64,000 bases of DNA from a virus. Made by a program: the position numbers and the translations under genes. The notes under the pieces were generated by a model. The model searched no databases, was not told where the DNA came from, and worked only from the letters and a program-made list of their open reading frames with translations. Location of the stretch: positions 50,444 through 114,443 of the IMG/VR virus record IMGVR_UViG_3300042556_001053. One strand, 5' to 3'. Below, piece after piece: positions 1 to 64,000 of the stretch; the stretch's first letter is position 1; every line of letters starts with the position of its first letter.

Positions 1-2787
1 AAATGTTGGTGAAGCAAGTGAAGCCTTAAGATCAAGAGCTGTTTGGGTTGCTGTTGATACTGGCTTATTAGCATCTGATGTATTATCTACAGATCCCAAT
101 CCTACCATTGACTTAGTGATACCTGAAACAGTACCTGTGAATGTTGGGTTTGCTAGTGGAGCCTTAAGATCCAAAGCTACCTGTGTATCATCAGAGATTG
201 GCTTGTCAGCGTCTGATGTATTATCAACGTTACCCAAGCCTACCATTGACTTTGTTACACCAGCTACTGTACCTGTAAAGGTTGGTGAATCAATTGGTGC
301 ATATGTATCTTCTGCATCTAAAATATCAAGCTTTAGGTTTAGCTCTTCTTGAGTAGCACTTGAAACTGGCTTATTAATATCTGATGTATTATCAACATTT
401 GCAAGTCCAACCATGCTCTTTGTTATACCTGCCACTGTTCCAGTAAATGTAGGAGAAGCAATTGGTGCATAAGTTGTAGCAGCAGTTGATGAGTTAAGCT
501 TAGCATCTAAAGCAGTTTGAGTTAGTGTAGATATTGGCTTGTTAGCATCTGAAGTATTGTCAACCTGTGATAATCCAACCATTCCCTTTGTAATACCAGA
601 AACTGTTCCAGTAAATGTAGGTGAAGCTAGAGGAGCCTTAAGATCAAGAGCATTTTGAGTAGCTGTAGATATTGCCTTATCAGCATCGCTTGTATTTGCA
701 ACGTTTCCAAGTCCTACCATTGCCTTTGTTATACCAGCAACTGTTCCTGTGAAAGTTGGAGAATCAAGTGGTGCCTTAAGATCTAAAGCAGTTTGTGCAG
801 CAGTTGAAATTATCTTATCTAAATCTGATGTATTATCTACAGATCCTAGACCAACCATGGCTTTTGTTACACCAGAGACTGTCCCTGTGAAGGTTGGGTT
901 TGCTAGTGGTGCCTTTAAGTCTAATGCAGCTTGTGTTGCAGTTGATGTTGGCTTGTTAGCATCTGTTGTGTTGTCAACATTGCCTAGTCCAACCATAGCT
1001 TTGGTTATACCAGACACTGTGCCTGTAAAGGTTGGTGCTGATAGTGGGGCATAGGTATTGCTTGCTAATGTTGCTCCAAGCTTTGAATCAAGCTGACTCT
1101 GAACTGGTGCTGTTACACCATTAAGATACTGAAGCTCTGTGTTTGAAACGTCTCCAATTGTTGCAGAAGATGCTGTAAATCCAGCTACCGCTAAATCGTC
1201 TAGTGAGCCTTGTGTAAAGTCTACTGTTGTTGTTGGCTCTGTTGTAACACCCTTGAACAACTTCCACTTAGCATCAGATACGTCTCTTACAAGACCTGAG
1301 TGCTTTGCTGAACCATCGTTGTATCCAACTACAAGACCAAGGTCAACTGTATTTGCTGCATTTTGATGAGCAAGCTGAACCATGTTATCTTCAATTGTTA
1401 TAGATGTTGCTGATGCTGCAAAATTGGTTCCGTTAACTGTAAGGTCTCCCTCTACAGTAACATTTCCAGTTGCTATGAGGTCAGGTACTGTTACTTCTCC
1501 TGTAAATGTAGGTGAAGCCAAAGGAGACTTTAGGTCAAGTGCTGACTGAGTAGCTGTTGAAATTGGCTTATCAGCATCTGAAGTATTTTGTGCATTACCA
1601 AGTCCTACCATTGCCTTCGTTACACCTGAGACTGTGCCTGTAAATGTAGGTGAAGCAATAGGTGCCTTAAGGTCTAAAGCAGCTTGTGTTGCAGTTGAAA
1701 TCATCTTATCAGAATCTGATGTGTTATCTACAGAACCTAGACCAACCATAGACTTGGTTATACCAGAAACTGTTCCTGTAAAGGTTGGGTCTGCTAAAGG
1801 AGCTTTTAGATCAAGCTCTGTTTGTGTAGCATCTGAAATTGGCTTGTTAGCGTCTGATGTATTATCTACGTTTTCTAGCCCTACCATTGACTTAGTAATA
1901 CCTGATACAGTACCTGTGAATGTTGGTGCATCTAGTCTTGCAATAGTTGAGTTAACAGCAAACTGCTCATTATCTATGTCCCACTCTAATCCATCTCCCG
2001 CAAGGAGTGGATAATCTCCTGTTGAGTTTGCAATTTGATCATTAACATAGTCTTGTGTAGCAAGATCTTGTGTATCTGCAATACCGTGTACGTTTGTTGT
2101 TTCATCATTGTGTGTTGATACCGCAGAATCTGCGTAAGATTTTGTTGCTACTGTTGAATCAATATCAAGGGTAATTGTGTTGGCTATATCGTCATAAGCT
2201 TTATCAAGTCCTACTCCAGCTACAATTGCTGTATTTACGGCATCCTGTGCTAGTTCTGTAATTGCAGATGCATCTGCCTTAAGATTAAGAGCTGTCTGTG
2301 TAGCGGTTGAGATAGGCTTGTTAGCGTCTGAAGTATTGTCTACGTTTCCAAGACCAACATCTCCCTTTACTATTCCTGATGGAGAAGTAATAGTTTTGTT
2401 AGTTAAAGTTTGTGTACCAGTTGTTGTAACAAGAATGCTTGTATCTGCAATACCGTGAATATTTGTTGTATCTGATTGGTGGTTTGAAAGGTTTGTGGCA
2501 ATTGTAGTAAAAAATTCGGGATCATCATTAATAGCAGCTGCTAACTCATTAAGGGTATTAAGTGCACCAGGGGCACCGTCAATAAGCGCTGTAATTTCTG
2601 CAAGAGCACCTTCTCCATCTATGAAGTAGTTGAGGTTAACCCAATGATTAACTCCATCACCAATCTTAAACTTATTAGTGTCTAGTTCATATCCAATTTC
2701 TCCAGCATTTAGGACTGGTCCTTGGCCTGAGTTAGTAGAAATCCATTGTGCAGCGGTTCCTTTACGCTGTTGCATTCTTGTTGCCAT
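1..2787 (-). CDS. Tail fibre-like repeat protein with Mtd-type N-terminal domain (3' end beyond window)
   Basis: Not in the ORF track because it runs off the edge. ATG at 2787 reads MATRMQQRKGTAAQW...LNAGEIGYELDTNKFKIGDG, typical of the major tropism determinant N-domain, followed by about 11 copies of GTVSGITKSMVGLGNVDNTSDANKPVSTATQTALDLKAPLASPTFT. Confidence 0.8.
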   Translation of the reverse strand, partial: MATRMQQRKGTAAQWISTNSGQGPVLNAGEIGYELDTNKFKIGDGVNHWVNLNYFIDGEGALAEITALIDGAPGALNTLNELAAAINDDPEFFTTIATNLSNHQSDTTNIHGIADTSILVTTTGTQTLTNKTITSPSGIVKGDVGLGNVDNTSDANKPISTATQTALNLKADASAITELAQDAVNTAIVAGVGLDKAYDDIANTITLDIDSTVATKSYADSAVSTHNDETTNVHGIADTQDLATQDYVNDQIANSTGDYPLLAGDGLEWDIDNEQFAVNSTIARLDAPTFTGTVSGITKSMVGLENVDNTSDANKPISDATQTELDLKAPLADPTFTGTVSGITKSMVGLGSVDNTSDSDKMISTATQAALDLKAPIASPTFTGTVSGVTKAMVGLGNAQNTSDADKPISTATQSALDLKSPLASPTFTGEVTVPDLIATGNVTVEGDLTVNGTNFAASATSITIEDNMVQLAHQNAANTVDLGLVVGYNDGSAKHSGLVRDVSDAKWKLFKGVTTEPTTTVDFTQGSLDDLAVAGFTASSATIGDVSNTELQYLNGVTAPVQSQLDSKLGATLASNTYAPLSAPTFTGTVSGITKAMVGLGNVDNTTDANKPTSTATQAALDLKAPLANPTFTGTVSGVTKAMVGLGSVDNTSDLDKIISTAAQTALDLKAPLDSPTFTGTVAGITKAMVGLGNVANTSDADKAISTATQNALDLKAPLASPTFTGTVSGITKGMVGLSQVDNTSDANKPISTLTQTALDAKLNSSTAATTYAPIASPTFTGTVAGITKSMVGLANVDNTSDINKPVSSATQEELNLKLDILDAEDTYAPIDSPTFTGTVAGVTKSMVGLGNVDNTSDADKPISDDTQVALDLKAPLANPTFTGTVSGITKSMVGLGSVDNTSDANKPVSTATQTALDLKASLASPTF

Positions 2788-2832
2788 TTATTGCTCTCCC
2801 TTGGTGGTATGTAATAGTATTATAACAGATAA

Positions 2833-3291
2833 TTAGTTAAAGTTATCTGTTGCCGTTCCTCCATCCCAGGTGTATTCCCAGGATGTTGTGTTATAGCTTC
2901 CTGCACTTACTAAAACTCCTGGCTCATCATAAGATCCGCCAGAAATAAAAGTACTAACAATTAATCCATTTCCATCAATTGAAGTGTCATGGATGTGATC
3001 TTGAAGAACTTCTGCATCTTCAAGAGTTGCAATTGCTAACCATTGACCGTCATAATAGACATGAACTCTTTGTGTTACATTGTCAAACCACAAATTACCA
3101 TTTAAAGGAGATTGTGGAGGAGTATCTGAAACTGGAATAGATGGTGCTCCAGCTAGGTTATCAACATATTGCTTTGTTACCGCATGGCTTGGGCTTGTTG
3201 GTGTTCCTACAGTTACTGTTCCACCAAAGGATCCACCAAGGCCAACGATTAGCCCATTTTTGACTTTAAAATCTTTGCTATTCGTTGACAC
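2833..3291 (-). CDS. Virion structural/fibre-associated protein
   Basis: KDFKVKNGL N-terminus shared with the neighbouring gene; AVTKQYVD and GNLWFD fibre motifs. Confidence 0.6.
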   Translation of the reverse strand: MSTNSKDFKVKNGLIVGLGGSFGGTVTVGTPTSPSHAVTKQYVDNLAGAPSIPVSDTPPQSPLNGNLWFDNVTQRVHVYYDGQWLAIATLEDAEVLQDHIHDTSIDGNGLIVSTFISGGSYDEPGVLVSAGSYNTTSWEYTWDGGTATDNFN

Positions 3292-3311
3292 TTGGTTTCT
3301 CCTCTGTTAGA

Positions 3312-4991
3312 TTAAGCTACTAGTGTTCCTACAACAGTAACTGTTGAATCATTGTACTCTGTGTCTACTAACAGCTGTACATTGCTTCCTGATACTGTTG
3401 CAGAGATTGCTGATAGTGAACCGTTAGTTCCTACAATGCCGTACTCTGTGACTGAAATATTATCTGAAGAATCAAGTGTTAGAAGAACCTTTGAAATTTC
3501 AGTGTGTGTTGAGTAAGCAACCTTTACAAGGTATTCTGCTGAACGATATTCAGCCTTTGCAAAAGCGTGTGCTATCTGAACTCCTGCTGTTGGTGCTGAT
3601 AGAGTTGCTGCAACCTGCTTAGCAACTGAGTTTAACTCAACTGCTGTAAAGTTTGGAACAACTGCTTCAAGAGCATCTACTGCACGAGTGTTTGTGAAGT
3701 AAAGGTTTGTTGTACCTTCATCAAGATCATCAGTATCAGAATCTGCTACACCGTTTTCTGCGGTGATAGTAAGTCCTTCACCTGTTCCTGTAATTGTAAT
3801 ATTTGTAAGTGAAGCACCAGTCAAAAGTGATGCTGCTGAAGACTTAGCACGAGCATCTGTGAAGTACTGTGCTGAACCTTCTGCAATATCATCTGTGTCA
3901 AGTGCGTCTGCGTGATCAATTGCTGCTTGCTGTGCAAGACCAATTTCTGTGCCTGTCTTATATGCTGACCAAACCTCTGTTGAAGAAGATGATGCATCAT
4001 TGATCAAGTCATCTGCGTAGTCCTTAGCGTCTTGCTCTGCTGTGTCAGCATATGACTGGTAAGCAGTTGTAATTGCTGTCTCACGGCCATCTGTGTAAGA
4101 GTTTGCTGATGTTACTGCATCTGATTCTGCTGCATCTACATACTGCTTAGTTGCTGCTCCAAGGTTTGCTGATGGATCTGCTGAAAGGACAAGAAGTCCA
4201 GTCATTGTATCGCCAGACTTAGCTACCTTTTCACCAATTGATGTTCCAATTGTTGAAGCAAACGAAGCATCATCATTTATTGCTGCTGCAAGTTCGTTAA
4301 GTGTATCAAGAAGTTCTGGAGCACCATTTACAAGGTCTGACACCTTTTGATCAGCATAAGCTTTAGCATCTACCTCTGCTTGATCTGCGTATGCCTCGTA
4401 AGCAGTTGTGATTGCTGTCTCACGAGTATCTGTGTAAGCCTTAGCGTCTACTTCTGCCTGATCAGCGTATGCTTCGTAAGCAGTTGTAATTGCACCTTCA
4501 CGGGTGTCTGTGTATGCCTTGGCATCTACTTCTGCTTGATCTGCATATGCTTCGTAAGCATTTGTGATTGCTGTTTCTCTGCCATCAGTGTAATCATTTG
4601 CTGCTTCTTCAGCTGCTGCTGCTGCACCAATTGTATCCCAAAGACCAGTGTTAGCAGTTACTGCACGTTGATTTGTAAAGTAAAGGTTTGTACCTTCTGC
4701 AAGATCGCCTGTGTCGTGGTTTGAAATGTCTGATACTGTACCAGTTACGTTACCTGTTACGTTACCGCTTAGATTTGCTGTAATTGTTCCTGCAGCAAAG
4801 TTTCCTGAACCGTCACGCTTTACAACTGTGTCCGCTGTATTAGCAGATGTGGCTGTTCCGCCAATAAGACTAACAATGTAGTCTTGGTCTGCTTGCTTCT
4901 TTGTAAGAACATCAAATCCGCCAACGGTAGCTGTTGCACCATCAACGACAAGACCATTCTTTACTTTAAAGTTTTTATTTACTGTTGCCAT
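3312..4991 (-). CDS. Tail fibre-like protein with coiled-coil repeats
   Basis: 26-aa repeats YTDxRETAITTAYEAYADQAEVDAKA; APELLDTLNELAAAI fibre motif; DTDDLxEGxxNLYFTNxRA three times. Confidence 0.7.
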   Translation of the reverse strand: MATVNKNFKVKNGLVVDGATATVGGFDVLTKKQADQDYIVSLIGGTATSANTADTVVKRDGSGNFAAGTITANLSGNVTGNVTGTVSDISNHDTGDLAEGTNLYFTNQRAVTANTGLWDTIGAAAAAEEAANDYTDGRETAITNAYEAYADQAEVDAKAYTDTREGAITTAYEAYADQAEVDAKAYTDTRETAITTAYEAYADQAEVDAKAYADQKVSDLVNGAPELLDTLNELAAAINDDASFASTIGTSIGEKVAKSGDTMTGLLVLSADPSANLGAATKQYVDAAESDAVTSANSYTDGRETAITTAYQSYADTAEQDAKDYADDLINDASSSSTEVWSAYKTGTEIGLAQQAAIDHADALDTDDIAEGSAQYFTDARAKSSAASLLTGASLTNITITGTGEGLTITAENGVADSDTDDLDEGTTNLYFTNTRAVDALEAVVPNFTAVELNSVAKQVAATLSAPTAGVQIAHAFAKAEYRSAEYLVKVAYSTHTEISKVLLTLDSSDNISVTEYGIVGTNGSLSAISATVSGSNVQLLVDTEYNDSTVTVVGTLVA

Positions 4992-5009
4992 TTTTTATCT
5001 CCTTGTTGG

Positions 5010-5456
5010 TTATGCCTTTAAACCCATACGAGCAAATCGTACGGTTATAGGCGTAATACCCACTGCTGGCGTTACAGAAAGATTTACTGTATTCGCCACC
5101 CTAGAGACGCTAATGGTGCCAATATTCCCATCATTGTCTATTGTTCCATATTCGCTGACTGATACATCTGTACCGTCAACCAAAATTGTCATTTCTGTTG
5201 CGTAGAACTTATTATCTCCAGCAGTTGTCTTTTTGATGGAGATTATGTATTTGACCATGCGCCATGCAGTAGCATCAAAATTATCAATTACCGTTGCTGA
5301 TTCAATACCGTTAACAGTATTTTCATTATTACCTGCAGAACCTAAGTCTGTTGATTGAGCAGCCGTAGTATCAATTAGGTTTTCATAATCTGTCTGTGTA
5401 GGACGATCACCTGTTTGAAATGTTGACTTTATTGTGCTTATTGGGAGCTTAGCCAT
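5010..5456 (-). CDS. Virion protein, paralogous to the C-terminal domain of 3312..4991
   Basis: Shared SVSEYGT/SVTEYGI...NGxxxxISxxxxxxxVxLxV pattern. Confidence 0.6.
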   Translation of the reverse strand: MAKLPISTIKSTFQTGDRPTQTDYENLIDTTAAQSTDLGSAGNNENTVNGIESATVIDNFDATAWRMVKYIISIKKTTAGDNKFYATEMTILVDGTDVSVSEYGTIDNDGNIGTISVSRVANTVNLSVTPAVGITPITVRFARMGLKA

Positions 5457-5479
5457 GTCCTAATTATAGCATATTTATA

Positions 5480-5704
5480 TTAAAGTATATAATTACTGTA
5501 GCCAATGATTTGAAGCGGAATTGGAGGAACAGCGCTTGCTCCGCCTGCTTCAATGCGAATTGCTGTTAGTCTAATTCTAAACGGTAGTGTAGAGTTTATA
5601 ACTACATTTTTGCTTGGAGCGCTAATGCTTGTTCTAATTGCAAAATCTTGTTCAATTCTTTTTGTAAATACTGGCCTGTCTTCATAAATCTTAACAGTAG
5701 CCAT
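5480..5704 (-). CDS. Hypothetical protein
   Basis: Translationally coupled (TAATG) to the upstream gene. Confidence 0.6.
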   Translation of the reverse strand: MATVKIYEDRPVFTKRIEQDFAIRTSISAPSKNVVINSTLPFRIRLTAIRIEAGGASAVPPIPLQIIGYSNYIL

Positions 5705-6117
5705 TATGCAGTTACATCCTCAAGGACAATGAGTCTGCCTTGAGCTACCGTCCAAACTATTGCATCTCCTCCAAGTGAAACTTCAATATCAAAAATATCA
5801 TTGGTTTGAAGAGTTGCAGTTTGACTTGCTGACAGAGAAACTGTAAATTCTCCAACAAGATCGTCTGCATCTTGAATTGGTGTTAAAGTTAAAAGCAAAG
5901 TTGCTGTATCTGTTATTTCTCCAGGAACTACTGGGCTTGTAGTAGGACGCTTTATCTGCATAGAAATATTCCAGTCAGGGATAACTAAAGGTACTTTAGC
6001 GTCATCAGTTAAATAAACCTTAAATGCTGCTGTATCGCCCTTGACAAAAGTCCAATTTACGAATGGTGGTCTTTCACCAATATCATATGTAGATGCTTGT
6101 CCTCTGAATGTAGCCAT
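5704..6117 (-). CDS. Baseplate/tail beta-sandwich-type protein
   Basis: Likely leaderless start MATFRGQ after TGGTATAAT; WTFVKGD motif shared with 18373..18774. Confidence 0.55.
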   Translation of the reverse strand: MATFRGQASTYDIGERPPFVNWTFVKGDTAAFKVYLTDDAKVPLVIPDWNISMQIKRPTTSPVVPGEITDTATLLLTLTPIQDADDLVGEFTVSLSASQTATLQTNDIFDIEVSLGGDAIVWTVAQGRLIVLEDVTA

Positions 6118-6259
6118 TTTTATATTATACCACGATGAAAACAACAAATAAAATAATTTAAAAAAATATTACAAAAGGTTGCCTTTTGGGTCAATTTCAT
6201 GTTATACTTAGATAGTGCTACCAACAGGTAGCATCTTTAGTCTCTAGGAGGTTATTATT

Positions 6260-6832
6260 ATGAGAAGAGATAAAAAGATTTGGATTGGAATCCTTGCTGC
6301 ACTTGGGCTTATTGCACCACTAAGTAATGCAGCTAATGCTTTAAGTACTGAAAATAACTTGAGTAAACCAGCCATTGCTGAACCTTCAACCGCCAAGGCG
6401 GTTTTTTTGGTTTCTAAGCCTAAAAGTCTGGTAGCAGTAAAAAAGAACCTAAATGTTCTACATAAGTATCAGGATGCTGTTAGTCTTACAGACCGTCAGT
6501 TAAAGGAGCTTTTGCATGCCGTTGGTTTTCGTGGCCAAGGCCTAGTAAAGGCTTGGGCGGTAGCTAAGAAAGAGTCTAATGGCCGTCCACTAGCTTTTAA
6601 TGGCAATGTTAAGACTGGTGACAACTCTTACGGTATATTTCAAATCAATATGCTTGGAATGCTAAAAGAAGGTCGTCAAGATAAGTTTGGCCTAAACTTT
6701 AATAGTGAGCTCTTAAACCCTGTTATCAATGCACAGGTTGCATATCACATGAGTAATGGTGGAAAGAACTGGTCTGCTTGGAAAGGCATGACTCCAAGAA
6801 CCAAGTCCTGGATGGCTAAGTTCCCTTACTAA
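6260..6832 (+). CDS. Secreted lytic transglycosylase (SLT/lysozyme-like)
   Basis: Signal peptide; AVAKKESNG (catalytic Glu) and SYGIFQIN motifs; AGGAGG RBS; TTGCCT...TGTTATACT promoter. Confidence 0.8.
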   Translation: MRRDKKIWIGILAALGLIAPLSNAANALSTENNLSKPAIAEPSTAKAVFLVSKPKSLVAVKKNLNVLHKYQDAVSLTDRQLKELLHAVGFRGQGLVKAWAVAKKESNGRPLAFNGNVKTGDNSYGIFQINMLGMLKEGRQDKFGLNFNSELLNPVINAQVAYHMSNGGKNWSAWKGMTPRTKSWMAKFPY

Positions 6833-7407
6833 AAAGGCAAATTTTTATTAAGAACTGTTGGGTGCTCATCATTACCTCTCATAAATATTGTTGAGAAGTA
6901 TCTAGGCGAATCATCTAAAACTGGAAGAGATCCATGCATAACTTCTCCTCCATGAAGTAGGGCTGAGCCAGCTTTTGGTTTAATAGTTATTCCTAATTCT
7001 GGGTAGTCAAGCTCTCCACCAAGATAGTTATCATTATAATATATTACAAGGCCATAGCCTAAATAATATCCTTCAGGGGTTGTATCATTATCACGATGTT
7101 GCTTTATTTGATCGCCTTTTTTAAACCTAGAAATCTTTAATTCTTGTTCACAAAAAAAATATGATGGGAATATGTAGTCAACCTTATCAAAAACCAAGCT
7201 TCTACACAAATCTTTATGATCATAAAGGAACAAACTTTTATCGTGCCATAAACTATATTCATCTGAAATTTCATTAAGATCAGTCCAGCCATCTTGTTTT
7301 TTATCAGAAAGTATATTTAAAATTAAAGACAGTTCTTCTTGATTTAAAAAGTTTTCAATTTCATAAACATCCTCTGCAAGTTTGTTAATTTTAAAATTGT
7401 ATTTCAT
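6829..7407 (-). CDS. 2OG-Fe(II) oxygenase, prolyl 4-hydroxylase-like
   Basis: HRD...YYNDNYLGGEL...KPKAG...H...R motifs. Confidence 0.85.
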   Translation of the reverse strand: MKYNFKINKLAEDVYEIENFLNQEELSLILNILSDKKQDGWTDLNEISDEYSLWHDKSLFLYDHKDLCRSLVFDKVDYIFPSYFFCEQELKISRFKKGDQIKQHRDNDTTPEGYYLGYGLVIYYNDNYLGGELDYPELGITIKPKAGSALLHGGEVMHGSLPVLDDSPRYFSTIFMRGNDEHPTVLNKNLPF

Positions 7408-8076
7408 TTAACCAAACTTACTACTACCTATATGGTTCATTTCAATATGATTAATATTAAAATGACTTGGAAGATCTGATACCCACCTAATAGACTCTGC
7501 AAGATCTTCAGCAGTCAAGGCTATTTCACGTCTTTCTGTTTGTGTATCAATAGTTCCTGGGCATATTTCAGTAACCTTAATGCCGTAAGCAGGAAACTCT
7601 AAACGCATAGTATCAACTAGTGCCATCATTCCTCTTTTAGCGTTTATATAGTTACCACCACTACGGTATGGAACCTTTCCACCCAAGGAACTTATAAATA
7701 TAATAGTTGGAGACTTAGACCTTTGCATGCATGGAACAAAAAGCTGTGAAAGGTACATAGGTCCAGAGACATTTATTTCGTAGGCAATTCTAAAATTATC
7801 CATTGTTTCATTTATAAGCATTGTTGGACCTGATCCACCACCAGCATTATTAACTAGAAGGTCAAGTGTGATATCTTTGTATTTTTCAAAAAAAGACTTA
7901 ATCTCTTCAGGATTAGTTATGTCCATCTTGTATGTTTCAACATTGTCAGATACAAGCTCATTGACCTTAGAAAGGTTTCTAGAGACAGCTATAACCTTGT
8001 AGCCACTCTCAGACAGAAGTTTTACTGTAGCATAGCCAACGCCCTTGCTAGCCCCTGTAACTATGGCTGTTTTCAT
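7408..8076 (-). CDS. Short-chain dehydrogenase/reductase
   Basis: TGASKGVG, NNAG, YINAK (YxxxK), CPG motifs. Confidence 0.9.
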   Translation of the reverse strand: MKTAIVTGASKGVGYATVKLLSESGYKVIAVSRNLSKVNELVSDNVETYKMDITNPEEIKSFFEKYKDITLDLLVNNAGGGSGPTMLINETMDNFRIAYEINVSGPMYLSQLFVPCMQRSKSPTIIFISSLGGKVPYRSGGNYINAKRGMMALVDTMRLEFPAYGIKVTEICPGTIDTQTERREIALTAEDLAESIRWVSDLPSHFNINHIEMNHIGSSKFG

Positions 8077-8777
8077 CTGTTGTCCGTAGGCTGTGTACCG
8101 CCAGATAAGTCGTTATACCAGTGCATAGGTATCATATATTTAAAACCACTTTTTACAAGGTGAGCTGTATGATGATAAGGAGGAGAAGATGGGAATATAA
8201 TTACGCTTCCAGCTTCTGGTTTAATTCCTATTGTTATTCTGTCAGAATCCTTGGACAAAGAGTAGTCTTCTGATGGCTTTCCATTAATAATAGGGGCATC
8301 TGGGGACTCTATGGTAAAAGATAATTCGCCACCTTCGTAGTCATCATTTAAATAAAACACTAAAGAGTATCTTAACCTAGTGTCCCCTTCTTGTTGATCA
8401 AAGTGTGCACCCATAAAGGTTCCAGCGCTATATTTTTTAATATCAAAGGCTGGTAGAATCATTGGCTCTTCCATGTCTCCTTTTGATACTGCATAGTCTT
8501 TGCAGACATTATAGAATAAATCAGTTATTGTGTTATATATGTAACTAACAGGGCTAGCATCTTTATCTGCTATTTTTTCAGAATCAGATGGCTGAACAGT
8601 TTTTTGAGATCCATACAAATACATCTCTCCACTGCAGGCTGTCCACTCATTCCATTTAGTCAAGGATGTGCCATAGTCTTTGCTCTCAGTGGCTTCAATC
8701 ATTTCTATAAACTTTTTTGGATCTGCTATTGCATTTTTATAGTAATATATGTTTTCTTCAAGTATTTCTCTTTGCAT
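8073..8777 (-). CDS. 2OG-Fe(II) oxygenase, P4H-like
   Basis: HFD...YLNDDYEGGEL...HHTAH. Confidence 0.85.
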   Translation of the reverse strand: MQREILEENIYYYKNAIADPKKFIEMIEATESKDYGTSLTKWNEWTACSGEMYLYGSQKTVQPSDSEKIADKDASPVSYIYNTITDLFYNVCKDYAVSKGDMEEPMILPAFDIKKYSAGTFMGAHFDQQEGDTRLRYSLVFYLNDDYEGGELSFTIESPDAPIINGKPSEDYSLSKDSDRITIGIKPEAGSVIIFPSSPPYHHTAHLVKSGFKYMIPMHWYNDLSGGTQPTDNR

Positions 8778-9520
8778 TACATTATCCCCTTATTTGATTG
8801 TTGAGGATACATGCTCATGTTGTTGTGTATCCAATGACCTGGAACCATATACTTAAATCCAGACTTTACTGTATGTGCTATATGAAAATATGGTGCTTTT
8901 GCAGGAAAAATTATTACGCTATTTGCTTTTGGCTTTATTCCAAAGTCTATTGATTTGCTTGCCTTGGCTATTTCATAATCTAGGTCTACACCTGGTGCTC
9001 CATGAACCCAGCCTTCGGAGCTATTCCATCCACCATCATAGTCTTTAAGCTGAAATGAAATTTCTCCGCCTTCACAGTCATCATTTAAATACATGACTAA
9101 AGAATATCTTAGTGTTTCATCTCCATCTAGTTGATCAAAGTGTGCTCCCATAGATCTTCCAGTATTATACTTTTTAATATTAAATGTTGGAAACAGATTT
9201 GGCTCATCGTAGTCTCCAAGAGATAAAGCATAATCTTTACATACATTATGAAACGTTTTCATAACAGCATCATAAATATACTTGGTTTTTTCTCCAACCT
9301 CGTCTTTTAATTTATTAATTGAATCTAAATTAAAGGTTTTGGTTTCACCATAGATAAAAGACTTATCGTTAGAAGATGTCCAAGGCTCCCAAACATTTAC
9401 GTTATGTTCACTTGATGCGTCCAATGCGTCCAGCTCTTTTAAAATTTTCTGAAAAGTATCAAAATTTTCTATTGCATCAGTATAATAATAAACCTTTGGA
9501 TCTAAAATTTCTTTATTCAT
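8777..9520 (-). CDS. 2OG-Fe(II) oxygenase, P4H-like (close paralog of 8073..8777)
   Basis: MGAHFDQ...LRYSLVMYLNDDCEGGEI...FHIAH. Confidence 0.85.
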   Translation of the reverse strand: MNKEILDPKVYYYTDAIENFDTFQKILKELDALDASSEHNVNVWEPWTSSNDKSFIYGETKTFNLDSINKLKDEVGEKTKYIYDAVMKTFHNVCKDYALSLGDYDEPNLFPTFNIKKYNTGRSMGAHFDQLDGDETLRYSLVMYLNDDCEGGEISFQLKDYDGGWNSSEGWVHGAPGVDLDYEIAKASKSIDFGIKPKANSVIIFPAKAPYFHIAHTVKSGFKYMVPGHWIHNNMSMYPQQSNKGIM

Positions 9521-9529
9521 TCTGTCTCC

Positions 9530-10189
9530 TTAATATTTATTATTTTCATAGAAGTTTTTTTCTTTTATAAAACCAACTAGAACATATCTAATTGGTCCCT
9601 CACCAACTGGAATTACTCCGTGATGAAAATCGCTAGTTCCTGGGAAAATAAGAAGTGATCCCTTTTTAGGTTTTATTTTTAAATCTAAGTTTTTAAAAAA
9701 CAATTCTCCATCAGCATACTCATCATTAAGATATAAAATGGTTGCATAACGAATTGAGGGATCTGTGTCTTGATCTGTATGAGCCTTTAGTTCAACTCCA
9801 GGCTGCATCCTTTGCAATGTAGCTAGTCCACTTAGCTCTAAATTACTTCCTTCATTAACTACGGCTTTATTTAGTCTTTGATATACAGTGTGATAGATTG
9901 GATATGCCCTTATTACCAGATTCTTGTCTTCCCAGTTTCTGGTGATCTCAAACTTTCCTTCAGCAACAAGATTGTCAACGTCATCTCTACCAAATTTTTC
10001 CATACAGAATCTTTTAAGGTTGGAAGTATATTCTATAAACCAATCCTCGTCTGGTGTATTGTTGATAATCTCTAAATAGTCGTCTATTTCTTCTTGAGAA
10101 ATAAAATCTTCTAATAAAAGTAGATCTTTTGATATTTCTTCAAATTTTATTCCTAGATCAGTTAGCTCTTTTGTAAGATATGCAGACAT
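9530..10189 (-). CDS. 2OG-Fe(II) oxygenase, P4H-like
   Basis: HTD...YLNDEYADGEL...HGV...R. Confidence 0.85.
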   Translation of the reverse strand: MSAYLTKELTDLGIKFEEISKDLLLLEDFISQEEIDDYLEIINNTPDEDWFIEYTSNLKRFCMEKFGRDDVDNLVAEGKFEITRNWEDKNLVIRAYPIYHTVYQRLNKAVVNEGSNLELSGLATLQRMQPGVELKAHTDQDTDPSIRYATILYLNDEYADGELFFKNLDLKIKPKKGSLLIFPGTSDFHHGVIPVGEGPIRYVLVGFIKEKNFYENNKY

Positions 10190-10190
10190 A

Positions 10191-10940
10191 CTAGATTACC
10201 TCCTCTGGCTTATATTTATTTCCATCTTTATCTAGCTTCCACCCTTGCTTAAGTAGCTCTTGCCACTCTGCTCTTTCAATCTCTTGCTTTGCTCTTGTTT
10301 CTTTCATTTCTTCGGCCCATGCATCTCTTACCTCTTGTGGGTAGGCATCTTCTTCACGGTCATCCCAGAAAGATCCTATGGTATATCTTACACCTTTAGT
10401 AATTAACGATACTTCGTGCATATTATTAAATCCACCGTCAAATACGGCAAGCATTCCAACCTTTGGCTGAATTTCTATGTTTTGATCTGGAAATCTTAAA
10501 AGACCACCTTCAAAATCATCGTTTAAGTACAGGAATCCTGCATATCTACTTCTTGTAAATGCTCCAGAATTGCCCTTCTCATCTGTATTATCAGAGTGTA
10601 CTCTTGCATAAGCACCTGGCTCCCACTTTTGAGTATGATATCCAATTTTAGAAATTATTTTTGGGTCTAAGTCATGTACTGATGCAATTGCTTCTGGCAT
10701 CTTACTTTCAATATCTGAAAAAATAGTTGGAGATAGCCCAGCGTCAATTACCTCTTGATCATTGTCTTGTGGTAGCACTGAAGAATATGACTCATAAAAT
10801 GATATAGGCATCCAAGTTAGTCCGCCGTTATTTGCTTGTGCATCAAGTGCATTAATCATCTTTTTGCACTCATCTTCACTAACAAAGTTTTCAAAAATAA
10901 CAATATCCTTTGTAAGTCTTATCTTATTGTTTAGGTTCAT
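10191..10940 (-). CDS. 2OG-Fe(II) oxygenase, P4H-like
   Basis: HSD...YLNDDFEGG...HEV...RY. Confidence 0.85.
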   Translation of the reverse strand: MNLNNKIRLTKDIVIFENFVSEDECKKMINALDAQANNGGLTWMPISFYESYSSVLPQDNDQEVIDAGLSPTIFSDIESKMPEAIASVHDLDPKIISKIGYHTQKWEPGAYARVHSDNTDEKGNSGAFTRSRYAGFLYLNDDFEGGLLRFPDQNIEIQPKVGMLAVFDGGFNNMHEVSLITKGVRYTIGSFWDDREEDAYPQEVRDAWAEEMKETRAKQEIERAEWQELLKQGWKLDKDGNKYKPEEVI

Positions 10941-11818
10941 TTTATTCTCACAGCTCCTTCTATTTCGTTTCTTTGTGGATGATCTTTTCTAAACTGTTCA
11001 TGTATTTCTGGTTGCATGCTTGCCCATACATGCTTACCAAACTCTTTTTCTTTTTCATACCATTCATCAGACCCTTTTTCATACTTTTGCCAATACATTC
11101 TTGACAAAAACTTATTTTTATTGTAAGAAGGCATTACTCCATGTAAGTATGGATCACCATTTTCTGTTAAATAATCGGGATGCCCTGATGGAAAAACAAG
11201 TAGGTCTCCTGCTTGTGGCTTATATTTAACAAGCTTATCTCCCATTGCAAAGTCAACCTCTCCGCCTTCATAGTCGTCATTAAAATAAATAGTGCATGTT
11301 ATTACAAACTTGTATCCTGGAGCATCTGCCATCTCTCTCTGATAGTCTGAATGATATCTCATCCCTACCTTTTCTTCATCAGTGCTTACATGATACTTTC
11401 CAACTGTTCCACCAGCCCACTTCCAGGTTGGAACAGTCTGACCACTTTCATCTACAGACAAGTCATCTAAATCTACTTCTACCCCATACTTTTTAATATA
11501 GTGCTCTGTAGCCAAATAAAAGTTTTCCAACATCTCTATTGCAAAGAGTCGCTGGTCTTCCTGAGACTGTGTTGTTGTTTTGATATCTTTTAAACCGCCG
11601 TACTTATCGTACATAATCAGATTAGGTATTATTGGGCTTAAGTATTCTCCAAAAATAGACCATTGTGTCCAAGGGCTAAAAAGTCTATCTTCTGAGTTAT
11701 CCAAAGAATCATTTAAAACTTTGTAAGATTTTGAAATATCTTTAAACATATTTTTATAAACTACAATATTTGGGTATATTTCTTCAAACACAATACCATT
11801 TTCTTGGGTGTTGTTCAT
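10937..11818 (-). CDS. 2OG-Fe(II) oxygenase, P4H-like
   Basis: HSD...YFNDDYEGGEV...YLHGV. Confidence 0.85.
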   Translation of the reverse strand: MNNTQENGIVFEEIYPNIVVYKNMFKDISKSYKVLNDSLDNSEDRLFSPWTQWSIFGEYLSPIIPNLIMYDKYGGLKDIKTTTQSQEDQRLFAIEMLENFYLATEHYIKKYGVEVDLDDLSVDESGQTVPTWKWAGGTVGKYHVSTDEEKVGMRYHSDYQREMADAPGYKFVITCTIYFNDDYEGGEVDFAMGDKLVKYKPQAGDLLVFPSGHPDYLTENGDPYLHGVMPSYNKNKFLSRMYWQKYEKGSDEWYEKEKEFGKHVWASMQPEIHEQFRKDHPQRNEIEGAVRIK

Positions 11819-12702
11819 CTTAATCTAACCCCATTATCTATTGTAATTCTTTGTAGGTTTTCTTTTTCATATTGACCCTGAATCTTATTCATCTCTGACT
11901 GCCAAGAGTCACCAAAAATTAGACTTTTTTCTTTCCACTCATCAGATGAGTCTTCATATACTGTCCAAAACATCCTTATAAAATATTTTTCATTTTCTTT
12001 ACAAATTTCTGCAGCATGTAGATATACCTCACCATCTTCTGTGGAATATTCTGGATGTCCTGAAGGAAAAACAACAAAATCTCCAGCTTTTGGTTTATAG
12101 TTTATTAGCTTATTGCCAACTGCAAAGTCAATTCCGCCTCCTGAATAATTATCATTTAGGTATATGGTTGTAGTCAAAACAAACTTATATCCTGGGCCCT
12201 TTATAGCTTCTCTAACATAGTCGCTGTGATATCTCATTGCTAATCTTTCAGAGTCTGGCCCAGCAGCGGTAGAACCAACATAATATTTACACAAAGATGG
12301 TCCAGTCCAGTTCCACTTTTGATATTTTTTTCCATCTGATTGAACAGTATCTTTTTCTTCTTTGTGTATTGGGAAGTTGTGTTTTTCAATATAGTGGTTA
12401 TTAGCCAAATGAAATGCTTTAATTAATTCAATCATAAAATATCTTTGATCTTCTTGAACCTTGCTAGTAGGTTCTATGTCAAAGTTAATTTTAAGATCTG
12501 AGACATTTTTATCAAAAGATATTCCAAAGTTTTCTATTTTTTCACCTATAGAGTACCAGTCATTCCACTTGTCCCATATAGCATCTTCATAATTATTTAT
12601 TGAATCTTTTGCAATCTGATACATTCTTTCTGGGTCTTCAAATATGTTATTGTAAACAACAATATTTGGATAAATTTCTTCAAATGTAAGTTCTGTAGTC
12701 AT
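11815..12702 (-). CDS. 2OG-Fe(II) oxygenase, P4H-like (paralog of 10937..11818)
   Basis: Start reassigned to MTTELTFEEIYPN; HSD...YLNDNYSGGG...YLHAA. Confidence 0.85.
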   Translation of the reverse strand: MTTELTFEEIYPNIVVYNNIFEDPERMYQIAKDSINNYEDAIWDKWNDWYSIGEKIENFGISFDKNVSDLKINFDIEPTSKVQEDQRYFMIELIKAFHLANNHYIEKHNFPIHKEEKDTVQSDGKKYQKWNWTGPSLCKYYVGSTAAGPDSERLAMRYHSDYVREAIKGPGYKFVLTTTIYLNDNYSGGGIDFAVGNKLINYKPKAGDFVVFPSGHPEYSTEDGEVYLHAAEICKENEKYFIRMFWTVYEDSSDEWKEKSLIFGDSWQSEMNKIQGQYEKENLQRITIDNGVRLR

Positions 12703-12703
12703 A

Positions 12704-13378
12704 TTACGGCTTTCTGTCTCCAGTATGTTCCGTAATTTCCCAAAAAAATGGACATGTAAATCTAAGCCCACTTTTTATTTCTGTGACCCCATGTATATAG
12801 TTCATATCTCCAGGGAAAAAATATGCTGCTCCTTTTTTAGGTTTAAATTGAACTCCTTGATTTGGAAAGTATAGCTCTCCGCCTTCGTAGTCTTCATTTA
12901 AATAAAACAAACTGGAAAGATCATAGTTTGGAAAATCATTTGGCAGTCCTGCGTCTGGCCCGTCGTGCAGTTCTTTATCAGCGTGTGGTTTTTGGAATTG
13001 TCCTGGAAGCCACTTGACAATTGTTGTTCCTGTAGGAATTACTTTTACTTTATAAAATTCTTCTACTATTGGTTGCAATCTTTGAAATAGGCCAGCAATG
13101 ACTGGAGATATCTTTGGATCGTTTTTGTCTAAACTTGGCTGTGTTGCAACTCTATCTTTCCAATAATCTGAATCGTATACTACTGTACCGTTTTCATTTA
13201 CATGGCTTTCTGTTACATCCCAAATTGTTAAAGATTTTGCAGCCTTTTCTAAAAACTCTATTTCTTCTTGTGTCATAAAGTTTTCTAGCTCAACAATCAT
13301 TTCTTTGCCACTACCAAACCAGCCAGAAGGTGTTATTGATGGCTTTCTAACCACAACAGAAGCTTTTATATTATCCAT
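12704..13378 (-). CDS. 2OG-Fe(II) oxygenase, P4H-like
   Basis: HAD...YLNEDYEGGELYF...HGV...R. Confidence 0.85.
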   Translation of the reverse strand: MDNIKASVVVRKPSITPSGWFGSGKEMIVELENFMTQEEIEFLEKAAKSLTIWDVTESHVNENGTVVYDSDYWKDRVATQPSLDKNDPKISPVIAGLFQRLQPIVEEFYKVKVIPTGTTIVKWLPGQFQKPHADKELHDGPDAGLPNDFPNYDLSSLFYLNEDYEGGELYFPNQGVQFKPKKGAAYFFPGDMNYIHGVTEIKSGLRFTCPFFWEITEHTGDRKP

Positions 13379-13380
13379 AA

Positions 13381-14109
13381 TTAGATTATACCATTTCCTT
13401 TGCTTGCTGTATTGTCCGTAACAGAAAGACGGATAACCTTTGTTTCGTGAGAGCCTTTACTTTCACCCTTTTCATTAATTGCATCTCTATACCAATCGGT
13501 CCATTCACCAGATTGATTAATTTTTTGTGCAGCTTCTCCATATGACTGATGAGCTTTTTCTCTACTACGATCTGGATCTGAATAATCAAATATTTGAATT
13601 GATGTATTGTCCATTGCTGTCAAAGAGATTGGTACTATAGTTGCAAGAGGTGTACCTGCTTTTATAGTAATTTCTTTATTCGCAGATCTTGCTTTAATTG
13701 CTAATGGGAAACCAGTATCTAGCCAAGATGTACTGATTAAAGAAGACATGGTTTCAAAGTCTTCACTAAAATAGTTTACTGGGTTAATAGTGAACATGCT
13801 TACGTTTTGTTCAGATCTAAAGGTGAGCCCTGTATGTATACTTACTGTAGATTGTCCCCTGCCAGTATAAGTAAACCCTTCTCCCTCTATAACTTTAACA
13901 TTTTCTGAACTTGTATCGTTTATTCCATTCCATATAAACTTGATATCCTCTTTAGCTGAAAGATTCCACCCAACCATGTTTGCTTGGGTTACTGGAAAAC
14001 ATCTGTATGCATGCTTTTCTGGAGTAAGATCCATCCAGTCTCTTTTTATTGACATTGGAGAAATTATAATTTTTGAATCTGGAAATCTTTCAACAGAGAT
14101 ATTTAACAT
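13381..14109 (-). CDS. DUF6065-like protein
   Basis: RDWMD...HAYRCFPVTQANMVGW and GTPLATIVP motifs. Confidence 0.65.
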   Translation of the reverse strand: MLNISVERFPDSKIIISPMSIKRDWMDLTPEKHAYRCFPVTQANMVGWNLSAKEDIKFIWNGINDTSSENVKVIEGEGFTYTGRGQSTVSIHTGLTFRSEQNVSMFTINPVNYFSEDFETMSSLISTSWLDTGFPLAIKARSANKEITIKAGTPLATIVPISLTAMDNTSIQIFDYSDPDRSREKAHQSYGEAAQKINQSGEWTDWYRDAINEKGESKGSHETKVIRLSVTDNTASKGNGII

Positions 14110-14786
14110 TACATTTTATCCTGAGTAAACATATCTGGAGTATGGAACTTTTTGTTATAATCCAACATAGTAACAATAGAGTATTTTGTTCCAGATTCTA
14201 CTGGCATAGCTTGATGAGGATACATGTAGTTTGATGGGAAGATATACAGATCTCCAGCCTTTGGCTTAATCTTTAAATCTTGCAATCTAAAGTACAACTC
14301 GCCACCTTCATAGTCATCATTGATGTATGCAACAAGAGAGACTGTACAATTATAAGAATACCCATGGTCATGGTGCTCCATAAAGTGTTGTCCTGGACCA
14401 TACTTTATAAAGTTAAAGGCTTCCCAATATTTAAGATCCATAATGTTGTAATCTTTTCTGTAATCTTCAACTGCCTGGAACTGAGCATCATATACATCTT
14501 GCCAAAGAGATTGTAGCTTTAAAGATGTTTCGCTTTTATCTAGCTCTATATCTGTTTTCTTAAACTTAAAATCAACACAGTCTCTGTAGTCTGGAATAAG
14601 TTGCTGGTACCCAACGTATGCTGGCATCCAGTGGTATCTGTTACCTTCTGGAGATAATTCTCCGTATCCAGCTACTGACCCTAAATTTTCTTCAAGTCTT
14701 TCTATTACATTGAAGTCTTTTTTTATTACATCTCTGTAACATACAATTCCATTACCAAGATTTATTTTTTCTGTCCATGTTTGCAT
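14109..14786 (-). CDS. 2OG-Fe(II) oxygenase, P4H-like
   Basis: HHD...YINDDYEGGELYF...FPSNYMYPH...GTKYS. Confidence 0.85.
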   Translation of the reverse strand: MQTWTEKINLGNGIVCYRDVIKKDFNVIERLEENLGSVAGYGELSPEGNRYHWMPAYVGYQQLIPDYRDCVDFKFKKTDIELDKSETSLKLQSLWQDVYDAQFQAVEDYRKDYNIMDLKYWEAFNFIKYGPGQHFMEHHDHGYSYNCTVSLVAYINDDYEGGELYFRLQDLKIKPKAGDLYIFPSNYMYPHQAMPVESGTKYSIVTMLDYNKKFHTPDMFTQDKM

Positions 14787-14795
14787 AGTTTCCCC

Positions 14796-15572
14796 CTATT
14801 TATATTCTCTTCTTGTCCAAACCTTATTTTTATAAACGCCACCATCTGGTTGTCTATAAAAATTTGCATTACTCATCATTTTAGCATAAATTTCTGTTGA
14901 GCCTATAAAGTTTATTTCATGACTCCAGTCTTCTCTTTTAAAAGGCAGTATCTGTACATATGGTGTTCCTGCTGGAAGCGTTCCTTCCCAACCTTCTGTA
15001 ATAAAAAATGGAAAAGTACCTAGAAGATGAACACTATCATTGTCAACAACTCCAGTGGTATTTATAAATGGCAAATCAAAACGATTCATTGGGGTCATGA
15101 ATAATGCACTGTATCCTTCTGGCAATTCTAGGCCCCAGTCTGGGTACCAGGCAAAATGCTCTCTATAATATCCTTTTGGTTGCTCAAATTGTGGCATTGC
15201 CATTCTTTTGCTGCAAAAATCTTGATGTCGTGTATCTTCTATTTTTACATCTATAGAACCGCTTGCTGTTTTAAAAAAAGTAATATCACAAGGAGTTTTT
15301 AATACATATCCTGTTGTAAATGCATCCATGATTGCTGGACATGCTTTCCATGTAGGAATCTTTCCATAGTCATCTTTTGTTCCTTCTTTAGGAAATGGAC
15401 AAATCTGCGGTGTGGCTTTGTAGTATTCACCAATAGGATCTTTGGCAAACCTATCTGCATCTTTGTACCATTGTGGAATTACTGCTTGTGTTGGTGATGG
15501 AACAGAGGGACTATCCTTTGTAACCCATGGCCTATAAGCTGTAAACTTTGCAATATTTTCTTTTAATGTCAT
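14796..15572 (-). CDS. DUF6065-related protein (possible dUTPase-like beta fold)
   Basis: IPQWYK, KACPAIMD, PEGYS, GVVDND and GTPYVQILPFKRE motifs. Confidence 0.55.
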   Translation of the reverse strand: MTLKENIAKFTAYRPWVTKDSPSVPSPTQAVIPQWYKDADRFAKDPIGEYYKATPQICPFPKEGTKDDYGKIPTWKACPAIMDAFTTGYVLKTPCDITFFKTASGSIDVKIEDTRHQDFCSKRMAMPQFEQPKGYYREHFAWYPDWGLELPEGYSALFMTPMNRFDLPFINTTGVVDNDSVHLLGTFPFFITEGWEGTLPAGTPYVQILPFKREDWSHEINFIGSTEIYAKMMSNANFYRQPDGGVYKNKVWTRREYK

Positions 15573-16285
15573 TACTTATGACCTAGCTCATTTATATCTG
15601 TCATGACTACGACACAATACTTTGTACCGCTCTTCATTGGCAGAGATGCATGCTCATATATGTAGTTTGATGGAAACACTGCAATGTCTCCTACCTTTGG
15701 AGTAAGAGTGTAGCCATCTAATCTTGGAAATTGAATCTCTCCGCCTTCATAATCATCGTTAATATAGATAACTGCAGATACTGTAGCATTATATGCTGGT
15801 CCGTGATCAGCATGAATATTAAAGTGTTTTCCTTCGCCTTCATATTTGACAAAGTTGAATGCTTCATAATAAACAACATTAATTCCCCAGTATCTTGCAT
15901 AATCATCTATACAAAGCTTTAGCTTTTCGTATATCTCCTGATGTAAATCAATGAGCTCACTATTGAAAGGATCTCTTGGTCCCAAATTTTCCTGCTTGTA
16001 TTTAAAGTCAACGCAATCTCTTGCTCGTTTAATTGGTGTAGCAGAGTTTGTAACTGTTGCTTCAGACCATCTAAACTTTTTTGTTCCGTCTAAGTTAGAT
16101 TCAAGTGTGTTTATATATCTTTTTGAATCTTCTAAAGAAAACACATTTCTATATATGTTCAAACCAAGACCTGGGTTCTCTATTACAATATTGTGCTCAG
16201 GTATAGCCCTATCAACCTTGTTTGTTATTGTCTCTGATCTGTCCTTGGTAAACCATGGGTTTTCATTTTCATCATAAATTTCCAT
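15572..16285 (-). CDS. 2OG-Fe(II) oxygenase, P4H-like (paralog of 14109..14786)
   Basis: HAD...YINDDYEGGEI...FPSNYIYEH...GTKY. Confidence 0.85.
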   Translation of the reverse strand: MEIYDENENPWFTKDRSETITNKVDRAIPEHNIVIENPGLGLNIYRNVFSLEDSKRYINTLESNLDGTKKFRWSEATVTNSATPIKRARDCVDFKYKQENLGPRDPFNSELIDLHQEIYEKLKLCIDDYARYWGINVVYYEAFNFVKYEGEGKHFNIHADHGPAYNATVSAVIYINDDYEGGEIQFPRLDGYTLTPKVGDIAVFPSNYIYEHASLPMKSGTKYCVVVMTDINELGHK

Positions 16286-16440
16286 ATATATCCCCTTTTT
16301 ATTTTATTATACACTATCTTTATTTTTTTGTAAAACAATTTAAATATTATTGCAAACCTTTTGCAACATATAAGATCTAGCACTCATAAAAACACAAAAG
16401 GCCAAACAATGTTGGCCAATTGTATTACTGCTTTTTTATT

Positions 16441-17517
16441 TTATACTACACCTGGTAGTGTGAAGTATGGGAAGAACGGTCCAACTCCAAACCCTGGGAA
16501 GAACGGTGGGAAGAATGGGAAGAACGGGAAGAATGGGAAGAACGGTGGGAAGAACGGGAAGAATGGGAAGAACGGGAAGAACGGTGGGAAGAATGGGAAG
16601 AACGGGAAGAATGGGAAGAACGGTGGGAAGAATGGGAAGAACGGGAAGAATGGGAAGAACGGTGGGAAGAACGGGAAGAATGGGAAGAACGGGAAGAAAG
16701 GTGGGAAGAATGGAGGGAAGAATGGGAAGAAAGGAGGGAAGAATGGAGGGAAGAACGGTGGGAAGAATGGGAAGAACGGTGGGAAAAATGGCGGGAAGAA
16801 TGGAGGAAAGAATGGGAAGAACGGAGGAAAGAACGGTGGGAAAAATGGAGGGAAGAAAGGAAAGAATGGAAAGAATGGTGGAAAGAATGGTCCTAATGTA
16901 ACAACAACAGAGTTAGAGTTTGAAGATACTGGAGATGATCCATTTGCATTTGTTGCAATAACTGTATATGTATATGTTCCTGCTGTTGTTTCTGTAATAG
17001 TAAGTGGGGTTCCTGTGCCAGTTGCTGTTTTTCCAGAAGTAGAAGTGACTGTATAGTTTGGAGTAGTTAAAGCTGAGTTTCCAATTTGTGCAGATGTAAG
17101 GTTTGTAAAAGGAATAGTTACAATTCCAGTTGTTCCATTAACTGATGCTGTTCCAATTGTTACCTGAGCTGGCTTAGATGTTGGGACTACAGCATTACTT
17201 GCTGAAGAAGCTGCAGAAACTCCGATTGCATTTGTTGCGGTAACGGTAAAAGTATAATTTGCTGGAGTTCCACTTGTTGACAAACCTGTTATAACTATTG
17301 GAGAAGATGATCCAGTTCCTGTATGTCCACCAGATGAGGTTACTGTATATCCTGTAATAGGCATCTTGCCATTATAAGAAGGGGCTGAAAAAGATACAGA
17401 AACCTGACCGCTATTAAATGTGCGTCCTGATCCTTGGTCTGTAGCTGTGCCAATTACTGGTGCGTTTGGAACTGACTTCTTTGATGAATCTGTTGTACCA
17501 GTATTTTTTGGGCTCAT
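16441..17517 (-). CDS. Protein with two FN3-like domains and a Pro/Phe-only C-terminal repeat tail
   Basis: PNAP...VSFSAPSYNG..ITGYTVT...YTFTVTATNAIG.S.AS FN3 signature twice, then PFF/PPFF repeats; leaderless after TGGTACAAT. Confidence 0.85.
   Translation of the reverse strand: MSPKNTGTTDSSKKSVPNAPVIGTATDQGSGRTFNSGQVSVSFSAPSYNGKMPITGYTVTSSGGHTGTGSSSPIVITGLSTSGTPANYTFTVTATNAIGVSAASSASNAVVPTSKPAQVTIGTASVNGTTGIVTIPFTNLTSAQIGNSALTTPNYTVTSTSGKTATGTGTPLTITETTAGTYTYTVIATNANGSSPVSSNSNSVVVTLGPFFPPFFPFFPFFPPFFPPFFPPFFPFFPPFFPPFFPPFFPFFPPFFPPFFPPFFPFFPPFFPPFFPFFPFFPFFPPFFPFFPFFPFFPPFFPFFPFFPFFPPFFPFFPFFPFFPPFFPFFPFFPFFPPFFPGFGVGPFFPYFTLPGVV
16495..16890 (-). repeat. Coding tandem repeat of 9-nt (PFF) and 12-nt (PPFF) units
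   Basis: 396 nt encoding 56 Pro and 76 Phe and nothing else. Confidence 0.95.
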
Positions 17518-17557
17518 AGCAGTAATTGTACCATAAGATTATACAGTTTTTGATATT

Positions 17558-18277
17558 TTATCTAACAGATATATAAATAGATTTAGCAACCATTGAGGCA
17601 TCATTATCTGTCAATATTTGTGGTAGTCCGCCATAGTTTCTAACCATGTCATTTTCTATAAAAAAGGTGTGCTCTAATGACATGTCATATGAAAACTGAT
17701 ACTTTAGGTTTGCAGCAAAGGTAGTAGGCCAAAAGTCAGACTCTGGTATGTAAGTTCTAAACCAAACTTCAGTGTTGTTGGTAAGGGTAGTCAAAATAAT
17801 ATCATAACGGACTGTTACAATTGAGCCAACCTTTAGTGCTTTAAGGTTTATTTTTTGTGATTGTGAGTTATATAATGAAACGTTATTTTCTGGTAAATAA
17901 AGCTCGTTATTTTTACCCCTACAGTCAAAGCTAAAGCTAACCCAGCCGTCATTTCCTTTTGTAGCACCAAGAGTAATATTTTTTTGATCTTTGTTTGTAT
18001 AAAGAGCCCAACCAGTTCTTTGACCTGATGGAGACAAACTGCTTTCTCCTGCTATTCCATCCCTACCGTTTTTTCCATCTTTACCAGGTTTTCCAGGTTC
18101 TCCCTGTGGTCCTTGTTTGCCTTCTGGTCCAGAATCGCCTTTATCACCCTTTGGGCCCTGTTCTCCTTGTGGTCCAGGAACAGCTATGAAAGAAACTGAT
18201 TGCTCAAGTTGATAAGAGTTGTTTACATTGTCTGAATATTTTTTAGACTTCCCTGGAAAATCCATGCTAGTTGACAT
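17558..18277 (-). CDS. Collagen-like (Gly-X-Y) protein with C-terminal globular domain
   Basis: GPQGEQGPKGDKGDSGPEGKQGPQGEPGKPGKDGKNGRDGIAGES. Confidence 0.85.
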   Translation of the reverse strand: MSTSMDFPGKSKKYSDNVNNSYQLEQSVSFIAVPGPQGEQGPKGDKGDSGPEGKQGPQGEPGKPGKDGKNGRDGIAGESSLSPSGQRTGWALYTNKDQKNITLGATKGNDGWVSFSFDCRGKNNELYLPENNVSLYNSQSQKINLKALKVGSIVTVRYDIILTTLTNNTEVWFRTYIPESDFWPTTFAANLKYQFSYDMSLEHTFFIENDMVRNYGGLPQILTDNDASMVAKSIYISVR

Positions 18278-18286
18278 GAATTGAAT

Positions 18287-18373
18287 CTATTTCTTTACCT
18301 TAAAAACCTTTTTTCCAATTTTAATAACTGGTGGAAGGTTTACTTGAGATACCTCAACTTTAATTACAGGCAT
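18287..18373 (-). CDS. 28-aa basic small protein (not in ORF track)
   Basis: MPVIKVEVSQVNLPPVIKIGKKVFKVKK, TAATG-coupled; mirrors the small gene that follows paralog 5704..6117. Confidence 0.5.
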   Translation of the reverse strand: MPVIKVEVSQVNLPPVIKIGKKVFKVKK

Positions 18374-18774
18374 TATAAACCTCCAGGAGTTATGTCACCT
18401 AGAACACAAATTGTTCCAAGTACTGGAGTCCAAACAGTTGGCTCTATATCATCTTCTCCAGCAGGTATTGTTGCCTGTAGGTCAAATGGAAGTTCAGAAA
18501 CTATTGATGTATATTTTGTTCCCCAGTTTTTTGTTAAATCTGCTGATGCAAAAATTGTTGCTGTATGACCAGAAACTGTAACTGTTAACTCATCAAGAAA
18601 ATCACCAGACACGTCATAGGCCGTTGCTGCAAAGTCCCAATCCTCTATATCCCAGCCAGTGGCTTCATCATCTTCAAGAAATTGAACTGCTAGGCTTGAC
18701 GAATCTCCACGAACAACGGTCCACTGGATGTGAGCTGGAGTTGCTCCTAATTTTTCTATTGCTGGGGTACACAT
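18373..18774 (-). CDS. Baseplate/tail beta-sandwich-type protein, paralog of 5704..6117
   Basis: QWTVVRGD...FDLQ...VWT...GxIxVLxDIT pattern. Confidence 0.55.
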   Translation of the reverse strand: MCTPAIEKLGATPAHIQWTVVRGDSSSLAVQFLEDDEATGWDIEDWDFAATAYDVSGDFLDELTVTVSGHTATIFASADLTKNWGTKYTSIVSELPFDLQATIPAGEDDIEPTVWTPVLGTICVLGDITPGGL

Positions 18775-18792
18775 GTAACTGATTATACCATT

Positions 18793-18849
18793 AAATAAAG
18801 CTAGTACTCAGACGCAGTGGGGTGGGTTAGAATCTGAGTACTAGCAGGC
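18793..18849 (-). ncRNA. Candidate small hairpin RNA with C-rich loop
   Basis: 13-bp perfect IR GCTAGTACTCAGA (18800-18812/18833-18845), upstream TGTTATACT, downstream U-rich tract. Confidence 0.4.
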
Positions 18850-19094
18850 TTAAAGTATAACATTATTTATTTAAGTATATACAATTTGGACATTTCAGAC
18901 ATAAAAATTTTATAAAGCCAGGGTATTTGGAATTGTTACCAAAAAGTTATAATTACTAATATACCAAATGTCCGAATTATGCCTATTCAATAAATTAATT
19001 ATGGTGTATACTTAAAATATATAAAGAAAAGAACTATATCTAAACAAGGTTTTTAAAAGATATATTTTATATAAAGGAAAATAGGAAAATTAGG

Positions 19095-19361
19095 TTAGTT
19101 GTCAGTCTTAGCGATATGCTTAATTAATATTCTGTACATCTCATCAAGCTTTGACTCTTGACGATTTCTAGATTCAATAGAATCCATTCTTTGCTCGTCT
19201 AAAGCAGCCTCTAGTCTATTAACCTGGTCTCTTAAGCTTGATCCAGAATTCGGCTTAAGCTCGCTTAGGTAATGTTTTACAAGCCATCTTACAGCTAAAC
19301 CAAATGATGAGACAATTGTAAGAATTGCTACAATCAACGAAGCCCAATCTTGAATTGTCAT
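19095..19361 (-). CDS. Membrane protein (holin-like, TM plus coiled coil)
   Basis: N-terminal TM helix then ELKPNSGSSLRDQVNRLE, a motif common in actinophage lysis-region genes. Confidence 0.6.
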   Translation of the reverse strand: MTIQDWASLIVAILTIVSSFGLAVRWLVKHYLSELKPNSGSSLRDQVNRLEAALDEQRMDSIESRNRQESKLDEMYRILIKHIAKTDN

Positions 19362-19548
19362 AATAAGATAATTATATCATTATTTAAAATTAAGTTCGGC
19401 GGGTGGATATAAAAAATCAAAGTGCTGCCTTTAAGTTTCGCCAGTAAATGAATTGCATTAAAGTCGTCGCCGAAATAGAGATATCAAACCATCACACAGA
19501 CAACATAGGATTGACACAATCCAAGCATGTCTGATACAATGGAATTCT

Positions 19549-20154
19549 ATGCATGATGAATTAAAAAATACTTTAATAGGTGGTTTGCTAGGAAAGCTGG
19601 CAATCCATCATTCGGTATATCGTTTACCGTGTACAAGTGAATATCTAGAAGAACTTGTATCTGATGTGCTAAACGAAAACGGTATGCCAAATGACTGGAA
19701 GCCTGATAGAAGCCATAGCGTCAGCATAGACATGACATTAGAGTCAGGTGAGAGTATTAGTGTCAAGTCAGGAAGATATGACCCAGAGAAGGCTACATTG
19801 GTTATATCTGGGTCTAGGCTGGGCAAACACGAGACATTAGAGAAGATGGTAGAGTCTGTTGCTTCTACACATGCTGATTACTATGTGTGTTTAGCCAAAG
19901 CAGACCAGGATTGGTCTCATATCCCGTCAAAAAATGAGATCAAGACATATCATTTATTTGTCTTTGAAGCATCAAAATTAGATTATGGTTTTGAGCATTG
20001 GTCAAGAAAAGAATCTAAGCATGGCAAAGGTTATAAGTACGTAATGGATATACCAGGTATGTCAGCTACTATACGTCCTACTATGTCTCATCAGTTGTGG
20101 ACTACGGTATCTTGTGATATCATTGGTATACCAACAAAATTGGAGATACTGTGA
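19549..20154 (+). CDS. Putative PD-(D/E)xK restriction-like endonuclease
   Basis: LEELV...SIDMT...ISVKSG catalytic-like spacing; sigma-A promoter TTGACA-17-TACAAT, leaderless. Confidence 0.45.
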   Translation: MHDELKNTLIGGLLGKLAIHHSVYRLPCTSEYLEELVSDVLNENGMPNDWKPDRSHSVSIDMTLESGESISVKSGRYDPEKATLVISGSRLGKHETLEKMVESVASTHADYYVCLAKADQDWSHIPSKNEIKTYHLFVFEASKLDYGFEHWSRKESKHGKGYKYVMDIPGMSATIRPTMSHQLWTTVSCDIIGIPTKLEIL

Positions 20155-20348
20155 GCGACGATGTTCGTCCTTGGGATCTGTTTAACGGATCTCCTAGGAG
20201 CCCAGAAGAGCTTGCAGCATACCGTCTACAAATTTGTACTGGATGTGAATTCTTTCGTAAAAGAACACAGACATGCAGAAAGTGTGGATGTTTTATGAAA
20301 CTTAAGACGACACTGGAACACGCCAAGTGTCCTATACAGAAATGGTGA
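20151..20348 (+). CDS. Cys-rich zinc-binding small protein (DUF6171-like)
   Basis: RLQICTGC...CRKCGCFMKLK...CPIQKW. Confidence 0.65.
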   Translation: MSDDVRPWDLFNGSPRSPEELAAYRLQICTGCEFFRKRTQTCRKCGCFMKLKTTLEHAKCPIQKW

Positions 20349-20354
20349 TACAAT

Positions 20355-20540
20355 ATGAATGATCAAGAAATAGTTGCGTTTATGGTTGATAGTCTCAATG
20401 CAGACAATCGTGCTATATGTCAAAACAATGGAATGGATCCAGCAGAGATTGAGAAATCAATTGAGCAAAGCCAACAGTCACTCGTCTTCATGATGGGTAA
20501 CTTATACGTCAAGATGAAGGAGAAAAACCTAATTGCTTAA
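20355..20540 (+). CDS. Hypothetical protein
   Basis: ORF preceded by TGATACAAT. Confidence 0.55.
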   Translation: MNDQEIVAFMVDSLNADNRAICQNNGMDPAEIEKSIEQSQQSLVFMMGNLYVKMKEKNLIA

Positions 20541-20869
20541 ATATTATTTTACTCCAACTGCAGAAGCAATTGCTGAAACTAAGCTAGATATTTCTGGCAA
20601 TGAGGATACAATTTATTTTGTTGTTCGTGCAGAATCAAGAGAAGAAGCTCAAGAGTTTGCAATATCTATAATTAATATGAACAACTGGGAGCTAAGTCAC
20701 TCAGAAGAGTAATCTTCCCAAAACTTGTCTCTGCCCATATTGTCTCTATTAGGCATATGGGTAGATTCTTTTTCGGAGCAATTTATGCATACCGTTTCTG
20801 AAAAAATTTTTGTTTGCAAGTTGTCATCTTCAAAATTAATAGATGCTTCAAGATTATCTAGTATACCCA

Positions 20870-21475
20870 TTATTTCACCTTTTCATAGTAGCGCTCATAT
20901 AGCTTGTCTATATTTGCTTGAATAGCGTCAATGTCTTCTTTATAGTTATTTAAAAACATTTGTTCTACTTCTTCTTTTTCTTTTGCACTTTCTCTTGGAA
21001 AATTGCTTAAATAGGGATTTGCCAACTCTGGCTTTTCACCAATCTTTTCTATAATTTGTTCAGCAGTTAATATTTGGTTTACGCTGTATTTGTATGTTCT
21101 GCCAATAACCTTTATCACTGCATTATGGTCTTTAGTAAACTCATGAAATGGTGCTATGAATAGATCTTCGTTATCTAGTAGATATTGTGTATAATCTTTA
21201 TACCTCTGCAACACAACTTCTGTATCAGCATATAGTCCAGTGTTATGTTTATTCAAACCATTTGCAATTGCATAATCCTTATATATTTTTCCAGATACTA
21301 GTGATGGCAGAGCATCTCTTAGTGGCACTACAAATGGATAATCTAAGTTTCTGTTTTCTAGTGCTTCTATTTTATGTGACCATAAAGGTACAGCTTGAAT
21401 ACATAGTGTGTAACCTATTGCCCCAGCTAGAAATGTATTTCCTGATCTCTCTAGTCCGTCTATGTAGATTTTCAT
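20870..21475 (-). CDS. Sulfotransferase-like P-loop protein
   Basis: Start MKIYIDGLERSGNTF resembles the 5'-PSB loop; PLRD...SLVS resembles the 3'-PB motif. Confidence 0.55.
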   Translation of the reverse strand: MKIYIDGLERSGNTFLAGAIGYTLCIQAVPLWSHKIEALENRNLDYPFVVPLRDALPSLVSGKIYKDYAIANGLNKHNTGLYADTEVVLQRYKDYTQYLLDNEDLFIAPFHEFTKDHNAVIKVIGRTYKYSVNQILTAEQIIEKIGEKPELANPYLSNFPRESAKEKEEVEQMFLNNYKEDIDAIQANIDKLYERYYEKVK

Positions 21476-21900
21476 ATTATTAGTATACCGCAAAATCTGA
21501 AAAAGTTTTTGTTTTCTGATAGGCAAAAAGAATCTTGCGCTTTGCAGATACAGTATATTTAGATCAGTATTAGTCTTGAGGCTTAGAGCTGTGTGGCTCA
21601 GTGCATGTGCACCCAGCGCAGCAGAATCGGTCTCTTGGCATGACTACGGTTGTTTCTTCCATGGATTTATTATAGCACAGAATATCGTAAATTCACTTTG
21701 CCAAAAATCTGAATATTTTGTAGCTTTGTATGATACACGTATACAGGAAAAAAATACAAAAAAAATAGTGAGCACACTGTTGTATGCCCACCATCTTAAT
21801 TATTTACACTTACAGGGGTCTATGCGTGTTGTGTTGCCATCAAATAGAATGATGCCTGTGTCTCCACATGTCTCGCATGTGTGTGCGTAGAGTGCTGATG

Positions 21901-22490
21901 TCATTTAGTAGCCTTTCGTACTGTATAGAATTTATACCCTGCAATAATAACTGCGCTAGTCAATAGCATTGCCCATGATAGGGATAGATAGATGAAGTCA
22001 CCTGCATCAAGCATGAAGCCATAGTCATTGAGTTCAATAGTCATTGCTTACTTACCTGCCTCAATCTTTTGAATGTTAGCGGTGAACTTCTTGACCTTGC
22101 CTAGGTCGCTATCGTTTAGTGATGCGATGAGGTGGTCAATAGCCTTGACCTCATGTGCGATGTTGTCAATGCTTAGTAGTTTAGAGCCCTGCCAAATTGA
22201 GTAAGTGATTGTCATTGTCATTGTCTGTTCTTCTTTCTTTAGTTAGTTTGTTATAGTGATAATACTAGTAGGGATAGGGGTAAAAGTCAAGCCTTTAGCG
22301 TGTGGTGTTGGTCACACTACCAGCCAAGCACACGCTTGCGGTAGGCTTCTACCTCAGCAATCTGCTCTGGTGTAGCGTTGCGGTATGCCTGAACGCTCTC
22401 TCTAATCCAAGGGGACTTAGCCATAGCCGCCTCATGCTGTACCGCATAGCGTGCTTGCTGTTCTGCTCTTACTCTGTTTAGTGTATCCAT
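21901..22490 (-). CDS. Three small leftward early-type genes (21901-22044, 22048-22221, 22317-22490)
   Basis: Short ORFs with RBS behind minus-strand promoters; the MDTLNR gene resembles the MDTYNR gene at 22974..23120. Confidence 0.55.
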
Positions 22491-22743
22491 TTGATGAACA
22501 CCTTTCTTTAGTTTGTTATAGTAGAATACTATCACACTACCCTGACAAATGCAAGTCCAAACACGGCGTGTCGCATGTGATGTGTACCACATCGCCTCGG
22601 GCCCCCTGTGGTGTAGGTCACATGTGTTCTACGTCACAATGTCCTAAATGTCCGTTTTGTACCCCCCAATTTGTCAGACCCCCCTGTTATACTTACTAGT
22701 ATAAAGAAAGTTAAAAAGGTTTTAACTAAGAAAGGAAAACAAA

Positions 22744-25586
22744 ATGTTTTCACTAAAATACAAAGTAGAGTATAACTCTAATCCTAACTACCCTCTATCA
22801 AAAGAGTTTGGTAATGTTTCTCTAACAGTACCTAGCGAGGTCTACGCTAATGAATACTTAGACCTAGTATCTCAAAGAGGTACTATCCTAGAAGTTTCTC
22901 TAACAGAGTTAGAAAACTACACACCTAGCAATCGTCAGGTGTACGCTACTACTAGAAGTTGGGAGTAATCGTAATGGATACTTATAACAGAATTCTTAAA
23001 GAGCAACAAGAAAAAAGACTTGCTCAATTAGAAAAAAATAAGGCTAGCATAGAGGCTATGTTCTCTAGCAATAGTCGCCCTCTAAATAATAATCATGAAT
23101 TAAAGAAAGTAGAAAACTAATGAGTCACTATGTAAATGTTAAATCAGTTTGTGGAAACGCAACTGCTGCAATTGACATGTATGATTTAGAACTAAACAAC
23201 GAAATTGTTTGTTGTGACAATTGCAAATCAATTTTGATTTGTCGTAATGCTTGGAACGAATTGTATAAGGAGAATAAATAAATGTTAGTTGTAATGATTG
23301 CAATGTTGGTGTTTGGTTTTCTTTACTACCATAGTAATTTATAAACATGCAACGCACTGCATAAAAAAGCTCGGGGCTTCTGTGGTGTAGATCACATTTA
23401 AGTTACGGCGTGTCGCCTTGACTTTTTGACTTTTATCGTGTAGTATTCTACTTATACAATTAAATAAAGATAAATCAGGCAGTGAGCCTAGCAAATAAGT
23501 GTGATGCAAATCACAATGAGCCTAGCGAATAAATGCCCTAATTTGTCAGTACCCCCTGATAGGATAGTCTTATCAATTAAACGAAAGGAAGTCACTCAAT
23601 GACTTACACTGTAACACTAGAAACCTTTAATGGTTCAGTAAAGAAAATCGCTCTACCTTCACGAGGTGCTGTTGCTCAATTTATTTCACAGTATCCTAAC
23701 ACTCTACCTGTTGGCGTATCTGTCAAGGTCGCTTGCGACTCTCTTGCAATTTCTGGAACACTACGAGGAAAGGCTTCACTATAATGAAAATTGAACACAA
23801 TCTAAAGTTTGTCACAGAGTTTGCAGAGGGCCATCCTGTAACAATGCAGATGAGTGCACTACCTGAAACACTACGCATTCAAATGCTTGAGTCAATGCTA
23901 AAAGAGTTAATCGCTCCAAAGTTAGGACCTATCCTTGATGAAATTAACGCAGGCGGGTCCTATGCAATTCTAAAGGTGGTTCAGTAATGATGACACGCAA
24001 AGACTATGTAGCAACTGCAGAAATTTTAAATAAGTTTGCTGACAGAATTGATTCACATGAATTCAATGATTTAGTTTTTGAATTTGGTGAAATGTTTTTA
24101 GCGGACAATCAAAGATTTGTTGTAGAAAAATTTGAAAGTGCTTGCTATGAAAATACAATGTCACACATTCAACAATCAACAAGATACAATCCTAACTTGT
24201 AAAATAAAAAACCTAAGCAAGTTTTAAAACTGCTTGATCTTTTCAAATAAAAAAGCTCGGGGGTTTTCCACAGGCTGTGGATAAGTTTACGTGGTTGTGA
24301 TTTTTCTCACATTTATTGAGCGTCTCACTATTTAAGACTACTTGCTAGTAATTAGATTTTTGTCAGTAGGTAATGATAGGATTACAGAGTAATAAAGTAA
24401 TTAAACAAAAAGAAAGAGGTTGCCACATGGCTACTAAACTATACACAATAGAAAACCTACTTGTAGGAAAAACTTATCGCTCACGAAACCGCCACTTTGA
24501 GGGTGTAATCACACACGCAGAAAAGCGTGAAGGAATTTGGTATGGAGAAAATACTGAGGCGTATGTCGTACAGATTGACACGCCTTCCTATTTGTCAGAC
24601 CGCTATGCTACTGTTGCAGTAAAGATTGGAGAATAATAATGAACACATGGAATTGCATGGATTGCTATGATGAGGGCGTACTCTTTTGGGGTAGCACTAA
24701 TGGCGAATACGATACAGAATTTTGTGAGTGTAACAAGGGTGTTATGCTTTACAACGAATACACCGCATGGTACGCTAGTAATGAATTAAACGAATACACA
24801 TTGGAGAACGCATAATGAACGAATACCTATACTCTGTCACCGCTACCTATGACTCTGCCTCTGCACCTGTTTGGATTGGTCGTTATAGTGATGCTTTATC
24901 TGCCGTTGAAACTTTCCAGCAATTTGTTGATAGTGGAGATGCTAAAGAATACGCAACAATTAACCTGTCTGAACCTTCAGGCAAGATGCACACAAAAACT
25001 TTCTACACTACAGGATTGGTGGTAACACGATAATGGGAAGCAATTTCGCAACAGACCTATCAGAAAACATTGACATAAGCCTTGAACAGGCTATTGGTTA
25101 TCACTTACAGGGTAATCACTATCCACCAGTACCGCTAAGCATGGTGCCAGTATGCATACAGGCTATTGACTTTGCTCATGAGGATAAGTGGGACGAGACT
25201 ATTGAGATGCCTGATGGTATTTCTTATAAGGGCTTAACTGCTGCACCAGTTTGGGCTATTATTGAGCAACACCACTTGCACGCATGGCTACCAGAAAACG
25301 TTGAAGATTTTAACGAAGACTTAGGATTTGAATTAGGATTGGGGTTAGAATAATGAGTGATACAATAATTGACATGGAACTTGTAAAAGCTGATGCATTG
25401 AAAGTAGATGCATTGCAGATTGGCGATCTAATCAGTTACAATGATGAGATTGTTGAAATAACTTTTATTGAATGCGATTCAACAGGAGATAACTATGACA
25501 TTGAAATCAGAAATGATTTTGGTGAAACAGAAGTTGTTCAGTTTGCATTTGATGAAGAAGTTGATTGGTACGTCTACTTAGACTAA
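22744..25586 (+). CDS. Run of small rightward early-type hypothetical genes (22744, 22974, 23120, 23599, 23784, 23987, 24427, 24815, 25033, 25353)
   Basis: Tightly packed, often TAATG-coupled ORFs with AAGGA/GGAG RBS; 25033..25353 has a conserved-looking HLQGNHYPPVP motif. Confidence 0.65.
24208..24236 (+). ncRNA. 3'-UTR H-type pseudoknot, copy 1
   Basis: AAAAC-C-TAAGCA-A-GTTTT-AAAAC-TGCTTG. Confidence 0.6.
24264..24284. promoter_or_regulatory. Inverted DnaA-box pair with 3-bp spacer
   Basis: TTTTCCACA-GGC-TGTGGATAA. Confidence 0.65.
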
Positions 25587-25808
25587 AAGGGGCCGAGGCC
25601 CTGTGATCTACGCCACAATTACGTAAGTTGATATTTTCTCCCATTTCTGGTAAGATTATTACATGAAGAAAAATGCTGAGGAATTAAGACGATTAATGGA
25701 ATTACGTCGTTCTAATGCAGCCTCCGCTGTTCCAAATAAAAAGAAATACAATAGAAAAAAATGTCAGTCCCAAATGCTAAAATTAAGTAAAGAAAGCGAG
25801 TAGCCACC

Positions 25809-26531
25809 ATGACTAAATTACTCAGAAGCAAAGATAGGAAAGTAGCAAATGCCGTCACCCCTAATGGAAAACAAGCAAGTATCGCCAACACGTTTGGTCT
25901 CCCCGCAGGAAAGGCGTACTCATGCCCTGGAGCGACTAGCGTATGCGAGAGTGTTTGTTATGCTGGCAAATTGGAAAAGGTATTCCCAACAGTAAAGAAA
26001 AACCTATTGCACAATTGGGAATTAGTTAAAGACGCTGATCACGATACTATTGAAGCATTGCTTGAAGAGATGATTAAAGATTTTAAGGCTGATTGTGTAA
26101 AGCGTGAAGCGCCTATGCTATTTCGTATTCACTGGGACGGCGATTTCTTTAATGATACTTATACATTCGCATGGAAGCATGTCATCCTTAATAATCCTGA
26201 TATTCAGTTCTGGGTATACACACGTGTGAAGAGTGCAGCGGTAATGCTTAAGGATATCCCTAACCTTAGTCTTTATTACTCTACAGATAGTGAGAATAAG
26301 TCTATTGGCGTTACCCTGAAAAAAGATCATGGTATAAAGCTTGCATACCTTGCTAAGAATTTCTTAGTAGGACAGGCAGACATGAAAGAGATGATTGGCA
26401 AGGTAGGCGCTAAGTGTCCTGAGAATAAGAAAGCCATTCCCCTAATCTCAACAAATGGAAGCGCTTGCGTTTCTTGCTCATTGTGTGTATACTCTAAGAG
26501 CGACATAGTATTCTCGTCAAGCAAGAAATGA
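25809..26531 (+). CDS. Gene product 88-like (radical-SAM-related) protein
   Basis: FGLPAG..SCPGATSVCESVCYA, FRIHWDGDF, FWVYTR motifs. Confidence 0.75.
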   Translation: MTKLLRSKDRKVANAVTPNGKQASIANTFGLPAGKAYSCPGATSVCESVCYAGKLEKVFPTVKKNLLHNWELVKDADHDTIEALLEEMIKDFKADCVKREAPMLFRIHWDGDFFNDTYTFAWKHVILNNPDIQFWVYTRVKSAAVMLKDIPNLSLYYSTDSENKSIGVTLKKDHGIKLAYLAKNFLVGQADMKEMIGKVGAKCPENKKAIPLISTNGSACVSCSLCVYSKSDIVFSSSKK

Positions 26532-26720
26532 GGAGATAAATGGAAAGTCTAGTTATCCTATCACTAATAGGGTTGTTAGTCTTGCTAATCAACCAATAAT
26601 GTGACATAAATCACACCCGCAAGCGTCTCAAATAGTGAGAAATACAAGAAATGGAGTTGAAAAATGTCAGTAGGAAATGTTATACTTAATACATACAACA
26701 AACTAACAAGGAGAAAAAAC

Positions 26721-26888
26721 ATGACAGTAGCAACAAACACATACAAGGTAGGCGACCTCTACACATCTCAGAAGTCAAAGGTAACAGGAACAATTCTTGA
26801 AATCTCACCTACTGCTAAGGACACAGTTCGTGTGAAGTTAGATGTAAATGGCAACACACGCTGGACAACATGGAAGGCTAATGCGTAA
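26721..26888 (+). CDS. Small SH3/KOW-like protein
   Basis: AGGAG RBS; YKVGD...VTGTILEI...VRVKL. Confidence 0.6.
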   Translation: MTVATNTYKVGDLYTSQKSKVTGTILEISPTAKDTVRVKLDVNGNTRWTTWKANA

Positions 26889-26902
26889 TTAGTTAGTTCT
26901 AT

Positions 26903-26929
26903 GTCCTGAGCATGACTCTAAACTGCTCA
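26903..26929 (+). ncRNA. 3'-UTR H-type pseudoknot, copy 2
   Basis: GTC-C-TGAGCA-T-GAC-TCTAAAC-TGCTCA. Confidence 0.6.
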
Positions 26930-26992
26930 CACTAAAAATGTCAGACCTACCCCCTATACTATAAATAAACCACCAAAGAAAAGAGAAACCAC

Positions 26993-27415
26993 ATGGCAAG
27001 AAGCAAAGCAATCTCAGTAAAGATAGCAACACCAAAAGTAATCAAGGCACTAGAAACTCGTCTAGCAAAGTTACAATCAGACTATGCCTCACAAGAAGCA
27101 AACGAAGCAAAGTTTGAGAAGGCAAGAGAAAAGTGGCAGAAGGAAGTAGCAAAGTTTGCTATGACTCATTTTGCTAAAGCAGAAAACCTACGCACAAACT
27201 ATCGCTCATGGAATAAGACACTTAATGTTGATTTTGATTTAACAGTTAGTGAGTCAGACTTTCCTAAAGAGCCTGAGAAGGACTACGAAGTTCTACACCG
27301 CCACTCATACAATGAGATGAAAGAGGAACTAGAAAACGCAATTCGTATCCTCAAGATGACAGATGAGGAAACAGTTAGCACTAGCACATACAACGCTATT
27401 GCTCGTTATCTCTAA
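26993..27415 (+). CDS. Hypothetical early protein (helical)
   Basis: 140-aa ORF behind the TGTCAG promoter at 26939. Confidence 0.7.
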   Translation: MARSKAISVKIATPKVIKALETRLAKLQSDYASQEANEAKFEKAREKWQKEVAKFAMTHFAKAENLRTNYRSWNKTLNVDFDLTVSESDFPKEPEKDYEVLHRHSYNEMKEELENAIRILKMTDEETVSTSTYNAIARYL

Positions 27416-27503
27416 TTAGATTGAGAGATGGGGGAGGGTATTTGACTCCCCCGTCAAAATCTAGTACAATTAAATTAACCAAACAAACAGAAAGCAGGCC
27501 CCC

Positions 27504-27923
27504 ATGGACCAGGTAACAAAAGTAGATAACCATTTCATGACACGAGAATTTCTTGAGTCACAATTAGTAGCAAACAAAGAGCGTATTGCTCAATTAGAAA
27601 AGCACATCCAAGAAGTAACTCAGCGCTCATATGGTGAGGCTGCAGAACGTAACCGCATGCGTAATGAAATGCATGAGTGGACCTTAGAACAAGTTAACGA
27701 TTCAGTTATCTCAGAAGATACTGCACAAGAGATTGCAGACATTTGTGGCTTTGAGTTAACACAAGAATTTGAATTGGAAGTTTCAGTTCAGTATTCAGTT
27801 ACAGTTAATGCACGTAATGAAGAAGAGGCAATGAACCTAATGTATGACATTGATTTTGATTCAGTGTCACATCCTGACGGCGTAACTTATTTGTCATCAA
27901 CAGTTGACAGAGTGGATATTTAG
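27504..27923 (+). CDS. Hypothetical early protein
   Basis: 139-aa ORF; TTGACT-17-TACAAT promoter. Confidence 0.7.
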   Translation: MDQVTKVDNHFMTREFLESQLVANKERIAQLEKHIQEVTQRSYGEAAERNRMRNEMHEWTLEQVNDSVISEDTAQEIADICGFELTQEFELEVSVQYSVTVNARNEEEAMNLMYDIDFDSVSHPDGVTYLSSTVDRVDI

Positions 27924-27939
27924 TAGGGGGTCTACTAAT

Positions 27940-27967
27940 AAACCTGAGCATGTTTTAAAACTGCTCC
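27940..27967 (+). ncRNA. 3'-UTR H-type pseudoknot, copy 3
   Basis: AAAC-C-TGAGCA-T-GTTT-TAAAAC-TGCTCC. Confidence 0.6.
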
Positions 27968-28132
27968 TTCAATTCCCTTGAAAAAATGCTCGGGCCCTGT
28001 GAGCTAGATCACACTATGATTTACGACACATTAAAAAAATGTCCATTTTCTCCCATTTTTAACTATCCTGATTTGCATTTGTCAGTGGCCTTGTGTATAC
28101 TTAAATTATCAACAACAAAAAGGAGAAAACTC

Positions 28133-29149
28133 ATGGCACATGAACTAGAGACACAAAATGGCGTAGCAAGTTTTGCATCATTTCGTGAACCCGCTTGGCA
28201 TGGATTGGGTACCGTATTTACAGAAGAAAAAAACACAGCAGAGATGTTGCAAGCAGCAAATCTCAATGGGTGGAATGTTCGTCTGGAAGATTTGGAAACC
28301 CCATCACATTTAACAAGCGACAAAAACTATCAGTACGTTTTGCGTACTAATCCTACAGACAACTCACAGACAGACATTCTTGGTGTCGTAGGTGAGCGCT
28401 ACCATGTTATGCAGAATGAAGATTTGTTTTCATTTGGTGATAACATTCTAGATGGTGGTGGACGTTGGGAGACCGCTGGCTCAATCAAGGGTGGACGTGT
28501 TGTATTTGGTGCACTAGCACTAGAGCGTGAAACTGTTCTTGACCCTAACGGTGTCGCAGATAAGGTAAAGACTTATTTACTTATCAACACATCACATGAT
28601 GGCTCAATCGCTATTCAAGCAAGCATTACACCTGTTCGTGTTGTGTGCGCTAACACTCTTAACCTTGCATTGAATACAACTAAGCGCAAGGGTGGCGTAA
28701 AGCAATCTTTCAAGATTCGTCACACACAGACAGCACAAGGTAAGGTCGCTATTGCACGCCAGACATTGGGCATGGCTAACGCTTACATGGATTCATTTGA
28801 CATCATGGCTAAGGCAATGATTGAAAAAGAAATCAATGCTAAGCAATTTAACGACATCATTCTTGCTGCATACCCTCAGCCTGACAAGGACACTAAGGGC
28901 GCACTAAAGAAGTGGGAAAACAAGGTTGATGTTATCAATGACATCTACACAGGCCAGTTTAATGGTATGATTGCTGGTAACGCATGGGGTGCTTTCAATG
29001 CACTAACAGAGCGTTTAGATTGGTACCGTTCTGCTCGTGGTGGTTCTAACGAATCTATCCTTGCATCTGCAAGTGGTTTTGACCCTGCTATCAATGCAGA
29101 AAAAAATCGTTTGCTAAAAGTTGTACAGAATGTTATGCAACTAGCATAA
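28133..29149 (+). CDS. DUF932 / TIGR03299 phage-plasmid-like protein
   Basis: MAHEL...REPAWHGLG, ETAGSIKGG, NTSHDGS, TPVRVVCANTL, IRHT motifs; AGGAG RBS. Confidence 0.85.
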   Translation: MAHELETQNGVASFASFREPAWHGLGTVFTEEKNTAEMLQAANLNGWNVRLEDLETPSHLTSDKNYQYVLRTNPTDNSQTDILGVVGERYHVMQNEDLFSFGDNILDGGGRWETAGSIKGGRVVFGALALERETVLDPNGVADKVKTYLLINTSHDGSIAIQASITPVRVVCANTLNLALNTTKRKGGVKQSFKIRHTQTAQGKVAIARQTLGMANAYMDSFDIMAKAMIEKEINAKQFNDIILAAYPQPDKDTKGALKKWENKVDVINDIYTGQFNGMIAGNAWGAFNALTERLDWYRSARGGSNESILASASGFDPAINAEKNRLLKVVQNVMQLA

Positions 29150-29155
29150 TAAAAA

Positions 29156-29182
29156 ATCCTGAGCATGATGTAAAACTGCTCA
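29156..29182 (+). ncRNA. 3'-UTR H-type pseudoknot, copy 4 (2 nt before tRNA-Asp)
   Basis: ATC-C-TGAGCA-T-GAT-GTAAAAC-TGCTCA. Confidence 0.6.
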
Positions 29183-29184
29183 AT

Positions 29185-29258
29185 GGTCTGTTAGCTCAGT
29201 TGGTTAGAGCGCTACCCTGTCACGGTAGAGGTCGTGGGTTCAAGTCCCATACAGATCG
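29185..29258 (+). tRNA. tRNA-Asp(GUC)
   Basis: Full cloverleaf; CTACC-CTGTCAC-GGTAG anticodon arm; GGTTCAAGTCC T-arm. Confidence 0.95.
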
Positions 29259-29689
29259 CAAGAATTTAGGCCGAGGCAATTTGGACAAAACGGACATTTT
29301 AAGAAGCTATATAATTAATCTCAGAAATTTTAATTAAGAGGACTTGCTTTTTTTCGCAGATTCCTGTAAAATTAATATCATGAACACCATAAACGAATTA
29401 ATAAATGAAATCTATGATGACAACTACTCTCACCTAGAGTTTGAGGAAAACATGGGCGGTATTGATTGTGACTGCCATATCCACACTACACTAAACACTA
29501 TTGCTAGATATGCAGGAATTGAGGTAGGGTAATGTTAGGATATTGTAAAGAAGATCTAGATGAAATGATTAGCGCTGTTCAATCTGCTTTAACTACTGTT
29601 AATCCTGATGATGACCCATGGCTACATGATAACTTATTTAAAGTAACAGAGTTTATGAATGGCTTATGGGCAGAGGGGTACTTTGACTA

Positions 29690-29881
29690 ATGTGGACTAA
29701 GTATAGTTATGTTTGTACTAACTGTGATGCTCTTATTGAGATCACTACCCTGGCAATTCCTGAAGACAATGCCTCTTGCACCTGTATGCGTGGAGCTTGG
29801 GTAACACGTACTGCAGTAGAGGCTGTGACTAACATCACACCACCAAAAGTTGTAAAAATCAACACCAACCCTTATAATTAA
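29690..29881 (+). CDS. Small zinc-ribbon protein
   Basis: CTNC...CTC. Confidence 0.55.
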   Translation: MWTKYSYVCTNCDALIEITTLAIPEDNASCTCMRGAWVTRTAVEAVTNITPPKVVKINTNPYN

Positions 29882-30053
29882 TATATGGACATGAACACAC
29901 TAAGCGAGTATCTAAAGATTCACAAGATAAGTATTGAGCAAGACATGGAGCAAGCCCTACAAGGTGATGACCCTGGAGAGGGATTCCATTGGGAGTCAGA
30001 TGACTACTACCTAGGAGCACTAGACGCATACGACTATGTATTGGAGTTAATTA

Positions 30054-30329
30054 GTGAGTAAGGATTATCCTTTCATACCGCCACACCTAGAGAAGGGCTT
30101 AGAGGATATCTCTATCCCTTTGATTGACCTTATGCATGGGCACCTCAAGGTAGAAATGCTGGACTGTGAAGAACAATTAAATAATCTATCAGAGACTCAG
30201 GATGTGCCTATGTATAACTATGTGCAGGGATACATGGAGGCCTTGACAAACCTATACTGCTTGACGTATAATTTAAGTATAGACCGCCAACAAATAGAAA
30301 GAGACCACCATGCCAAACTGGGTATATAA
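30054..30329 (+). CDS. Hypothetical protein
   Basis: GTG start with GGAG RBS; YVQGYMEAL motif. Confidence 0.55.
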   Translation: MSKDYPFIPPHLEKGLEDISIPLIDLMHGHLKVEMLDCEEQLNNLSETQDVPMYNYVQGYMEALTNLYCLTYNLSIDRQQIERDHHAKLGI

Positions 30330-31005
30330 CGGACTGACCATTGAAGGTAGCCCTGACTCTGTAAAGAAGTTAATGGAGCAGATGAATACACCATTCGTTC
30401 GTGTCCATGACCAATGGAATGTAAAGACACAGCAAATGGAAAAGCAACAGGTTACATATCCAAACCCTGTCTTTGCATTCTGGAATATAATTAAACCAAC
30501 TGACATGGAAGCATACGACGGTCCTCAACCTAAGAATGACAACTTTGAAGAGGCCATGAAGTTTAAGTCAGACCACTGGTACGATTGGAATGTTCGCAAC
30601 TGGGGAACTAAGTGGGATGTAGCCGTCTCATCTCTTGAAACTAATCCTGATACATACATGGAAGAAACAGCCAATGGTGAGAACCATGTTGTCTACTATA
30701 ACTTTGAGACTGCATGGTCTCGTCCTATGAGTGCTTTAACTAAGTTATCTGAACAGTACCCTGATTTATTATTTACTTTGTCATATGAGGAAGAGACTGG
30801 CTGGGGTGGCGAATGTGAACTGCTTCGTGGTAAAGTTATCTCAGAGTCACAGTATGACAACATGTGCCGTAATTGCGACGGTACCTACCTAGATAATGAA
30901 ATCGTAGGTTGTGATGACTGTGGAGACTATCCATGCCCTCTATGTGGCTGGAGCAATGACATGTGTGAAGCACACCAAACTAGATATGAGGACCAACATG
31001 CCTAA
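30310..31005 (+). CDS. YubB/DUF1281 ferredoxin-like domain protein with Cys-rich tail
   Basis: MPNW..N.L, WYDWNVRNWGTKWD, FETAWS, YEEE motifs. Confidence 0.75.
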   Translation: MPNWVYNGLTIEGSPDSVKKLMEQMNTPFVRVHDQWNVKTQQMEKQQVTYPNPVFAFWNIIKPTDMEAYDGPQPKNDNFEEAMKFKSDHWYDWNVRNWGTKWDVAVSSLETNPDTYMEETANGENHVVYYNFETAWSRPMSALTKLSEQYPDLLFTLSYEEETGWGGECELLRGKVISESQYDNMCRNCDGTYLDNEIVGCDDCGDYPCPLCGWSNDMCEAHQTRYEDQHA

Positions 31006-32145
31006 GACTACTTATCTTATTGAACTAGCCGTTGATGAAGAATGGTTTCATGCAATTAGTGAACTGACTGCAGATGTACACGAGGGTGAAATATGCGAAT
31101 GGGTCAGGGTACAGGCAGAGACTGAGACTGATGATCAAGACTGTGAGAACTGCGAAAGCAATCCTAAAGAGCACCCTGAAGGCAAGTGGTGCACATCATG
31201 CAGGGATGAATTTAAAGAGTCTGAGGAGGACGACGAATGAACTGGACACAGCCATCGTTATTTGATACAATTGAAGAACACACTACAGATAAGGAACAAG
31301 AATGCACAAAGAGTCACTACTAGAAGTTGTTAACTTTATTGAAGCCATCATTGATGAACTGGAATGTGAACTTATTCCTCTTGATGAGGTTGCAGACACA
31401 CCAGAAGAACTAACAGCAATGATTGCACTACAAACCAAAATTGATACTCTGTCAGAACTAATCCTTGACATGATGTCATTTGATTGGGAGGAGAAGTAAT
31501 GGGAGCTCGTATAAACTTTGTATTTAAGGATGACCTTGATTCAGCAGTGGTCCTATACAGTCACTGGGGCCAGACAGAATGGCAGCGGGATATAGCAATG
31601 GCGCTAAATCATGCTAAGCCTAGATGGACAGACTCATCATATGCCACACGTATGATGATTAGTTACCTTATTCAAGATAGCGTCCTGGAAGAAACAGGTT
31701 TTGGTATCTACTCTATCACTGGTACCAACTATGATTTAGGGGAGCAGACAGTAGTTATTGATTTAATTAATCATACAGTCACTGATATCCATCCTGTCAA
31801 ATGGGATAACTTTATCCAAGCATATTTACCTGAGCACGCAGCGGTATAAAGCAGACGCTGCAACGGGGGAGTGCGATTTGTGGTGGGTTGCGCTCCCCCC
31901 TTATTTTTGATACAATGAACTGAGGGAGAACCATGAGACGAAAACTAATAACCAAAGAAGAAAAGATAGCAATCCAACTATCCAATGTCTTAGCAGACCT
32001 ACGCCTTGACCTTGACCTAGTGGGACATCATCTTGCCCAATCATCTCCCAACGTAATCTACAATCGTTTAATTACTATTGCAGACTCAGCGGAAGCAACT
32101 AAGCAAGAGCAATACAATCACTACAACAACTACAAACTATTCTAG
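30998..32145 (+). CDS. Four small hypothetical genes (30998-31240, 31302-31499, 31499-31849, 31933-32145)
   Basis: Coupled ORFs; 31499 has an MGAR...LYSHWG motif. Confidence 0.6.
31865..31908 (+). terminator. Intrinsic terminator-like hairpin
   Basis: GGGGGAGTGCG...CGCTCCCCC followed by TTATTTTT. Confidence 0.65.
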
Positions 32146-32189
32146 AAAGGCTGCAGCGGTGGGCTTGACAAAAGCCTGCCGTTGTGCCC

Positions 32190-32995
32190 GAGGTGGTCAA
32201 ACCACTTCTTCAAACCTTATTACGATCAAACCATTTTTTTCCCATTTTCGGACATTACGACAGCTCAAAAAAATTCTCCTAATTTTAGACATTACGAACG
32301 ATCAAAAAATTTTCCAGATTGTAGCATATCAAACCTTTCTTTGTCAAACCATGTTATAATGGTTTTATGCCAAGAGATCATTTTTCTCAAATGAGTAAGA
32401 ACTCATCTCATCGCCATGATCAACCACATGATATAGAAACCTTCAATAAAGACTTTGGTGCTATATGTGGTATGTTGTATAGTGTTATAACTCTTAAGTG
32501 TTTCTTTCCTAAGTCCCCCGCCCAAAGCGTGACTAATAATCCTGTCACTCATTCTGCGGGACGGTATATACAAGAACAACTACCATTCTAAATCCCTATA
32601 GTATATAAGACATTACGATATCAAACCTTTTCTCCTGGTTTTTGATATATTTTTAAATATTATCAAACCTTTCTATTATATTTCTGGACATTTTGGGCAA
32701 TTTTGTATAGGGTTTTATATAAGGTTTGTAAGGTTTGATACTTGACAAATGTGAGGTTTGGGTATATAATCCAGGCAAGATGTAAGGTTTGAAGGTTTGG
32801 TATGTGAGGTTTGAAAGCCGTTGACATTACGGCCCCATCTGTATAAATGCTCAATAACCCACTAGACATATCCAAACCAGATGTAAACCATATATAAAAA
32901 ATATCAGTAAGATTTATATGTGGATAACTTGTGGATAACTATGTGTAAAACCACTAATTTGAGCTATCTAAATTATCGTTTAGCCTGTGGATATC
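32190..32995. repeat. Iteron-like repeat region with DnaA boxes (candidate origin or terminus signal)
   Basis: 7x TCAAACC then 6x GGTTTG; 5x ATTACG; TGTGGATAA at 32919 and 32930; TGTGGATAT at 32986. Confidence 0.65.
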
Positions 32996-33437
32996 TTTTA
33001 AAAAACGGTACAGTCTTTTGGCTATAGGGCATATGGGCATATGCTGATGTCTTATTACATAGGTTATTTACTATAGGGATTCTGGTGTCTTTCTTGACTT
33101 CCCCCGTTTTTTCTGAGACAATTGTATCAAGATACTATTGAAAGGTTTGACAATGAAAGGTTCACTTTGTGCTTATAAGCGTGGAGAGCGTTACTTTACT
33201 AGTTATCACTGGTGTAATGAGTGTCCTCCTGTTTCTGAGTACCGTGCAATGGAGCGACAGCAAAAGCTTGACTGGACAAATGCAAATAAGATGAGAAATG
33301 AAAAGTGGAAGATCAAGAATGAGCGACGTATCAAGCACGATAAGAGTTTAGCGGATAAAGGGTTCTAACCAATAGTGCCCCTGTGGGGCATAGGATGGTT
33401 TGATACCTCTATTTCGCCGCCGAACTTAAAAGATTAA

Positions 33438-34250
33438 TTACTTCTGGTATGCCCAGATTCCTCTAAATTCTCTATCGGCGGAGTTAAAACCGCCCGTCAC
33501 AGCATGGGCGCACTTGAATAGATCTGGTATAACAATATCGCCCTGTTGCCATTTATGAACGATTCTAATATCTTCATTGTCCATAATTATCTTCTCTATT
33601 TTTCGTATTAATGAGTAAAAATAATCTAAAGATTCTTGAGATGGAGATTCATTTTTATAAGAGACCAAAGGAACTATATGAGGTTCTGGTAGTATCATAA
33701 ATCTAATAATTGGCTTATTAGTCAGCCAGTGATTGTCAATGATAGGGTGCTGGTCTGACAAATTTGTGCTTGCACTAAGATATCCAGACTTTACCTGAGA
33801 ATCTTTAATAAAATCTGGTTCAGTTATTATACTATCAAGAAGAAACTGCTGCTCATGCTCTGTTAACATATCAAAGACAAGGCCTGTATCTACAAAGTAT
33901 GTCTTGCCATTGTTGTTATCTGTCTTAAAGTTATACATATTCCACGTTGCTGCAACGATTGGATTTATATAGTAAGTGTGCTCAATATGCCACTCTACTA
34001 TCACATCATCTGGTCCAGATTCAATGTGAGACTTACGTTCATGATTTTCAACATACTCGCTTGTATCATCAGCATGTTTCCATCCCATAAGGCTGCCAAG
34101 CCTAGCTCCAAATTCAAACTGCTCTTCTTGGGTTAGGTTAGCATTTCTAAAACATATTACAGAGTCATTAATAAACTTGTTCTTGTAATACTCTATATTA
34201 TCAAGTACAGATTCAATACCAGGAAACTCTATAGGCTCTACACTTATCAC
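33438..34250 (-). CDS. TauD/TfdA family dioxygenase
   Basis: VICFRN, WHIE, G.TYFVD, HKWQQGDIVIPD...H...R motifs. Confidence 0.8.
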   Translation of the reverse strand: MISVEPIEFPGIESVLDNIEYYKNKFINDSVICFRNANLTQEEQFEFGARLGSLMGWKHADDTSEYVENHERKSHIESGPDDVIVEWHIEHTYYINPIVAATWNMYNFKTDNNNGKTYFVDTGLVFDMLTEHEQQFLLDSIITEPDFIKDSQVKSGYLSASTNLSDQHPIIDNHWLTNKPIIRFMILPEPHIVPLVSYKNESPSQESLDYFYSLIRKIEKIIMDNEDIRIVHKWQQGDIVIPDLFKCAHAVTGGFNSADREFRGIWAYQK

Positions 34251-34525
34251 TCTGATGCCTCATCAACATATTGTGGTGCAATACATGGCTCATTGACTGC
34301 ATGTGCTACATATTTGCCACAAGGACATCTTCCTGTAGCACATTGGCACTTCTTTTCAGGATCTTCTCTTCCGTATGGGTGTGTTGGGAATGGTAGGCTA
34401 TCCCTATTTTCTTCTGTGACTACAACAAATATTGCCTTTTCTTGACATATTGTGCAGGCTTGAGCCTCTCCTTCCTCACATTGCATATTCATGCCACATC
34501 TTAAACATCTATAGTCTATTCTCAT
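34247..34525 (-). CDS. Cys-rich small protein
   Basis: CLRC, CTIC, CQC..GRCPCG. Confidence 0.55.
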   Translation of the reverse strand: MRIDYRCLRCGMNMQCEEGEAQACTICQEKAIFVVVTEENRDSLPFPTHPYGREDPEKKCQCATGRCPCGKYVAHAVNEPCIAPQYVDEASE

Positions 34526-34803
34526 GATTTTAGTATACCATATTTGACATTCCCCGTTTTTTGTGAGACAATAGGTATTGAAAAGGAGAATAACATGAAA
34601 TACATTTATGCTGTTGATTTAGAGAGAATGGAAGAGCTTTATTTTAGTAACACTCAGACTAATTTCTTTGCTGATGATGAAGAAAGAAGTAAGTTTAATG
34701 CTAAGCTTATAGTTGAAGCAGATACTGAAGATGAAGCTTTAAGAATGAGGATGGGTATGACAGATATAAATATGTGGAAACTTATAGATACAGAGCAATA
34801 AAA

Positions 34804-35391
34804 CTATTCTGTTGGCCAATCTTTTATTATTAGATTAGAGTTGACAACACCACGATATGGGTGCTCAGCTGGTGTTGTAATAGAATGAAAATGTCTACCA
34901 TCTACAATAAATGCTGCACCTCTTTTAGGGCTAATCCTTTTGTTTACTGTCACTGAAGGTGTAGCAAAACCAGCCTTATGTCTCTCATTGTATATGACTG
35001 TATCTCCATCAGAATCACTTGGGTAGTATAAAAATATATAGTGTGGCTCGTTGTAGTCTATGTGTGGGTACAAGGTCTTTTGTGTACCTTCTACTGTTGG
35101 TGTCATTATGTTCAGTTTTAATCGTTTAAAGCCATCAAACTCAATACCGTGTTTTTCTGTGAACTTTTTAACAATGTCAAAGAATACTTGTGCTGATGGA
35201 TCATCATTTTGTAGGTTGACAGTAAAATATGAAACATCTCCAACCTTAGTATCAACTACTCCAGTATTGCCTTCTATAGTTGGGGATGCATTCTTACCAA
35301 AGCTAAACTGTATATCTTTGTGCCAGAACTGTTGTTCTGCTGCTTCTATTTCTTCTTCTGTTAGGAAGCTATCGTCATAAATAAAGAACAT
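34804..35391 (-). CDS. 2OG-Fe(II) oxygenase
   Basis: PHID...LYYPSDSDGDT...PKRG...FDG-like IVDGRHFH...R. Confidence 0.8.
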   Translation of the reverse strand: MFFIYDDSFLTEEEIEAAEQQFWHKDIQFSFGKNASPTIEGNTGVVDTKVGDVSYFTVNLQNDDPSAQVFFDIVKKFTEKHGIEFDGFKRLKLNIMTPTVEGTQKTLYPHIDYNEPHYIFLYYPSDSDGDTVIYNERHKAGFATPSVTVNKRISPKRGAAFIVDGRHFHSITTPAEHPYRGVVNSNLIIKDWPTE

Positions 35392-35569
35392 TTTATCCCC
35401 TTTTCTCTCAATTATAGCATAATGAGATGTGGTATGATATATGTATGAACCCTGGAAAATGTTTTTATTGTGATAAGGACGCATCATATTTTGATGTCAT
35501 CATGGATGACGACAACTATCTGATTGCTGATGTATGCATTGATCATCTTAAGATGGGTCTATCTTCGTA

Positions 35570-36238
35570 ATGATACCAGTTCTATCAATACCAGTTTTAA
35601 ATAGGTATGATCTGTTGGATAAAAATCTAGAGCTGATTGATTTTCCTATTAAAGAAATATTAATTATTAATAATGGAAAAGAAGATTATCATCCAAAAAG
35701 AAAAGATTTAAATGTAAGAGTTTTAAATCTACCATCTAATTTGGGCATGGCTGGGTCTTGGAATTTAACAATAAAGCTTTACCCTCATGAAAAGTTTTGG
35801 CTATTCTCTTCAGCAGACACACACTGGATTCCTGGTGCACTAGAAAAATTTTATAAGTTAAGTAGCCCATCCAAAATGATAGCATCAACTGAAGGGTTTA
35901 GTTGTTTTTCTCTTGGAGAAGACATTGTAAGGAAAGCTGGATTGTTTGATGAATATTTTTATCCTTACATGTGGGAAGACAGCGAGTATGCTGAAAGATT
36001 TGAATCTATAAAAAAGAAAAATAATTATAATAATTTAGGCATGGATTTTCATGTAATCAAAGTTAATACACCAGAAGGACCAGCTCAAAGTATTAACAGT
36101 GATCCAAAATTATTTGAGAAGTATACAGAAACAGCCTATAAAAATGAAGAATATTTAAAATTAAAAAGATCTCAAGACTTTCAAATAATGGGTAGTTGGG
36201 ACATAGATAGAAGAAGAGATCAAGAATGGCTACTATAG
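35570..36238 (+). CDS. GT2-like glycosyltransferase
   Basis: IPVLN, IINNG, NLGMAGSWN, GLFDEYFYP..WED motifs. Confidence 0.8.
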   Translation: MIPVLSIPVLNRYDLLDKNLELIDFPIKEILIINNGKEDYHPKRKDLNVRVLNLPSNLGMAGSWNLTIKLYPHEKFWLFSSADTHWIPGALEKFYKLSSPSKMIASTEGFSCFSLGEDIVRKAGLFDEYFYPYMWEDSEYAERFESIKKKNNYNNLGMDFHVIKVNTPEGPAQSINSDPKLFEKYTETAYKNEEYLKLKRSQDFQIMGSWDIDRRRDQEWLL

Positions 36239-36888
36239 GAATTCTTCCAGCATCTGGAAAAGCATTAAGAATAGGTGGCATACCAAAGTTTTCTTTGCCT
36301 ATATCAGATGAAAAGTCTTTATTACAGTGGCATGTAGATCAAATGTTAGAAGTTTGTGATGAGGTCAGGGTATCTACTAAATCAGAATGGATACCAATCA
36401 TTCAAAACATGAACATGAATATTAAACTTATTGCTCTTGAGCCATCAACAATGTCTCATGCAGTAAAGTTTTTAGTTGGAGATTATAACGATACAGTTTT
36501 AGTTGGCATGCCAGATACATATATACACAATACAGATAAAAACATATACAAACAAATGATGAGTGTTGCTGGTGATTTAGTTCTTGGAACATGGGAATGT
36601 GACAATAATCTTAAGGGCAGTGTTGGTCAGGTTTTATTATCTGGAAACAAAGTAATTGCTTCTACTGACAAATCATCTGATTGTGAATACCCACATATGT
36701 GGGGAACAATGATGTTTAGAAAAAACCTGGTAAGATATATAGACCCAGACCTAGAGCATCCAGGAAAGCAAATACAGGAATGGATAGACATGAATCTAGA
36801 TATAAGATCCTCAAGTTCAGGTGGTAAGTATATGGACATAGGAACATTCTCAGGTTTAAAACAACTATATAAAGAAATGGATAAATAA
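36226..36888 (+). CDS. Sugar-phosphate nucleotidyltransferase
   Basis: GILPASGKALRIGGIPK, GMPD, YMDIGT motifs. Confidence 0.8.
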   Translation: MATIGILPASGKALRIGGIPKFSLPISDEKSLLQWHVDQMLEVCDEVRVSTKSEWIPIIQNMNMNIKLIALEPSTMSHAVKFLVGDYNDTVLVGMPDTYIHNTDKNIYKQMMSVAGDLVLGTWECDNNLKGSVGQVLLSGNKVIASTDKSSDCEYPHMWGTMMFRKNLVRYIDPDLEHPGKQIQEWIDMNLDIRSSSSGGKYMDIGTFSGLKQLYKEMDK

Positions 36889-36892
36889 TAAA

Positions 36893-37672
36893 ATGTATAA
36901 TGCCAAACTAAACAATGAGGCTTTTTTTGAAACAGATTTAGATAAACTTTCGGAAATCTGGGAACCAAGAAAAGAATATATAGACAAAGATTTATGGGTT
37001 ATTAGAAACTTTTTGATACCGCCTGAATTAGAATGGCTAAACAATGAAGCAAATGATCCAGATGGCTGGTACACAACTATGAGATCTCCTTATGGTGGAA
37101 ATATAAAAAATAAATTTTTAGGGTATATACCAGATTATGATGAAAATGGAAACATGCTTGTTCCTACAGAGCATTCAAAATGGAGGGAAAGAGATCATAT
37201 TAATTATATAGAAAAAAGAATAGAGTCTGTTGTACCTAAATATTTTGGTGGAGCTGGTGCTCTTCAGTCTTTCTTTGAAGTTTCTGATGAACAAATTTTT
37301 CAAGAAACTGGAAGAACAGATATTGATTATGCAATGGGATGGCATTATGAAAGAGATGATAGTGACTCAGAAAACCAACAAACAACTATTGTAGAAAACT
37401 CAAAAACACAAGGTAAAAGAATTAATAGTCAAGGGAAAATATCAGGATCTTTTAATGTTTACATTAATGATAATTTTGATGGTGGAATCTTAGAGTTTAG
37501 AAATAAAGATTATGTTGTTAAGCCAGAGGTTGGAATGCTGGTGAATATTCCTTTGTATAAAGAGTTTGAGCACAGAGTAACAAAGGTTACAAATGGAAAT
37601 AGACACACGATCTATGGAAGATCTTGGGATATTCAGGATGGAAAATATTTCTCTACTAACGAAGACTGCTAG
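36893..37672 (+). CDS. 2OG-Fe(II) oxygenase, P4H-like
   Basis: WHYE...YINDNFDGG...HRVTKV..GNR. Confidence 0.8.
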   Translation: MYNAKLNNEAFFETDLDKLSEIWEPRKEYIDKDLWVIRNFLIPPELEWLNNEANDPDGWYTTMRSPYGGNIKNKFLGYIPDYDENGNMLVPTEHSKWRERDHINYIEKRIESVVPKYFGGAGALQSFFEVSDEQIFQETGRTDIDYAMGWHYERDDSDSENQQTTIVENSKTQGKRINSQGKISGSFNVYINDNFDGGILEFRNKDYVVKPEVGMLVNIPLYKEFEHRVTKVTNGNRHTIYGRSWDIQDGKYFSTNEDC

Positions 37673-37873
37673 ACTTGACTTTAGCTTTCTTGTGGGTTAT
37701 AATTAATGTATGACTACTAGTTGTATAGAGTGTAATAAGATTGATACAGATGAAGACTTTTATGAGACTCATCAGTACATGTCTAACAATAGGTTATGGT
37801 GTGTAAATGCCAAAAGAGCCTAGAATTATGCAGATGGACTGGAAAGCTTTGGGATATGAGAGGGAGTATAAAG

Positions 37874-38128
37874 ATGGCAAACTCAGATGGATTCCTCAAG
37901 AGTTCAAAGAAAATAAACAGGACAAGGATACTTCCTCTTAGATGGATTGGTAATATCTGTAGTAATATTGCTACTAGGAGTTTGCTTAAAGCTTTTTATT
38001 TAGATGAGCAGGGCAATTATGGATACCGTTTCAAATTCCACAGCAAGGTTTGGGTTACACTTAATAAACCATATGAGCGTTGGGGTACATACTATACAAT
38101 TGATACAAGCAAGTGGAATAAAAAATGA
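37874..38128 (+). CDS. Hypothetical protein
   Basis: GGAG RBS before MANSDG. Confidence 0.5.
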   Translation: MANSDGFLKSSKKINRTRILPLRWIGNICSNIATRSLLKAFYLDEQGNYGYRFKFHSKVWVTLNKPYERWGTYYTIDTSKWNKK

Positions 38129-38775
38129 GACAGCCTATTCACGGTGCATTTGAATCATATCTGCAACCAGATAGTGGTACATGGAACTGGAATGAATCGT
38201 TACAGGCTTGGGAAGAATTAGATAATTATAAGCTACAAGAAGCTTTAACTATTTCTGGATATCCAAGAAGTGGAAACACATTTATTAATCATGCATTTTT
38301 TAAGATGTATGATTTTGCTCACATTAACTTCAATCGTCATACTGTAAAGAGTATTGCAGAAAGAGATCACACTTTTGTTCCCTTTAGACACCCGCTTGAA
38401 GCAATAAGTTCTTGGCACATATATCAGCAGGTACATTTTTTAGATGTAAGGTTTATTGAAAACGATATCAAATTCTACAATAGGTTTCATGAACAAGCAT
38501 TAGCAATGAAAGATAAGATAACTTTTCTTGACTTTGATCTATTTAAAAATAACACAAAATATTTAGAGGATAAGGTTTCTCATATATACAATGTTTCTGC
38601 AATGCCAGTAGAGGCTATTGAGGTAAAAGAATTCATGGCTCATAGAAGACTGACTCTAAATATCCCACGTAATGATGATGAAACTAAGCAAGAGGTAATG
38701 TATTTTGTAGAGAAGCAAGAATTGTACAAAATATCTTTAGATCTTTACAATCAAATCAAGGAATTATCTAATTAG
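38125..38775 (+). CDS. Sulfotransferase-like P-loop protein
   Basis: SGYPRSGNTF and PFRHPLEAISSW motifs. Confidence 0.65.
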   Translation: MRQPIHGAFESYLQPDSGTWNWNESLQAWEELDNYKLQEALTISGYPRSGNTFINHAFFKMYDFAHINFNRHTVKSIAERDHTFVPFRHPLEAISSWHIYQQVHFLDVRFIENDIKFYNRFHEQALAMKDKITFLDFDLFKNNTKYLEDKVSHIYNVSAMPVEAIEVKEFMAHRRLTLNIPRNDDETKQEVMYFVEKQELYKISLDLYNQIKELSN

Positions 38776-39900
38776 CTATAAGCGATTTATCTGCCTATTT
38801 ACAAACTCTAAGAACTTTCCTGTTAGTAAAGTAAAACCTAGCTCTGGTTTAGAATTAACACACTCTGCACTAACCAAATACTTTGCCCACTCCTTAACTG
38901 CAGCCTTATTCTTGCCAGAAGTGTCTGCCAGAAGGTAGGATACAATACCTAGAGGGTATGCTCCAGGTTCTTTGGTTGCATAGTCGTATGTAAGTATGTT
39001 GTTTGAGTCAACTGATGCTTCTCCTAAGAAGGCTGACACATTTGCACTGTCTGGTGCTACGAAATTACCAGATGCATTTCCTATGTTTGCCACCTTAAGA
39101 TTAAAGAACTTAGCAAATGATACCTCTGCATATGTAATAGAATACTTAGTCTTTGATGCAAGTGTTGCTACACCCTGTGACTGATTTGCTCCAACAACTC
39201 TTCCCATGTTATTAATATCATTAATGCTCTTTGGGAATGATGTTGAGAATGAATCAGATACAGCTTTTGTCCAAACCTCTGGAGAGTTTGCCTTCATAAA
39301 TCTAACAAAGTTATTTGTTGTTCCAGAGTTATCAAGTCTAAAGACTACCTTTATCTTTTGGTTTGGTAGTGTGTAAACAATGCTTTTGGTAGCAGTTCTT
39401 AGTATTACTGGATTTCCAGACTTATCCTTAACTAGATTACCAGCCTTATCTTTTCTATATATAACTTCTTTAATCTTTCTATTGTTATCAGCCTTAATAG
39501 CAGGATCATTCCACATTGTTATTTCTCCCGCAAAAATCTTAGCTACTGTAGTTGATGATAAATATAGCTGTCTGTTTCCTGGGATATTGTGCATCACTGC
39601 GATAGGTGCTGCAACAACTGGAATGTGGATTACTGATGGCTTCTTTGTTGATGCTGTGTGTGCAGAGTCTGAGAACCAGAAATCTCCAATGCCCTTATCA
39701 GATGAAGTCTTACCAGCACCAGATCCGTTTGCTGAATATGTAACAATGTTTCCTGTTGACTTGGCATAAGATGATCTGCATTCATCAATAAGGTTTGCTG
39801 GAAAAGATGCTCCATTACCAACAATATTTTCTGCTGCAAAAGCAGGGGTAGAAATAGATAGAGCAGCAACGACTGCTATTAGGATAAGTTTAATTCTCAT
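38776..39900 (-). CDS. pstS: Phosphate ABC transporter substrate-binding protein
   Basis: Signal peptide; GNGASFP, GSGAG, IFAGEITMWNDPAI, R.DNSGTT..F, AYPL motifs. Confidence 0.9.
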   Translation of the reverse strand: MRIKLILIAVVAALSISTPAFAAENIVGNGASFPANLIDECRSSYAKSTGNIVTYSANGSGAGKTSSDKGIGDFWFSDSAHTASTKKPSVIHIPVVAAPIAVMHNIPGNRQLYLSSTTVAKIFAGEITMWNDPAIKADNNRKIKEVIYRKDKAGNLVKDKSGNPVILRTATKSIVYTLPNQKIKVVFRLDNSGTTNNFVRFMKANSPEVWTKAVSDSFSTSFPKSINDINNMGRVVGANQSQGVATLASKTKYSITYAEVSFAKFFNLKVANIGNASGNFVAPDSANVSAFLGEASVDSNNILTYDYATKEPGAYPLGIVSYLLADTSGKNKAAVKEWAKYLVSAECVNSKPELGFTLLTGKFLEFVNRQINRL

Positions 39901-39949
39901 AATAATAGTATATAGTAAATAAACTATATTATGGCAAATAATAGGCTCA

Positions 39950-39982
39950 TTTAACCAAGTGTTCACCTGATGTTCTACTTGA
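39950..39982. promoter_or_regulatory. PHO-box-like 11-nt direct repeats upstream of pstS
   Basis: TTTAACCAAGT GTTCACCTGAT GTTCTACTTGA, resembling the actinobacterial PhoP GTTCACC-N4 unit. Confidence 0.55.
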
Positions 39983-40013
39983 CTTGAACATAGATAAAGT
40001 GTATACTTGGTAT

Positions 40014-40250
40014 ATGAGCAAAGACAAAAGAATACTTAAAGATGGATCAGAAGTTGATTCATTTGATAGGCCAGTTGATTTAATTATACATACCAAGGCC
40101 CCAGAAAAATGGAAATTAGTTGACATGGAAACAGGCGAAGAATACCTTGGCTCTGAAATAGGTACTGACTTTGCAGAAATATTAAGAGAAAAGGTTAAAG
40201 CAAATAAAATAGGCACTTGGGTAAAAACCAAGGGCAAGCAGCTTGACTAA
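40014..40250 (+). CDS. Hypothetical protein
   Basis: IHTKAPEKWKLVDMETGEEY. Confidence 0.6.
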   Translation: MSKDKRILKDGSEVDSFDRPVDLIIHTKAPEKWKLVDMETGEEYLGSEIGTDFAEILREKVKANKIGTWVKTKGKQLD

Positions 40251-40277
40251 ACGACTATCTTAGGGTATACTGAATAT

Positions 40278-40562
40278 ATGAACCAATTTATGGAAAACTA
40301 TGCCTCATGGGTGCTTGCCGTCATAGGGGTCTTAGGTATATTTTTTGTTGGCCGTAAAAATTTTCTTGGCTGGTACATTCTTTTATTCAATGAAACTTTG
40401 TGGATAGTTTATGCTGTTGCTACTAAACAGTATGGGTTTATATTTTCTGCTCTCGCATATGCAGCAGTATATGTTCAATCACATAGACACTGGAAGGCTT
40501 TAGATTCAGAAAAGTTATCTTGGAGGAGTTTTGCCAAGTTGGTCTGGGACCGCAATGATTAA
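40278..40562 (+). CDS. PnuC-like small membrane protein
   Basis: Three TM helices; K..LGW...NE.LWI.Y....QYGF pattern. Confidence 0.55.
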   Translation: MNQFMENYASWVLAVIGVLGIFFVGRKNFLGWYILLFNETLWIVYAVATKQYGFIFSALAYAAVYVQSHRHWKALDSEKLSWRSFAKLVWDRND

Positions 40563-40761
40563 CATGGAGATTCCTGATCCATTCCAAACCTTTGTAGCCA
40601 AGAAGTATGCCAACGCTAAGGGATATGTGCATGACTTCTTTACTGGAGAGTGGTCTTACAAGTGTTTAACTTGTAAAGATGATCTTTATGCTCCATCCCG
40701 CAAAATTATGACAAAGATTCGTTTATACCATACAAGAAATGAGTGCACAGGTGGATACTGA
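40555..40761 (+). CDS. Small zinc-finger-like protein
   Basis: CLTC...H...C. Confidence 0.55.
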   Translation: MINMEIPDPFQTFVAKKYANAKGYVHDFFTGEWSYKCLTCKDDLYAPSRKIMTKIRLYHTRNECTGGY

Positions 40762-40964
40762 AGAAGAGTTTGACTTAGAGTTTACTGTTGAAGAAATGAT
40801 TAATATTTATGGTATTAATAGTCTTGAAGATTTAGATAGGATTAACTAATGTCATTATGTATGCTAGCAATACTTTTAACAGTACCGTCTTTTTTATTGG
40901 GATACTTTATATCGTACCTAGTAATGACTGTTGGAATTAAGCAAGACAAAGAATAGTGGTATTA

Positions 40965-41038
40965 GCTCCAGTAGCTCAGTTGGTTAGAGCCCCAAACTCA
41001 TAATTTGGTCGTCGTAGGTTCAAGTCCTACCTGGTGCA
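40965..41038 (+). tRNA. tRNA with CAU anticodon (Met or lysidine-type Ile2)
   Basis: Cloverleaf with CCAAA-CTCATAA-TTTGG; U3-U70 mismatch; C4-G69 and C5-G68 pairs. Confidence 0.9.
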
Positions 41039-41076
41039 CGAGATCTTTTATAGATCTACTTATATAAGGAGAATAA

Positions 41077-41613
41077 ATGAAAACTGTAGGAGAAAAACTT
41101 GGTAACTTTGCCGTTACTGGAGTTAAGCCTGGGGCATTGTCTTATGATGATTCCTCATTTGAAGTACTAACGCAAGATTCTTTTCCAGGCAAATGGAAGA
41201 TCATTGTGTTTTATCCAAAGGACTTTACATTCGTATGTCCGACAGAAATTGTTGCATACGATGCACTTGTAAATGATTTCAATGATCGTGATGCAGTATT
41301 GATGACTGGATCAGTTGATAATGAATTCTGTAAGGTTGCATGGAGAAATGCACACGATGACCTAAAGAAGACAAACTCATGGGCATTTGCAGATACAGCA
41401 CATCAGTTGGCTGGAGATCTAGGCGTTCATCATTCATCTGGTGTTACATATCGTGCAACATTTATTGTTGATCCAGAGAATACCATTCAGCACATTACGG
41501 TAAATAACCTTGATGTTGGTCGTAATGCAGATGAGGCACTTCGTGTGCTTGATGCACTACAAACAGGAGAGCTTTGTGCATGCAACAGACCTCTTGGAGG
41601 AGAGACTCTATAA
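41077..41613 (+). CDS. ahpC: Peroxiredoxin AhpC
   Basis: FYPKDFTFVCPTEI, GRN.DE.LR, ELCAC (actinobacterial type). Confidence 0.95.
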   Translation: MKTVGEKLGNFAVTGVKPGALSYDDSSFEVLTQDSFPGKWKIIVFYPKDFTFVCPTEIVAYDALVNDFNDRDAVLMTGSVDNEFCKVAWRNAHDDLKKTNSWAFADTAHQLAGDLGVHHSSGVTYRATFIVDPENTIQHITVNNLDVGRNADEALRVLDALQTGELCACNRPLGGETL

Positions 41614-42125
41614 TGTCTTGGGTTGATCAGCTTAAGGACAATCTTCCAGAGTATGCAAAAGACATTAAGTTAAACCTTGATGCAGTAATTAATAGATCAT
41701 CTATTGATTCTGAGCATGCCACATATCTTGCTCTTGCAGCTGCCTTTTCAACTGGAAACGGTAAGCTTGTTGCTTTCATTACAGCAAGTGCAACTGATGA
41801 GGTAGAAAGAAATGCTGCATTGACTGCTGGTGCAATCATGGCACAAAACAATGTTTGGTATCCATATTTAGAAATGGCAGATGATGCTAATCTTACTGGA
41901 TTACCAGCACAACTTCGTATGAATGCAATTGCATCTCATGGTGGTACAACAAAGGGAAAGTTTGAGGCATACTCTCTTGCTTCATCTATTGTTGGTAAGT
42001 GCCACTTCTGTGTTAAAGCACACTATGAAACATTGAAAGAAGAAGGCTATACTATTGAGCAGTTGCGTGATATCGGAAGAATTGCAGCAACAGTTAATGC
42101 ATTAGCAAAGATACTTTCAGCTTAG
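41613..42125 (+). CDS. ahpD: Alkylhydroperoxidase AhpD
   Basis: LPEYAKDIKLNL, MAQNNVWY, CHFCVKAH. Confidence 0.9.
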   Translation: MSWVDQLKDNLPEYAKDIKLNLDAVINRSSIDSEHATYLALAAAFSTGNGKLVAFITASATDEVERNAALTAGAIMAQNNVWYPYLEMADDANLTGLPAQLRMNAIASHGGTTKGKFEAYSLASSIVGKCHFCVKAHYETLKEEGYTIEQLRDIGRIAATVNALAKILSA

Positions 42126-42129
42126 AAAA

Positions 42130-42156
42130 AGTCCTGGGTATGACTAAAACTGCCCA
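42130..42156 (+). ncRNA. 3'-UTR H-type pseudoknot, copy 5
   Basis: AGTC-C-TGGGTA-T-GACT-AAAAC-TGCCCA, with compensatory changes. Confidence 0.6.
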
Positions 42157-42197
42157 ACATAAGATACTAAAGATTTGTATAGAAAAGGAAAAAGTAA

Positions 42198-43247
42198 TTG
42201 AAAGATTCTATTTTTATAGCTATAGCTGCTTGTAATGAAAGATTTATAGAGCAAACAGTTAGAAGCGCATTAACTAATGCAGAGAATCCAGACAATATAT
42301 TTTTTGGAATATTTAACAATATTACTGATCCTAAAAAATCATTATTATCAAATGACTATATTACAAAAAACAAACATATTTTTTATGCAGAAATCATAAC
42401 TCCATGTCCTATGGGTATAGGCTTCGGCAGATTAAATGCTTCATTGTTACAGTTTAAAAAATTTGATTATATGTTTCAGATAGATGCACATACTCTTTTT
42501 CCAAAGAATTGGGACAAAAGCATTATAAGTAGCTTCAACTTAATAAAAAATGAAAATGATATTGATGAAAACAAAATTATTGTATCATCTTCATCACCAA
42601 TTATATGGTATAACTTTAAAGAAGATCCCTATAAAATTATGATTAATAAGACTAATAAATCTTCTAGTGATTTTATTGAAATAGATCCTTATAACTTAGA
42701 AGAGTATTTTTCAAAAGATATAGAGTCTGGAGCAATAAAAGTAAAAATGTTCTATGATGGAAAACAAGGAGATGTTCTTCTTGAAGGAAATTTAGGATTT
42801 CCAATGGTATATGGTGAAAGAAAGATAAAAGAAGGATTACAGTATGAAGAAACAAATGGCGTTCATGCTTCCTTTATGTTTTCAAAAGCTAATCTTAATA
42901 GAGATTTATTACACGACCCAGAGGATACTTTTGATGGAGATCAAACTAACTACAGCATAAGATTATTGAGTAGAGGCTATCGCATATTTTCTACTAAGTA
43001 TCCAGTAATAGCATGCTTAAACAAGCAAGAGGAGCATAAGATCTATGATCCAGAGTATAATCATAGAGCTGCTGAATATTCTAATGAAACTCCTGCAGCA
43101 AACTATCTTTCTTATAAGCATAACGATGACAGAGATTTTTTTAAAGACATTATTTCTGGTAAGTATTTTGGATATTGGGGAGCACCAGATATGGAGTCTC
43201 TTAATCTTGCTAAAAAACAAATTCAATATCCAGAATTTAAAGGTTAG
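42198..43247 (+). CDS. Gnt1/GT60-like (hydroxyproline) GlcNAc-transferase
   Basis: SIFIAIAA..E...QTV..A...A.NP..IFFGI, GIGFGR, QIDAHTLF.KNWD, F.GDQ...SIRL..RGY.IF motifs. Confidence 0.65.
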   Translation: MKDSIFIAIAACNERFIEQTVRSALTNAENPDNIFFGIFNNITDPKKSLLSNDYITKNKHIFYAEIITPCPMGIGFGRLNASLLQFKKFDYMFQIDAHTLFPKNWDKSIISSFNLIKNENDIDENKIIVSSSSPIIWYNFKEDPYKIMINKTNKSSSDFIEIDPYNLEEYFSKDIESGAIKVKMFYDGKQGDVLLEGNLGFPMVYGERKIKEGLQYEETNGVHASFMFSKANLNRDLLHDPEDTFDGDQTNYSIRLLSRGYRIFSTKYPVIACLNKQEEHKIYDPEYNHRAAEYSNETPAANYLSYKHNDDRDFFKDIISGKYFGYWGAPDMESLNLAKKQIQYPEFKG

Positions 43248-43258
43248 AAAAAGTACAA

Positions 43259-43332
43259 GCACCAGTAGCCAAGTTGGTTAAGGCATCAGTCTTATATACT
43301 GAAGATCGTAGGTTCAAGTCCTGCCTGGTGTA
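43259..43332 (+). tRNA. tRNA-Ile(UAU)
   Basis: Cloverleaf with TCAGT-CTTATAT-ACTGA anticodon arm; discriminator A. Confidence 0.9.
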
Positions 43333-43352
43333 CGTGTGATATACTTAATATT

Positions 43353-43448
43353 ATGAAAAATATTATATTAAATTTTCAATATTATATTGAAAAAATATAT
43401 AGATTTGTTTTTAGAAAAAACAAAAAAAGGAAAGAATATATATACTAA
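43353..43448 (+). CDS. 31-aa basic micropeptide
   Basis: MKNIILNFQYYIEKIYRFVFRKNKKRKEYIY; TAATG-coupled; TGATATACT promoter. Confidence 0.5.
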   Translation: MKNIILNFQYYIEKIYRFVFRKNKKRKEYIY

Positions 43449-44380
43449 TGAAAGATATTGAAAACATTATAGATAAAAAAAAATTATTTTCATCAACAAA
43501 ACAAAACGCACCATTTGACAATATAACTCAAAACTTACTAATGTTTCAAGATGTTGTTGCTTGGCCTGATCCAGATGAAAGCATAGATTTTTATAACCTA
43601 GATAATCATGAATATGTTTATAACGGTTGGTCAGACTATTTAGTTAACAGACTTTATATGAGGTCTCCAAAATTTAATAAAAGCAATAGTATACTAACTA
43701 GCGGATGCTCACATAGCTGGGGAGTTGGCATTAAAGATACACTAACATGGTCAAACCTTGTTGCAGAAAACTATAAATTAGGCTATTCAAATGTTGCTCT
43801 TCCTGGGTCATCAGTTATGCTTCAAGTATTAAATATATTTCAATATTGTAATACCTTTGGTAATCCAAAAATTATACTATGTATGTTCCCAAATTTTGAA
43901 AGAATAAGAGTTTTTGTTGAAAATAATATTTTAGAAGGAGATACATTAACAAAATATAATTTTGGTCCTGCAAATGCATTTACAAATAGAATAATAAACA
44001 AGCCAAAGATCACCAAACTACCAGCCAACAAAGACATTCTGGTATCTGAAAATCATGCTTTTTACAATAGTGTGTGCTTTATTATGATGTTAGAAAAATA
44101 TTGTAAGTCAAATAATATAAAACTTGCATGGTCTTCTTGGGAACATGAAAAATATAATGATCCATTTAATAACATTTTTGAAAATTACATAAACAATAGT
44201 GCTGGATTAAATGCACAGAATATATCTAACTGTAAGAGTCACCAAGATTTAAGAGATGCATTCCCTGATATTTATGATGAAGCAGCTGATGTTCCAAAAG
44301 GACACTTTGGTATTCATTGGCACAAGCATGTATCAGAGCTTTTTATTAATGAAATCAATCAGAAAAATCTATTATCTTAA
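43448..44380 (+). CDS. SGNH-like protein
   Basis: GCSHSWGVG..TW, NVALPGSS, C-terminal D...GHFG...H. Confidence 0.6.
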   Translation: MKDIENIIDKKKLFSSTKQNAPFDNITQNLLMFQDVVAWPDPDESIDFYNLDNHEYVYNGWSDYLVNRLYMRSPKFNKSNSILTSGCSHSWGVGIKDTLTWSNLVAENYKLGYSNVALPGSSVMLQVLNIFQYCNTFGNPKIILCMFPNFERIRVFVENNILEGDTLTKYNFGPANAFTNRIINKPKITKLPANKDILVSENHAFYNSVCFIMMLEKYCKSNNIKLAWSSWEHEKYNDPFNNIFENYINNSAGLNAQNISNCKSHQDLRDAFPDIYDEAADVPKGHFGIHWHKHVSELFINEINQKNLLS

Positions 44381-45796
44381 AATGTTTTTAGAATAGTTTG
44401 CTTCCCACTGTCTTATATCTTCTTCATCGTTTAAAAGTGGCTGACCTTTTATGTTAAGGCTAGTGTTTAATAAAATTGGTATGCCAGTCTCTAAATAAAA
44501 CTTATTCAATACCCTGTACAAGCCTCTATGCTGCTCTCTGTTTACAGTTTGAACTCTAGATGTACCGTCAGCGTGTACCACAGAAGGTATCTTATCTGGC
44601 TGAAGACACTTAACGGTATACTGCATGTAAGGGCTTGTAAAGTCCATATCAAACCACTTAGAGGCACACTCCTCAAGAACTACTGGAGCAAAAGGTCTAA
44701 ATAGCTCTCTCTGTTTGATTAAATTAACTTTGTCTTTAATTAGTGGATCTCTTGGGTCAGCAAGAATACTTCTATTGCCTAATGCTCTTGGACCGTATTC
44801 TGCCCTACCTGATGCTACTGCTACGATTCCATCTTTTAATATACCGTCAACAATTTTCTGAACTGGATATTCTCCACCAATGTCATAGCCAAGATAGGGT
44901 GTCTTCCAATTAATGTGTTTTCCGTATAAGGCTGCTGCTGCTCCTAAAGAACTCCCAGCATCTCCTGGATTTGGCATAATCCATACATCTTTAAAGATAT
45001 TCCATAGCAGTGTATTTGCTGAAGAATTAAGGGCACATCCACCCATAAACACTAGATTGTTTTTTCCAGTAATTGAGTATGCCATATGCATAAACTCATT
45101 CAGTCTTTGCTGATAAACCATTTGTACTGCTGCTGCAATATCAAATTTATCTTGTTCTGACTGAATCAAACCCCAATCATTAATTCCTTTATGAAAGTTA
45201 TATTTTTGTTTATAATATGAAGGAAAATAGTCATCAACCTTTTTATAATACTTTGTCCAGTCTCCATATGCAGCCATACCCATCATAATATATTCTTCTT
45301 GATTAGGCATTAGACCAATTAGTTGAGTGAAAGCAGAGTAGAACAGTCCAAAACTAACTGGATAGTTTTGCTTATACTTGAGGCTAATCTTTTCGCCTTC
45401 TCCAACCCAGATAGTTGATGTGTTATATTCTCCAATTGCATCAAGTACTACTATGACAGCATCACTAAACTTACTAGTATAGTATCCAGCAGCAGCATGT
45501 GAGTAGTGATGGCTGAATGATTTTCTTGGTATCCCGTCAATTTTAAGCCTTGGCTTCCAGTCCCCATGACCACCTCTTAAAACCAGTCTAGAGGCCTTTA
45601 GAGCTGGTTTTTCATAGTAGGCTATAGCATCTGGTTCACCATATTGAAAAGCATCATTAATTAAATAATCATTCACATACCAGTCATTTTTTTTCTTGCT
45701 GTATCTTTCTGCATGACCAGCAAAAAGTATCTCTCCATCTTTAATTAAAGACAGGGATGCGTCATGAGATGTTTCATTTATGCCAAGGATTATCAT
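44372..45796 (-). CDS. O-carbamoyltransferase (NodU/CmcH family)
   Basis: HDAS, HHYSHAA, GGCALN, GRAEYGPRALGNRSILADP, RELFRPFAP, LNTSLN motifs. Confidence 0.93.
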   Translation of the reverse strand: MIILGINETSHDASLSLIKDGEILFAGHAERYSKKKNDWYVNDYLINDAFQYGEPDAIAYYEKPALKASRLVLRGGHGDWKPRLKIDGIPRKSFSHHYSHAAAGYYTSKFSDAVIVVLDAIGEYNTSTIWVGEGEKISLKYKQNYPVSFGLFYSAFTQLIGLMPNQEEYIMMGMAAYGDWTKYYKKVDDYFPSYYKQKYNFHKGINDWGLIQSEQDKFDIAAAVQMVYQQRLNEFMHMAYSITGKNNLVFMGGCALNSSANTLLWNIFKDVWIMPNPGDAGSSLGAAAALYGKHINWKTPYLGYDIGGEYPVQKIVDGILKDGIVAVASGRAEYGPRALGNRSILADPRDPLIKDKVNLIKQRELFRPFAPVVLEECASKWFDMDFTSPYMQYTVKCLQPDKIPSVVHADGTSRVQTVNREQHRGLYRVLNKFYLETGIPILLNTSLNIKGQPLLNDEEDIRQWEANYSKNILR

Positions 45797-45882
45797 TAAT
45801 AAATAAAATTTCTTTTTTTTGTTTTTCTTTTTTTAAAGAATATAAGTATTTGGTAGAATTTCCACCTAATATTATTTATCAT
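45796..45882 (-). CDS. 28-aa basic micropeptide
   Basis: MINNIRWKFYQILIFFKKRKTKKRNFIY; TAATG-coupled to the carbamoyltransferase. Confidence 0.5.
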   Translation of the reverse strand: MINNIRWKFYQILIFFKKRKTKKRNFIY

Positions 45883-46777
45883 TGTCTATTTCCATGTATC
45901 TATTAATAAAAAGTTCTGCCATGTGTTGATGGTTGTGAATTCCCCAATGACCTACACCTCTTTTACTGCCATAGTCTGCAGCCCAGTCATACAATTTATG
46001 ATTATTATTAATTTTGTTGACACACTCATCATGTATTGTTTTATATGGAAAATCATCATATGCTGAATATTTAGATGTTTTTAAATAGTTGTTTGAAATA
46101 TTAGGAAGTGATTCTATGTCTACCTTTAAATTATAATCATCATATATACTCCATATAAGCTTTATATGGTTTGATTTGCAATATTGTTCCAACATTGATA
46201 TAAACATAAAATTATAAAATACTACAAATTCATTTGGAATAACATATGTTGGATCGTGTGGAACCTTGGAAAATTTTAATACAGATCGTTCATTAAAGTA
46301 TGCATTTGAGAACCCATTTGTTTTTGGTCTATTTTCTAAATTTGTTCCGCCAGTAGATAAAAACGATTCTGGAATTATAGGGTATTCTAGTCTATTTATT
46401 GGAAACAATGCTACAATTATTTTTGGATTACCTATTTCTTCAAAATACCTGAATGCTTTATAGATTTGACCACCTATGCTATCTCCTAAAAATGCAAGTC
46501 TTGAACATTTTTTATTTATAGATTTACAAAAAATTTCTGACCAGGTAAATTCATTTGGCATTCCAGCACCATAAGTTTGGGAGCATCCTAAAACTAAAAC
46601 TTCATTATCTTTATCAAACTCATCAGACCTATAACCATAACTATTTATTCCATATTCAACTCTTTCTAAAATATCGGAAGGAGAATAAATTATTCTTGGA
46701 CTCTCTTTTTTATGATTAATTCCTAGATGAATCAAGCTTCTGTATAATAAAAGTTCTTCAAAATTATAGCTATCCAT
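45872..46777 (-). CDS. SGNH-like protein
   Basis: NSYGYRSDEF, LGCSQTYG, GHWG...H. Confidence 0.6.
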   Translation of the reverse strand: MDSYNFEELLLYRSLIHLGINHKKESPRIIYSPSDILERVEYGINSYGYRSDEFDKDNEVLVLGCSQTYGAGMPNEFTWSEIFCKSINKKCSRLAFLGDSIGGQIYKAFRYFEEIGNPKIIVALFPINRLEYPIIPESFLSTGGTNLENRPKTNGFSNAYFNERSVLKFSKVPHDPTYVIPNEFVVFYNFMFISMLEQYCKSNHIKLIWSIYDDYNLKVDIESLPNISNNYLKTSKYSAYDDFPYKTIHDECVNKINNNHKLYDWAADYGSKRGVGHWGIHNHQHMAELFINRYMEIDNDK

Positions 46778-46871
46778 TGTTATAATATTCTTTCCCCTAC
46801 TTTAAGAACAACTTATTAATTGTATCATGTATTTGACTTTTAGGTTTATACCATGTATACTTATATTAAAT

Positions 46872-46943
46872 GCCTTTATAGCTCAGCGGAAGAGCGGACG
46901 GTTTCTACCCGTTAGGTCGGAGGTTCAAATCCTTCTAGGGGCA
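46872..46943 (+). tRNA. tRNA-Arg(UCU)
   Basis: Cloverleaf with GACGG-TTTCTAC-CCGTT. Confidence 0.9.
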
Positions 46944-47516
46944 CCTTTTTATGTAGATGTCTGCATACATATTTTGCTGTAATGCAAAACCAATTACTTC
47001 CCAGTCTTTATTTTCATCAAGGAATTCACAAACCACTTCAATAACACCGTAATCAACACCATGATCCTGATCAACTATGTAATCATTAAATCCAATTATT
47101 CCACCTTCAGCAAGCAATTCAAGGGAATTTATAAGGTCAGCCTTGCAGTGCTCATAGTCATGGTTAGCATCTATGTATATGTAGTCAAATTTTTTATCAA
47201 GTGTTGGCATTATTATTTCGCTATACCCTTGGTGATAAGTAATAGTTTTAACATTCTTAAATCTATTTTTTACAAAATTAAAGTGCCCTGATCTATTAAA
47301 TCTATTACAGTCAGGCCAGTCATTGGACCTAAATACGTCTACAAGGTCAATAGAGGCTGGATTAACTTCTTTTATAAGTACTTCTGCATAGTCTCCAGCA
47401 AGTGTACCTATCTCAAGTATCCTTGATCCTTTTGGAATATGCTTTGCAAATTCTTCCTTGCTAGTAAAAAGTCTTGCATTATTAAGCTGTTCTTGTGATA
47501 TAGTTTTAATAGACAT
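46935..47516 (-). CDS. Class I SAM methyltransferase (Methyltransf_24-like)
   Basis: LEIGTLAG, FDYIYIDANH, GG...NDY. Confidence 0.85.
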   Translation of the reverse strand: MSIKTISQEQLNNARLFTSKEEFAKHIPKGSRILEIGTLAGDYAEVLIKEVNPASIDLVDVFRSNDWPDCNRFNRSGHFNFVKNRFKNVKTITYHQGYSEIIMPTLDKKFDYIYIDANHDYEHCKADLINSLELLAEGGIIGFNDYIVDQDHGVDYGVIEVVCEFLDENKDWEVIGFALQQNMYADIYIKRCP

Positions 47517-47556
47517 AAGCCTAGTATATCAGAGTCTCTGGTGTATAATGATATGT

Positions 47557-48132
47557 ATGGGGTATCCAAATTGGTTTAATATAAGTGCCGTGAAATATTT
47601 TGACTTAATCTTGCCACGCAGGTTTGCAGGTAAGCCCTTGATAGACTTTCTACAAATAGGTGCCTATACTGGAGATGCTAGCCAGTGGATGTTAGATAAG
47701 ATACTTACAGATCCAACTTCATGGCTTACTGATGTTGATACCTGGTCTGGCTCTGAAGAAGAAGCACACAAGAAATTTGACTGGAATGAACTTGAACAGT
47801 TTTATGATAGCAGAATGTCTGCTTATACAAATGTATGTAAAGTTAAAGGGTACTCTGAAGAGTTCCTTAATACCGCTGAGAAATCACACTATGATTTTAT
47901 ATACATAGATGGCGATCATACTGCACATGGAGTATATACAGATGCAATACTTGGCTGGGATAAGCTAAAAATTAATGGGATAATGGCATTTGATGACTAC
48001 CTATGGCAACATGATACATACCAGGAACACCTTAGACCTAAGCCAGGAATAGATAGGTTTTTACAAGAGCATAGTGGTAAATATCAGATACTGATTATGG
48101 ATGAGCAAGTTTGGATATTAAAGCATGAGTAA
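47557..48132 (+). CDS. Class I SAM methyltransferase (Methyltransf_24-like)
   Basis: LQIGAYTG, YDFIYIDGDH, AFDDY; leaderless start after TATAAT. Confidence 0.85.
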   Translation: MGYPNWFNISAVKYFDLILPRRFAGKPLIDFLQIGAYTGDASQWMLDKILTDPTSWLTDVDTWSGSEEEAHKKFDWNELEQFYDSRMSAYTNVCKVKGYSEEFLNTAEKSHYDFIYIDGDHTAHGVYTDAILGWDKLKINGIMAFDDYLWQHDTYQEHLRPKPGIDRFLQEHSGKYQILIMDEQVWILKHE

Positions 48133-49600
48133 GCTTAAAGGGTTTGGACCAGCATACGTTATAAATCTTAAAGACCATACTCATAGATTAAAGAACGTAA
48201 AGGAACAGTTCAAAAAATATGGAGTTGCTGACTATACAATTGTTGAGGCTGTAGACGGTAGAAATAGCGATCTGTCTGATCAAATATCTGGAAAGTATCC
48301 AAAACTAAAACCATCAGAAATTGGATGCATGATGTCTCATATAAAGACTATAAAGCATTGGCTTGACACTTCTAATAGTGAGTATGCAATTATTATGGAA
48401 GATGACTTTAGTTTTGATACCGTTGAATATTGGTCATGGGACTGGGAATATGTAATGAACAACTTACCCAAAAGGTGGGATATTATTCAACTAATAATGA
48501 TCAAGCATGAACCAGTAACATTTAGCATGCATAAAAAAGAAAAATATAACGTAAATCAAAGAATGTCATATTCTTGGTCAACTGCATGTTACATAATTAA
48601 TAGAAAGTATGCAGAAGCAGTAGTCAATAGACACATTGAAGATGATAAATATGTTCTTAAAAACTACGGACTTAAAAATCAAGCAGCAGATGTTATATTA
48701 TATAATCTTGGTGAGGCATACTCAATGCCACTGTTTACACATATTGTAGATGCAGAACATTCAATTAACAAAAGCCATGAGGATTTTCATTCAAAATCTA
48801 GCAAAAATATAAATAAATGGTGGGAAAAAAATGGAAAGCTTTATCCTAAAGAAGAGTTTTTTGATATAAACAATGGACTTAATAAGAAGATTGGCAAGCC
48901 TAGTATTTGTTTTAAAATATTTCATAACGAAGAAGACACGCCTCTCATGGAAAAAAGAAATATTCTGACTAAGCGTGCTATCACACAATTAGATAAAGAC
49001 TTTGACAATTTTGATACACCAACAATAATGATGAGAAACATAGAAGACATACAGGAATTTTATAAAAAATCAGATATTAAGGTTGACCCAAAAGGTTGGC
49101 TTGGTGAAGGATGGAAGCCTGGAGAACTTGGAATTTGGGCTAGCAACTATACTGCATGGGCAAACTTTGCTAACTCTAACTATGATCATATAATATTAAT
49201 GGAAGATGATATACAGCTTTCAAAAGATTTTAGTGAAAGACTATACGAATACATAGATGAGCTGCCAGAGGACTGGGATGTATTCACCGTCTATGTTCCA
49301 CCTACTGGCAATATTAGATATAAAAAAGATGGAAAACATTTAGACATTGGAAAGAAGAATGTTTGTAAGGTTTATCAGTCTTGGTCATGCTTATGCTATG
49401 TTGTAAGCAAGTCTGGTGCAAAGAAGCTGCTTGAAATGGTAAAGACTCCAGTATCAAGACCAATTGATCACTATCTATTTTATAATGAAGAACTAAATGT
49501 GTATGCTATTAAATACAACAGAGCAAACATTTGTAACATATATTCAACAACATCAACTGTTCAGCATACAAAAAAGCAAGACATGACTGGCTATCTTTAA
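48125..49600 (+). CDS. Tandem two-domain GT25 glycosyltransferase
   Basis: YVINL..R, AVDG, EIGCMMSH...MEDD, and a second GELGIWASN...MEDD...GAKKLL...PIDH domain. Confidence 0.85.
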   Translation: MSKLKGFGPAYVINLKDHTHRLKNVKEQFKKYGVADYTIVEAVDGRNSDLSDQISGKYPKLKPSEIGCMMSHIKTIKHWLDTSNSEYAIIMEDDFSFDTVEYWSWDWEYVMNNLPKRWDIIQLIMIKHEPVTFSMHKKEKYNVNQRMSYSWSTACYIINRKYAEAVVNRHIEDDKYVLKNYGLKNQAADVILYNLGEAYSMPLFTHIVDAEHSINKSHEDFHSKSSKNINKWWEKNGKLYPKEEFFDINNGLNKKIGKPSICFKIFHNEEDTPLMEKRNILTKRAITQLDKDFDNFDTPTIMMRNIEDIQEFYKKSDIKVDPKGWLGEGWKPGELGIWASNYTAWANFANSNYDHIILMEDDIQLSKDFSERLYEYIDELPEDWDVFTVYVPPTGNIRYKKDGKHLDIGKKNVCKVYQSWSCLCYVVSKSGAKKLLEMVKTPVSRPIDHYLFYNEELNVYAIKYNRANICNIYSTTSTVQHTKKQDMTGYL

Positions 49601-50295
49601 ACAAACTTATTGTAAAAATATTCTATTGCAGAGCCTTTAGGAAGTTCATTTTTGTCAATGCCTTCTCTATTTAAAAATTGATTCCAGATCTGCAGTGTAT
49701 GAGAGTATTTACATTTATCTAAAACCTCATCTAGGTGCTCGCTCATCCAAATCTTTTTCCATTGCCAGAAATGAATTGGATAGAAAACCTTTGGTTGCTG
49801 TGCATATCTTAAAAGACCAAGCTTTTTAGCACACTTTGTTACAAGTAGTGGTCCTATCTCTGACCAAACTATCTTTGTCTTATCGTACTTAACTGAGTTA
49901 TCTATTAGCATGGTAACAAGTTCAGAGTCTTGTGGCATTCTTAATATACCGTTTGCAAGTCGCCCCTCTTCTTCATACCCAAACAGGTAATCTCCAAAAT
50001 CCCATTTGTGTCTAAGGCATATAGAGTCTGTATCAGTCCATGTAAGACCTGTTTTTTGTATCATTGTATATCTAAACATATCTGCAAATGGTCCATATGA
50101 ATTCTGTATTGTAAAAATCTCAGACTCAGGAATTATTTTATTAGCATCTTCCTTTACTACTCCTTGTGGGACCTTCATGTTCATGTCATAAACAAACAGG
50201 GTAAAGGAATGACCATAATATATAAAAGATGCAAGGGCTGTTTGCTCAACTTTGCTTAATGGATTACCTATCCATAATGATCCAAAATCAGCCAT
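49597..50295 (-). CDS. GT32-like DXD glycosyltransferase
   Basis: SLWIG, FADMFRY, WTDTD, IGPLLVT, FYPI motifs. Confidence 0.75.
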   Translation of the reverse strand: MADFGSLWIGNPLSKVEQTALASFIYYGHSFTLFVYDMNMKVPQGVVKEDANKIIPESEIFTIQNSYGPFADMFRYTMIQKTGLTWTDTDSICLRHKWDFGDYLFGYEEEGRLANGILRMPQDSELVTMLIDNSVKYDKTKIVWSEIGPLLVTKCAKKLGLLRYAQQPKVFYPIHFWQWKKIWMSEHLDEVLDKCKYSHTLQIWNQFLNREGIDKNELPKGSAIEYFYNKFV

Positions 50296-50312
50296 GACTA
50301 TATCCTATCATA

Positions 50313-50346
50313 CAAAAAGAAAAGCCAGCCCATTTCTAGGCTGGCC
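50313..50346 (-). terminator. Intrinsic terminator
   Basis: GCCAGCC/GGCTGGC stem plus U-tract on the minus strand after 50361. Confidence 0.7.
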
Positions 50347-50360
50347 CTCTTTATTTGATA

Positions 50361-50648
50361 CTACTTAACCTGATTAGGCTTTCCACCACCAGAAGACTTC
50401 TTAGCAGCCTTCTTTACAGGTGCTTTAGCAGCCTTCAGAGCCTTCTCTACGTCCTTAGCATCTGGTAGTACACCAAACGCCTTGTCGTTAGGGTTAATTG
50501 CTCTAATTGCTACGGGTGCAATCGCTGCAACAAGTGCAGTCCATAGATCCTTTGGATCTGTCACGCCTGCCATATATAGGGCAAGTCCTGATGCAAGAAC
50601 TGATCTTCCGTATGAAGATAGTAGTGCTTTTAGTTGTTCTGTATTCAT
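50361..50648 (-). CDS. Holin-like membrane protein with Lys/Ala-rich tail
   Basis: SYGRS..A, two hydrophobic segments, RAINPND.AFG. Confidence 0.55.
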   Translation of the reverse strand: MNTEQLKALLSSYGRSVLASGLALYMAGVTDPKDLWTALVAAIAPVAIRAINPNDKAFGVLPDAKDVEKALKAAKAPVKKAAKKSSGGGKPNQVK

Positions 50649-50697
50649 ATTTTTCCTCCTAGGATATATGATCATATTCTGATCATAATGAAGCTAC

Positions 50698-51549
50698 CTA
50701 TGTTTTAGATAACCCCAATTCTCTGTATTCTTTTATAAAAGATATAAGATTTTCTCTTTCTTGTGGTTGATGTCCATTCATTAATATTTCAGTAATACCC
50801 TCTGATTCTAATTTTTTTATAAAAATATCAAACTCTTCGTGGGTAAAGTATTCAATGTCAGTGACTTGACCATTCTTTTCACCATCTTTCCAAATTGGTC
50901 TTTTACCGTAATCTTCAGACAAGTCTAACTCTTCATGTGTCTTTCTTATTATTGGCGTTATGGCCAACATTATATTTCTTCCTTTAATATCAAAACTACT
51001 GCCATTGTCTTGTTGTTCGTTTTCAGTAATTAATGTCCAGTACCCATTTTTATAATCTCTATATGGAAGAATTATTTTGTTGTTGTATTCTGATGTTGCA
51101 TTAAATACATATTCATTAGTTGTAGAAACATAAAAGTCTAAAGGCTTTTTCCTTTTGTTTCCAGGCATAGTATTTAACATTTTAACATAATCTATCATGT
51201 AGTTTGATCTATCAATACGACTTGAATCATCTCTTACATCACCTAATATACCACCAAATTCTTCTTCATGTTTTTTTATATATCCAGATATTAAATTTAT
51301 CTGTAATCTATTGGGCGCTATTTGATTAATTGATTTATTAATCATGCACAGATATTGTGGAGATATAGCGTATGGTCTAATTGCAACCAAGTATTTTATC
51401 TTTTCATTTTTTCTAATATCTCTTGCAATATGTGTAAACACATCACCAATTACTGCATCGTATACAAACATGACTCCATCAAAATGGCTTTGTTCTAATC
51501 TGGTTATTTCACCAGGGTTAAAATTACCACCAAAATAATAGAAGTTCAT
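50698..51549 (-). CDS. Luciferase-like monooxygenase family protein
   Basis: IKYLVAIRPYAISPQY...RLQINLISG motif. Confidence 0.7.
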   Translation of the reverse strand: MNFYYFGGNFNPGEITRLEQSHFDGVMFVYDAVIGDVFTHIARDIRKNEKIKYLVAIRPYAISPQYLCMINKSINQIAPNRLQINLISGYIKKHEEEFGGILGDVRDDSSRIDRSNYMIDYVKMLNTMPGNKRKKPLDFYVSTTNEYVFNATSEYNNKIILPYRDYKNGYWTLITENEQQDNGSSFDIKGRNIMLAITPIIRKTHEELDLSEDYGKRPIWKDGEKNGQVTDIEYFTHEEFDIFIKKLESEGITEILMNGHQPQERENLISFIKEYRELGLSKT

Positions 51550-51556
51550 GTATCTA

Positions 51557-51715
51557 TTATCTCATATATCCTGAAAGTATGTAGTAGCCAAGCCATAAAC
51601 CAATGATGCCAGCGACACCAGCAAAAACTGGTGGTGCTGGAACTGGTAGCTTAAATGCAGCAAATACTACACCGCAACCAAAACCTGTAAGTATTGACAG
51701 GAATATGTCTTTCAT
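51557..51715 (-). CDS. XapX/DUF1427 small membrane protein (not in ORF track)
   Basis: G...GVVFAAFKLPVPAPPVFAGVAGIIGLWLG; GAGGAG RBS. Confidence 0.75.
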   Translation of the reverse strand: MKDIFLSILTGFGCGVVFAAFKLPVPAPPVFAGVAGIIGLWLGYYILSGYMR

Positions 51716-52670
51716 TTTTCCTCCTCAGATGGTAAAAGTTTTTTTAGCTCTTTATACTCTTGTGATATTTTTTTCATTGAGTGATAGTGTGGATAAGCAT
51801 CTCCTACTAACCCATACTCATCAAAGTATGCGATCTCTGGCTCAATTTCATTAACAAACTTTTTAAGACCAGACTGAACATCTTCAATATATTCGTATGC
51901 CCAATCACGAGAGTCAGATAAAAACTTGATAAAGTTTTCTTTGTGCACGTCGTTGTCAGACTCTTGTTGCTTAGTGCTATTAAAAACATCTTGCACCTTT
52001 ACTAAAGACATAGCTAGGGTTAACATTCTTTGTCTAAGCAGAATAACCTTTAATGTCAATAAAATTGATGCCGTACTAACAGCAACAAGCAATAGTCCAA
52101 TTATCATTGTAGTTAAATCCATTTATTTTACCGCTTCCCTAGATACTAACACAATTGCACCCTCCATCTCAAGAGCATTCTTAAGCTGAACAACATACTG
52201 TAATGCTTTTATTTTTTCATCATGATTCATAGAAATAAAGTCATACTCATTAAGTTTGATTGTAAGGAAATGATCATTGTCTATTAGTTTTACTGAAAAA
52301 CCTTTAGGAGCAGTAATAGAGTGAAATGCTCTACGCATTGAATCAGTGTACATTTACTTTAATCCTTTTTCTTATCAACAAAATTAAATACTTCTTCAAG
52401 TGTTTCCCAGCCCATGTCTTCATCAACTTCTAACGCTGCAAGAAATATATCCCATGTTTCATAAACATACTGTGTTGCAAGTTCATTTGGCTCAACAAGA
52501 TCGTTGTCAACTAGGAATGCAATTGGAAGTCCAATATCGTTATATTCAATAAAATCCTTAAAGTATTTATCTGACTTATAGTCCATCCATAGTTCACCTA
52601 GTATTGAGCATATTGACTCAAAACTAGTTACTTCTTTTCTATTGTTAGACTTGTCCACATTTGACCCCAT
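51712..52670 (-). CDS. Three hypothetical genes (51712-52122, 52123-52353, 52359-52670)
   Basis: Contiguous operon-like ORFs. Confidence 0.65.
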
Positions 52671-52915
52671 TTTTCTTTAGTTCTATGTCTACTAAACTCT
52701 CTGGATATTTCACCGTTCTCTAAGTATATACCGCCCCAAACACCCCACTCTTTGCCTGACACACCGTTAGCAAAGCATACCCTTTGAACTGGGCATGACT
52801 GACATAAGGAATCTATTTTTGGTCTTAAAGATTCATCTTCTTCGTATTTATCAAAAAATAAATTAGTATCTGAATCAAAACAACGTCCTTCATCTTTCCA
52901 TAAGTGTTGTTTCAT
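52628..52915 (-). CDS. whiB: WhiB family transcription factor
   Basis: C...D..LFF...CQSCPVQRVC...GVWGG. Confidence 0.9.
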   Translation of the reverse strand: MKQHLWKDEGRCFDSDTNLFFDKYEEDESLRPKIDSLCQSCPVQRVCFANGVSGKEWGVWGGIYLENGEISREFSRHRTKEKWGQMWTSLTIEKK

Positions 52916-52917
52916 AT

Positions 52918-53127
52918 TTATACCTTATATCTATTTGGAATATCCCACCCATTGCGATCAGGTACAAAGTTTTTAGCTAAAAACCATTTTCCATTACGAT
53001 AGATTCCATTGATAGCTGTCTTTGCCATATCAGATTGCTTTGTTTCTACAACTGTCCAGCCATCCCAATGTAGATTGTAGTTCTTTGCAACAATCTTTTC
53101 CATTGTGTTTAAATTATTTATAATCAT
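52918..53127 (-). CDS. Hypothetical protein
   Basis: AGGGG RBS; LHWDGWTVV motif. Confidence 0.6.
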   Translation of the reverse strand: MIINNLNTMEKIVAKNYNLHWDGWTVVETKQSDMAKTAINGIYRNGKWFLAKNFVPDRNGWDIPNRYKV

Positions 53128-53137
53128 TTTTACCCCT

Positions 53138-53488
53138 TTAGTATCGGAAAATTCCAACTTCAATGTTATTTTGTTCTGCAGTCGTAACAAGTTTAGATAC
53201 AGGCTGCTTAGGTTTACTAAGAAAAGCAAGATAGTTGACACTCTTGATATTTTCTTCAATGTACCATGTAGGCACCTGTATAAACTTAATCTTTCGTCCA
53301 CGAGACTTCATACCTCTTTCTGAAAGATTACAAAACTCAGAAACAAAAGAGTTAACTGCAGCAGGTCCTGCTGAGTAAACTAAAAATTCTTTGTCCCCAT
53401 CTTGCATTCCAGAAAGAGCGACACCCATAGCACGAAGAAAGACTTGATAATCATCAAAGTCAGTTGTTCCATGCACCGCTACTATCAT
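53138..53488 (-). CDS. SLOG/YspA-like protein
   Basis: MIVAVHGTTDFDDY N-terminal motif. Confidence 0.5.
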   Translation of the reverse strand: MIVAVHGTTDFDDYQVFLRAMGVALSGMQDGDKEFLVYSAGPAAVNSFVSEFCNLSERGMKSRGRKIKFIQVPTWYIEENIKSVNYLAFLSKPKQPVSKLVTTAEQNNIEVGIFRY

Positions 53489-53879
53489 CAGAATTTCCAT
53501 TCTTTAAACTATCCAAAATGAATAGCATCTTATCAATATCCCGATTTGACATATTGTTTGTATCAATTGGCCTTACAGTTTCTGGATTAACCAATCCTTC
53601 AACAGTATCAGCTGTATAAAACATATTGTCATGAACCCAATATGCATGATCTTCTATTATCAAAACCCTAACCGTATTGTTTTTCAAATGCTTTCTTGCT
53701 TGAGAAAGCGGTTTTGGCTTTTCAAAAAGATCATTAGGGATAAAGTTCTTTACTATTTTGTGTATATCACTTTGTGTATATACTACCTTAGAAAAGTACT
53801 TATCCTTCTTTTTTACTGCTACTATAATTATAGAGCATACCACTATCAATGTCAAGCTGATAGCTAATAACTCAATCAT
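53460..53879 (-). CDS. Membrane-anchored hypothetical protein
   Basis: N-terminal TM helix. Confidence 0.6.
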   Translation of the reverse strand: MIELLAISLTLIVVCSIIIVAVKKKDKYFSKVVYTQSDIHKIVKNFIPNDLFEKPKPLSQARKHLKNNTVRVLIIEDHAYWVHDNMFYTADTVEGLVNPETVRPIDTNNMSNRDIDKMLFILDSLKNGNSDDSSGAWNN

Positions 53880-54012
53880 TAGTTTTCCTTTTTAGGATGC
53901 TTAACAGTATAATTATCAATAATAGATTTAATTGTACCGTTTTTATTTAAACGAACAATCTTTCCGTTTTTAATCTGTGTTGGATTAAATGATCCAGATT
54001 TCTTCTTTGGCA

Positions 54013-54993
54013 TTAGATATTACCATTTTCTGTTGGCTTAAATATGTGTGTCAGTGATTGAGACGTTGTGTAGTCTTTACCAAAGTCAGCAAACAATGCT
54101 TTATCTCTTTCACGATTAGCAATTCCTCTTGACCATGAGTAACCTGCGTCTCCACCCCATGCAAGCCACATGATGTATCCATTAGATGGGTTTGCTGAGT
54201 TGCCCCAGTCCTTACCCTTCTTATCTACTTCATGGCGTGAGAAGTATGAGTACATTCTCTTAACAGTGCTAAGAGATATTGTTTCTCCTCTTGCTAACTG
54301 CCCTGCACGAGTCCAACCAACTGCAGTTCCTGCACCAGTTGCTTTGCCATCTTCTTTAAACTTAAGTGCTCTACGAGCTGCAGATCTTGCACCAGCAGGT
54401 GGTGAGTAACCTTCTGCTTTTGATACTGTATCTGTATCGTATTCAACTGTGTCATCATCTTCAAACAAGTCATCTGCTTTTGCTACTGGAACACAGTTAG
54501 GAACCATCCTACCGCCTTCTCCAGGCTTCATTCCACGTTGTACATATCCATCCCAACATGGTGCTTTCTTGTTCATTTCATCTTGACAAACTGGACATTC
54601 TGGGCAATCAACATTTAGCTCTTTGCATGTTTCGCATCCACAACCTTGATATGCTTTACCAATTGATGCCTCTGCTGGGCAACAATGAGATTTGCCAATT
54701 GATGAGTCGTACATAGCCATCTCTACCTCTGAATCCATTGTATGATTTTCCATATCTGCTATAGTTGCATCCTGATACATCATGCCAATACTGTATGCGG
54801 TTGGCTTCCACTTACCATCTTCTTCTTCATAAATTCTAACAGCCATTGCTGGATTTTCTGGTGGCATAGACTGAATTGCATACTCTGTTCCAGGAACTCC
54901 GTATACCCCACCCTCAACCATAATATGTTCTACAACACCATGGACAAGACCCTCAGATGTTGTGCCCATAACAAAGTCGCCTTCTTTTATCAT
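54013..54993 (-). CDS. Multidomain phage head-associated protein
   Basis: PCWDGY...GMK...MVPNCVP motif and GTAVGWTRAGQLA...VKRMYSYFSRH...WLAWGGDAG domain seen in phage head/portal-linked proteins. Confidence 0.5.
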   Translation of the reverse strand: MIKEGDFVMGTTSEGLVHGVVEHIMVEGGVYGVPGTEYAIQSMPPENPAMAVRIYEEEDGKWKPTAYSIGMMYQDATIADMENHTMDSEVEMAMYDSSIGKSHCCPAEASIGKAYQGCGCETCKELNVDCPECPVCQDEMNKKAPCWDGYVQRGMKPGEGGRMVPNCVPVAKADDLFEDDDTVEYDTDTVSKAEGYSPPAGARSAARRALKFKEDGKATGAGTAVGWTRAGQLARGETISLSTVKRMYSYFSRHEVDKKGKDWGNSANPSNGYIMWLAWGGDAGYSWSRGIANRERDKALFADFGKDYTTSQSLTHIFKPTENGNI

Positions 54994-55005
54994 ATAAAGA
55001 TTATA

Positions 55006-55350
55006 TCAGAATTCTTTGGGCTTTACGACTCTTTTTAGCTCTTGAAGAGACCACTTCTCTTGTTTGGAAAGCTTTGCGACCTCTTCTTGGTTATAAGATT
55101 TTTTAGTTAATGATATTAGAGGGTCATCTTGAAGAAAGTCTATGTCAACATATCCTTTTTCCCAAAGCACCATAAGCTCAGCATTAACAAAGTTAAGGTG
55201 GTCATGATACAACTCTGGCATTATTTCTTTGACCTTTGGAGTAAAAGAGTATAACATTTCACCAGTATCAGGGTCTACACCAGCGACCTCTATGCCACCC
55301 TCAAGAATAAGGTTATCTATTATTTTACTAATAGAGTCATCATCAAACAT
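55006..55350 (-). CDS. Hypothetical protein
   Basis: GVDPDTGEMLY...LWEKGY. Confidence 0.6.
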   Translation of the reverse strand: MFDDDSISKIIDNLILEGGIEVAGVDPDTGEMLYSFTPKVKEIMPELYHDHLNFVNAELMVLWEKGYVDIDFLQDDPLISLTKKSYNQEEVAKLSKQEKWSLQELKRVVKPKEF

Positions 55351-55594
55351 CTACAAAGTCCAGGAACTCTTGACGAGTCTTTGCACCATTCATACGTTTT
55401 ACTTCTCTTCCATCTTCTAGAAGTATGTATGTTGGTACAGACTTGATACCAAACTTTTTAAGTAGCTCTATTTCCGTATCTGCATCAACAAAAATAAAAT
55501 CAATTACTCCATCTTTTTTTAGCTCTTCTGCTATTGGTCTGGTACGCTGACAAGGATTACACCACTCAGCAGTAAAGTATAATACGTGACTCAC
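55343..55594 (-). CDS. Thioredoxin
   Basis: WCNPC and SVPT motifs. Confidence 0.9.
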   Translation of the reverse strand: MSHVLYFTAEWCNPCQRTRPIAEELKKDGVIDFIFVDADTEIELLKKFGIKSVPTYILLEDGREVKRMNGAKTRQEFLDFVDV

Positions 55595-55998
55595 TTGCCA
55601 GACTTCTTTCTAGCCTTTGCAAGAGCATCAAAATCTTTTACCTTCGTATCACCTAAGTATCCCCATGCATAACCGTCATTAATCATCATGTCATTAAGAG
55701 ATTCTGTGTCTCCATTAATATATACCCATCCTAAAATGCGACCATACTTTTCAGATGAATCCATTTTCTCAGTCTTAATCACAACAGACTTGGCATCCTT
55801 TAAAGCCTTTTTTAAATACTCCTTGGACTCAAGTCCTAGAGCTTTTTCTTTAAGATCCTTTGTGCGAGACTCAGGGGTATCAATGCCAGCCAGTCTTACA
55901 CGAGATGCAAATAGGATATCAAACCCTAAATCAATAAGAACGTCAATGGTATCTCCATCTACTACATTCTCTACTTTTCTTACATAGTATTCATACAT
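55591..55998 (-). CDS. Staphylococcal-nuclease-like thermonuclease
   Basis: VVDGDT, RLAGIDTPE, KYGRIL motifs. Confidence 0.9.
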   Translation of the reverse strand: MYEYYVRKVENVVDGDTIDVLIDLGFDILFASRVRLAGIDTPESRTKDLKEKALGLESKEYLKKALKDAKSVVIKTEKMDSSEKYGRILGWVYINGDTESLNDMMINDGYAWGYLGDTKVKDFDALAKARKKSGK

Positions 55999-56201
55999 TA
56001 TTTTCTCCCCCATTTAACTTTATTCCAACCACGCTCATGGAAGTAATAAAGGATTGTTTTTGTAAATACCTCAAAACTTGCAATTGCTCCAGCCGTAACT
56101 GGCTCTTTTGTTATTGCCCAAGATATTACAAAAGTATCTGCTGTACCAATTATACGCCATGTAATAGACTTTAATGCTGACCTTTGTTTGGTTACATTCA
56201 T
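55998..56201 (-). CDS. DUF2061 membrane protein
   Basis: RS..KSITWR...YYFHERGW. Confidence 0.8.
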   Translation of the reverse strand: MNVTKQRSALKSITWRIIGTADTFVISWAITKEPVTAGAIASFEVFTKTILYYFHERGWNKVKWGRK

Positions 56202-56249
56202 GATGGCCACTCCATGTTCTTGGGACCCTTGGCTAAAGAACTATAAACT

Positions 56250-57011
56250 TTATATACCCATTTCTTTACGCTTTTGCGTAGCCGATATAGCATGAATGTC
56301 TGCCCCCAAATCTACTTGTTCAATCTTATACCCAACATCACGACCATAAACAATGTTAGTAATGTTAGGTAGTCTTAGGACTAATGCACCATCCATGAAC
56401 TCATCCCTAGCGATATATCCCTTGACCTCATCAAATGTCAGTGGATCCTTTTCGCTTGTGTTGTAGGTATTGCGGACACCCAAAAGCACTTGATCAGTTC
56501 TCTTTCCAGCTTCCTTATAAAGGGCATGGTGTCCTTCGTGCCATGGTTGATAACGACCAAGCATTAAAGTCGTTGGAGCTGACCAATCATGAAGTTTAAA
56601 CTTTTGAATAATATGCGATGCCTTTGCATCAGCGTTTAAATTATGACTGATGAATGCTACATCAAAACTTGTTGGTCTTTCAAACATTTTGTTTGTATCT
56701 TCAAACCTACCCTCAGCAAGTGTATCCATAAATACAAGAATGTCTGGCTTACCAAATGCTGCACGAGTTAAATCTGTAGGGCATACAAAGTCAACAACAA
56801 CTGGAGCAACCCCCTGTTTTGCAATAAGACGAGCCATTTCTCCCATACGACGAGCCTGCTCAAGTCTATCTTCTGCACTAAAACCTAAGTCTGAGTTTAC
56901 TGTTGCTCTAACCTCATCTGCATTAAGATGAATAGCATTTATGCGTTCTTTTAGTGCCTTCGCTAATTCTGTTTTACCAGAACCTGGAAGACCTATGATC
57001 TGAATGATCAT
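56250..57011 (-). CDS. Adenylylsulfate kinase-like domain fused to HxGH nucleotidyltransferase
   Basis: GLPGSGKT, NADEVR...DLGFSAEDR; GRYQPWHEGH. Confidence 0.8.
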   Translation of the reverse strand: MIIQIIGLPGSGKTELAKALKERINAIHLNADEVRATVNSDLGFSAEDRLEQARRMGEMARLIAKQGVAPVVVDFVCPTDLTRAAFGKPDILVFMDTLAEGRFEDTNKMFERPTSFDVAFISHNLNADAKASHIIQKFKLHDWSAPTTLMLGRYQPWHEGHHALYKEAGKRTDQVLLGVRNTYNTSEKDPLTFDEVKGYIARDEFMDGALVLRLPNITNIVYGRDVGYKIEQVDLGADIHAISATQKRKEMGI

Positions 57012-57265
57012 GCGTGTGGTTCCTCTGTTGCTTTGTTTTCAATAAGCTTGTCACGCTCATCAAGTATTGTTATTGCAAAAGACATCATTTTCTTATAACT
57101 ATCTGGATTGTTCATGATGCTATTATAGTGATGTCCACAAAACATTAGTATTCCCTCAATGCCTGTTACTTGAACTAATGCTTCTGCTGCACAAGAATCA
57201 CAACGGTCTGTTGCTTTCAAGATCCATTCTGGCTTAACAGTCTCATCTTTAATCATTGTAGTCAT
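57008..57265 (-). CDS. Zinc-binding small protein
   Basis: DRCDSC...FCGHH, actinobacterial-type. Confidence 0.65.
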   Translation of the reverse strand: MTTMIKDETVKPEWILKATDRCDSCAAEALVQVTGIEGILMFCGHHYNSIMNNPDSYKKMMSFAITILDERDKLIENKATEEPHA

Positions 57266-57274
57266 AGTATACCT

Positions 57275-57457
57275 TTACTTTCTATTATCAGTGGAATAAA
57301 AACCACTACCGTTAAAAACTGCTCCTATATTAGAGTATACACGAACTAAGCTAGCATTGCAAGTTTCACATGTATAACCAGGATCGTTTTCCTTAATAGA
57401 TCTTTCTTTTGTGTACCGTTTTGCACAAGGCATACAGTCATATTCATAAACTGGCAT
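57275..57457 (-). CDS. FmdB family zinc ribbon
   Basis: MPVYEYDC..C...C..C...F.GSGFYSTD. Confidence 0.85.
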   Translation of the reverse strand: MPVYEYDCMPCAKRYTKERSIKENDPGYTCETCNASLVRVYSNIGAVFNGSGFYSTDNRK

Positions 57458-57459
57458 AA

Positions 57460-58071
57460 TTAACAATCATGAATCCATGTAACAATGGCATATTTTTCAC
57501 CAGATGTAACTGGGTGTGCTATATGTCTATAAGCATAATTAGACGGAAACACCAATAATGACCCAGCTTTTGGCTTAATCTTTATTCCAAAGTTAACGAA
57601 CTCAATCTCTCCCCCCTCGTAGTCTTCATTTAAATAAACTATGGGAGACACCACCCTTCTAGATGATGTATCTCCATCGTAATGTGCTTTGTAGTACTGT
57701 GAATCTGTATATTTTAATAAGCTATTGCTCTCTGTGTAAAAAAATGTTTCATTTATATTAAACATTGAACGATAACTATACAAGTATACATTAAGAATTT
57801 TATTAAACTTTTCATTTATATTTTTTAGATCTTTATCTGTCTCTGAGGCTTTTTTCAAAGAAAGTGAATAGTTTGTTCTTACTTTATGTATTCCAAGGTT
57901 AGCATTTTCTTCTTCACTTTTAACTTTTCCTTTTGAAAAATATACTTGAGATTCTTGGTCTGAAGATATATTACTTATAGTAATAAGGTCTTCAGCCAAG
58001 CCATCCCAAACATCTTCATATATAGCAATTACACCAGCAAGCGTATATGTTGGCTTAATTGAGTTTAACAA
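57460..58071 (-). CDS. 2OG-Fe(II) oxygenase, P4H-like
   Basis: HYD...YLNEDYEGGEI...FPSNYAYRH...KY. Confidence 0.85.
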   Translation of the reverse strand: MLNSIKPTYTLAGVIAIYEDVWDGLAEDLITISNISSDQESQVYFSKGKVKSEEENANLGIHKVRTNYSLSLKKASETDKDLKNINEKFNKILNVYLYSYRSMFNINETFFYTESNSLLKYTDSQYYKAHYDGDTSSRRVVSPIVYLNEDYEGGEIEFVNFGIKIKPKAGSLLVFPSNYAYRHIAHPVTSGEKYAIVTWIHDC

Positions 58072-58077
58072 GATTAA

Positions 58078-58278
58078 TCACTTAACCTTGTTACCAAACT
58101 TAGCCCAGACTCTTTCATGTAAGAAATATCCAAGTGCTTCCCAACCAATGTAAAGAAGAGCACCAAGACTTGCATACTCCCACTCACCAGTAAATAAATA
58201 AATTACTCCAGCAACTCCAACAAGGTGAAAAGTTTCCCAACTTGCTGTTTTTAATAGTGTTCTTTTAGTTGATTCCAT
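58078..58278 (-). CDS. DUF2061 membrane protein
   Basis: RTLLKTASW...YFLHERVW. Confidence 0.75.
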   Translation of the reverse strand: MESTKRTLLKTASWETFHLVGVAGVIYLFTGEWEYASLGALLYIGWEALGYFLHERVWAKFGNKVK

Positions 58279-58919
58279 TATAGAGCCACTGAACCCTTTC
58301 CTCCGCCAGAAGACTTCTTTGCTACAGTCTTTGCTGATTTCTTTGCAGCATCTGCAGTTGTAGCTTTAACAGGTGTTGCTGCCAACTTGTTTAGTAGTGG
58401 GGTATTCTCTTCACCAGTATAAACTGGACGGCCCCAACCAACTACAGCATTAACTAGCTTCTTCTTATTGTTCTTTACATATGCACGAGTCTTTTCTACG
58501 CACATACCACCATTACGCTGATCTCCCTTTGCAGTTCCAGATGTATTTCCTTCAATAACTTGTATAGTTCCATCTCCATTGTTCTTAATGCAAAGACCAA
58601 CATGTGAAATACGATTTACACCATCATCTGGGAAATCAAAATAAATCCAGTCTCCTGCTTGTGGGTCATCGTTACGAGCATCTGACCAACGCTCAGCCTT
58701 CTTAAACCAGTCTGCTGCTGCTACTGTTGATGCTGACTTAGGGAATGATTTTACTCCCGCAGTAAACGCACACCAAGAAACGAATGACTGGCACCATGGT
58801 TGGAAGTTAACCTTTATCCATGCACCGTACTTTGTTTCGTTATCTTTTGGGCCTTCAATCGTGCCCACTTCTTTCTTTGCAATATCAATGATTGCTTCTA
58901 GTGATCCTTTAGTTGCCAT
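58278..58919 (-). CDS. CHAP-domain peptidoglycan hydrolase
   Basis: PWCQSFVSW, SHVG, IEGNT. Confidence 0.88.
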   Translation of the reverse strand: MATKGSLEAIIDIAKKEVGTIEGPKDNETKYGAWIKVNFQPWCQSFVSWCAFTAGVKSFPKSASTVAAADWFKKAERWSDARNDDPQAGDWIYFDFPDDGVNRISHVGLCIKNNGDGTIQVIEGNTSGTAKGDQRNGGMCVEKTRAYVKNNKKKLVNAVVGWGRPVYTGEENTPLLNKLAATPVKATTADAAKKSAKTVAKKSSGGGKGSVAL

Positions 58920-58953
58920 TTTACCCTCCTATAGGTATCTATCTATTATAGCA

Positions 58954-59229
58954 TTAGGAGGCTTTGTGTGTCAAACGATAATGAGTTCTTATTCTATGAC
59001 AGTTAGCACAGACTACCTCACACTTTGCTATTTCTTTTTTAATGGCTGCCCAAGAAAATCCATCATGAATCATTCTTGAGATGTTATATTTTTTATCATG
59101 CAGGTGATCAAAATCTAAAACTATATGATTATTAACGCCACAGTCTACACAGCCAGATGACTCTTTTATTTCAGACAGTCTTTTTTTAAACTGTTGCTTG
59201 TTGTAGTGAACCAACTCTTTGTCAGTCAT
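58954..59229 (-). CDS. HNH endonuclease
   Basis: CVDC...LDFDH...CANCHR. Confidence 0.85.
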   Translation of the reverse strand: MTDKELVHYNKQQFKKRLSEIKESSGCVDCGVNNHIVLDFDHLHDKKYNISRMIHDGFSWAAIKKEIAKCEVVCANCHRIRTHYRLTHKAS

Positions 59230-59256
59230 AGACTTTAATTATATCAACAAATATTA

Positions 59257-59342
59257 AGCCCCACACAGGCAATTCACCTGACTTGCGCCACGGTCTCTAT
59301 CCAATGGGTAACTAATCCATCACTAAGGTCCTGTGTGGGGAC
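59257..59342 (-). ncRNA. Candidate structured ncRNA (multi-stem junction)
   Basis: 11-bp closing stem CCCCACACAGG/CCTGTGTGGGG; internal ATGG/CCAT and TGGC-GCAA-GTCA hairpins; upstream TACAAT. Confidence 0.5.
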
Positions 59343-59354
59343 ATTTATATTGTA

Positions 59355-59771
59355 CTACTTGATTTTGATTGTCTTAGGCTTCTTTTCTTCAGGAACAATG
59401 CGTACTACATTAATGTGTAGCATTCCATCCTTTAGCTCTGCAGAAGTCACTTCCATGTATTCTCCAAGAGCAAAAGACCTTACAAACTTTCTACCTGCGA
59501 TACCTTTATGAACTACCTCTACATTTGCAACCTCAACAATCTCACCCTTGATAATTAATGTTCCATTATCTACTGAAACATCAATATCTTCTTTTGAAAA
59601 ACCAGCGACAGCCAGTGAAATCTTGTACGTATCTTCATCTAGTTTGATAAGATCATACGGAGGGTATGACTGTGAGTTTGTTTTGTGTGCTGTATTTAGG
59701 CGACTTAGCTCTCTGTTGAAGCCAATAAAAAAAGGATCATTGAATAGATCCATTGCATGTGTTACTACCAT
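59355..59771 (-). CDS. Small heat-shock protein Hsp20/IbpA
   Basis: YPPYD, LAVAGF, HKGIAGR.F.RSF.L, A.LKDGML. Confidence 0.93.
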   Translation of the reverse strand: MVVTHAMDLFNDPFFIGFNRELSRLNTAHKTNSQSYPPYDLIKLDEDTYKISLAVAGFSKEDIDVSVDNGTLIIKGEIVEVANVEVVHKGIAGRKFVRSFALGEYMEVTSAELKDGMLHINVVRIVPEEKKPKTIKIK

Positions 59772-59823
59772 TTTATTCCCCTTTCAAGCGAATAAGTTAA
59801 TGTACCCCCGTAGGCAGTACAAT
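59772..59823 (-). promoter_or_regulatory. ROSE-like RNA thermometer leader of hsp20
   Basis: UAUUCGCUU pairs with AAGGGGAAUA (SD); upstream UACG-tetraloop hairpin. Confidence 0.5.
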
Positions 59824-59827
59824 TCTA

Positions 59828-60649
59828 TTATAACATATTATGAAATGATTCAGCAAGGTGTAACTGCTGGTGAAGTCCCCAGTGAGGATGGCCAAGCTTA
59901 TCGTCAGCAGCAAAATCAAAAAGATCTGCAGCGTACTCTTGATGACATGTCCTAGTTTTCCCGTCATTAATAAAATCACCTAAAAAGTAACTATCTAAAT
60001 TGATTCTATAAAGAATATCAGAATACGATGTATCATTATAAGAAGTCCACAAAAGTTTAACATTGTTAGTCTTACAATATTGATCTAACATCTTCATAAA
60101 CATCAAATTATAAAAAATTGGTACTTCTTCTGGAATTACCTCATCTCCACTATGTGGTAGCTTTGAAAACTTTTCAATTTTACTATTATTAATAAATATG
60201 TTTTGTATATACGCTCTATCTTGATCAGAAATGTTTGGCTTTTTATCTACACCAAAAATATCTTTTACATATGGCATCTCCATTCTTGACATTGGAAATA
60301 CACCAAGTATATATTCTGGATGATAAAATTCTTTAAAAAATTGAAATGCTTTTATTACTTGTGCTTGCATGCTGTCGCCACCTTTTGCTAAGCTGATATA
60401 TGGCATATTTGTTTTTTCTGAGAGTAAGAATGGCCATGTATACTCTAGAGGTAGCCCAACACCCAAGGTTTGAGAACATCCCAAAACCAAAACCTTTTGA
60501 TCTTTAAATTCTTCAGACCTATAGCCATATGAATTATATTCATAATATATTTGTCTGTTATCATTTAACATTATAGTTTTTCCAGGGTCTCTGGAACTCA
60601 TTTTTTTTAAAGACCTTGAAAAAAGATCTAGAAAATTAACCTCAGTCAT
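59828..60649 (-). CDS. SGNH-like protein (third paralog)
   Basis: YNSYGYRSEEF, LGCSQTLG, HPHWG...H. Confidence 0.6.
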   Translation of the reverse strand: MTEVNFLDLFSRSLKKMSSRDPGKTIMLNDNRQIYYEYNSYGYRSEEFKDQKVLVLGCSQTLGVGLPLEYTWPFLLSEKTNMPYISLAKGGDSMQAQVIKAFQFFKEFYHPEYILGVFPMSRMEMPYVKDIFGVDKKPNISDQDRAYIQNIFINNSKIEKFSKLPHSGDEVIPEEVPIFYNLMFMKMLDQYCKTNNVKLLWTSYNDTSYSDILYRINLDSYFLGDFINDGKTRTCHQEYAADLFDFAADDKLGHPHWGLHQQLHLAESFHNML

Positions 60650-61292
60650 GCCAATATTTCCTTCCATCTGGAACTTTACTATACTTGTCAGGATATCCAA
60701 TACCTGGCCTTCCATCTAATGCAAAATCAGCATACTGACCATTTACATCAACATAGTGCAAAAATGCCTGTGCCTGCCAAGATCCAACAGGTGCATCAAA
60801 TGGTTCACGCCAATGCTCTAGACTAACACCTTTGTAAACTACCATATCTCCAGGGAGCGTAATATTTTCTTTTCCATCTACCCAAATATTCCAACTATAA
60901 TTTTTATCATCTGTATTATAAAAACATCCTAGGTTAACTGTTGCTGATATCTCACAAGCAAACCTGTCTTTGTGTTTTTTGAGGTAATCTCCAGTTTTAT
61001 ATAGTCTGTGGTATGAATATGTTGGTAAAAGAGTAAGTCCTGTGGCCAGCTCAACTGTGTGATGCATTGCTACAAGTAGTGATTCTGTAATAGGGTTTGC
61101 ATAGCCAACCTGTGTAGGAGGACTTATAATGTCATTTTTAATGTTTGGGTTTGAAATTGAATCAAAATATATTGCATTAGCAAGAATATTTGCTTCATTT
61201 TGTGTTAATGCATTAGATACTTTAACATAGCCATTTTTACTAAAGAGATAAGAATTCTCTTTATTTTTATCAACTGGATTAATGTATGACAT
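60642..61292 (-). CDS. 2OG-Fe(II) oxygenase
   Basis: PTYSY.RLY, HKDRFACEIS, HWREP, FLHYV motifs. Confidence 0.8.
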   Translation of the reverse strand: MSYINPVDKNKENSYLFSKNGYVKVSNALTQNEANILANAIYFDSISNPNIKNDIISPPTQVGYANPITESLLVAMHHTVELATGLTLLPTYSYHRLYKTGDYLKKHKDRFACEISATVNLGCFYNTDDKNYSWNIWVDGKENITLPGDMVVYKGVSLEHWREPFDAPVGSWQAQAFLHYVDVNGQYADFALDGRPGIGYPDKYSKVPDGRKYWHD

Positions 61293-61316
61293 CTGATTCT
61301 CCTAACTATTACATTG

Positions 61317-61389
61317 CTGGTCTGGCAAGACTTGAACTTGCGACATGGGCATTAACAGTGCCCCGCTCTGCCAACTGAGCTACAGACCA
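61317..61389 (-). tRNA. tRNA-Asn(GUU)
   Basis: Cloverleaf with GGGCA-CTGTTAA-TGCCC. Confidence 0.95.
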
Positions 61390-61395
61390 AAACCT

Positions 61396-62250
61396 TTATC
61401 TAGCAATAAATACATACCCTAAAACTTTTGGCAAAGAAGATAAAAAATCTCCAAAAGTTTTTGATTGATTTAGAGTTACATACTTTGTTGCTGCTACTAC
61501 GGTAGCTCCAGAAGTTTGAGAAGCTGCAACATTTGATACAACCCCGTTATACATTGTTACAGGAATATCTCCACGTGTAACAAGATCAAGTCCAGGACCA
61601 CGATTTGTACTTGGAACCAGGTTTACTTGAGAACTTTGCAATGAGCCAACACCGATTACGTCAACGACACAAGATGGAAAGCCAACGATTTTGTCTGATC
61701 TATCGTTACCAGTTGCAGCAAAAGTTGGAATATTTTGTGCCTTTAAAGATGCTACAGCATTGATAGTATTAGTATCTGATGTGCAAGCCAATAGGTTGTT
61801 TTTTGATGTACCTGATTGACTAATAGATACAGCATCAATACTATATTTTGATGCATTCTTTGATACCCAGTCAATTGCTAAGGCTAAAGACTGTGGCTGG
61901 TTTCCTGAGTTACCCTGTGCCGTAATGTCTGCAATTCTAACAAATACAATCTTAATGTTTGGATTGATTGCTAAAGCTGCCTGTGTCATGTTATGACCAT
62001 GATACGTAGCATTACCAATGTTTGCAGGCCATACCTTTGAATTTGCTGAACCAACACCCTCCATGAACGCTAGTCCATTTGGGCAAGAACGGTTTACAGT
62101 GAAGCATGCTTCATAAATTACGGATGGAATCTTTGCAGAGTCTACTGCTGTGTCAATGATTGCCAATACCTTTTGATCTTGTGCCTGTGCTGGCTCAACT
62201 GCCATTAGTGCAAGTACTGCTGATAGTGCTACGATTACTAGTTTCTTCAT
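61396..62250 (-). CDS. Secreted subtilisin-like S8 peptidase
   Basis: Signal peptide; AIIDTA, HGHNM, AATGN, QTSGA catalytic motifs. Confidence 0.8.
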   Translation of the reverse strand: MKKLVIVALSAVLALMAVEPAQAQDQKVLAIIDTAVDSAKIPSVIYEACFTVNRSCPNGLAFMEGVGSANSKVWPANIGNATYHGHNMTQAALAINPNIKIVFVRIADITAQGNSGNQPQSLALAIDWVSKNASKYSIDAVSISQSGTSKNNLLACTSDTNTINAVASLKAQNIPTFAATGNDRSDKIVGFPSCVVDVIGVGSLQSSQVNLVPSTNRGPGLDLVTRGDIPVTMYNGVVSNVAASQTSGATVVAATKYVTLNQSKTFGDFLSSLPKVLGYVFIAR

Positions 62251-62272
62251 TTTGTTACCCCTTTTTTGTTTG

Positions 62273-62494
62273 TTATTGTTGTTTGATTTTAAAAACTACT
62301 TGACAAGGGTCTCCGCCCTCTTCCCATTCTTGCATTTCTTCATCTGTCATGTAACTGTCACCTTCGTGTGTGTTACAAAATGGTTCTGTAATCCAGCCAC
62401 GTTTGATTCCATTTTCCATCCAGATTTCAAATTCATCATAGTCAGACTCTAATGCCTGAATATCTTTTAATATTTCTTCAAACTCTTCGTTCAT
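62273..62494 (-). CDS. Acidic hypothetical protein
   Basis: C.THEG...GGDPC motif. Confidence 0.6.
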   Translation of the reverse strand: MNEEFEEILKDIQALESDYDEFEIWMENGIKRGWITEPFCNTHEGDSYMTDEEMQEWEEGGDPCQVVFKIKQQ

Positions 62495-62509
62495 ATTATA
62501 AGTATATCC

Positions 62510-63028
62510 TTATCCTTGAAGGATGTCAACTGGACCAATACAAGATGTACTGTATGCAACCGCTGCATTTAATGCTAGAGTCAGACGACGCTTGGGATCT
62601 TTATGATTTTGGGTAGCATGAAGAGAACCCATAGCGAAGTCTGCCCCAGATCCTATAGCACAGAAATCTCTGTCATAGGAAACCAATGTAAGGCCATCTG
62701 CATCATGTTCATACAGCTTTCCTTTTACTCCAATTAATAGTGATAGCTCACTATCTTTACCGCCAATATCCCACTCACTATAAAATGATTTAAGTGATTT
62801 TAGGAATTTACCATGCATAAACTTATCAGGATTGCCTTCTAGAGCAGGTGGAATAAAGTTATATTGAATAATCTGCCCATCAAATGTTCCTGCAAAACCA
62901 AATATGTAAGGACCTGATTTCCATATTTTTGGTTTGTCAATAGGAACAATGTAGGTACCCTCAGATGCCCCACGTTCTCCAGCAAGGTATACCTTACCGT
63001 CCTTCATTATCCCTGCAATACAAGTCAT
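62510..63028 (-). CDS. HslV/proteasome-beta-like Ntn protease
   Basis: MTCIAG with Thr2 nucleophile; PKI; AIGSG..FAMG. Confidence 0.8.
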   Translation of the reverse strand: MTCIAGIMKDGKVYLAGERGASEGTYIVPIDKPKIWKSGPYIFGFAGTFDGQIIQYNFIPPALEGNPDKFMHGKFLKSLKSFYSEWDIGGKDSELSLLIGVKGKLYEHDADGLTLVSYDRDFCAIGSGADFAMGSLHATQNHKDPKRRLTLALNAAVAYSTSCIGPVDILQG

Positions 63029-63099
63029 GCCTACCCCTAAGTCACTATATTACTAGTATACCAGAGGTAGGCATGAGTGTCAATTAGCCTAAAATATGA

Positions 63100-63595
63100 C
63101 TAATTAGCTTTTTTATCTACAGTTTTAAATGCATCATTTATTTCTGCGATAGTAAGCTTGCCATCGTCCAAAAAAGCTCGTGCCAGTCTTTCAATAACTG
63201 TTGCCACTCCTAATAGACCTGCAAGCATTACTGCCTGAATTGTATCAATTCCTACTACTGCTCCAGCACCAAGTACTGATAGACCAGAAGCAGCAAAGAC
63301 TGCTACGATACGCATCAAAACATTTGTCAAAGCTTTTTGTGGGTGCTCCTTTTTTGGAGCTTCTACTACCTTTTTTCTAGTTGCCATTTTATTTTTCCTT
63401 TCGTAGTGGTATTGTGATTAGCCATACAACTGTGGTTGCAAGCACTGCAATCCCAACAATGTCTCTGGCTGATCCTGTTAATGTTAGCCATGCTATAAAG
63501 AAACCAAGAAGAGTAAAAGCTTGTGCGATTACTTCAACTCCAGCGTCTTTCAGCCATGTGAAGAATCCCTTCACAACTTTTTTGATTATTTTCAT
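63100..63595 (-). CDS. Two small membrane proteins (63100-63387, 63389-63595)
   Basis: Two TM segments each; DDGKLT..EI motif in the first. Confidence 0.6.
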
Positions 63596-63596
63596 A

Positions 63597-64000
63597 TTAT
63601 CTCCTCATCCCAATCATTACGTTTGCAATCTGTGAAACAATGATTACTGGAATAATGACTTCCTGGGCCTTTTCTCTCTGATCATCTGTCATATCGCTAC
63701 CTAATTCAGAGAAATTAGATAGTAATTCTGCTACGTCCACCTCAAGTACTGCTCCAATTGGGTCTGCTAAAAATGCTTCTGTTTGTACTTCTGTTACTGC
63801 ATCTGCTAATGTAAATGGCATTGGTGTATCCCCTGCAGATTCTGCTCTGTCAGTAAACTCAACAAATGCTTCAGCAAGTGCTGGGTTAGACTTCATCTGT
63901 TCAGCAATCTGTGCAACTTCTGACGGCTTAATACCAAGGTCTTCTGCAACTTCTACTTTTGCTTCTTGCGTCAATGCTTTGAGTGTTTGACTTACTGCTG
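63597..64000 (-). CDS. C-terminal part of a large acidic protein with hydrophobic end (5' end beyond window)
   Basis: Open to the window edge; GSDMTDDQREKAQEVIIPVIIVSQ. Confidence 0.6.
   Translation of the reverse strand, partial: AVSQTLKALTQEAKVEVAEDLGIKPSEVAQIAEQMKSNPALAEAFVEFTDRAESAGDTPMPFTLADAVTEVQTEAFLADPIGAVLEVDVAELLSNFSELGSDMTDDQREKAQEVIIPVIIVSQIANVMIGMRR

Follow-up and report, generated by a model that had tools for sequence, protein, structure and literature searches.

A compact H-type pseudoknot RNA, carried on the sense transcript, occurs five times in the window (the whole 64-kb stretch of viral DNA analysed) and belongs to a family that is absent from the RNA-family catalogue and is common to many unrelated phages and some bacteria. 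The pseudoknot (hereafter, the knot) is established by covariation, it is anchored to the upstream stop codon with a sharp 6-nt minimum spacing, and end-forming features are enriched right behind it. Considering this context, we tentatively propose that the knot may be a protein-independent roadblock by which the upstream message acquires a protected 3′ end.

All five copies lie on the + strand, which is the sense strand, 4–16 nt past a stop codon (Table 1), and this pattern is far above chance. The fold spans approximately 27 bases and comprises, in every copy, a stem 1 (S1) of 3–5 bp with a closing C-G pair, a 1-nt C loop (L1), a stem 2 (S2) of 5–6 bp, a 1-nt linker, and a loop 3 (L3) with an AAAC end. 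When all five were re-read, the initial annotation proved correct in placing them on the sense strand at these positions and distances past stops, in describing the C loop, the linker and the AAAC-ending loop 3 (5/5 copies), and in ending copy 4 2 nt before tRNA-Asp. A covariance model trained on 100 copies scored the five at 36–50 bits. The next-best match to the model, at 57295–57330 (18.6 bits), is without the 5′ strand of S2 and was rejected as a copy, and a structural descriptor scan over the entire 114,443-bp genome found no sixth copy.

Table 1. Knot copies and adjoining features in the window (all spacers are from the upstream stop codon to S1)
Feature	Position	Strand	S1	Loops	S2	Upstream gene and spacer	Score (R1, bits)	Remarks
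Copy 1	24208..24236	+	AAAAC/GTTTT, 24208-24212 with 24221-24225 (5 bp)	L1 C24213; L3 AAAAC	TAAGCA/TGCTTG, 24214-24219 with 24231-24236	ORF 23987-24202 (+), TAA stop ends 24202; 5 nt	40.4	S2 is a compensated variant
Copy 2	26903..26929	+	GTC/GAC, 26903-26905 with 26914-26916	L1 C26906	TGAGCA/TGCTCA, 26907-26912 with 26924-26929	ORF 26664-26888 (+), stop ends 26888; 14 nt	42.2	
Copy 3	27940..27967	+	AAAC/GTTT	L1 C27944	GAGCA/TGCTC, 27946-27950 with 27962-27966 (5 bp)	ORF 27504-27923 (+), stop ends 27923; 16 nt	49.9	
Copy 4	29156..29182	+	ATC/GAT	L1 C29159	TGAGCA/TGCTCA, 29160-29165 with 29177-29182	DUF932 gene (+), stop ends 29149; 6 nt	47.2	Spacer is the modal value
Copy 5	42130..42156	+	AGTC/GACT	L1 C42134; L3 AAAAC	TGGGTA/TGCCCA, 42135-42140 with 42151-42156	CMD-family ORF 41574-42125 (+), TAG stop ends 42125; 4 nt	35.8	S2 is a compensated variant
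Promoter-like repeat D1 (TGTCAG-N10-TATACT)	26936..26962	+						One of seven copies in the region; 7 nt past copy 2, upstream of the gene starting 26993
tRNA-Asp (GTC)	29185..29259	+						Called by ARAGORN and Rfam; begins 2 nt past copy 4

The two variable core pairs of S1 were paired in 100/100 copies with all four Watson–Crick types used, and the observed covariation score was reached in 0/500 shuffles. The compensated S2 allele GGACA/UGUCC was present in at least 120 viral contigs, with 117 of 121 copies passing the S1 test, whereas the uncompensated hybrids were found in 12 contigs each, which is near chance, and passed the S1 test in 1/12. The structural descriptor gave 143 matches in 1.17 Mb of loci vs two in the reversed-sequence control, and some variants with a hairpin inserted into L2 retained S1. 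Covariation in both stems, as described in the initial annotation, thus persists in the larger alignment and fully supports its structural reading of an H-type pseudoknot with a 1-nt L1 and an A-rich L3. The conserved junction consists of the closing C-G pair, the 1-nt C crossing S2, the junction A-U pair plus W, and AAAC along S1. G-U wobbles among the S2 variants are workable on the sense strand only, and no A-C equivalents were seen among these variants; covariation with such strand-specific wobbles speaks for RNA rather than duplex DNA as the acting form.

The search of phage genomes and the comparison with Rfam, both proposed in the initial annotation, revealed a large family (at least 240 viral contigs and at least approximately 66 bacterial or archaeal contigs) and no match to any family of Rfam 15. 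Cultured-phage carriers infect Mycobacterium, Arthrobacter, Synechococcus, Roseobacter, Bacillus, Lactobacillus, and Staphylococcus, and crAss-like phages and Microviridae are further carriers. The invariant junction and loop nucleotides, a pattern similar to that of small pseudoknot aptamers such as preQ1-I, might suggest a riboswitch-like pocket or a tag for an RNA-binding protein, and the recurrence of the same 24–27 nt in very different phages could favour module exchange at a DNA-level site, such as a cassette recombination point. However, no Rfam riboswitch matched even at E = 10, the knot has no constant downstream gene and no expression platform, no shared protein is evident among carriers that range from 5-kb Microviridae to 180-kb phages, and the wobbles described above speak against a DNA site. 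A binding site or DNA-level site is thus the least probable of the explanations considered.

In 136 of 231 copies, a same-strand ORF of 40 or more codons terminates either 5–20 nt before the knot or at the UGA of the knot itself, compared to 5.3% at random positions. Where the spacer between genes measures 150 nt or more, the distance from the upstream stop to the knot is no more than 25 nt in 35/69 cases, and 7/69 have the knot near the downstream start. The stop-to-S1 spacer piles up at 6 nt (34 copies) and is shorter in only three; the second allele set has the same spacing (15 copies at 6 nt, none closer), and the zone from −5 to +6 is almost empty. The only other layout allowed places the stop codon within S2 (10 long ORFs and a family of 20-codon ORFs). 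This sharp minimum and mode, together with the sole alternative layout, would fit an element positioned at the mRNA entrance of a ribosome with the stop codon in its A site, which would block read-through or sliding ribosomes or tune termination, insulating the downstream tRNA, ribozyme, or cistron. Frameshift and read-through pseudoknots use the same spacing, the plant-virus RNA motif coremin, to which we return below, blocks scanning ribosomes and stimulates −1 frameshifting, and the spread of the knot across bacterial phyla and into contigs binned with Methanobrevibacter is as expected for a universal machine as target. The spacing may nevertheless be passive, a hard knot being avoided where the ribosome must melt it and genome compaction setting the mode. 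Furthermore, in approximately 40% of copies no ORF end was detected within 20 nt, no slippery site or conserved in-frame extension was found at the copies, the UGA of the knot falls in varying frames with respect to the ORF (the read-through frame of copy 1 closes after 15 codons), and the spacer alone would be enough to keep a terminating ribosome off a tRNA. We therefore consider a role at the translation boundary unlikely.

An end-forming feature, namely a U-tract, a tRNA 5′ end, or a hammerhead, lies directly behind approximately 30% of copies, and approximately two thirds have no recognisable feature of this kind. A U-tract begins 0–3 nt past S2 in 36/233 copies and in 21/100 of the second allele set, compared to 3% of random positions. 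This excess of five to seven times random, along with an early region of the window that has promoters and no sense-strand intrinsic terminators after these genes, is consistent with a transcription terminator or attenuator in which S2, compacted by S1, takes the role of the terminator hairpin, whether or not a U-tract follows. However, 80–85% of copies are without a U-tract (15–21% have one), S2 alone contributes only approximately −6 kcal/mol, and copies situated 2–14 nt before a tRNA, or approximately 19 nt before a start codon bearing an SD, would cut off the downstream gene, making termination by the knot itself very unlikely.

The 5′ end of a same-strand tRNA lies 3–14 nt downstream in 21 of 241 copies, compared to approximately 0.1 expected, and these tRNAs are of several types and from unrelated contigs. 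Arthrobacter phage Molivia has the order SSB stop, knot, 2 nt, tRNA-Gly, and the order of copy 4 and tRNA-Asp is kept in 13 related viral loci; an RNase P cut at the 5′ end of this tRNA would leave copy 4 as the 3′ end of the upstream RNA. A type III hammerhead adjoins the knot in one case above the Rfam gathering score and in three more with a conserved core. The D1 promoter repeat between copy 2 and the next gene places copy 2 outside the downstream gene's own transcript, and copy 3 is followed by operator-like palindromes and a D1 repeat at 27993–28103. Bacterial chromosomes carry stand-alone units made up of a 20-codon ORF, the knot, and an intrinsic terminator.

Based on this arrangement, we propose the following scenario for a protected 3′ end. 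The knot would lie slightly too far downstream to be touched by a ribosome positioned at the stop codon, so that upstream translation would leave it unmelted, and the RNA would end or be cut a few bases past it by U-tract termination, by RNase P at a tRNA, or by a hammerhead; elsewhere, the transcript would probably just end before the next promoter. The knot would then be the terminal structure of the upstream message, where it would stop 3′-to-5′ exonucleases without a dedicated protein and keep decay and traffic from crossing the gene boundary. Nuclease blocking and stabilisation of the upstream RNA are the parts of this scenario that we infer. Small H-type pseudoknots added to the 3′ ends of engineered guide RNAs reportedly shield these from 3′ decay in epegRNA work. 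Among the three functions suggested in the initial annotation, an exonuclease roadblock has the best contextual fit, in its 3′-to-5′ version; the RNase J version is less favoured. A processing signal as such is not supported, as separate cutters adjoin the fold, and no observation spoke either way on a protein-binding tag or on an association with high expression. The upstream-stop anchoring, the end-forming features behind the knot, and the promoter after copy 2 favour the 3′-protective version over the RNase J version, which stays alive owing to the similarity of the knot to coremin. Several observations count against the protected-end reading, among them the two thirds or so of copies with no recognisable end-forming feature behind them. 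Some copies precede a start codon by 20–60 nt, as in Lj771, StB12, and Page, where the scaffold and major-head genes come next, an arrangement that fits protection of the downstream RNA; the junction matches that of coremin, which blocks 5′-to-3′ enzymes and ribosomes, and folds of this type can offer little mechanical resistance when approached from the 3′ side. In addition, a plain hairpin would be enough against 3′ exonucleases, so that the strict junction conservation is unexplained, and the bacterial small-ORF units already carry a terminator hairpin.

Alternatively, the knot may be a prokaryotic counterpart of the viral exoribonuclease-resistant RNAs (xrRNAs), stopping RNase J, and possibly sliding ribosomes, arriving 5′-to-3′ from the upstream gene, in which case the downstream RNA (the next cistron, a tRNA precursor, or a 3′ UTR fragment) would survive with the knot as its 5′ cap. 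The conserved nucleotides match those of coremin one to one (closing C-G, loop-first C, A-D loop end, spacer AAACU), mutation of these positions in coremin abolishes Xrn1 stalling, and bacterial RNase J1, too, is halted by a flaviviral xrRNA, so blocks of this kind are not tied to one enzyme. The placement ahead of scaffold and major-head genes in Firmicute phages fits this account, as do the hosts of the cultured carriers, which are mostly RNase J lineages (Actinobacteria, Cyanobacteria, Firmicutes, and alpha-proteobacteria); Enterobacterial and Pseudomonas phages, abundant in the collection, have no copy among the matches listed. A well-formed copy does, however, occur in a Vibrio phage group, whose host to our knowledge has no RNase J. 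Furthermore, the anchor is the upstream stop rather than the downstream start, a U-tract, tRNA 5′ end, or hammerhead cut behind the knot would sever it from the RNA to be protected, the next gene has a promoter of its own that comes only after copy 2, and the downstream hairpin hp2, a requirement for Xrn1 resistance in coremin, shows no enrichment. Protection of the downstream RNA is thus a rather doubtful account, albeit the main rival of the protected-end reading.

Among known compact pseudoknots, the luteovirus/BWYV-type −1 frameshift stimulators, the MuLV gag-pol read-through pseudoknot, and the autoregulatory pseudoknot of T2/T4 gene 32 share with the knot a compact H-type fold with a 1-nt L1 over an S2 of 6–7 bp, an A-rich L3 in the S1 groove, and a spacer of 5–8 nt from the A-site codon. 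The knot, however, is without a slippery heptamer, conserved in-frame extension, or fixed frame, and no gene 32 homologue lies 3′ of it. Known 3′-terminal stabilisers include the RNase III-processed hairpins of T7 mRNAs, the REP elements after E. coli stop codons, and the MALAT1 triple helix, which precedes the RNase P-cleaved, tRNA-like mascRNA. In each, as with the knot, a stable structure lies just past the coding part and the end is made right behind it; the MALAT1 end arises through RNase P at a tRNA-like fold, and the same is proposed for the knot–tRNA pairs. The T7 and REP structures are, however, plain hairpins and that of MALAT1 is a U-rich/A-rich triple helix, and none of them is related in sequence to the knot, which is a 27-nt pseudoknot with a conserved junction common to several host phyla.

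Hammerheads and tRNAs serve as 'punctuation' of polycistronic RNAs of phages and prophages (Perreault et al., 2011, PMC3088659; Rfam RF00008). The knot likewise lies at gene boundaries on long phage transcripts, directly adjoining such hammerheads and tRNAs, though it is without a ribozyme core and shows no sign of self-cleavage; it looks like a partner left on the upstream product next to them. The closest known relative is coremin, an Xrn1-resistant RNA of plant viruses, with which the knot shares the junction nucleotides and from which it differs in two tested defining features. The coremin motif (xrRNA-C) and its Watson–Crick variant xrRNA-WCC occur in beny-, cucumo-, and other eukaryotic RNA viruses (Dilweg et al., PMC6546385, PMC10520033, PMC10321173). 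Both elements have a first hairpin of 3–5 bp with an obligatory closing C-G, a loop-first C equivalent to the 1-nt L1, A-D as the last two loop nucleotides, an essential AAACU in the 3′ spacer, and a loop–spacer pairing that makes S2, explicit in the WCC variant; both often directly follow a stop codon, and strings such as GACGUUAAACU are identical in the two. However, S2 consists of 5–6 Watson–Crick pairs in the knot and of three non-canonical or Watson–Crick pairs in coremin, the 8-nt loop of the knot has U at position 2, where coremin has a mandatory G, and the knot has a 1-nt linker and does not require the downstream hp2, unlike coremin. The carriers of the knot are DNA phages and bacteria, which are without Xrn1, whereas those of coremin are eukaryotic RNA viruses, and while coremin gives rise to a stable downstream fragment, the context of the knot suggests that it forms the upstream RNA's 3′ end.

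All five copies of the knot, an H-type pseudoknot of about 27 nt, lie on the plus strand within a region of plus-strand genes of the window, and reading of all five sites showed that the initial annotation had described them correctly base for base. Stem 1 (S1) of these copies is variable, with 3–5 bp, and its inner pair is always C-G. It is closed over a loop 1 (L1) of a single unpaired C, the 5' strand of stem 2 (S2), UGAGCA or a variant, and a linker (L2) of one base, A or U, and the 3' strand of S1 is followed by a loop 3 (L3) of 5–7 nt with AAAC at its end and by the 3' strand of S2, UGCUCA or the matching variant. Nested folding yields the S2 hairpin only, at about −6 kcal/mol, and the fold thus depends on the knot. 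A covariance model built from 100 family members, a check proposed together with the original description, scores the five copies at 36–50 bits. The next match of the model (57295-57330, 18.6 bits) was not counted as a sixth copy because it is without the S2 5' strand and lies among minus-strand genes. A structural scan found no further copies in the whole 114,443-bp contig, a single contig of which the window is the right-hand 64 kb.

Coordinates of the knots and of associated features (window positions, except where an L-number names a collection locus carrying family members)
Feature	Position	Strand	Remark
Knot, copy 1	24208-24236	+	stop codon ends 5 nt before S1
Knot, copy 2	26903-26929	+	stop codon ends 14 nt before S1
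Knot, copy 3	27940-27967	+	stop codon ends 16 nt before S1
Knot, copy 4	29156-29182	+	stop codon ends 6 nt before S1; tRNA-Asp 2 nt past copy end
Knot, copy 5	42130-42156	+	stop codon ends 4 nt before S1
Knot with hairpin in L2	L064:3079-3147	-	
Knot with hairpin in L2	L056:6622-6675	+	
Knot, junction variant	L006:11343-11381	-	
Knot, junction variant	L033:3669-3707	+	
Knot, junction variant	L066:4517-4555	-	
Hammerhead	L173:7541-7595	-	passes Rfam gathering score
Hammerhead	L173, 7324 region		conserved core only
Hammerhead	L166:7380-7456	-	conserved core only
Hammerhead	L004:13779-13850	+	conserved core only
Mini-gene	L134:109-171		
Mini-gene	L221:2136-2243	-	
Mini-gene	L158:4716-4841	-	
Mini-genes, other loci	L146, L125, L195, L183, L186, L199, L206, L211, L228		
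Promoter-like repeats	22669, 23541, 24590, 25759, 26662, 26936, 28077		region 22669-28103
Palindromes	22301-22320, 22607-22626, 23381-23400, 23500-23519, 24296-24315, 25597-25617, 27993-28030		
DnaA-box-like 9-mer	24276-24284		
A/C-rich leader	26930-26992		also L005, L014, L096, L117, L020, L021
DUF932 ORF	27986-29149		
Row of similar ORFs	6829-18277	-	

The S1 covariation claimed in the initial annotation persisted in a larger alignment. In 100 aligned copies, with an S1 of 3–5 bp, the two variable core pairs are paired in all 100 and take all four Watson–Crick types, the closing pair C10-G19 is invariant (100/100) and the fourth pair is retained in 77%. None of 500 shuffles reached the observed covariation, and sliding the partners destroyed it. 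Because this alignment had been gathered with S2 fixed, S2 was tested separately in two ways. First, model matches outside the scan pattern keep S2 by wobbles (UGAGUA/UGCUCA) or by double changes (UAAGCA/UGCUUN, UGGGUA/UACCCA, UGAGUA/UACUCA, UGGGCA/UGCCC), and none of them carries a disruptive change in the four central pairs. Second, the doubly compensated allele GGACA/UGUCC, a set independent of the consensus one, was detected in at least 120 viral contigs, with 117 of the 121 copies listed passing the S1 test, whereas each of the two uncompensated hybrids turned up in 12 contigs, close to the chance level, and 1 of 12 copies passed. All S2 wobbles are G-U on the sense strand, with no A-C equivalents seen, and the orientation of the knot follows that of the genes among the family copies listed. 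In two copies, furthermore, a hairpin of 15–30 nt is inserted in the 1-nt L2, and S1 pairing is kept across the insert. The structure thus resides in the sense RNA and not in the DNA; a DNA-level element is unlikely, as the wobbles pair only on the sense strand and the orientation tracks the genes. No covariance model of preQ1-I/II/III, SAM-II/V or the other pseudoknot riboswitches in Rfam 15 matched, and it is scarcely probable that the knot serves as a ligand, protein or DNA-level site. Three related phages of about 100 kb carry a junction variant in which AAAAAGGCUC replaces AAAACUGCUC; the invariant C-U is changed to A-G, and the junction A-U pair is lost.

The consensus S2 was found by exact-pattern scan in at least 120 IMG/VR contigs; abundances in the collections are lower bounds, and the copies sampled from them are an arbitrary subset. 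Among the prokaryote matches listed, with one genome per species, S1 pairing is also present in 70 of 124, about 3.5% being expected by chance. A few of these 70 nevertheless look like chance, such as the three Pseudomonas chromosomal matches (L145, L153 and L234), which lie inside coding sequence. BLAST against cultured phages returned well-formed copies in Mycobacterium phage Labelle, Arthrobacter phages of the Amigo/Molivia group, several Synechococcus phages, phages of Nostoc, Microcystis, Paracoccus, Lentibacter, Roseobacter (SIO1), Bacillus, Lactobacillus, Streptococcus and Staphylococcus, crAss-like phages, a Vibrio phage group and a Microviridae. The hosts span Actinobacteria, Firmicutes, Cyanobacteria and CPR bacteria, with Bacteroidota phages as further carriers, host statements for metagenome bins being unreliable. 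A restriction to hosts of RNase J-bearing lineages is only suggestive, and a Vibrio phage copy contradicts it. The initial annotation had held that an existing Rfam match would remove the novelty of the element, and no family in Rfam 15 matches it: at gathering thresholds the whole window gave five tRNAs only and no knot family, and two single copies searched at E up to 10 gave only a chance snoRNA match of 13.8 bits. The conserved strings CCUGAGCA and AAACUGCUC led only to unrelated papers in literature full text, and no description of the knot was found in the phage structured-RNA surveys, the xrRNA and RNase J phage literature and the Minerva preprint that were checked.

The knot belongs to the upstream gene. 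With genes called by simple ORF rules, under which small ORFs and strand calls are uncertain, 136 of the 231 copies listed have the end of an ORF of 40 codons or more on the same strand, either 5–20 nt upstream or at the UGA of the knot itself (5.3% at random positions), and most 'opposite strand' gene calls beside knots are artefacts. Where the spacer is long, the knot is near the upstream stop in 35 of 69 cases and near the downstream start in 7. Counted to the three obligatory S1 pairs, the distance from the stop is most often 6 nt, with an abrupt lower limit there (34 copies, and a further 20 at 7 nt); of the copies listed, only three have a stop between 5 nt upstream and the inside of S1/L1. 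The same rule recurs in the independent GGACA set, with 15 copies at 6 nt and none closer. The sole alternative arrangement uses the knot's own UGA as stop, in 10 long ORFs and in a family of ORFs of about 20 codons in bacterial chromosomes. When the stop codon is in the A site, a 6-nt spacer sets S1 at the mRNA entrance of the ribosome, so that a ribosome can terminate without having to melt the knot; frameshift pseudoknots are known for the same spacing. A boundary element directed at the ribosome would account best for the spacing rule, yet the rule may also reflect a passive constraint, and we regard such a role as quite improbable. A read-through or frameshift signal was rejected, as there is no frame preference, no extended frame and no slippery site: stop-to-knot spacers are spread over the three frame classes, the frame entered by read-through at copy 1 stays open for 15 codons only, and no slippery site was seen at the five window copies.

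In chromosomes and MAGs of anaerobes (Thermodesulfobacteriota, Eubacteriales, Spirochaetota, Aminicenantes and others), the knot also occurs in a stand-alone mini-gene, in which a strong SD precedes an ORF of about 20 codons (M-K-R-F-x-x-P-R-x-A-H-C-x-E-G-C-x-x-x-S), the stop codon is the UGA inside S2 and an intrinsic terminator comes next. This ORF family has no NCBIfam match, and its neighbours are unrelated housekeeping genes.

No constant downstream partner of the knot was found among the family copies listed. A U-tract starts 0–3 nt past S2 in 36 of 233 and 21 of 100 copies in the two sets listed, compared with 3% both at random positions and on the upstream side of the knot, and is clearly present behind none of the five window copies. 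With U-tracts behind only 15–21% of copies, the knot was not assigned to the intrinsic terminators, and it is very unlikely that it is a terminator as such; copies with a U-tract may well terminate transcription. The 5' end of a same-strand tRNA lies 3–14 nt downstream in 21 of 241 copies listed, about 0.1 being expected and many of the tRNA-Asp cases belonging to one syntenic group; only one tRNA lies upstream. These tRNAs are Asp, Arg, Ser and Gln, and Asn in the GGACA set, and Arthrobacter phage Molivia has, in this order, the SSB stop, 8 nt, the knot, 2 nt and tRNA-Gly. Type III hammerheads adjoin four copies, starting 0–6 nt past the knot; hammerheads are known to punctuate prophage transcripts (PMC3088659). 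A tRNA acceptor-arm mimic or RNase P substrate was rejected as a general reading because ACCA stands behind only 15 of 236 copies (6%); in the comparison with a TYMV-type tRNA-like structure (discriminator and CCA), the base after S2 was A in 61% of copies.

In the early region of the window, seven promoter-like repeats, TTGTCAG-N10-TA(T/N)ACT (TGTCAG-N10-TAnnnT), each stand before a small early gene or gene pair and resemble the actinobacterial RecA-independent (PafBC-type) damage promoter. One of them begins 7 nt past copy 2, and operator-like palindromes and another repeat come after copy 3. The repeat close behind copy 2 places this copy outside the downstream gene's own transcript. No canonical sense-strand terminator was found after the early-region genes. 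Palindromes of 16–20 bp (TGTGGTGTAGGTCACA or TGTGA...TCACA) between knots and promoter repeats resemble operators to which a repressor of the phage or the host would bind. A perfect DnaA-box-like 9-mer, TGTGGATAA, lies about 40 nt past copy 1, and TTATCCACA or TGTGGATAA is found at the equivalent place in L005, L018 and L090, twice in the last. The true start of the DUF932 ORF is probably the ATG near 28133 behind GGAG, its listed 5' part containing operator-like palindromes and the promoter repeat at 28077-28103. An A/C-rich, G-poor leader of 35–50 nt without clear SD, e.g. caacaaacaacgaaagaaaagg, between the knot and a conserved small gene (MAR...) may be an unstructured translation leader. 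The minus strand of the window also carries a row of about ten similar ORFs of 220–320 codons.

The position of the knot, its spacing and its end-forming neighbours were observed, and a protective action is inferred. We tentatively suggest that the upstream message has the knot as the structure at its 3' end, where it would act as a protein-independent barrier to 3' exonucleases and to gene-boundary traffic. Sitting one ribosome-reach past the stop, the knot would stay folded; termination, or cleavage by RNase P or a ribozyme, a few bases behind it would expose it as the terminal structure, which could then bar 3' exonucleases without a protein and, more generally, hold up movement over the gene boundary. 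A 5'-to-3' block protecting the RNA downstream would fit the resemblance to coremin (xrRNA-C), the Xrn1-resistant RNA motif of plant and other eukaryotic RNA viruses, as well as the Firmicute phages in which the knot stands ahead of scaffold and capsid genes, but cuts and U-tracts would detach the knot from the RNA under protection, and we consider this block somewhat unlikely.

Structured RNAs governing phage message ends are poorly known, and the knot, not in Rfam, is among the smallest of them. If the knot alone protects ends or blocks nucleases or ribosomes, it would explain differing stabilities of neighbouring genes without terminators, connect the xrRNAs of eukaryotic viruses with RNA biology in phages and offer a compact, host-independent stabiliser or insulator for engineered RNAs. 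The strict 6-nt rule is, in addition, a natural gauge of the reach of a terminating ribosome into downstream structure. A broader and doubtful possibility is that DNA phages and bacteria possess an RNA 'full stop' that needs no protein and has the three-dimensional junction of coremin; set one ribosome-reach behind the stop codon, it would halt anything that travels on the RNA, be it RNase J, stray ribosomes or 3' exonucleases. If so, it would be the first natural class of exoribonuclease-resistant RNA in prokaryotes, with a fold common to, or convergent across, virus realms, and synthetic operons would gain a 27-nt insulator that is ready for use.

Coremin makes Xrn1 stall, obstructs scanning ribosomes and also stimulates −1 frameshifting (PMC6546385, PMC10520033, PMC10321173). 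It has a hairpin of 3–5 bp with a mandatory closing C-G (PMC6546385), a loop YGAD or YGNNAD whose first base is a 1-nt bridge and whose G at position 2 is mandatory (PMC10520033), and a spacer, GUUAAACUAC, with A16-A20 essential, before a second hairpin; its selected Watson–Crick variant has an explicit 3-bp S2 (PMC6546385, PMC10520033, PMC10321173). The second hairpin, of at least 4 bp and directly downstream, is required for Xrn1 resistance. In the knot, the closing pair C10-G19 corresponds to coremin C4-G9, C11 to C5, A17 and W18 to A7 and D8, and A25-27, C28 and U29 to A15-17, C18 and U19. AAACU is invariant at the coremin-equivalent place (columns 25-29), the next base being an S2-paired G where coremin has A; one variant class carries AAAAAGG in the region of the coremin-type spacer. 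The knot loop, C-U-G-A-G-C-A-W, keeps the first Y and the last A-(A/U), yet about 10% of copies end in C. S2 of the knot is longer by four pairs. However, position 2 of its loop is U (C in the Vibrio phage copy) instead of the mandatory G. A hairpin like the second one of coremin (at least 4 bp, starting within 4 nt) was not enriched behind the knot, at 74 of 233 copies; a control offset gave 90 of 233 and shuffled sequences gave 66 of 233. Since two defining features of coremin, the loop G and the second hairpin, do not hold for the knot, it was not filed as a member and is either a relative or a convergent form. A flaviviral xrRNA also halts bacterial RNase J1, which makes a 5'-to-3' block in bacteria physically plausible.
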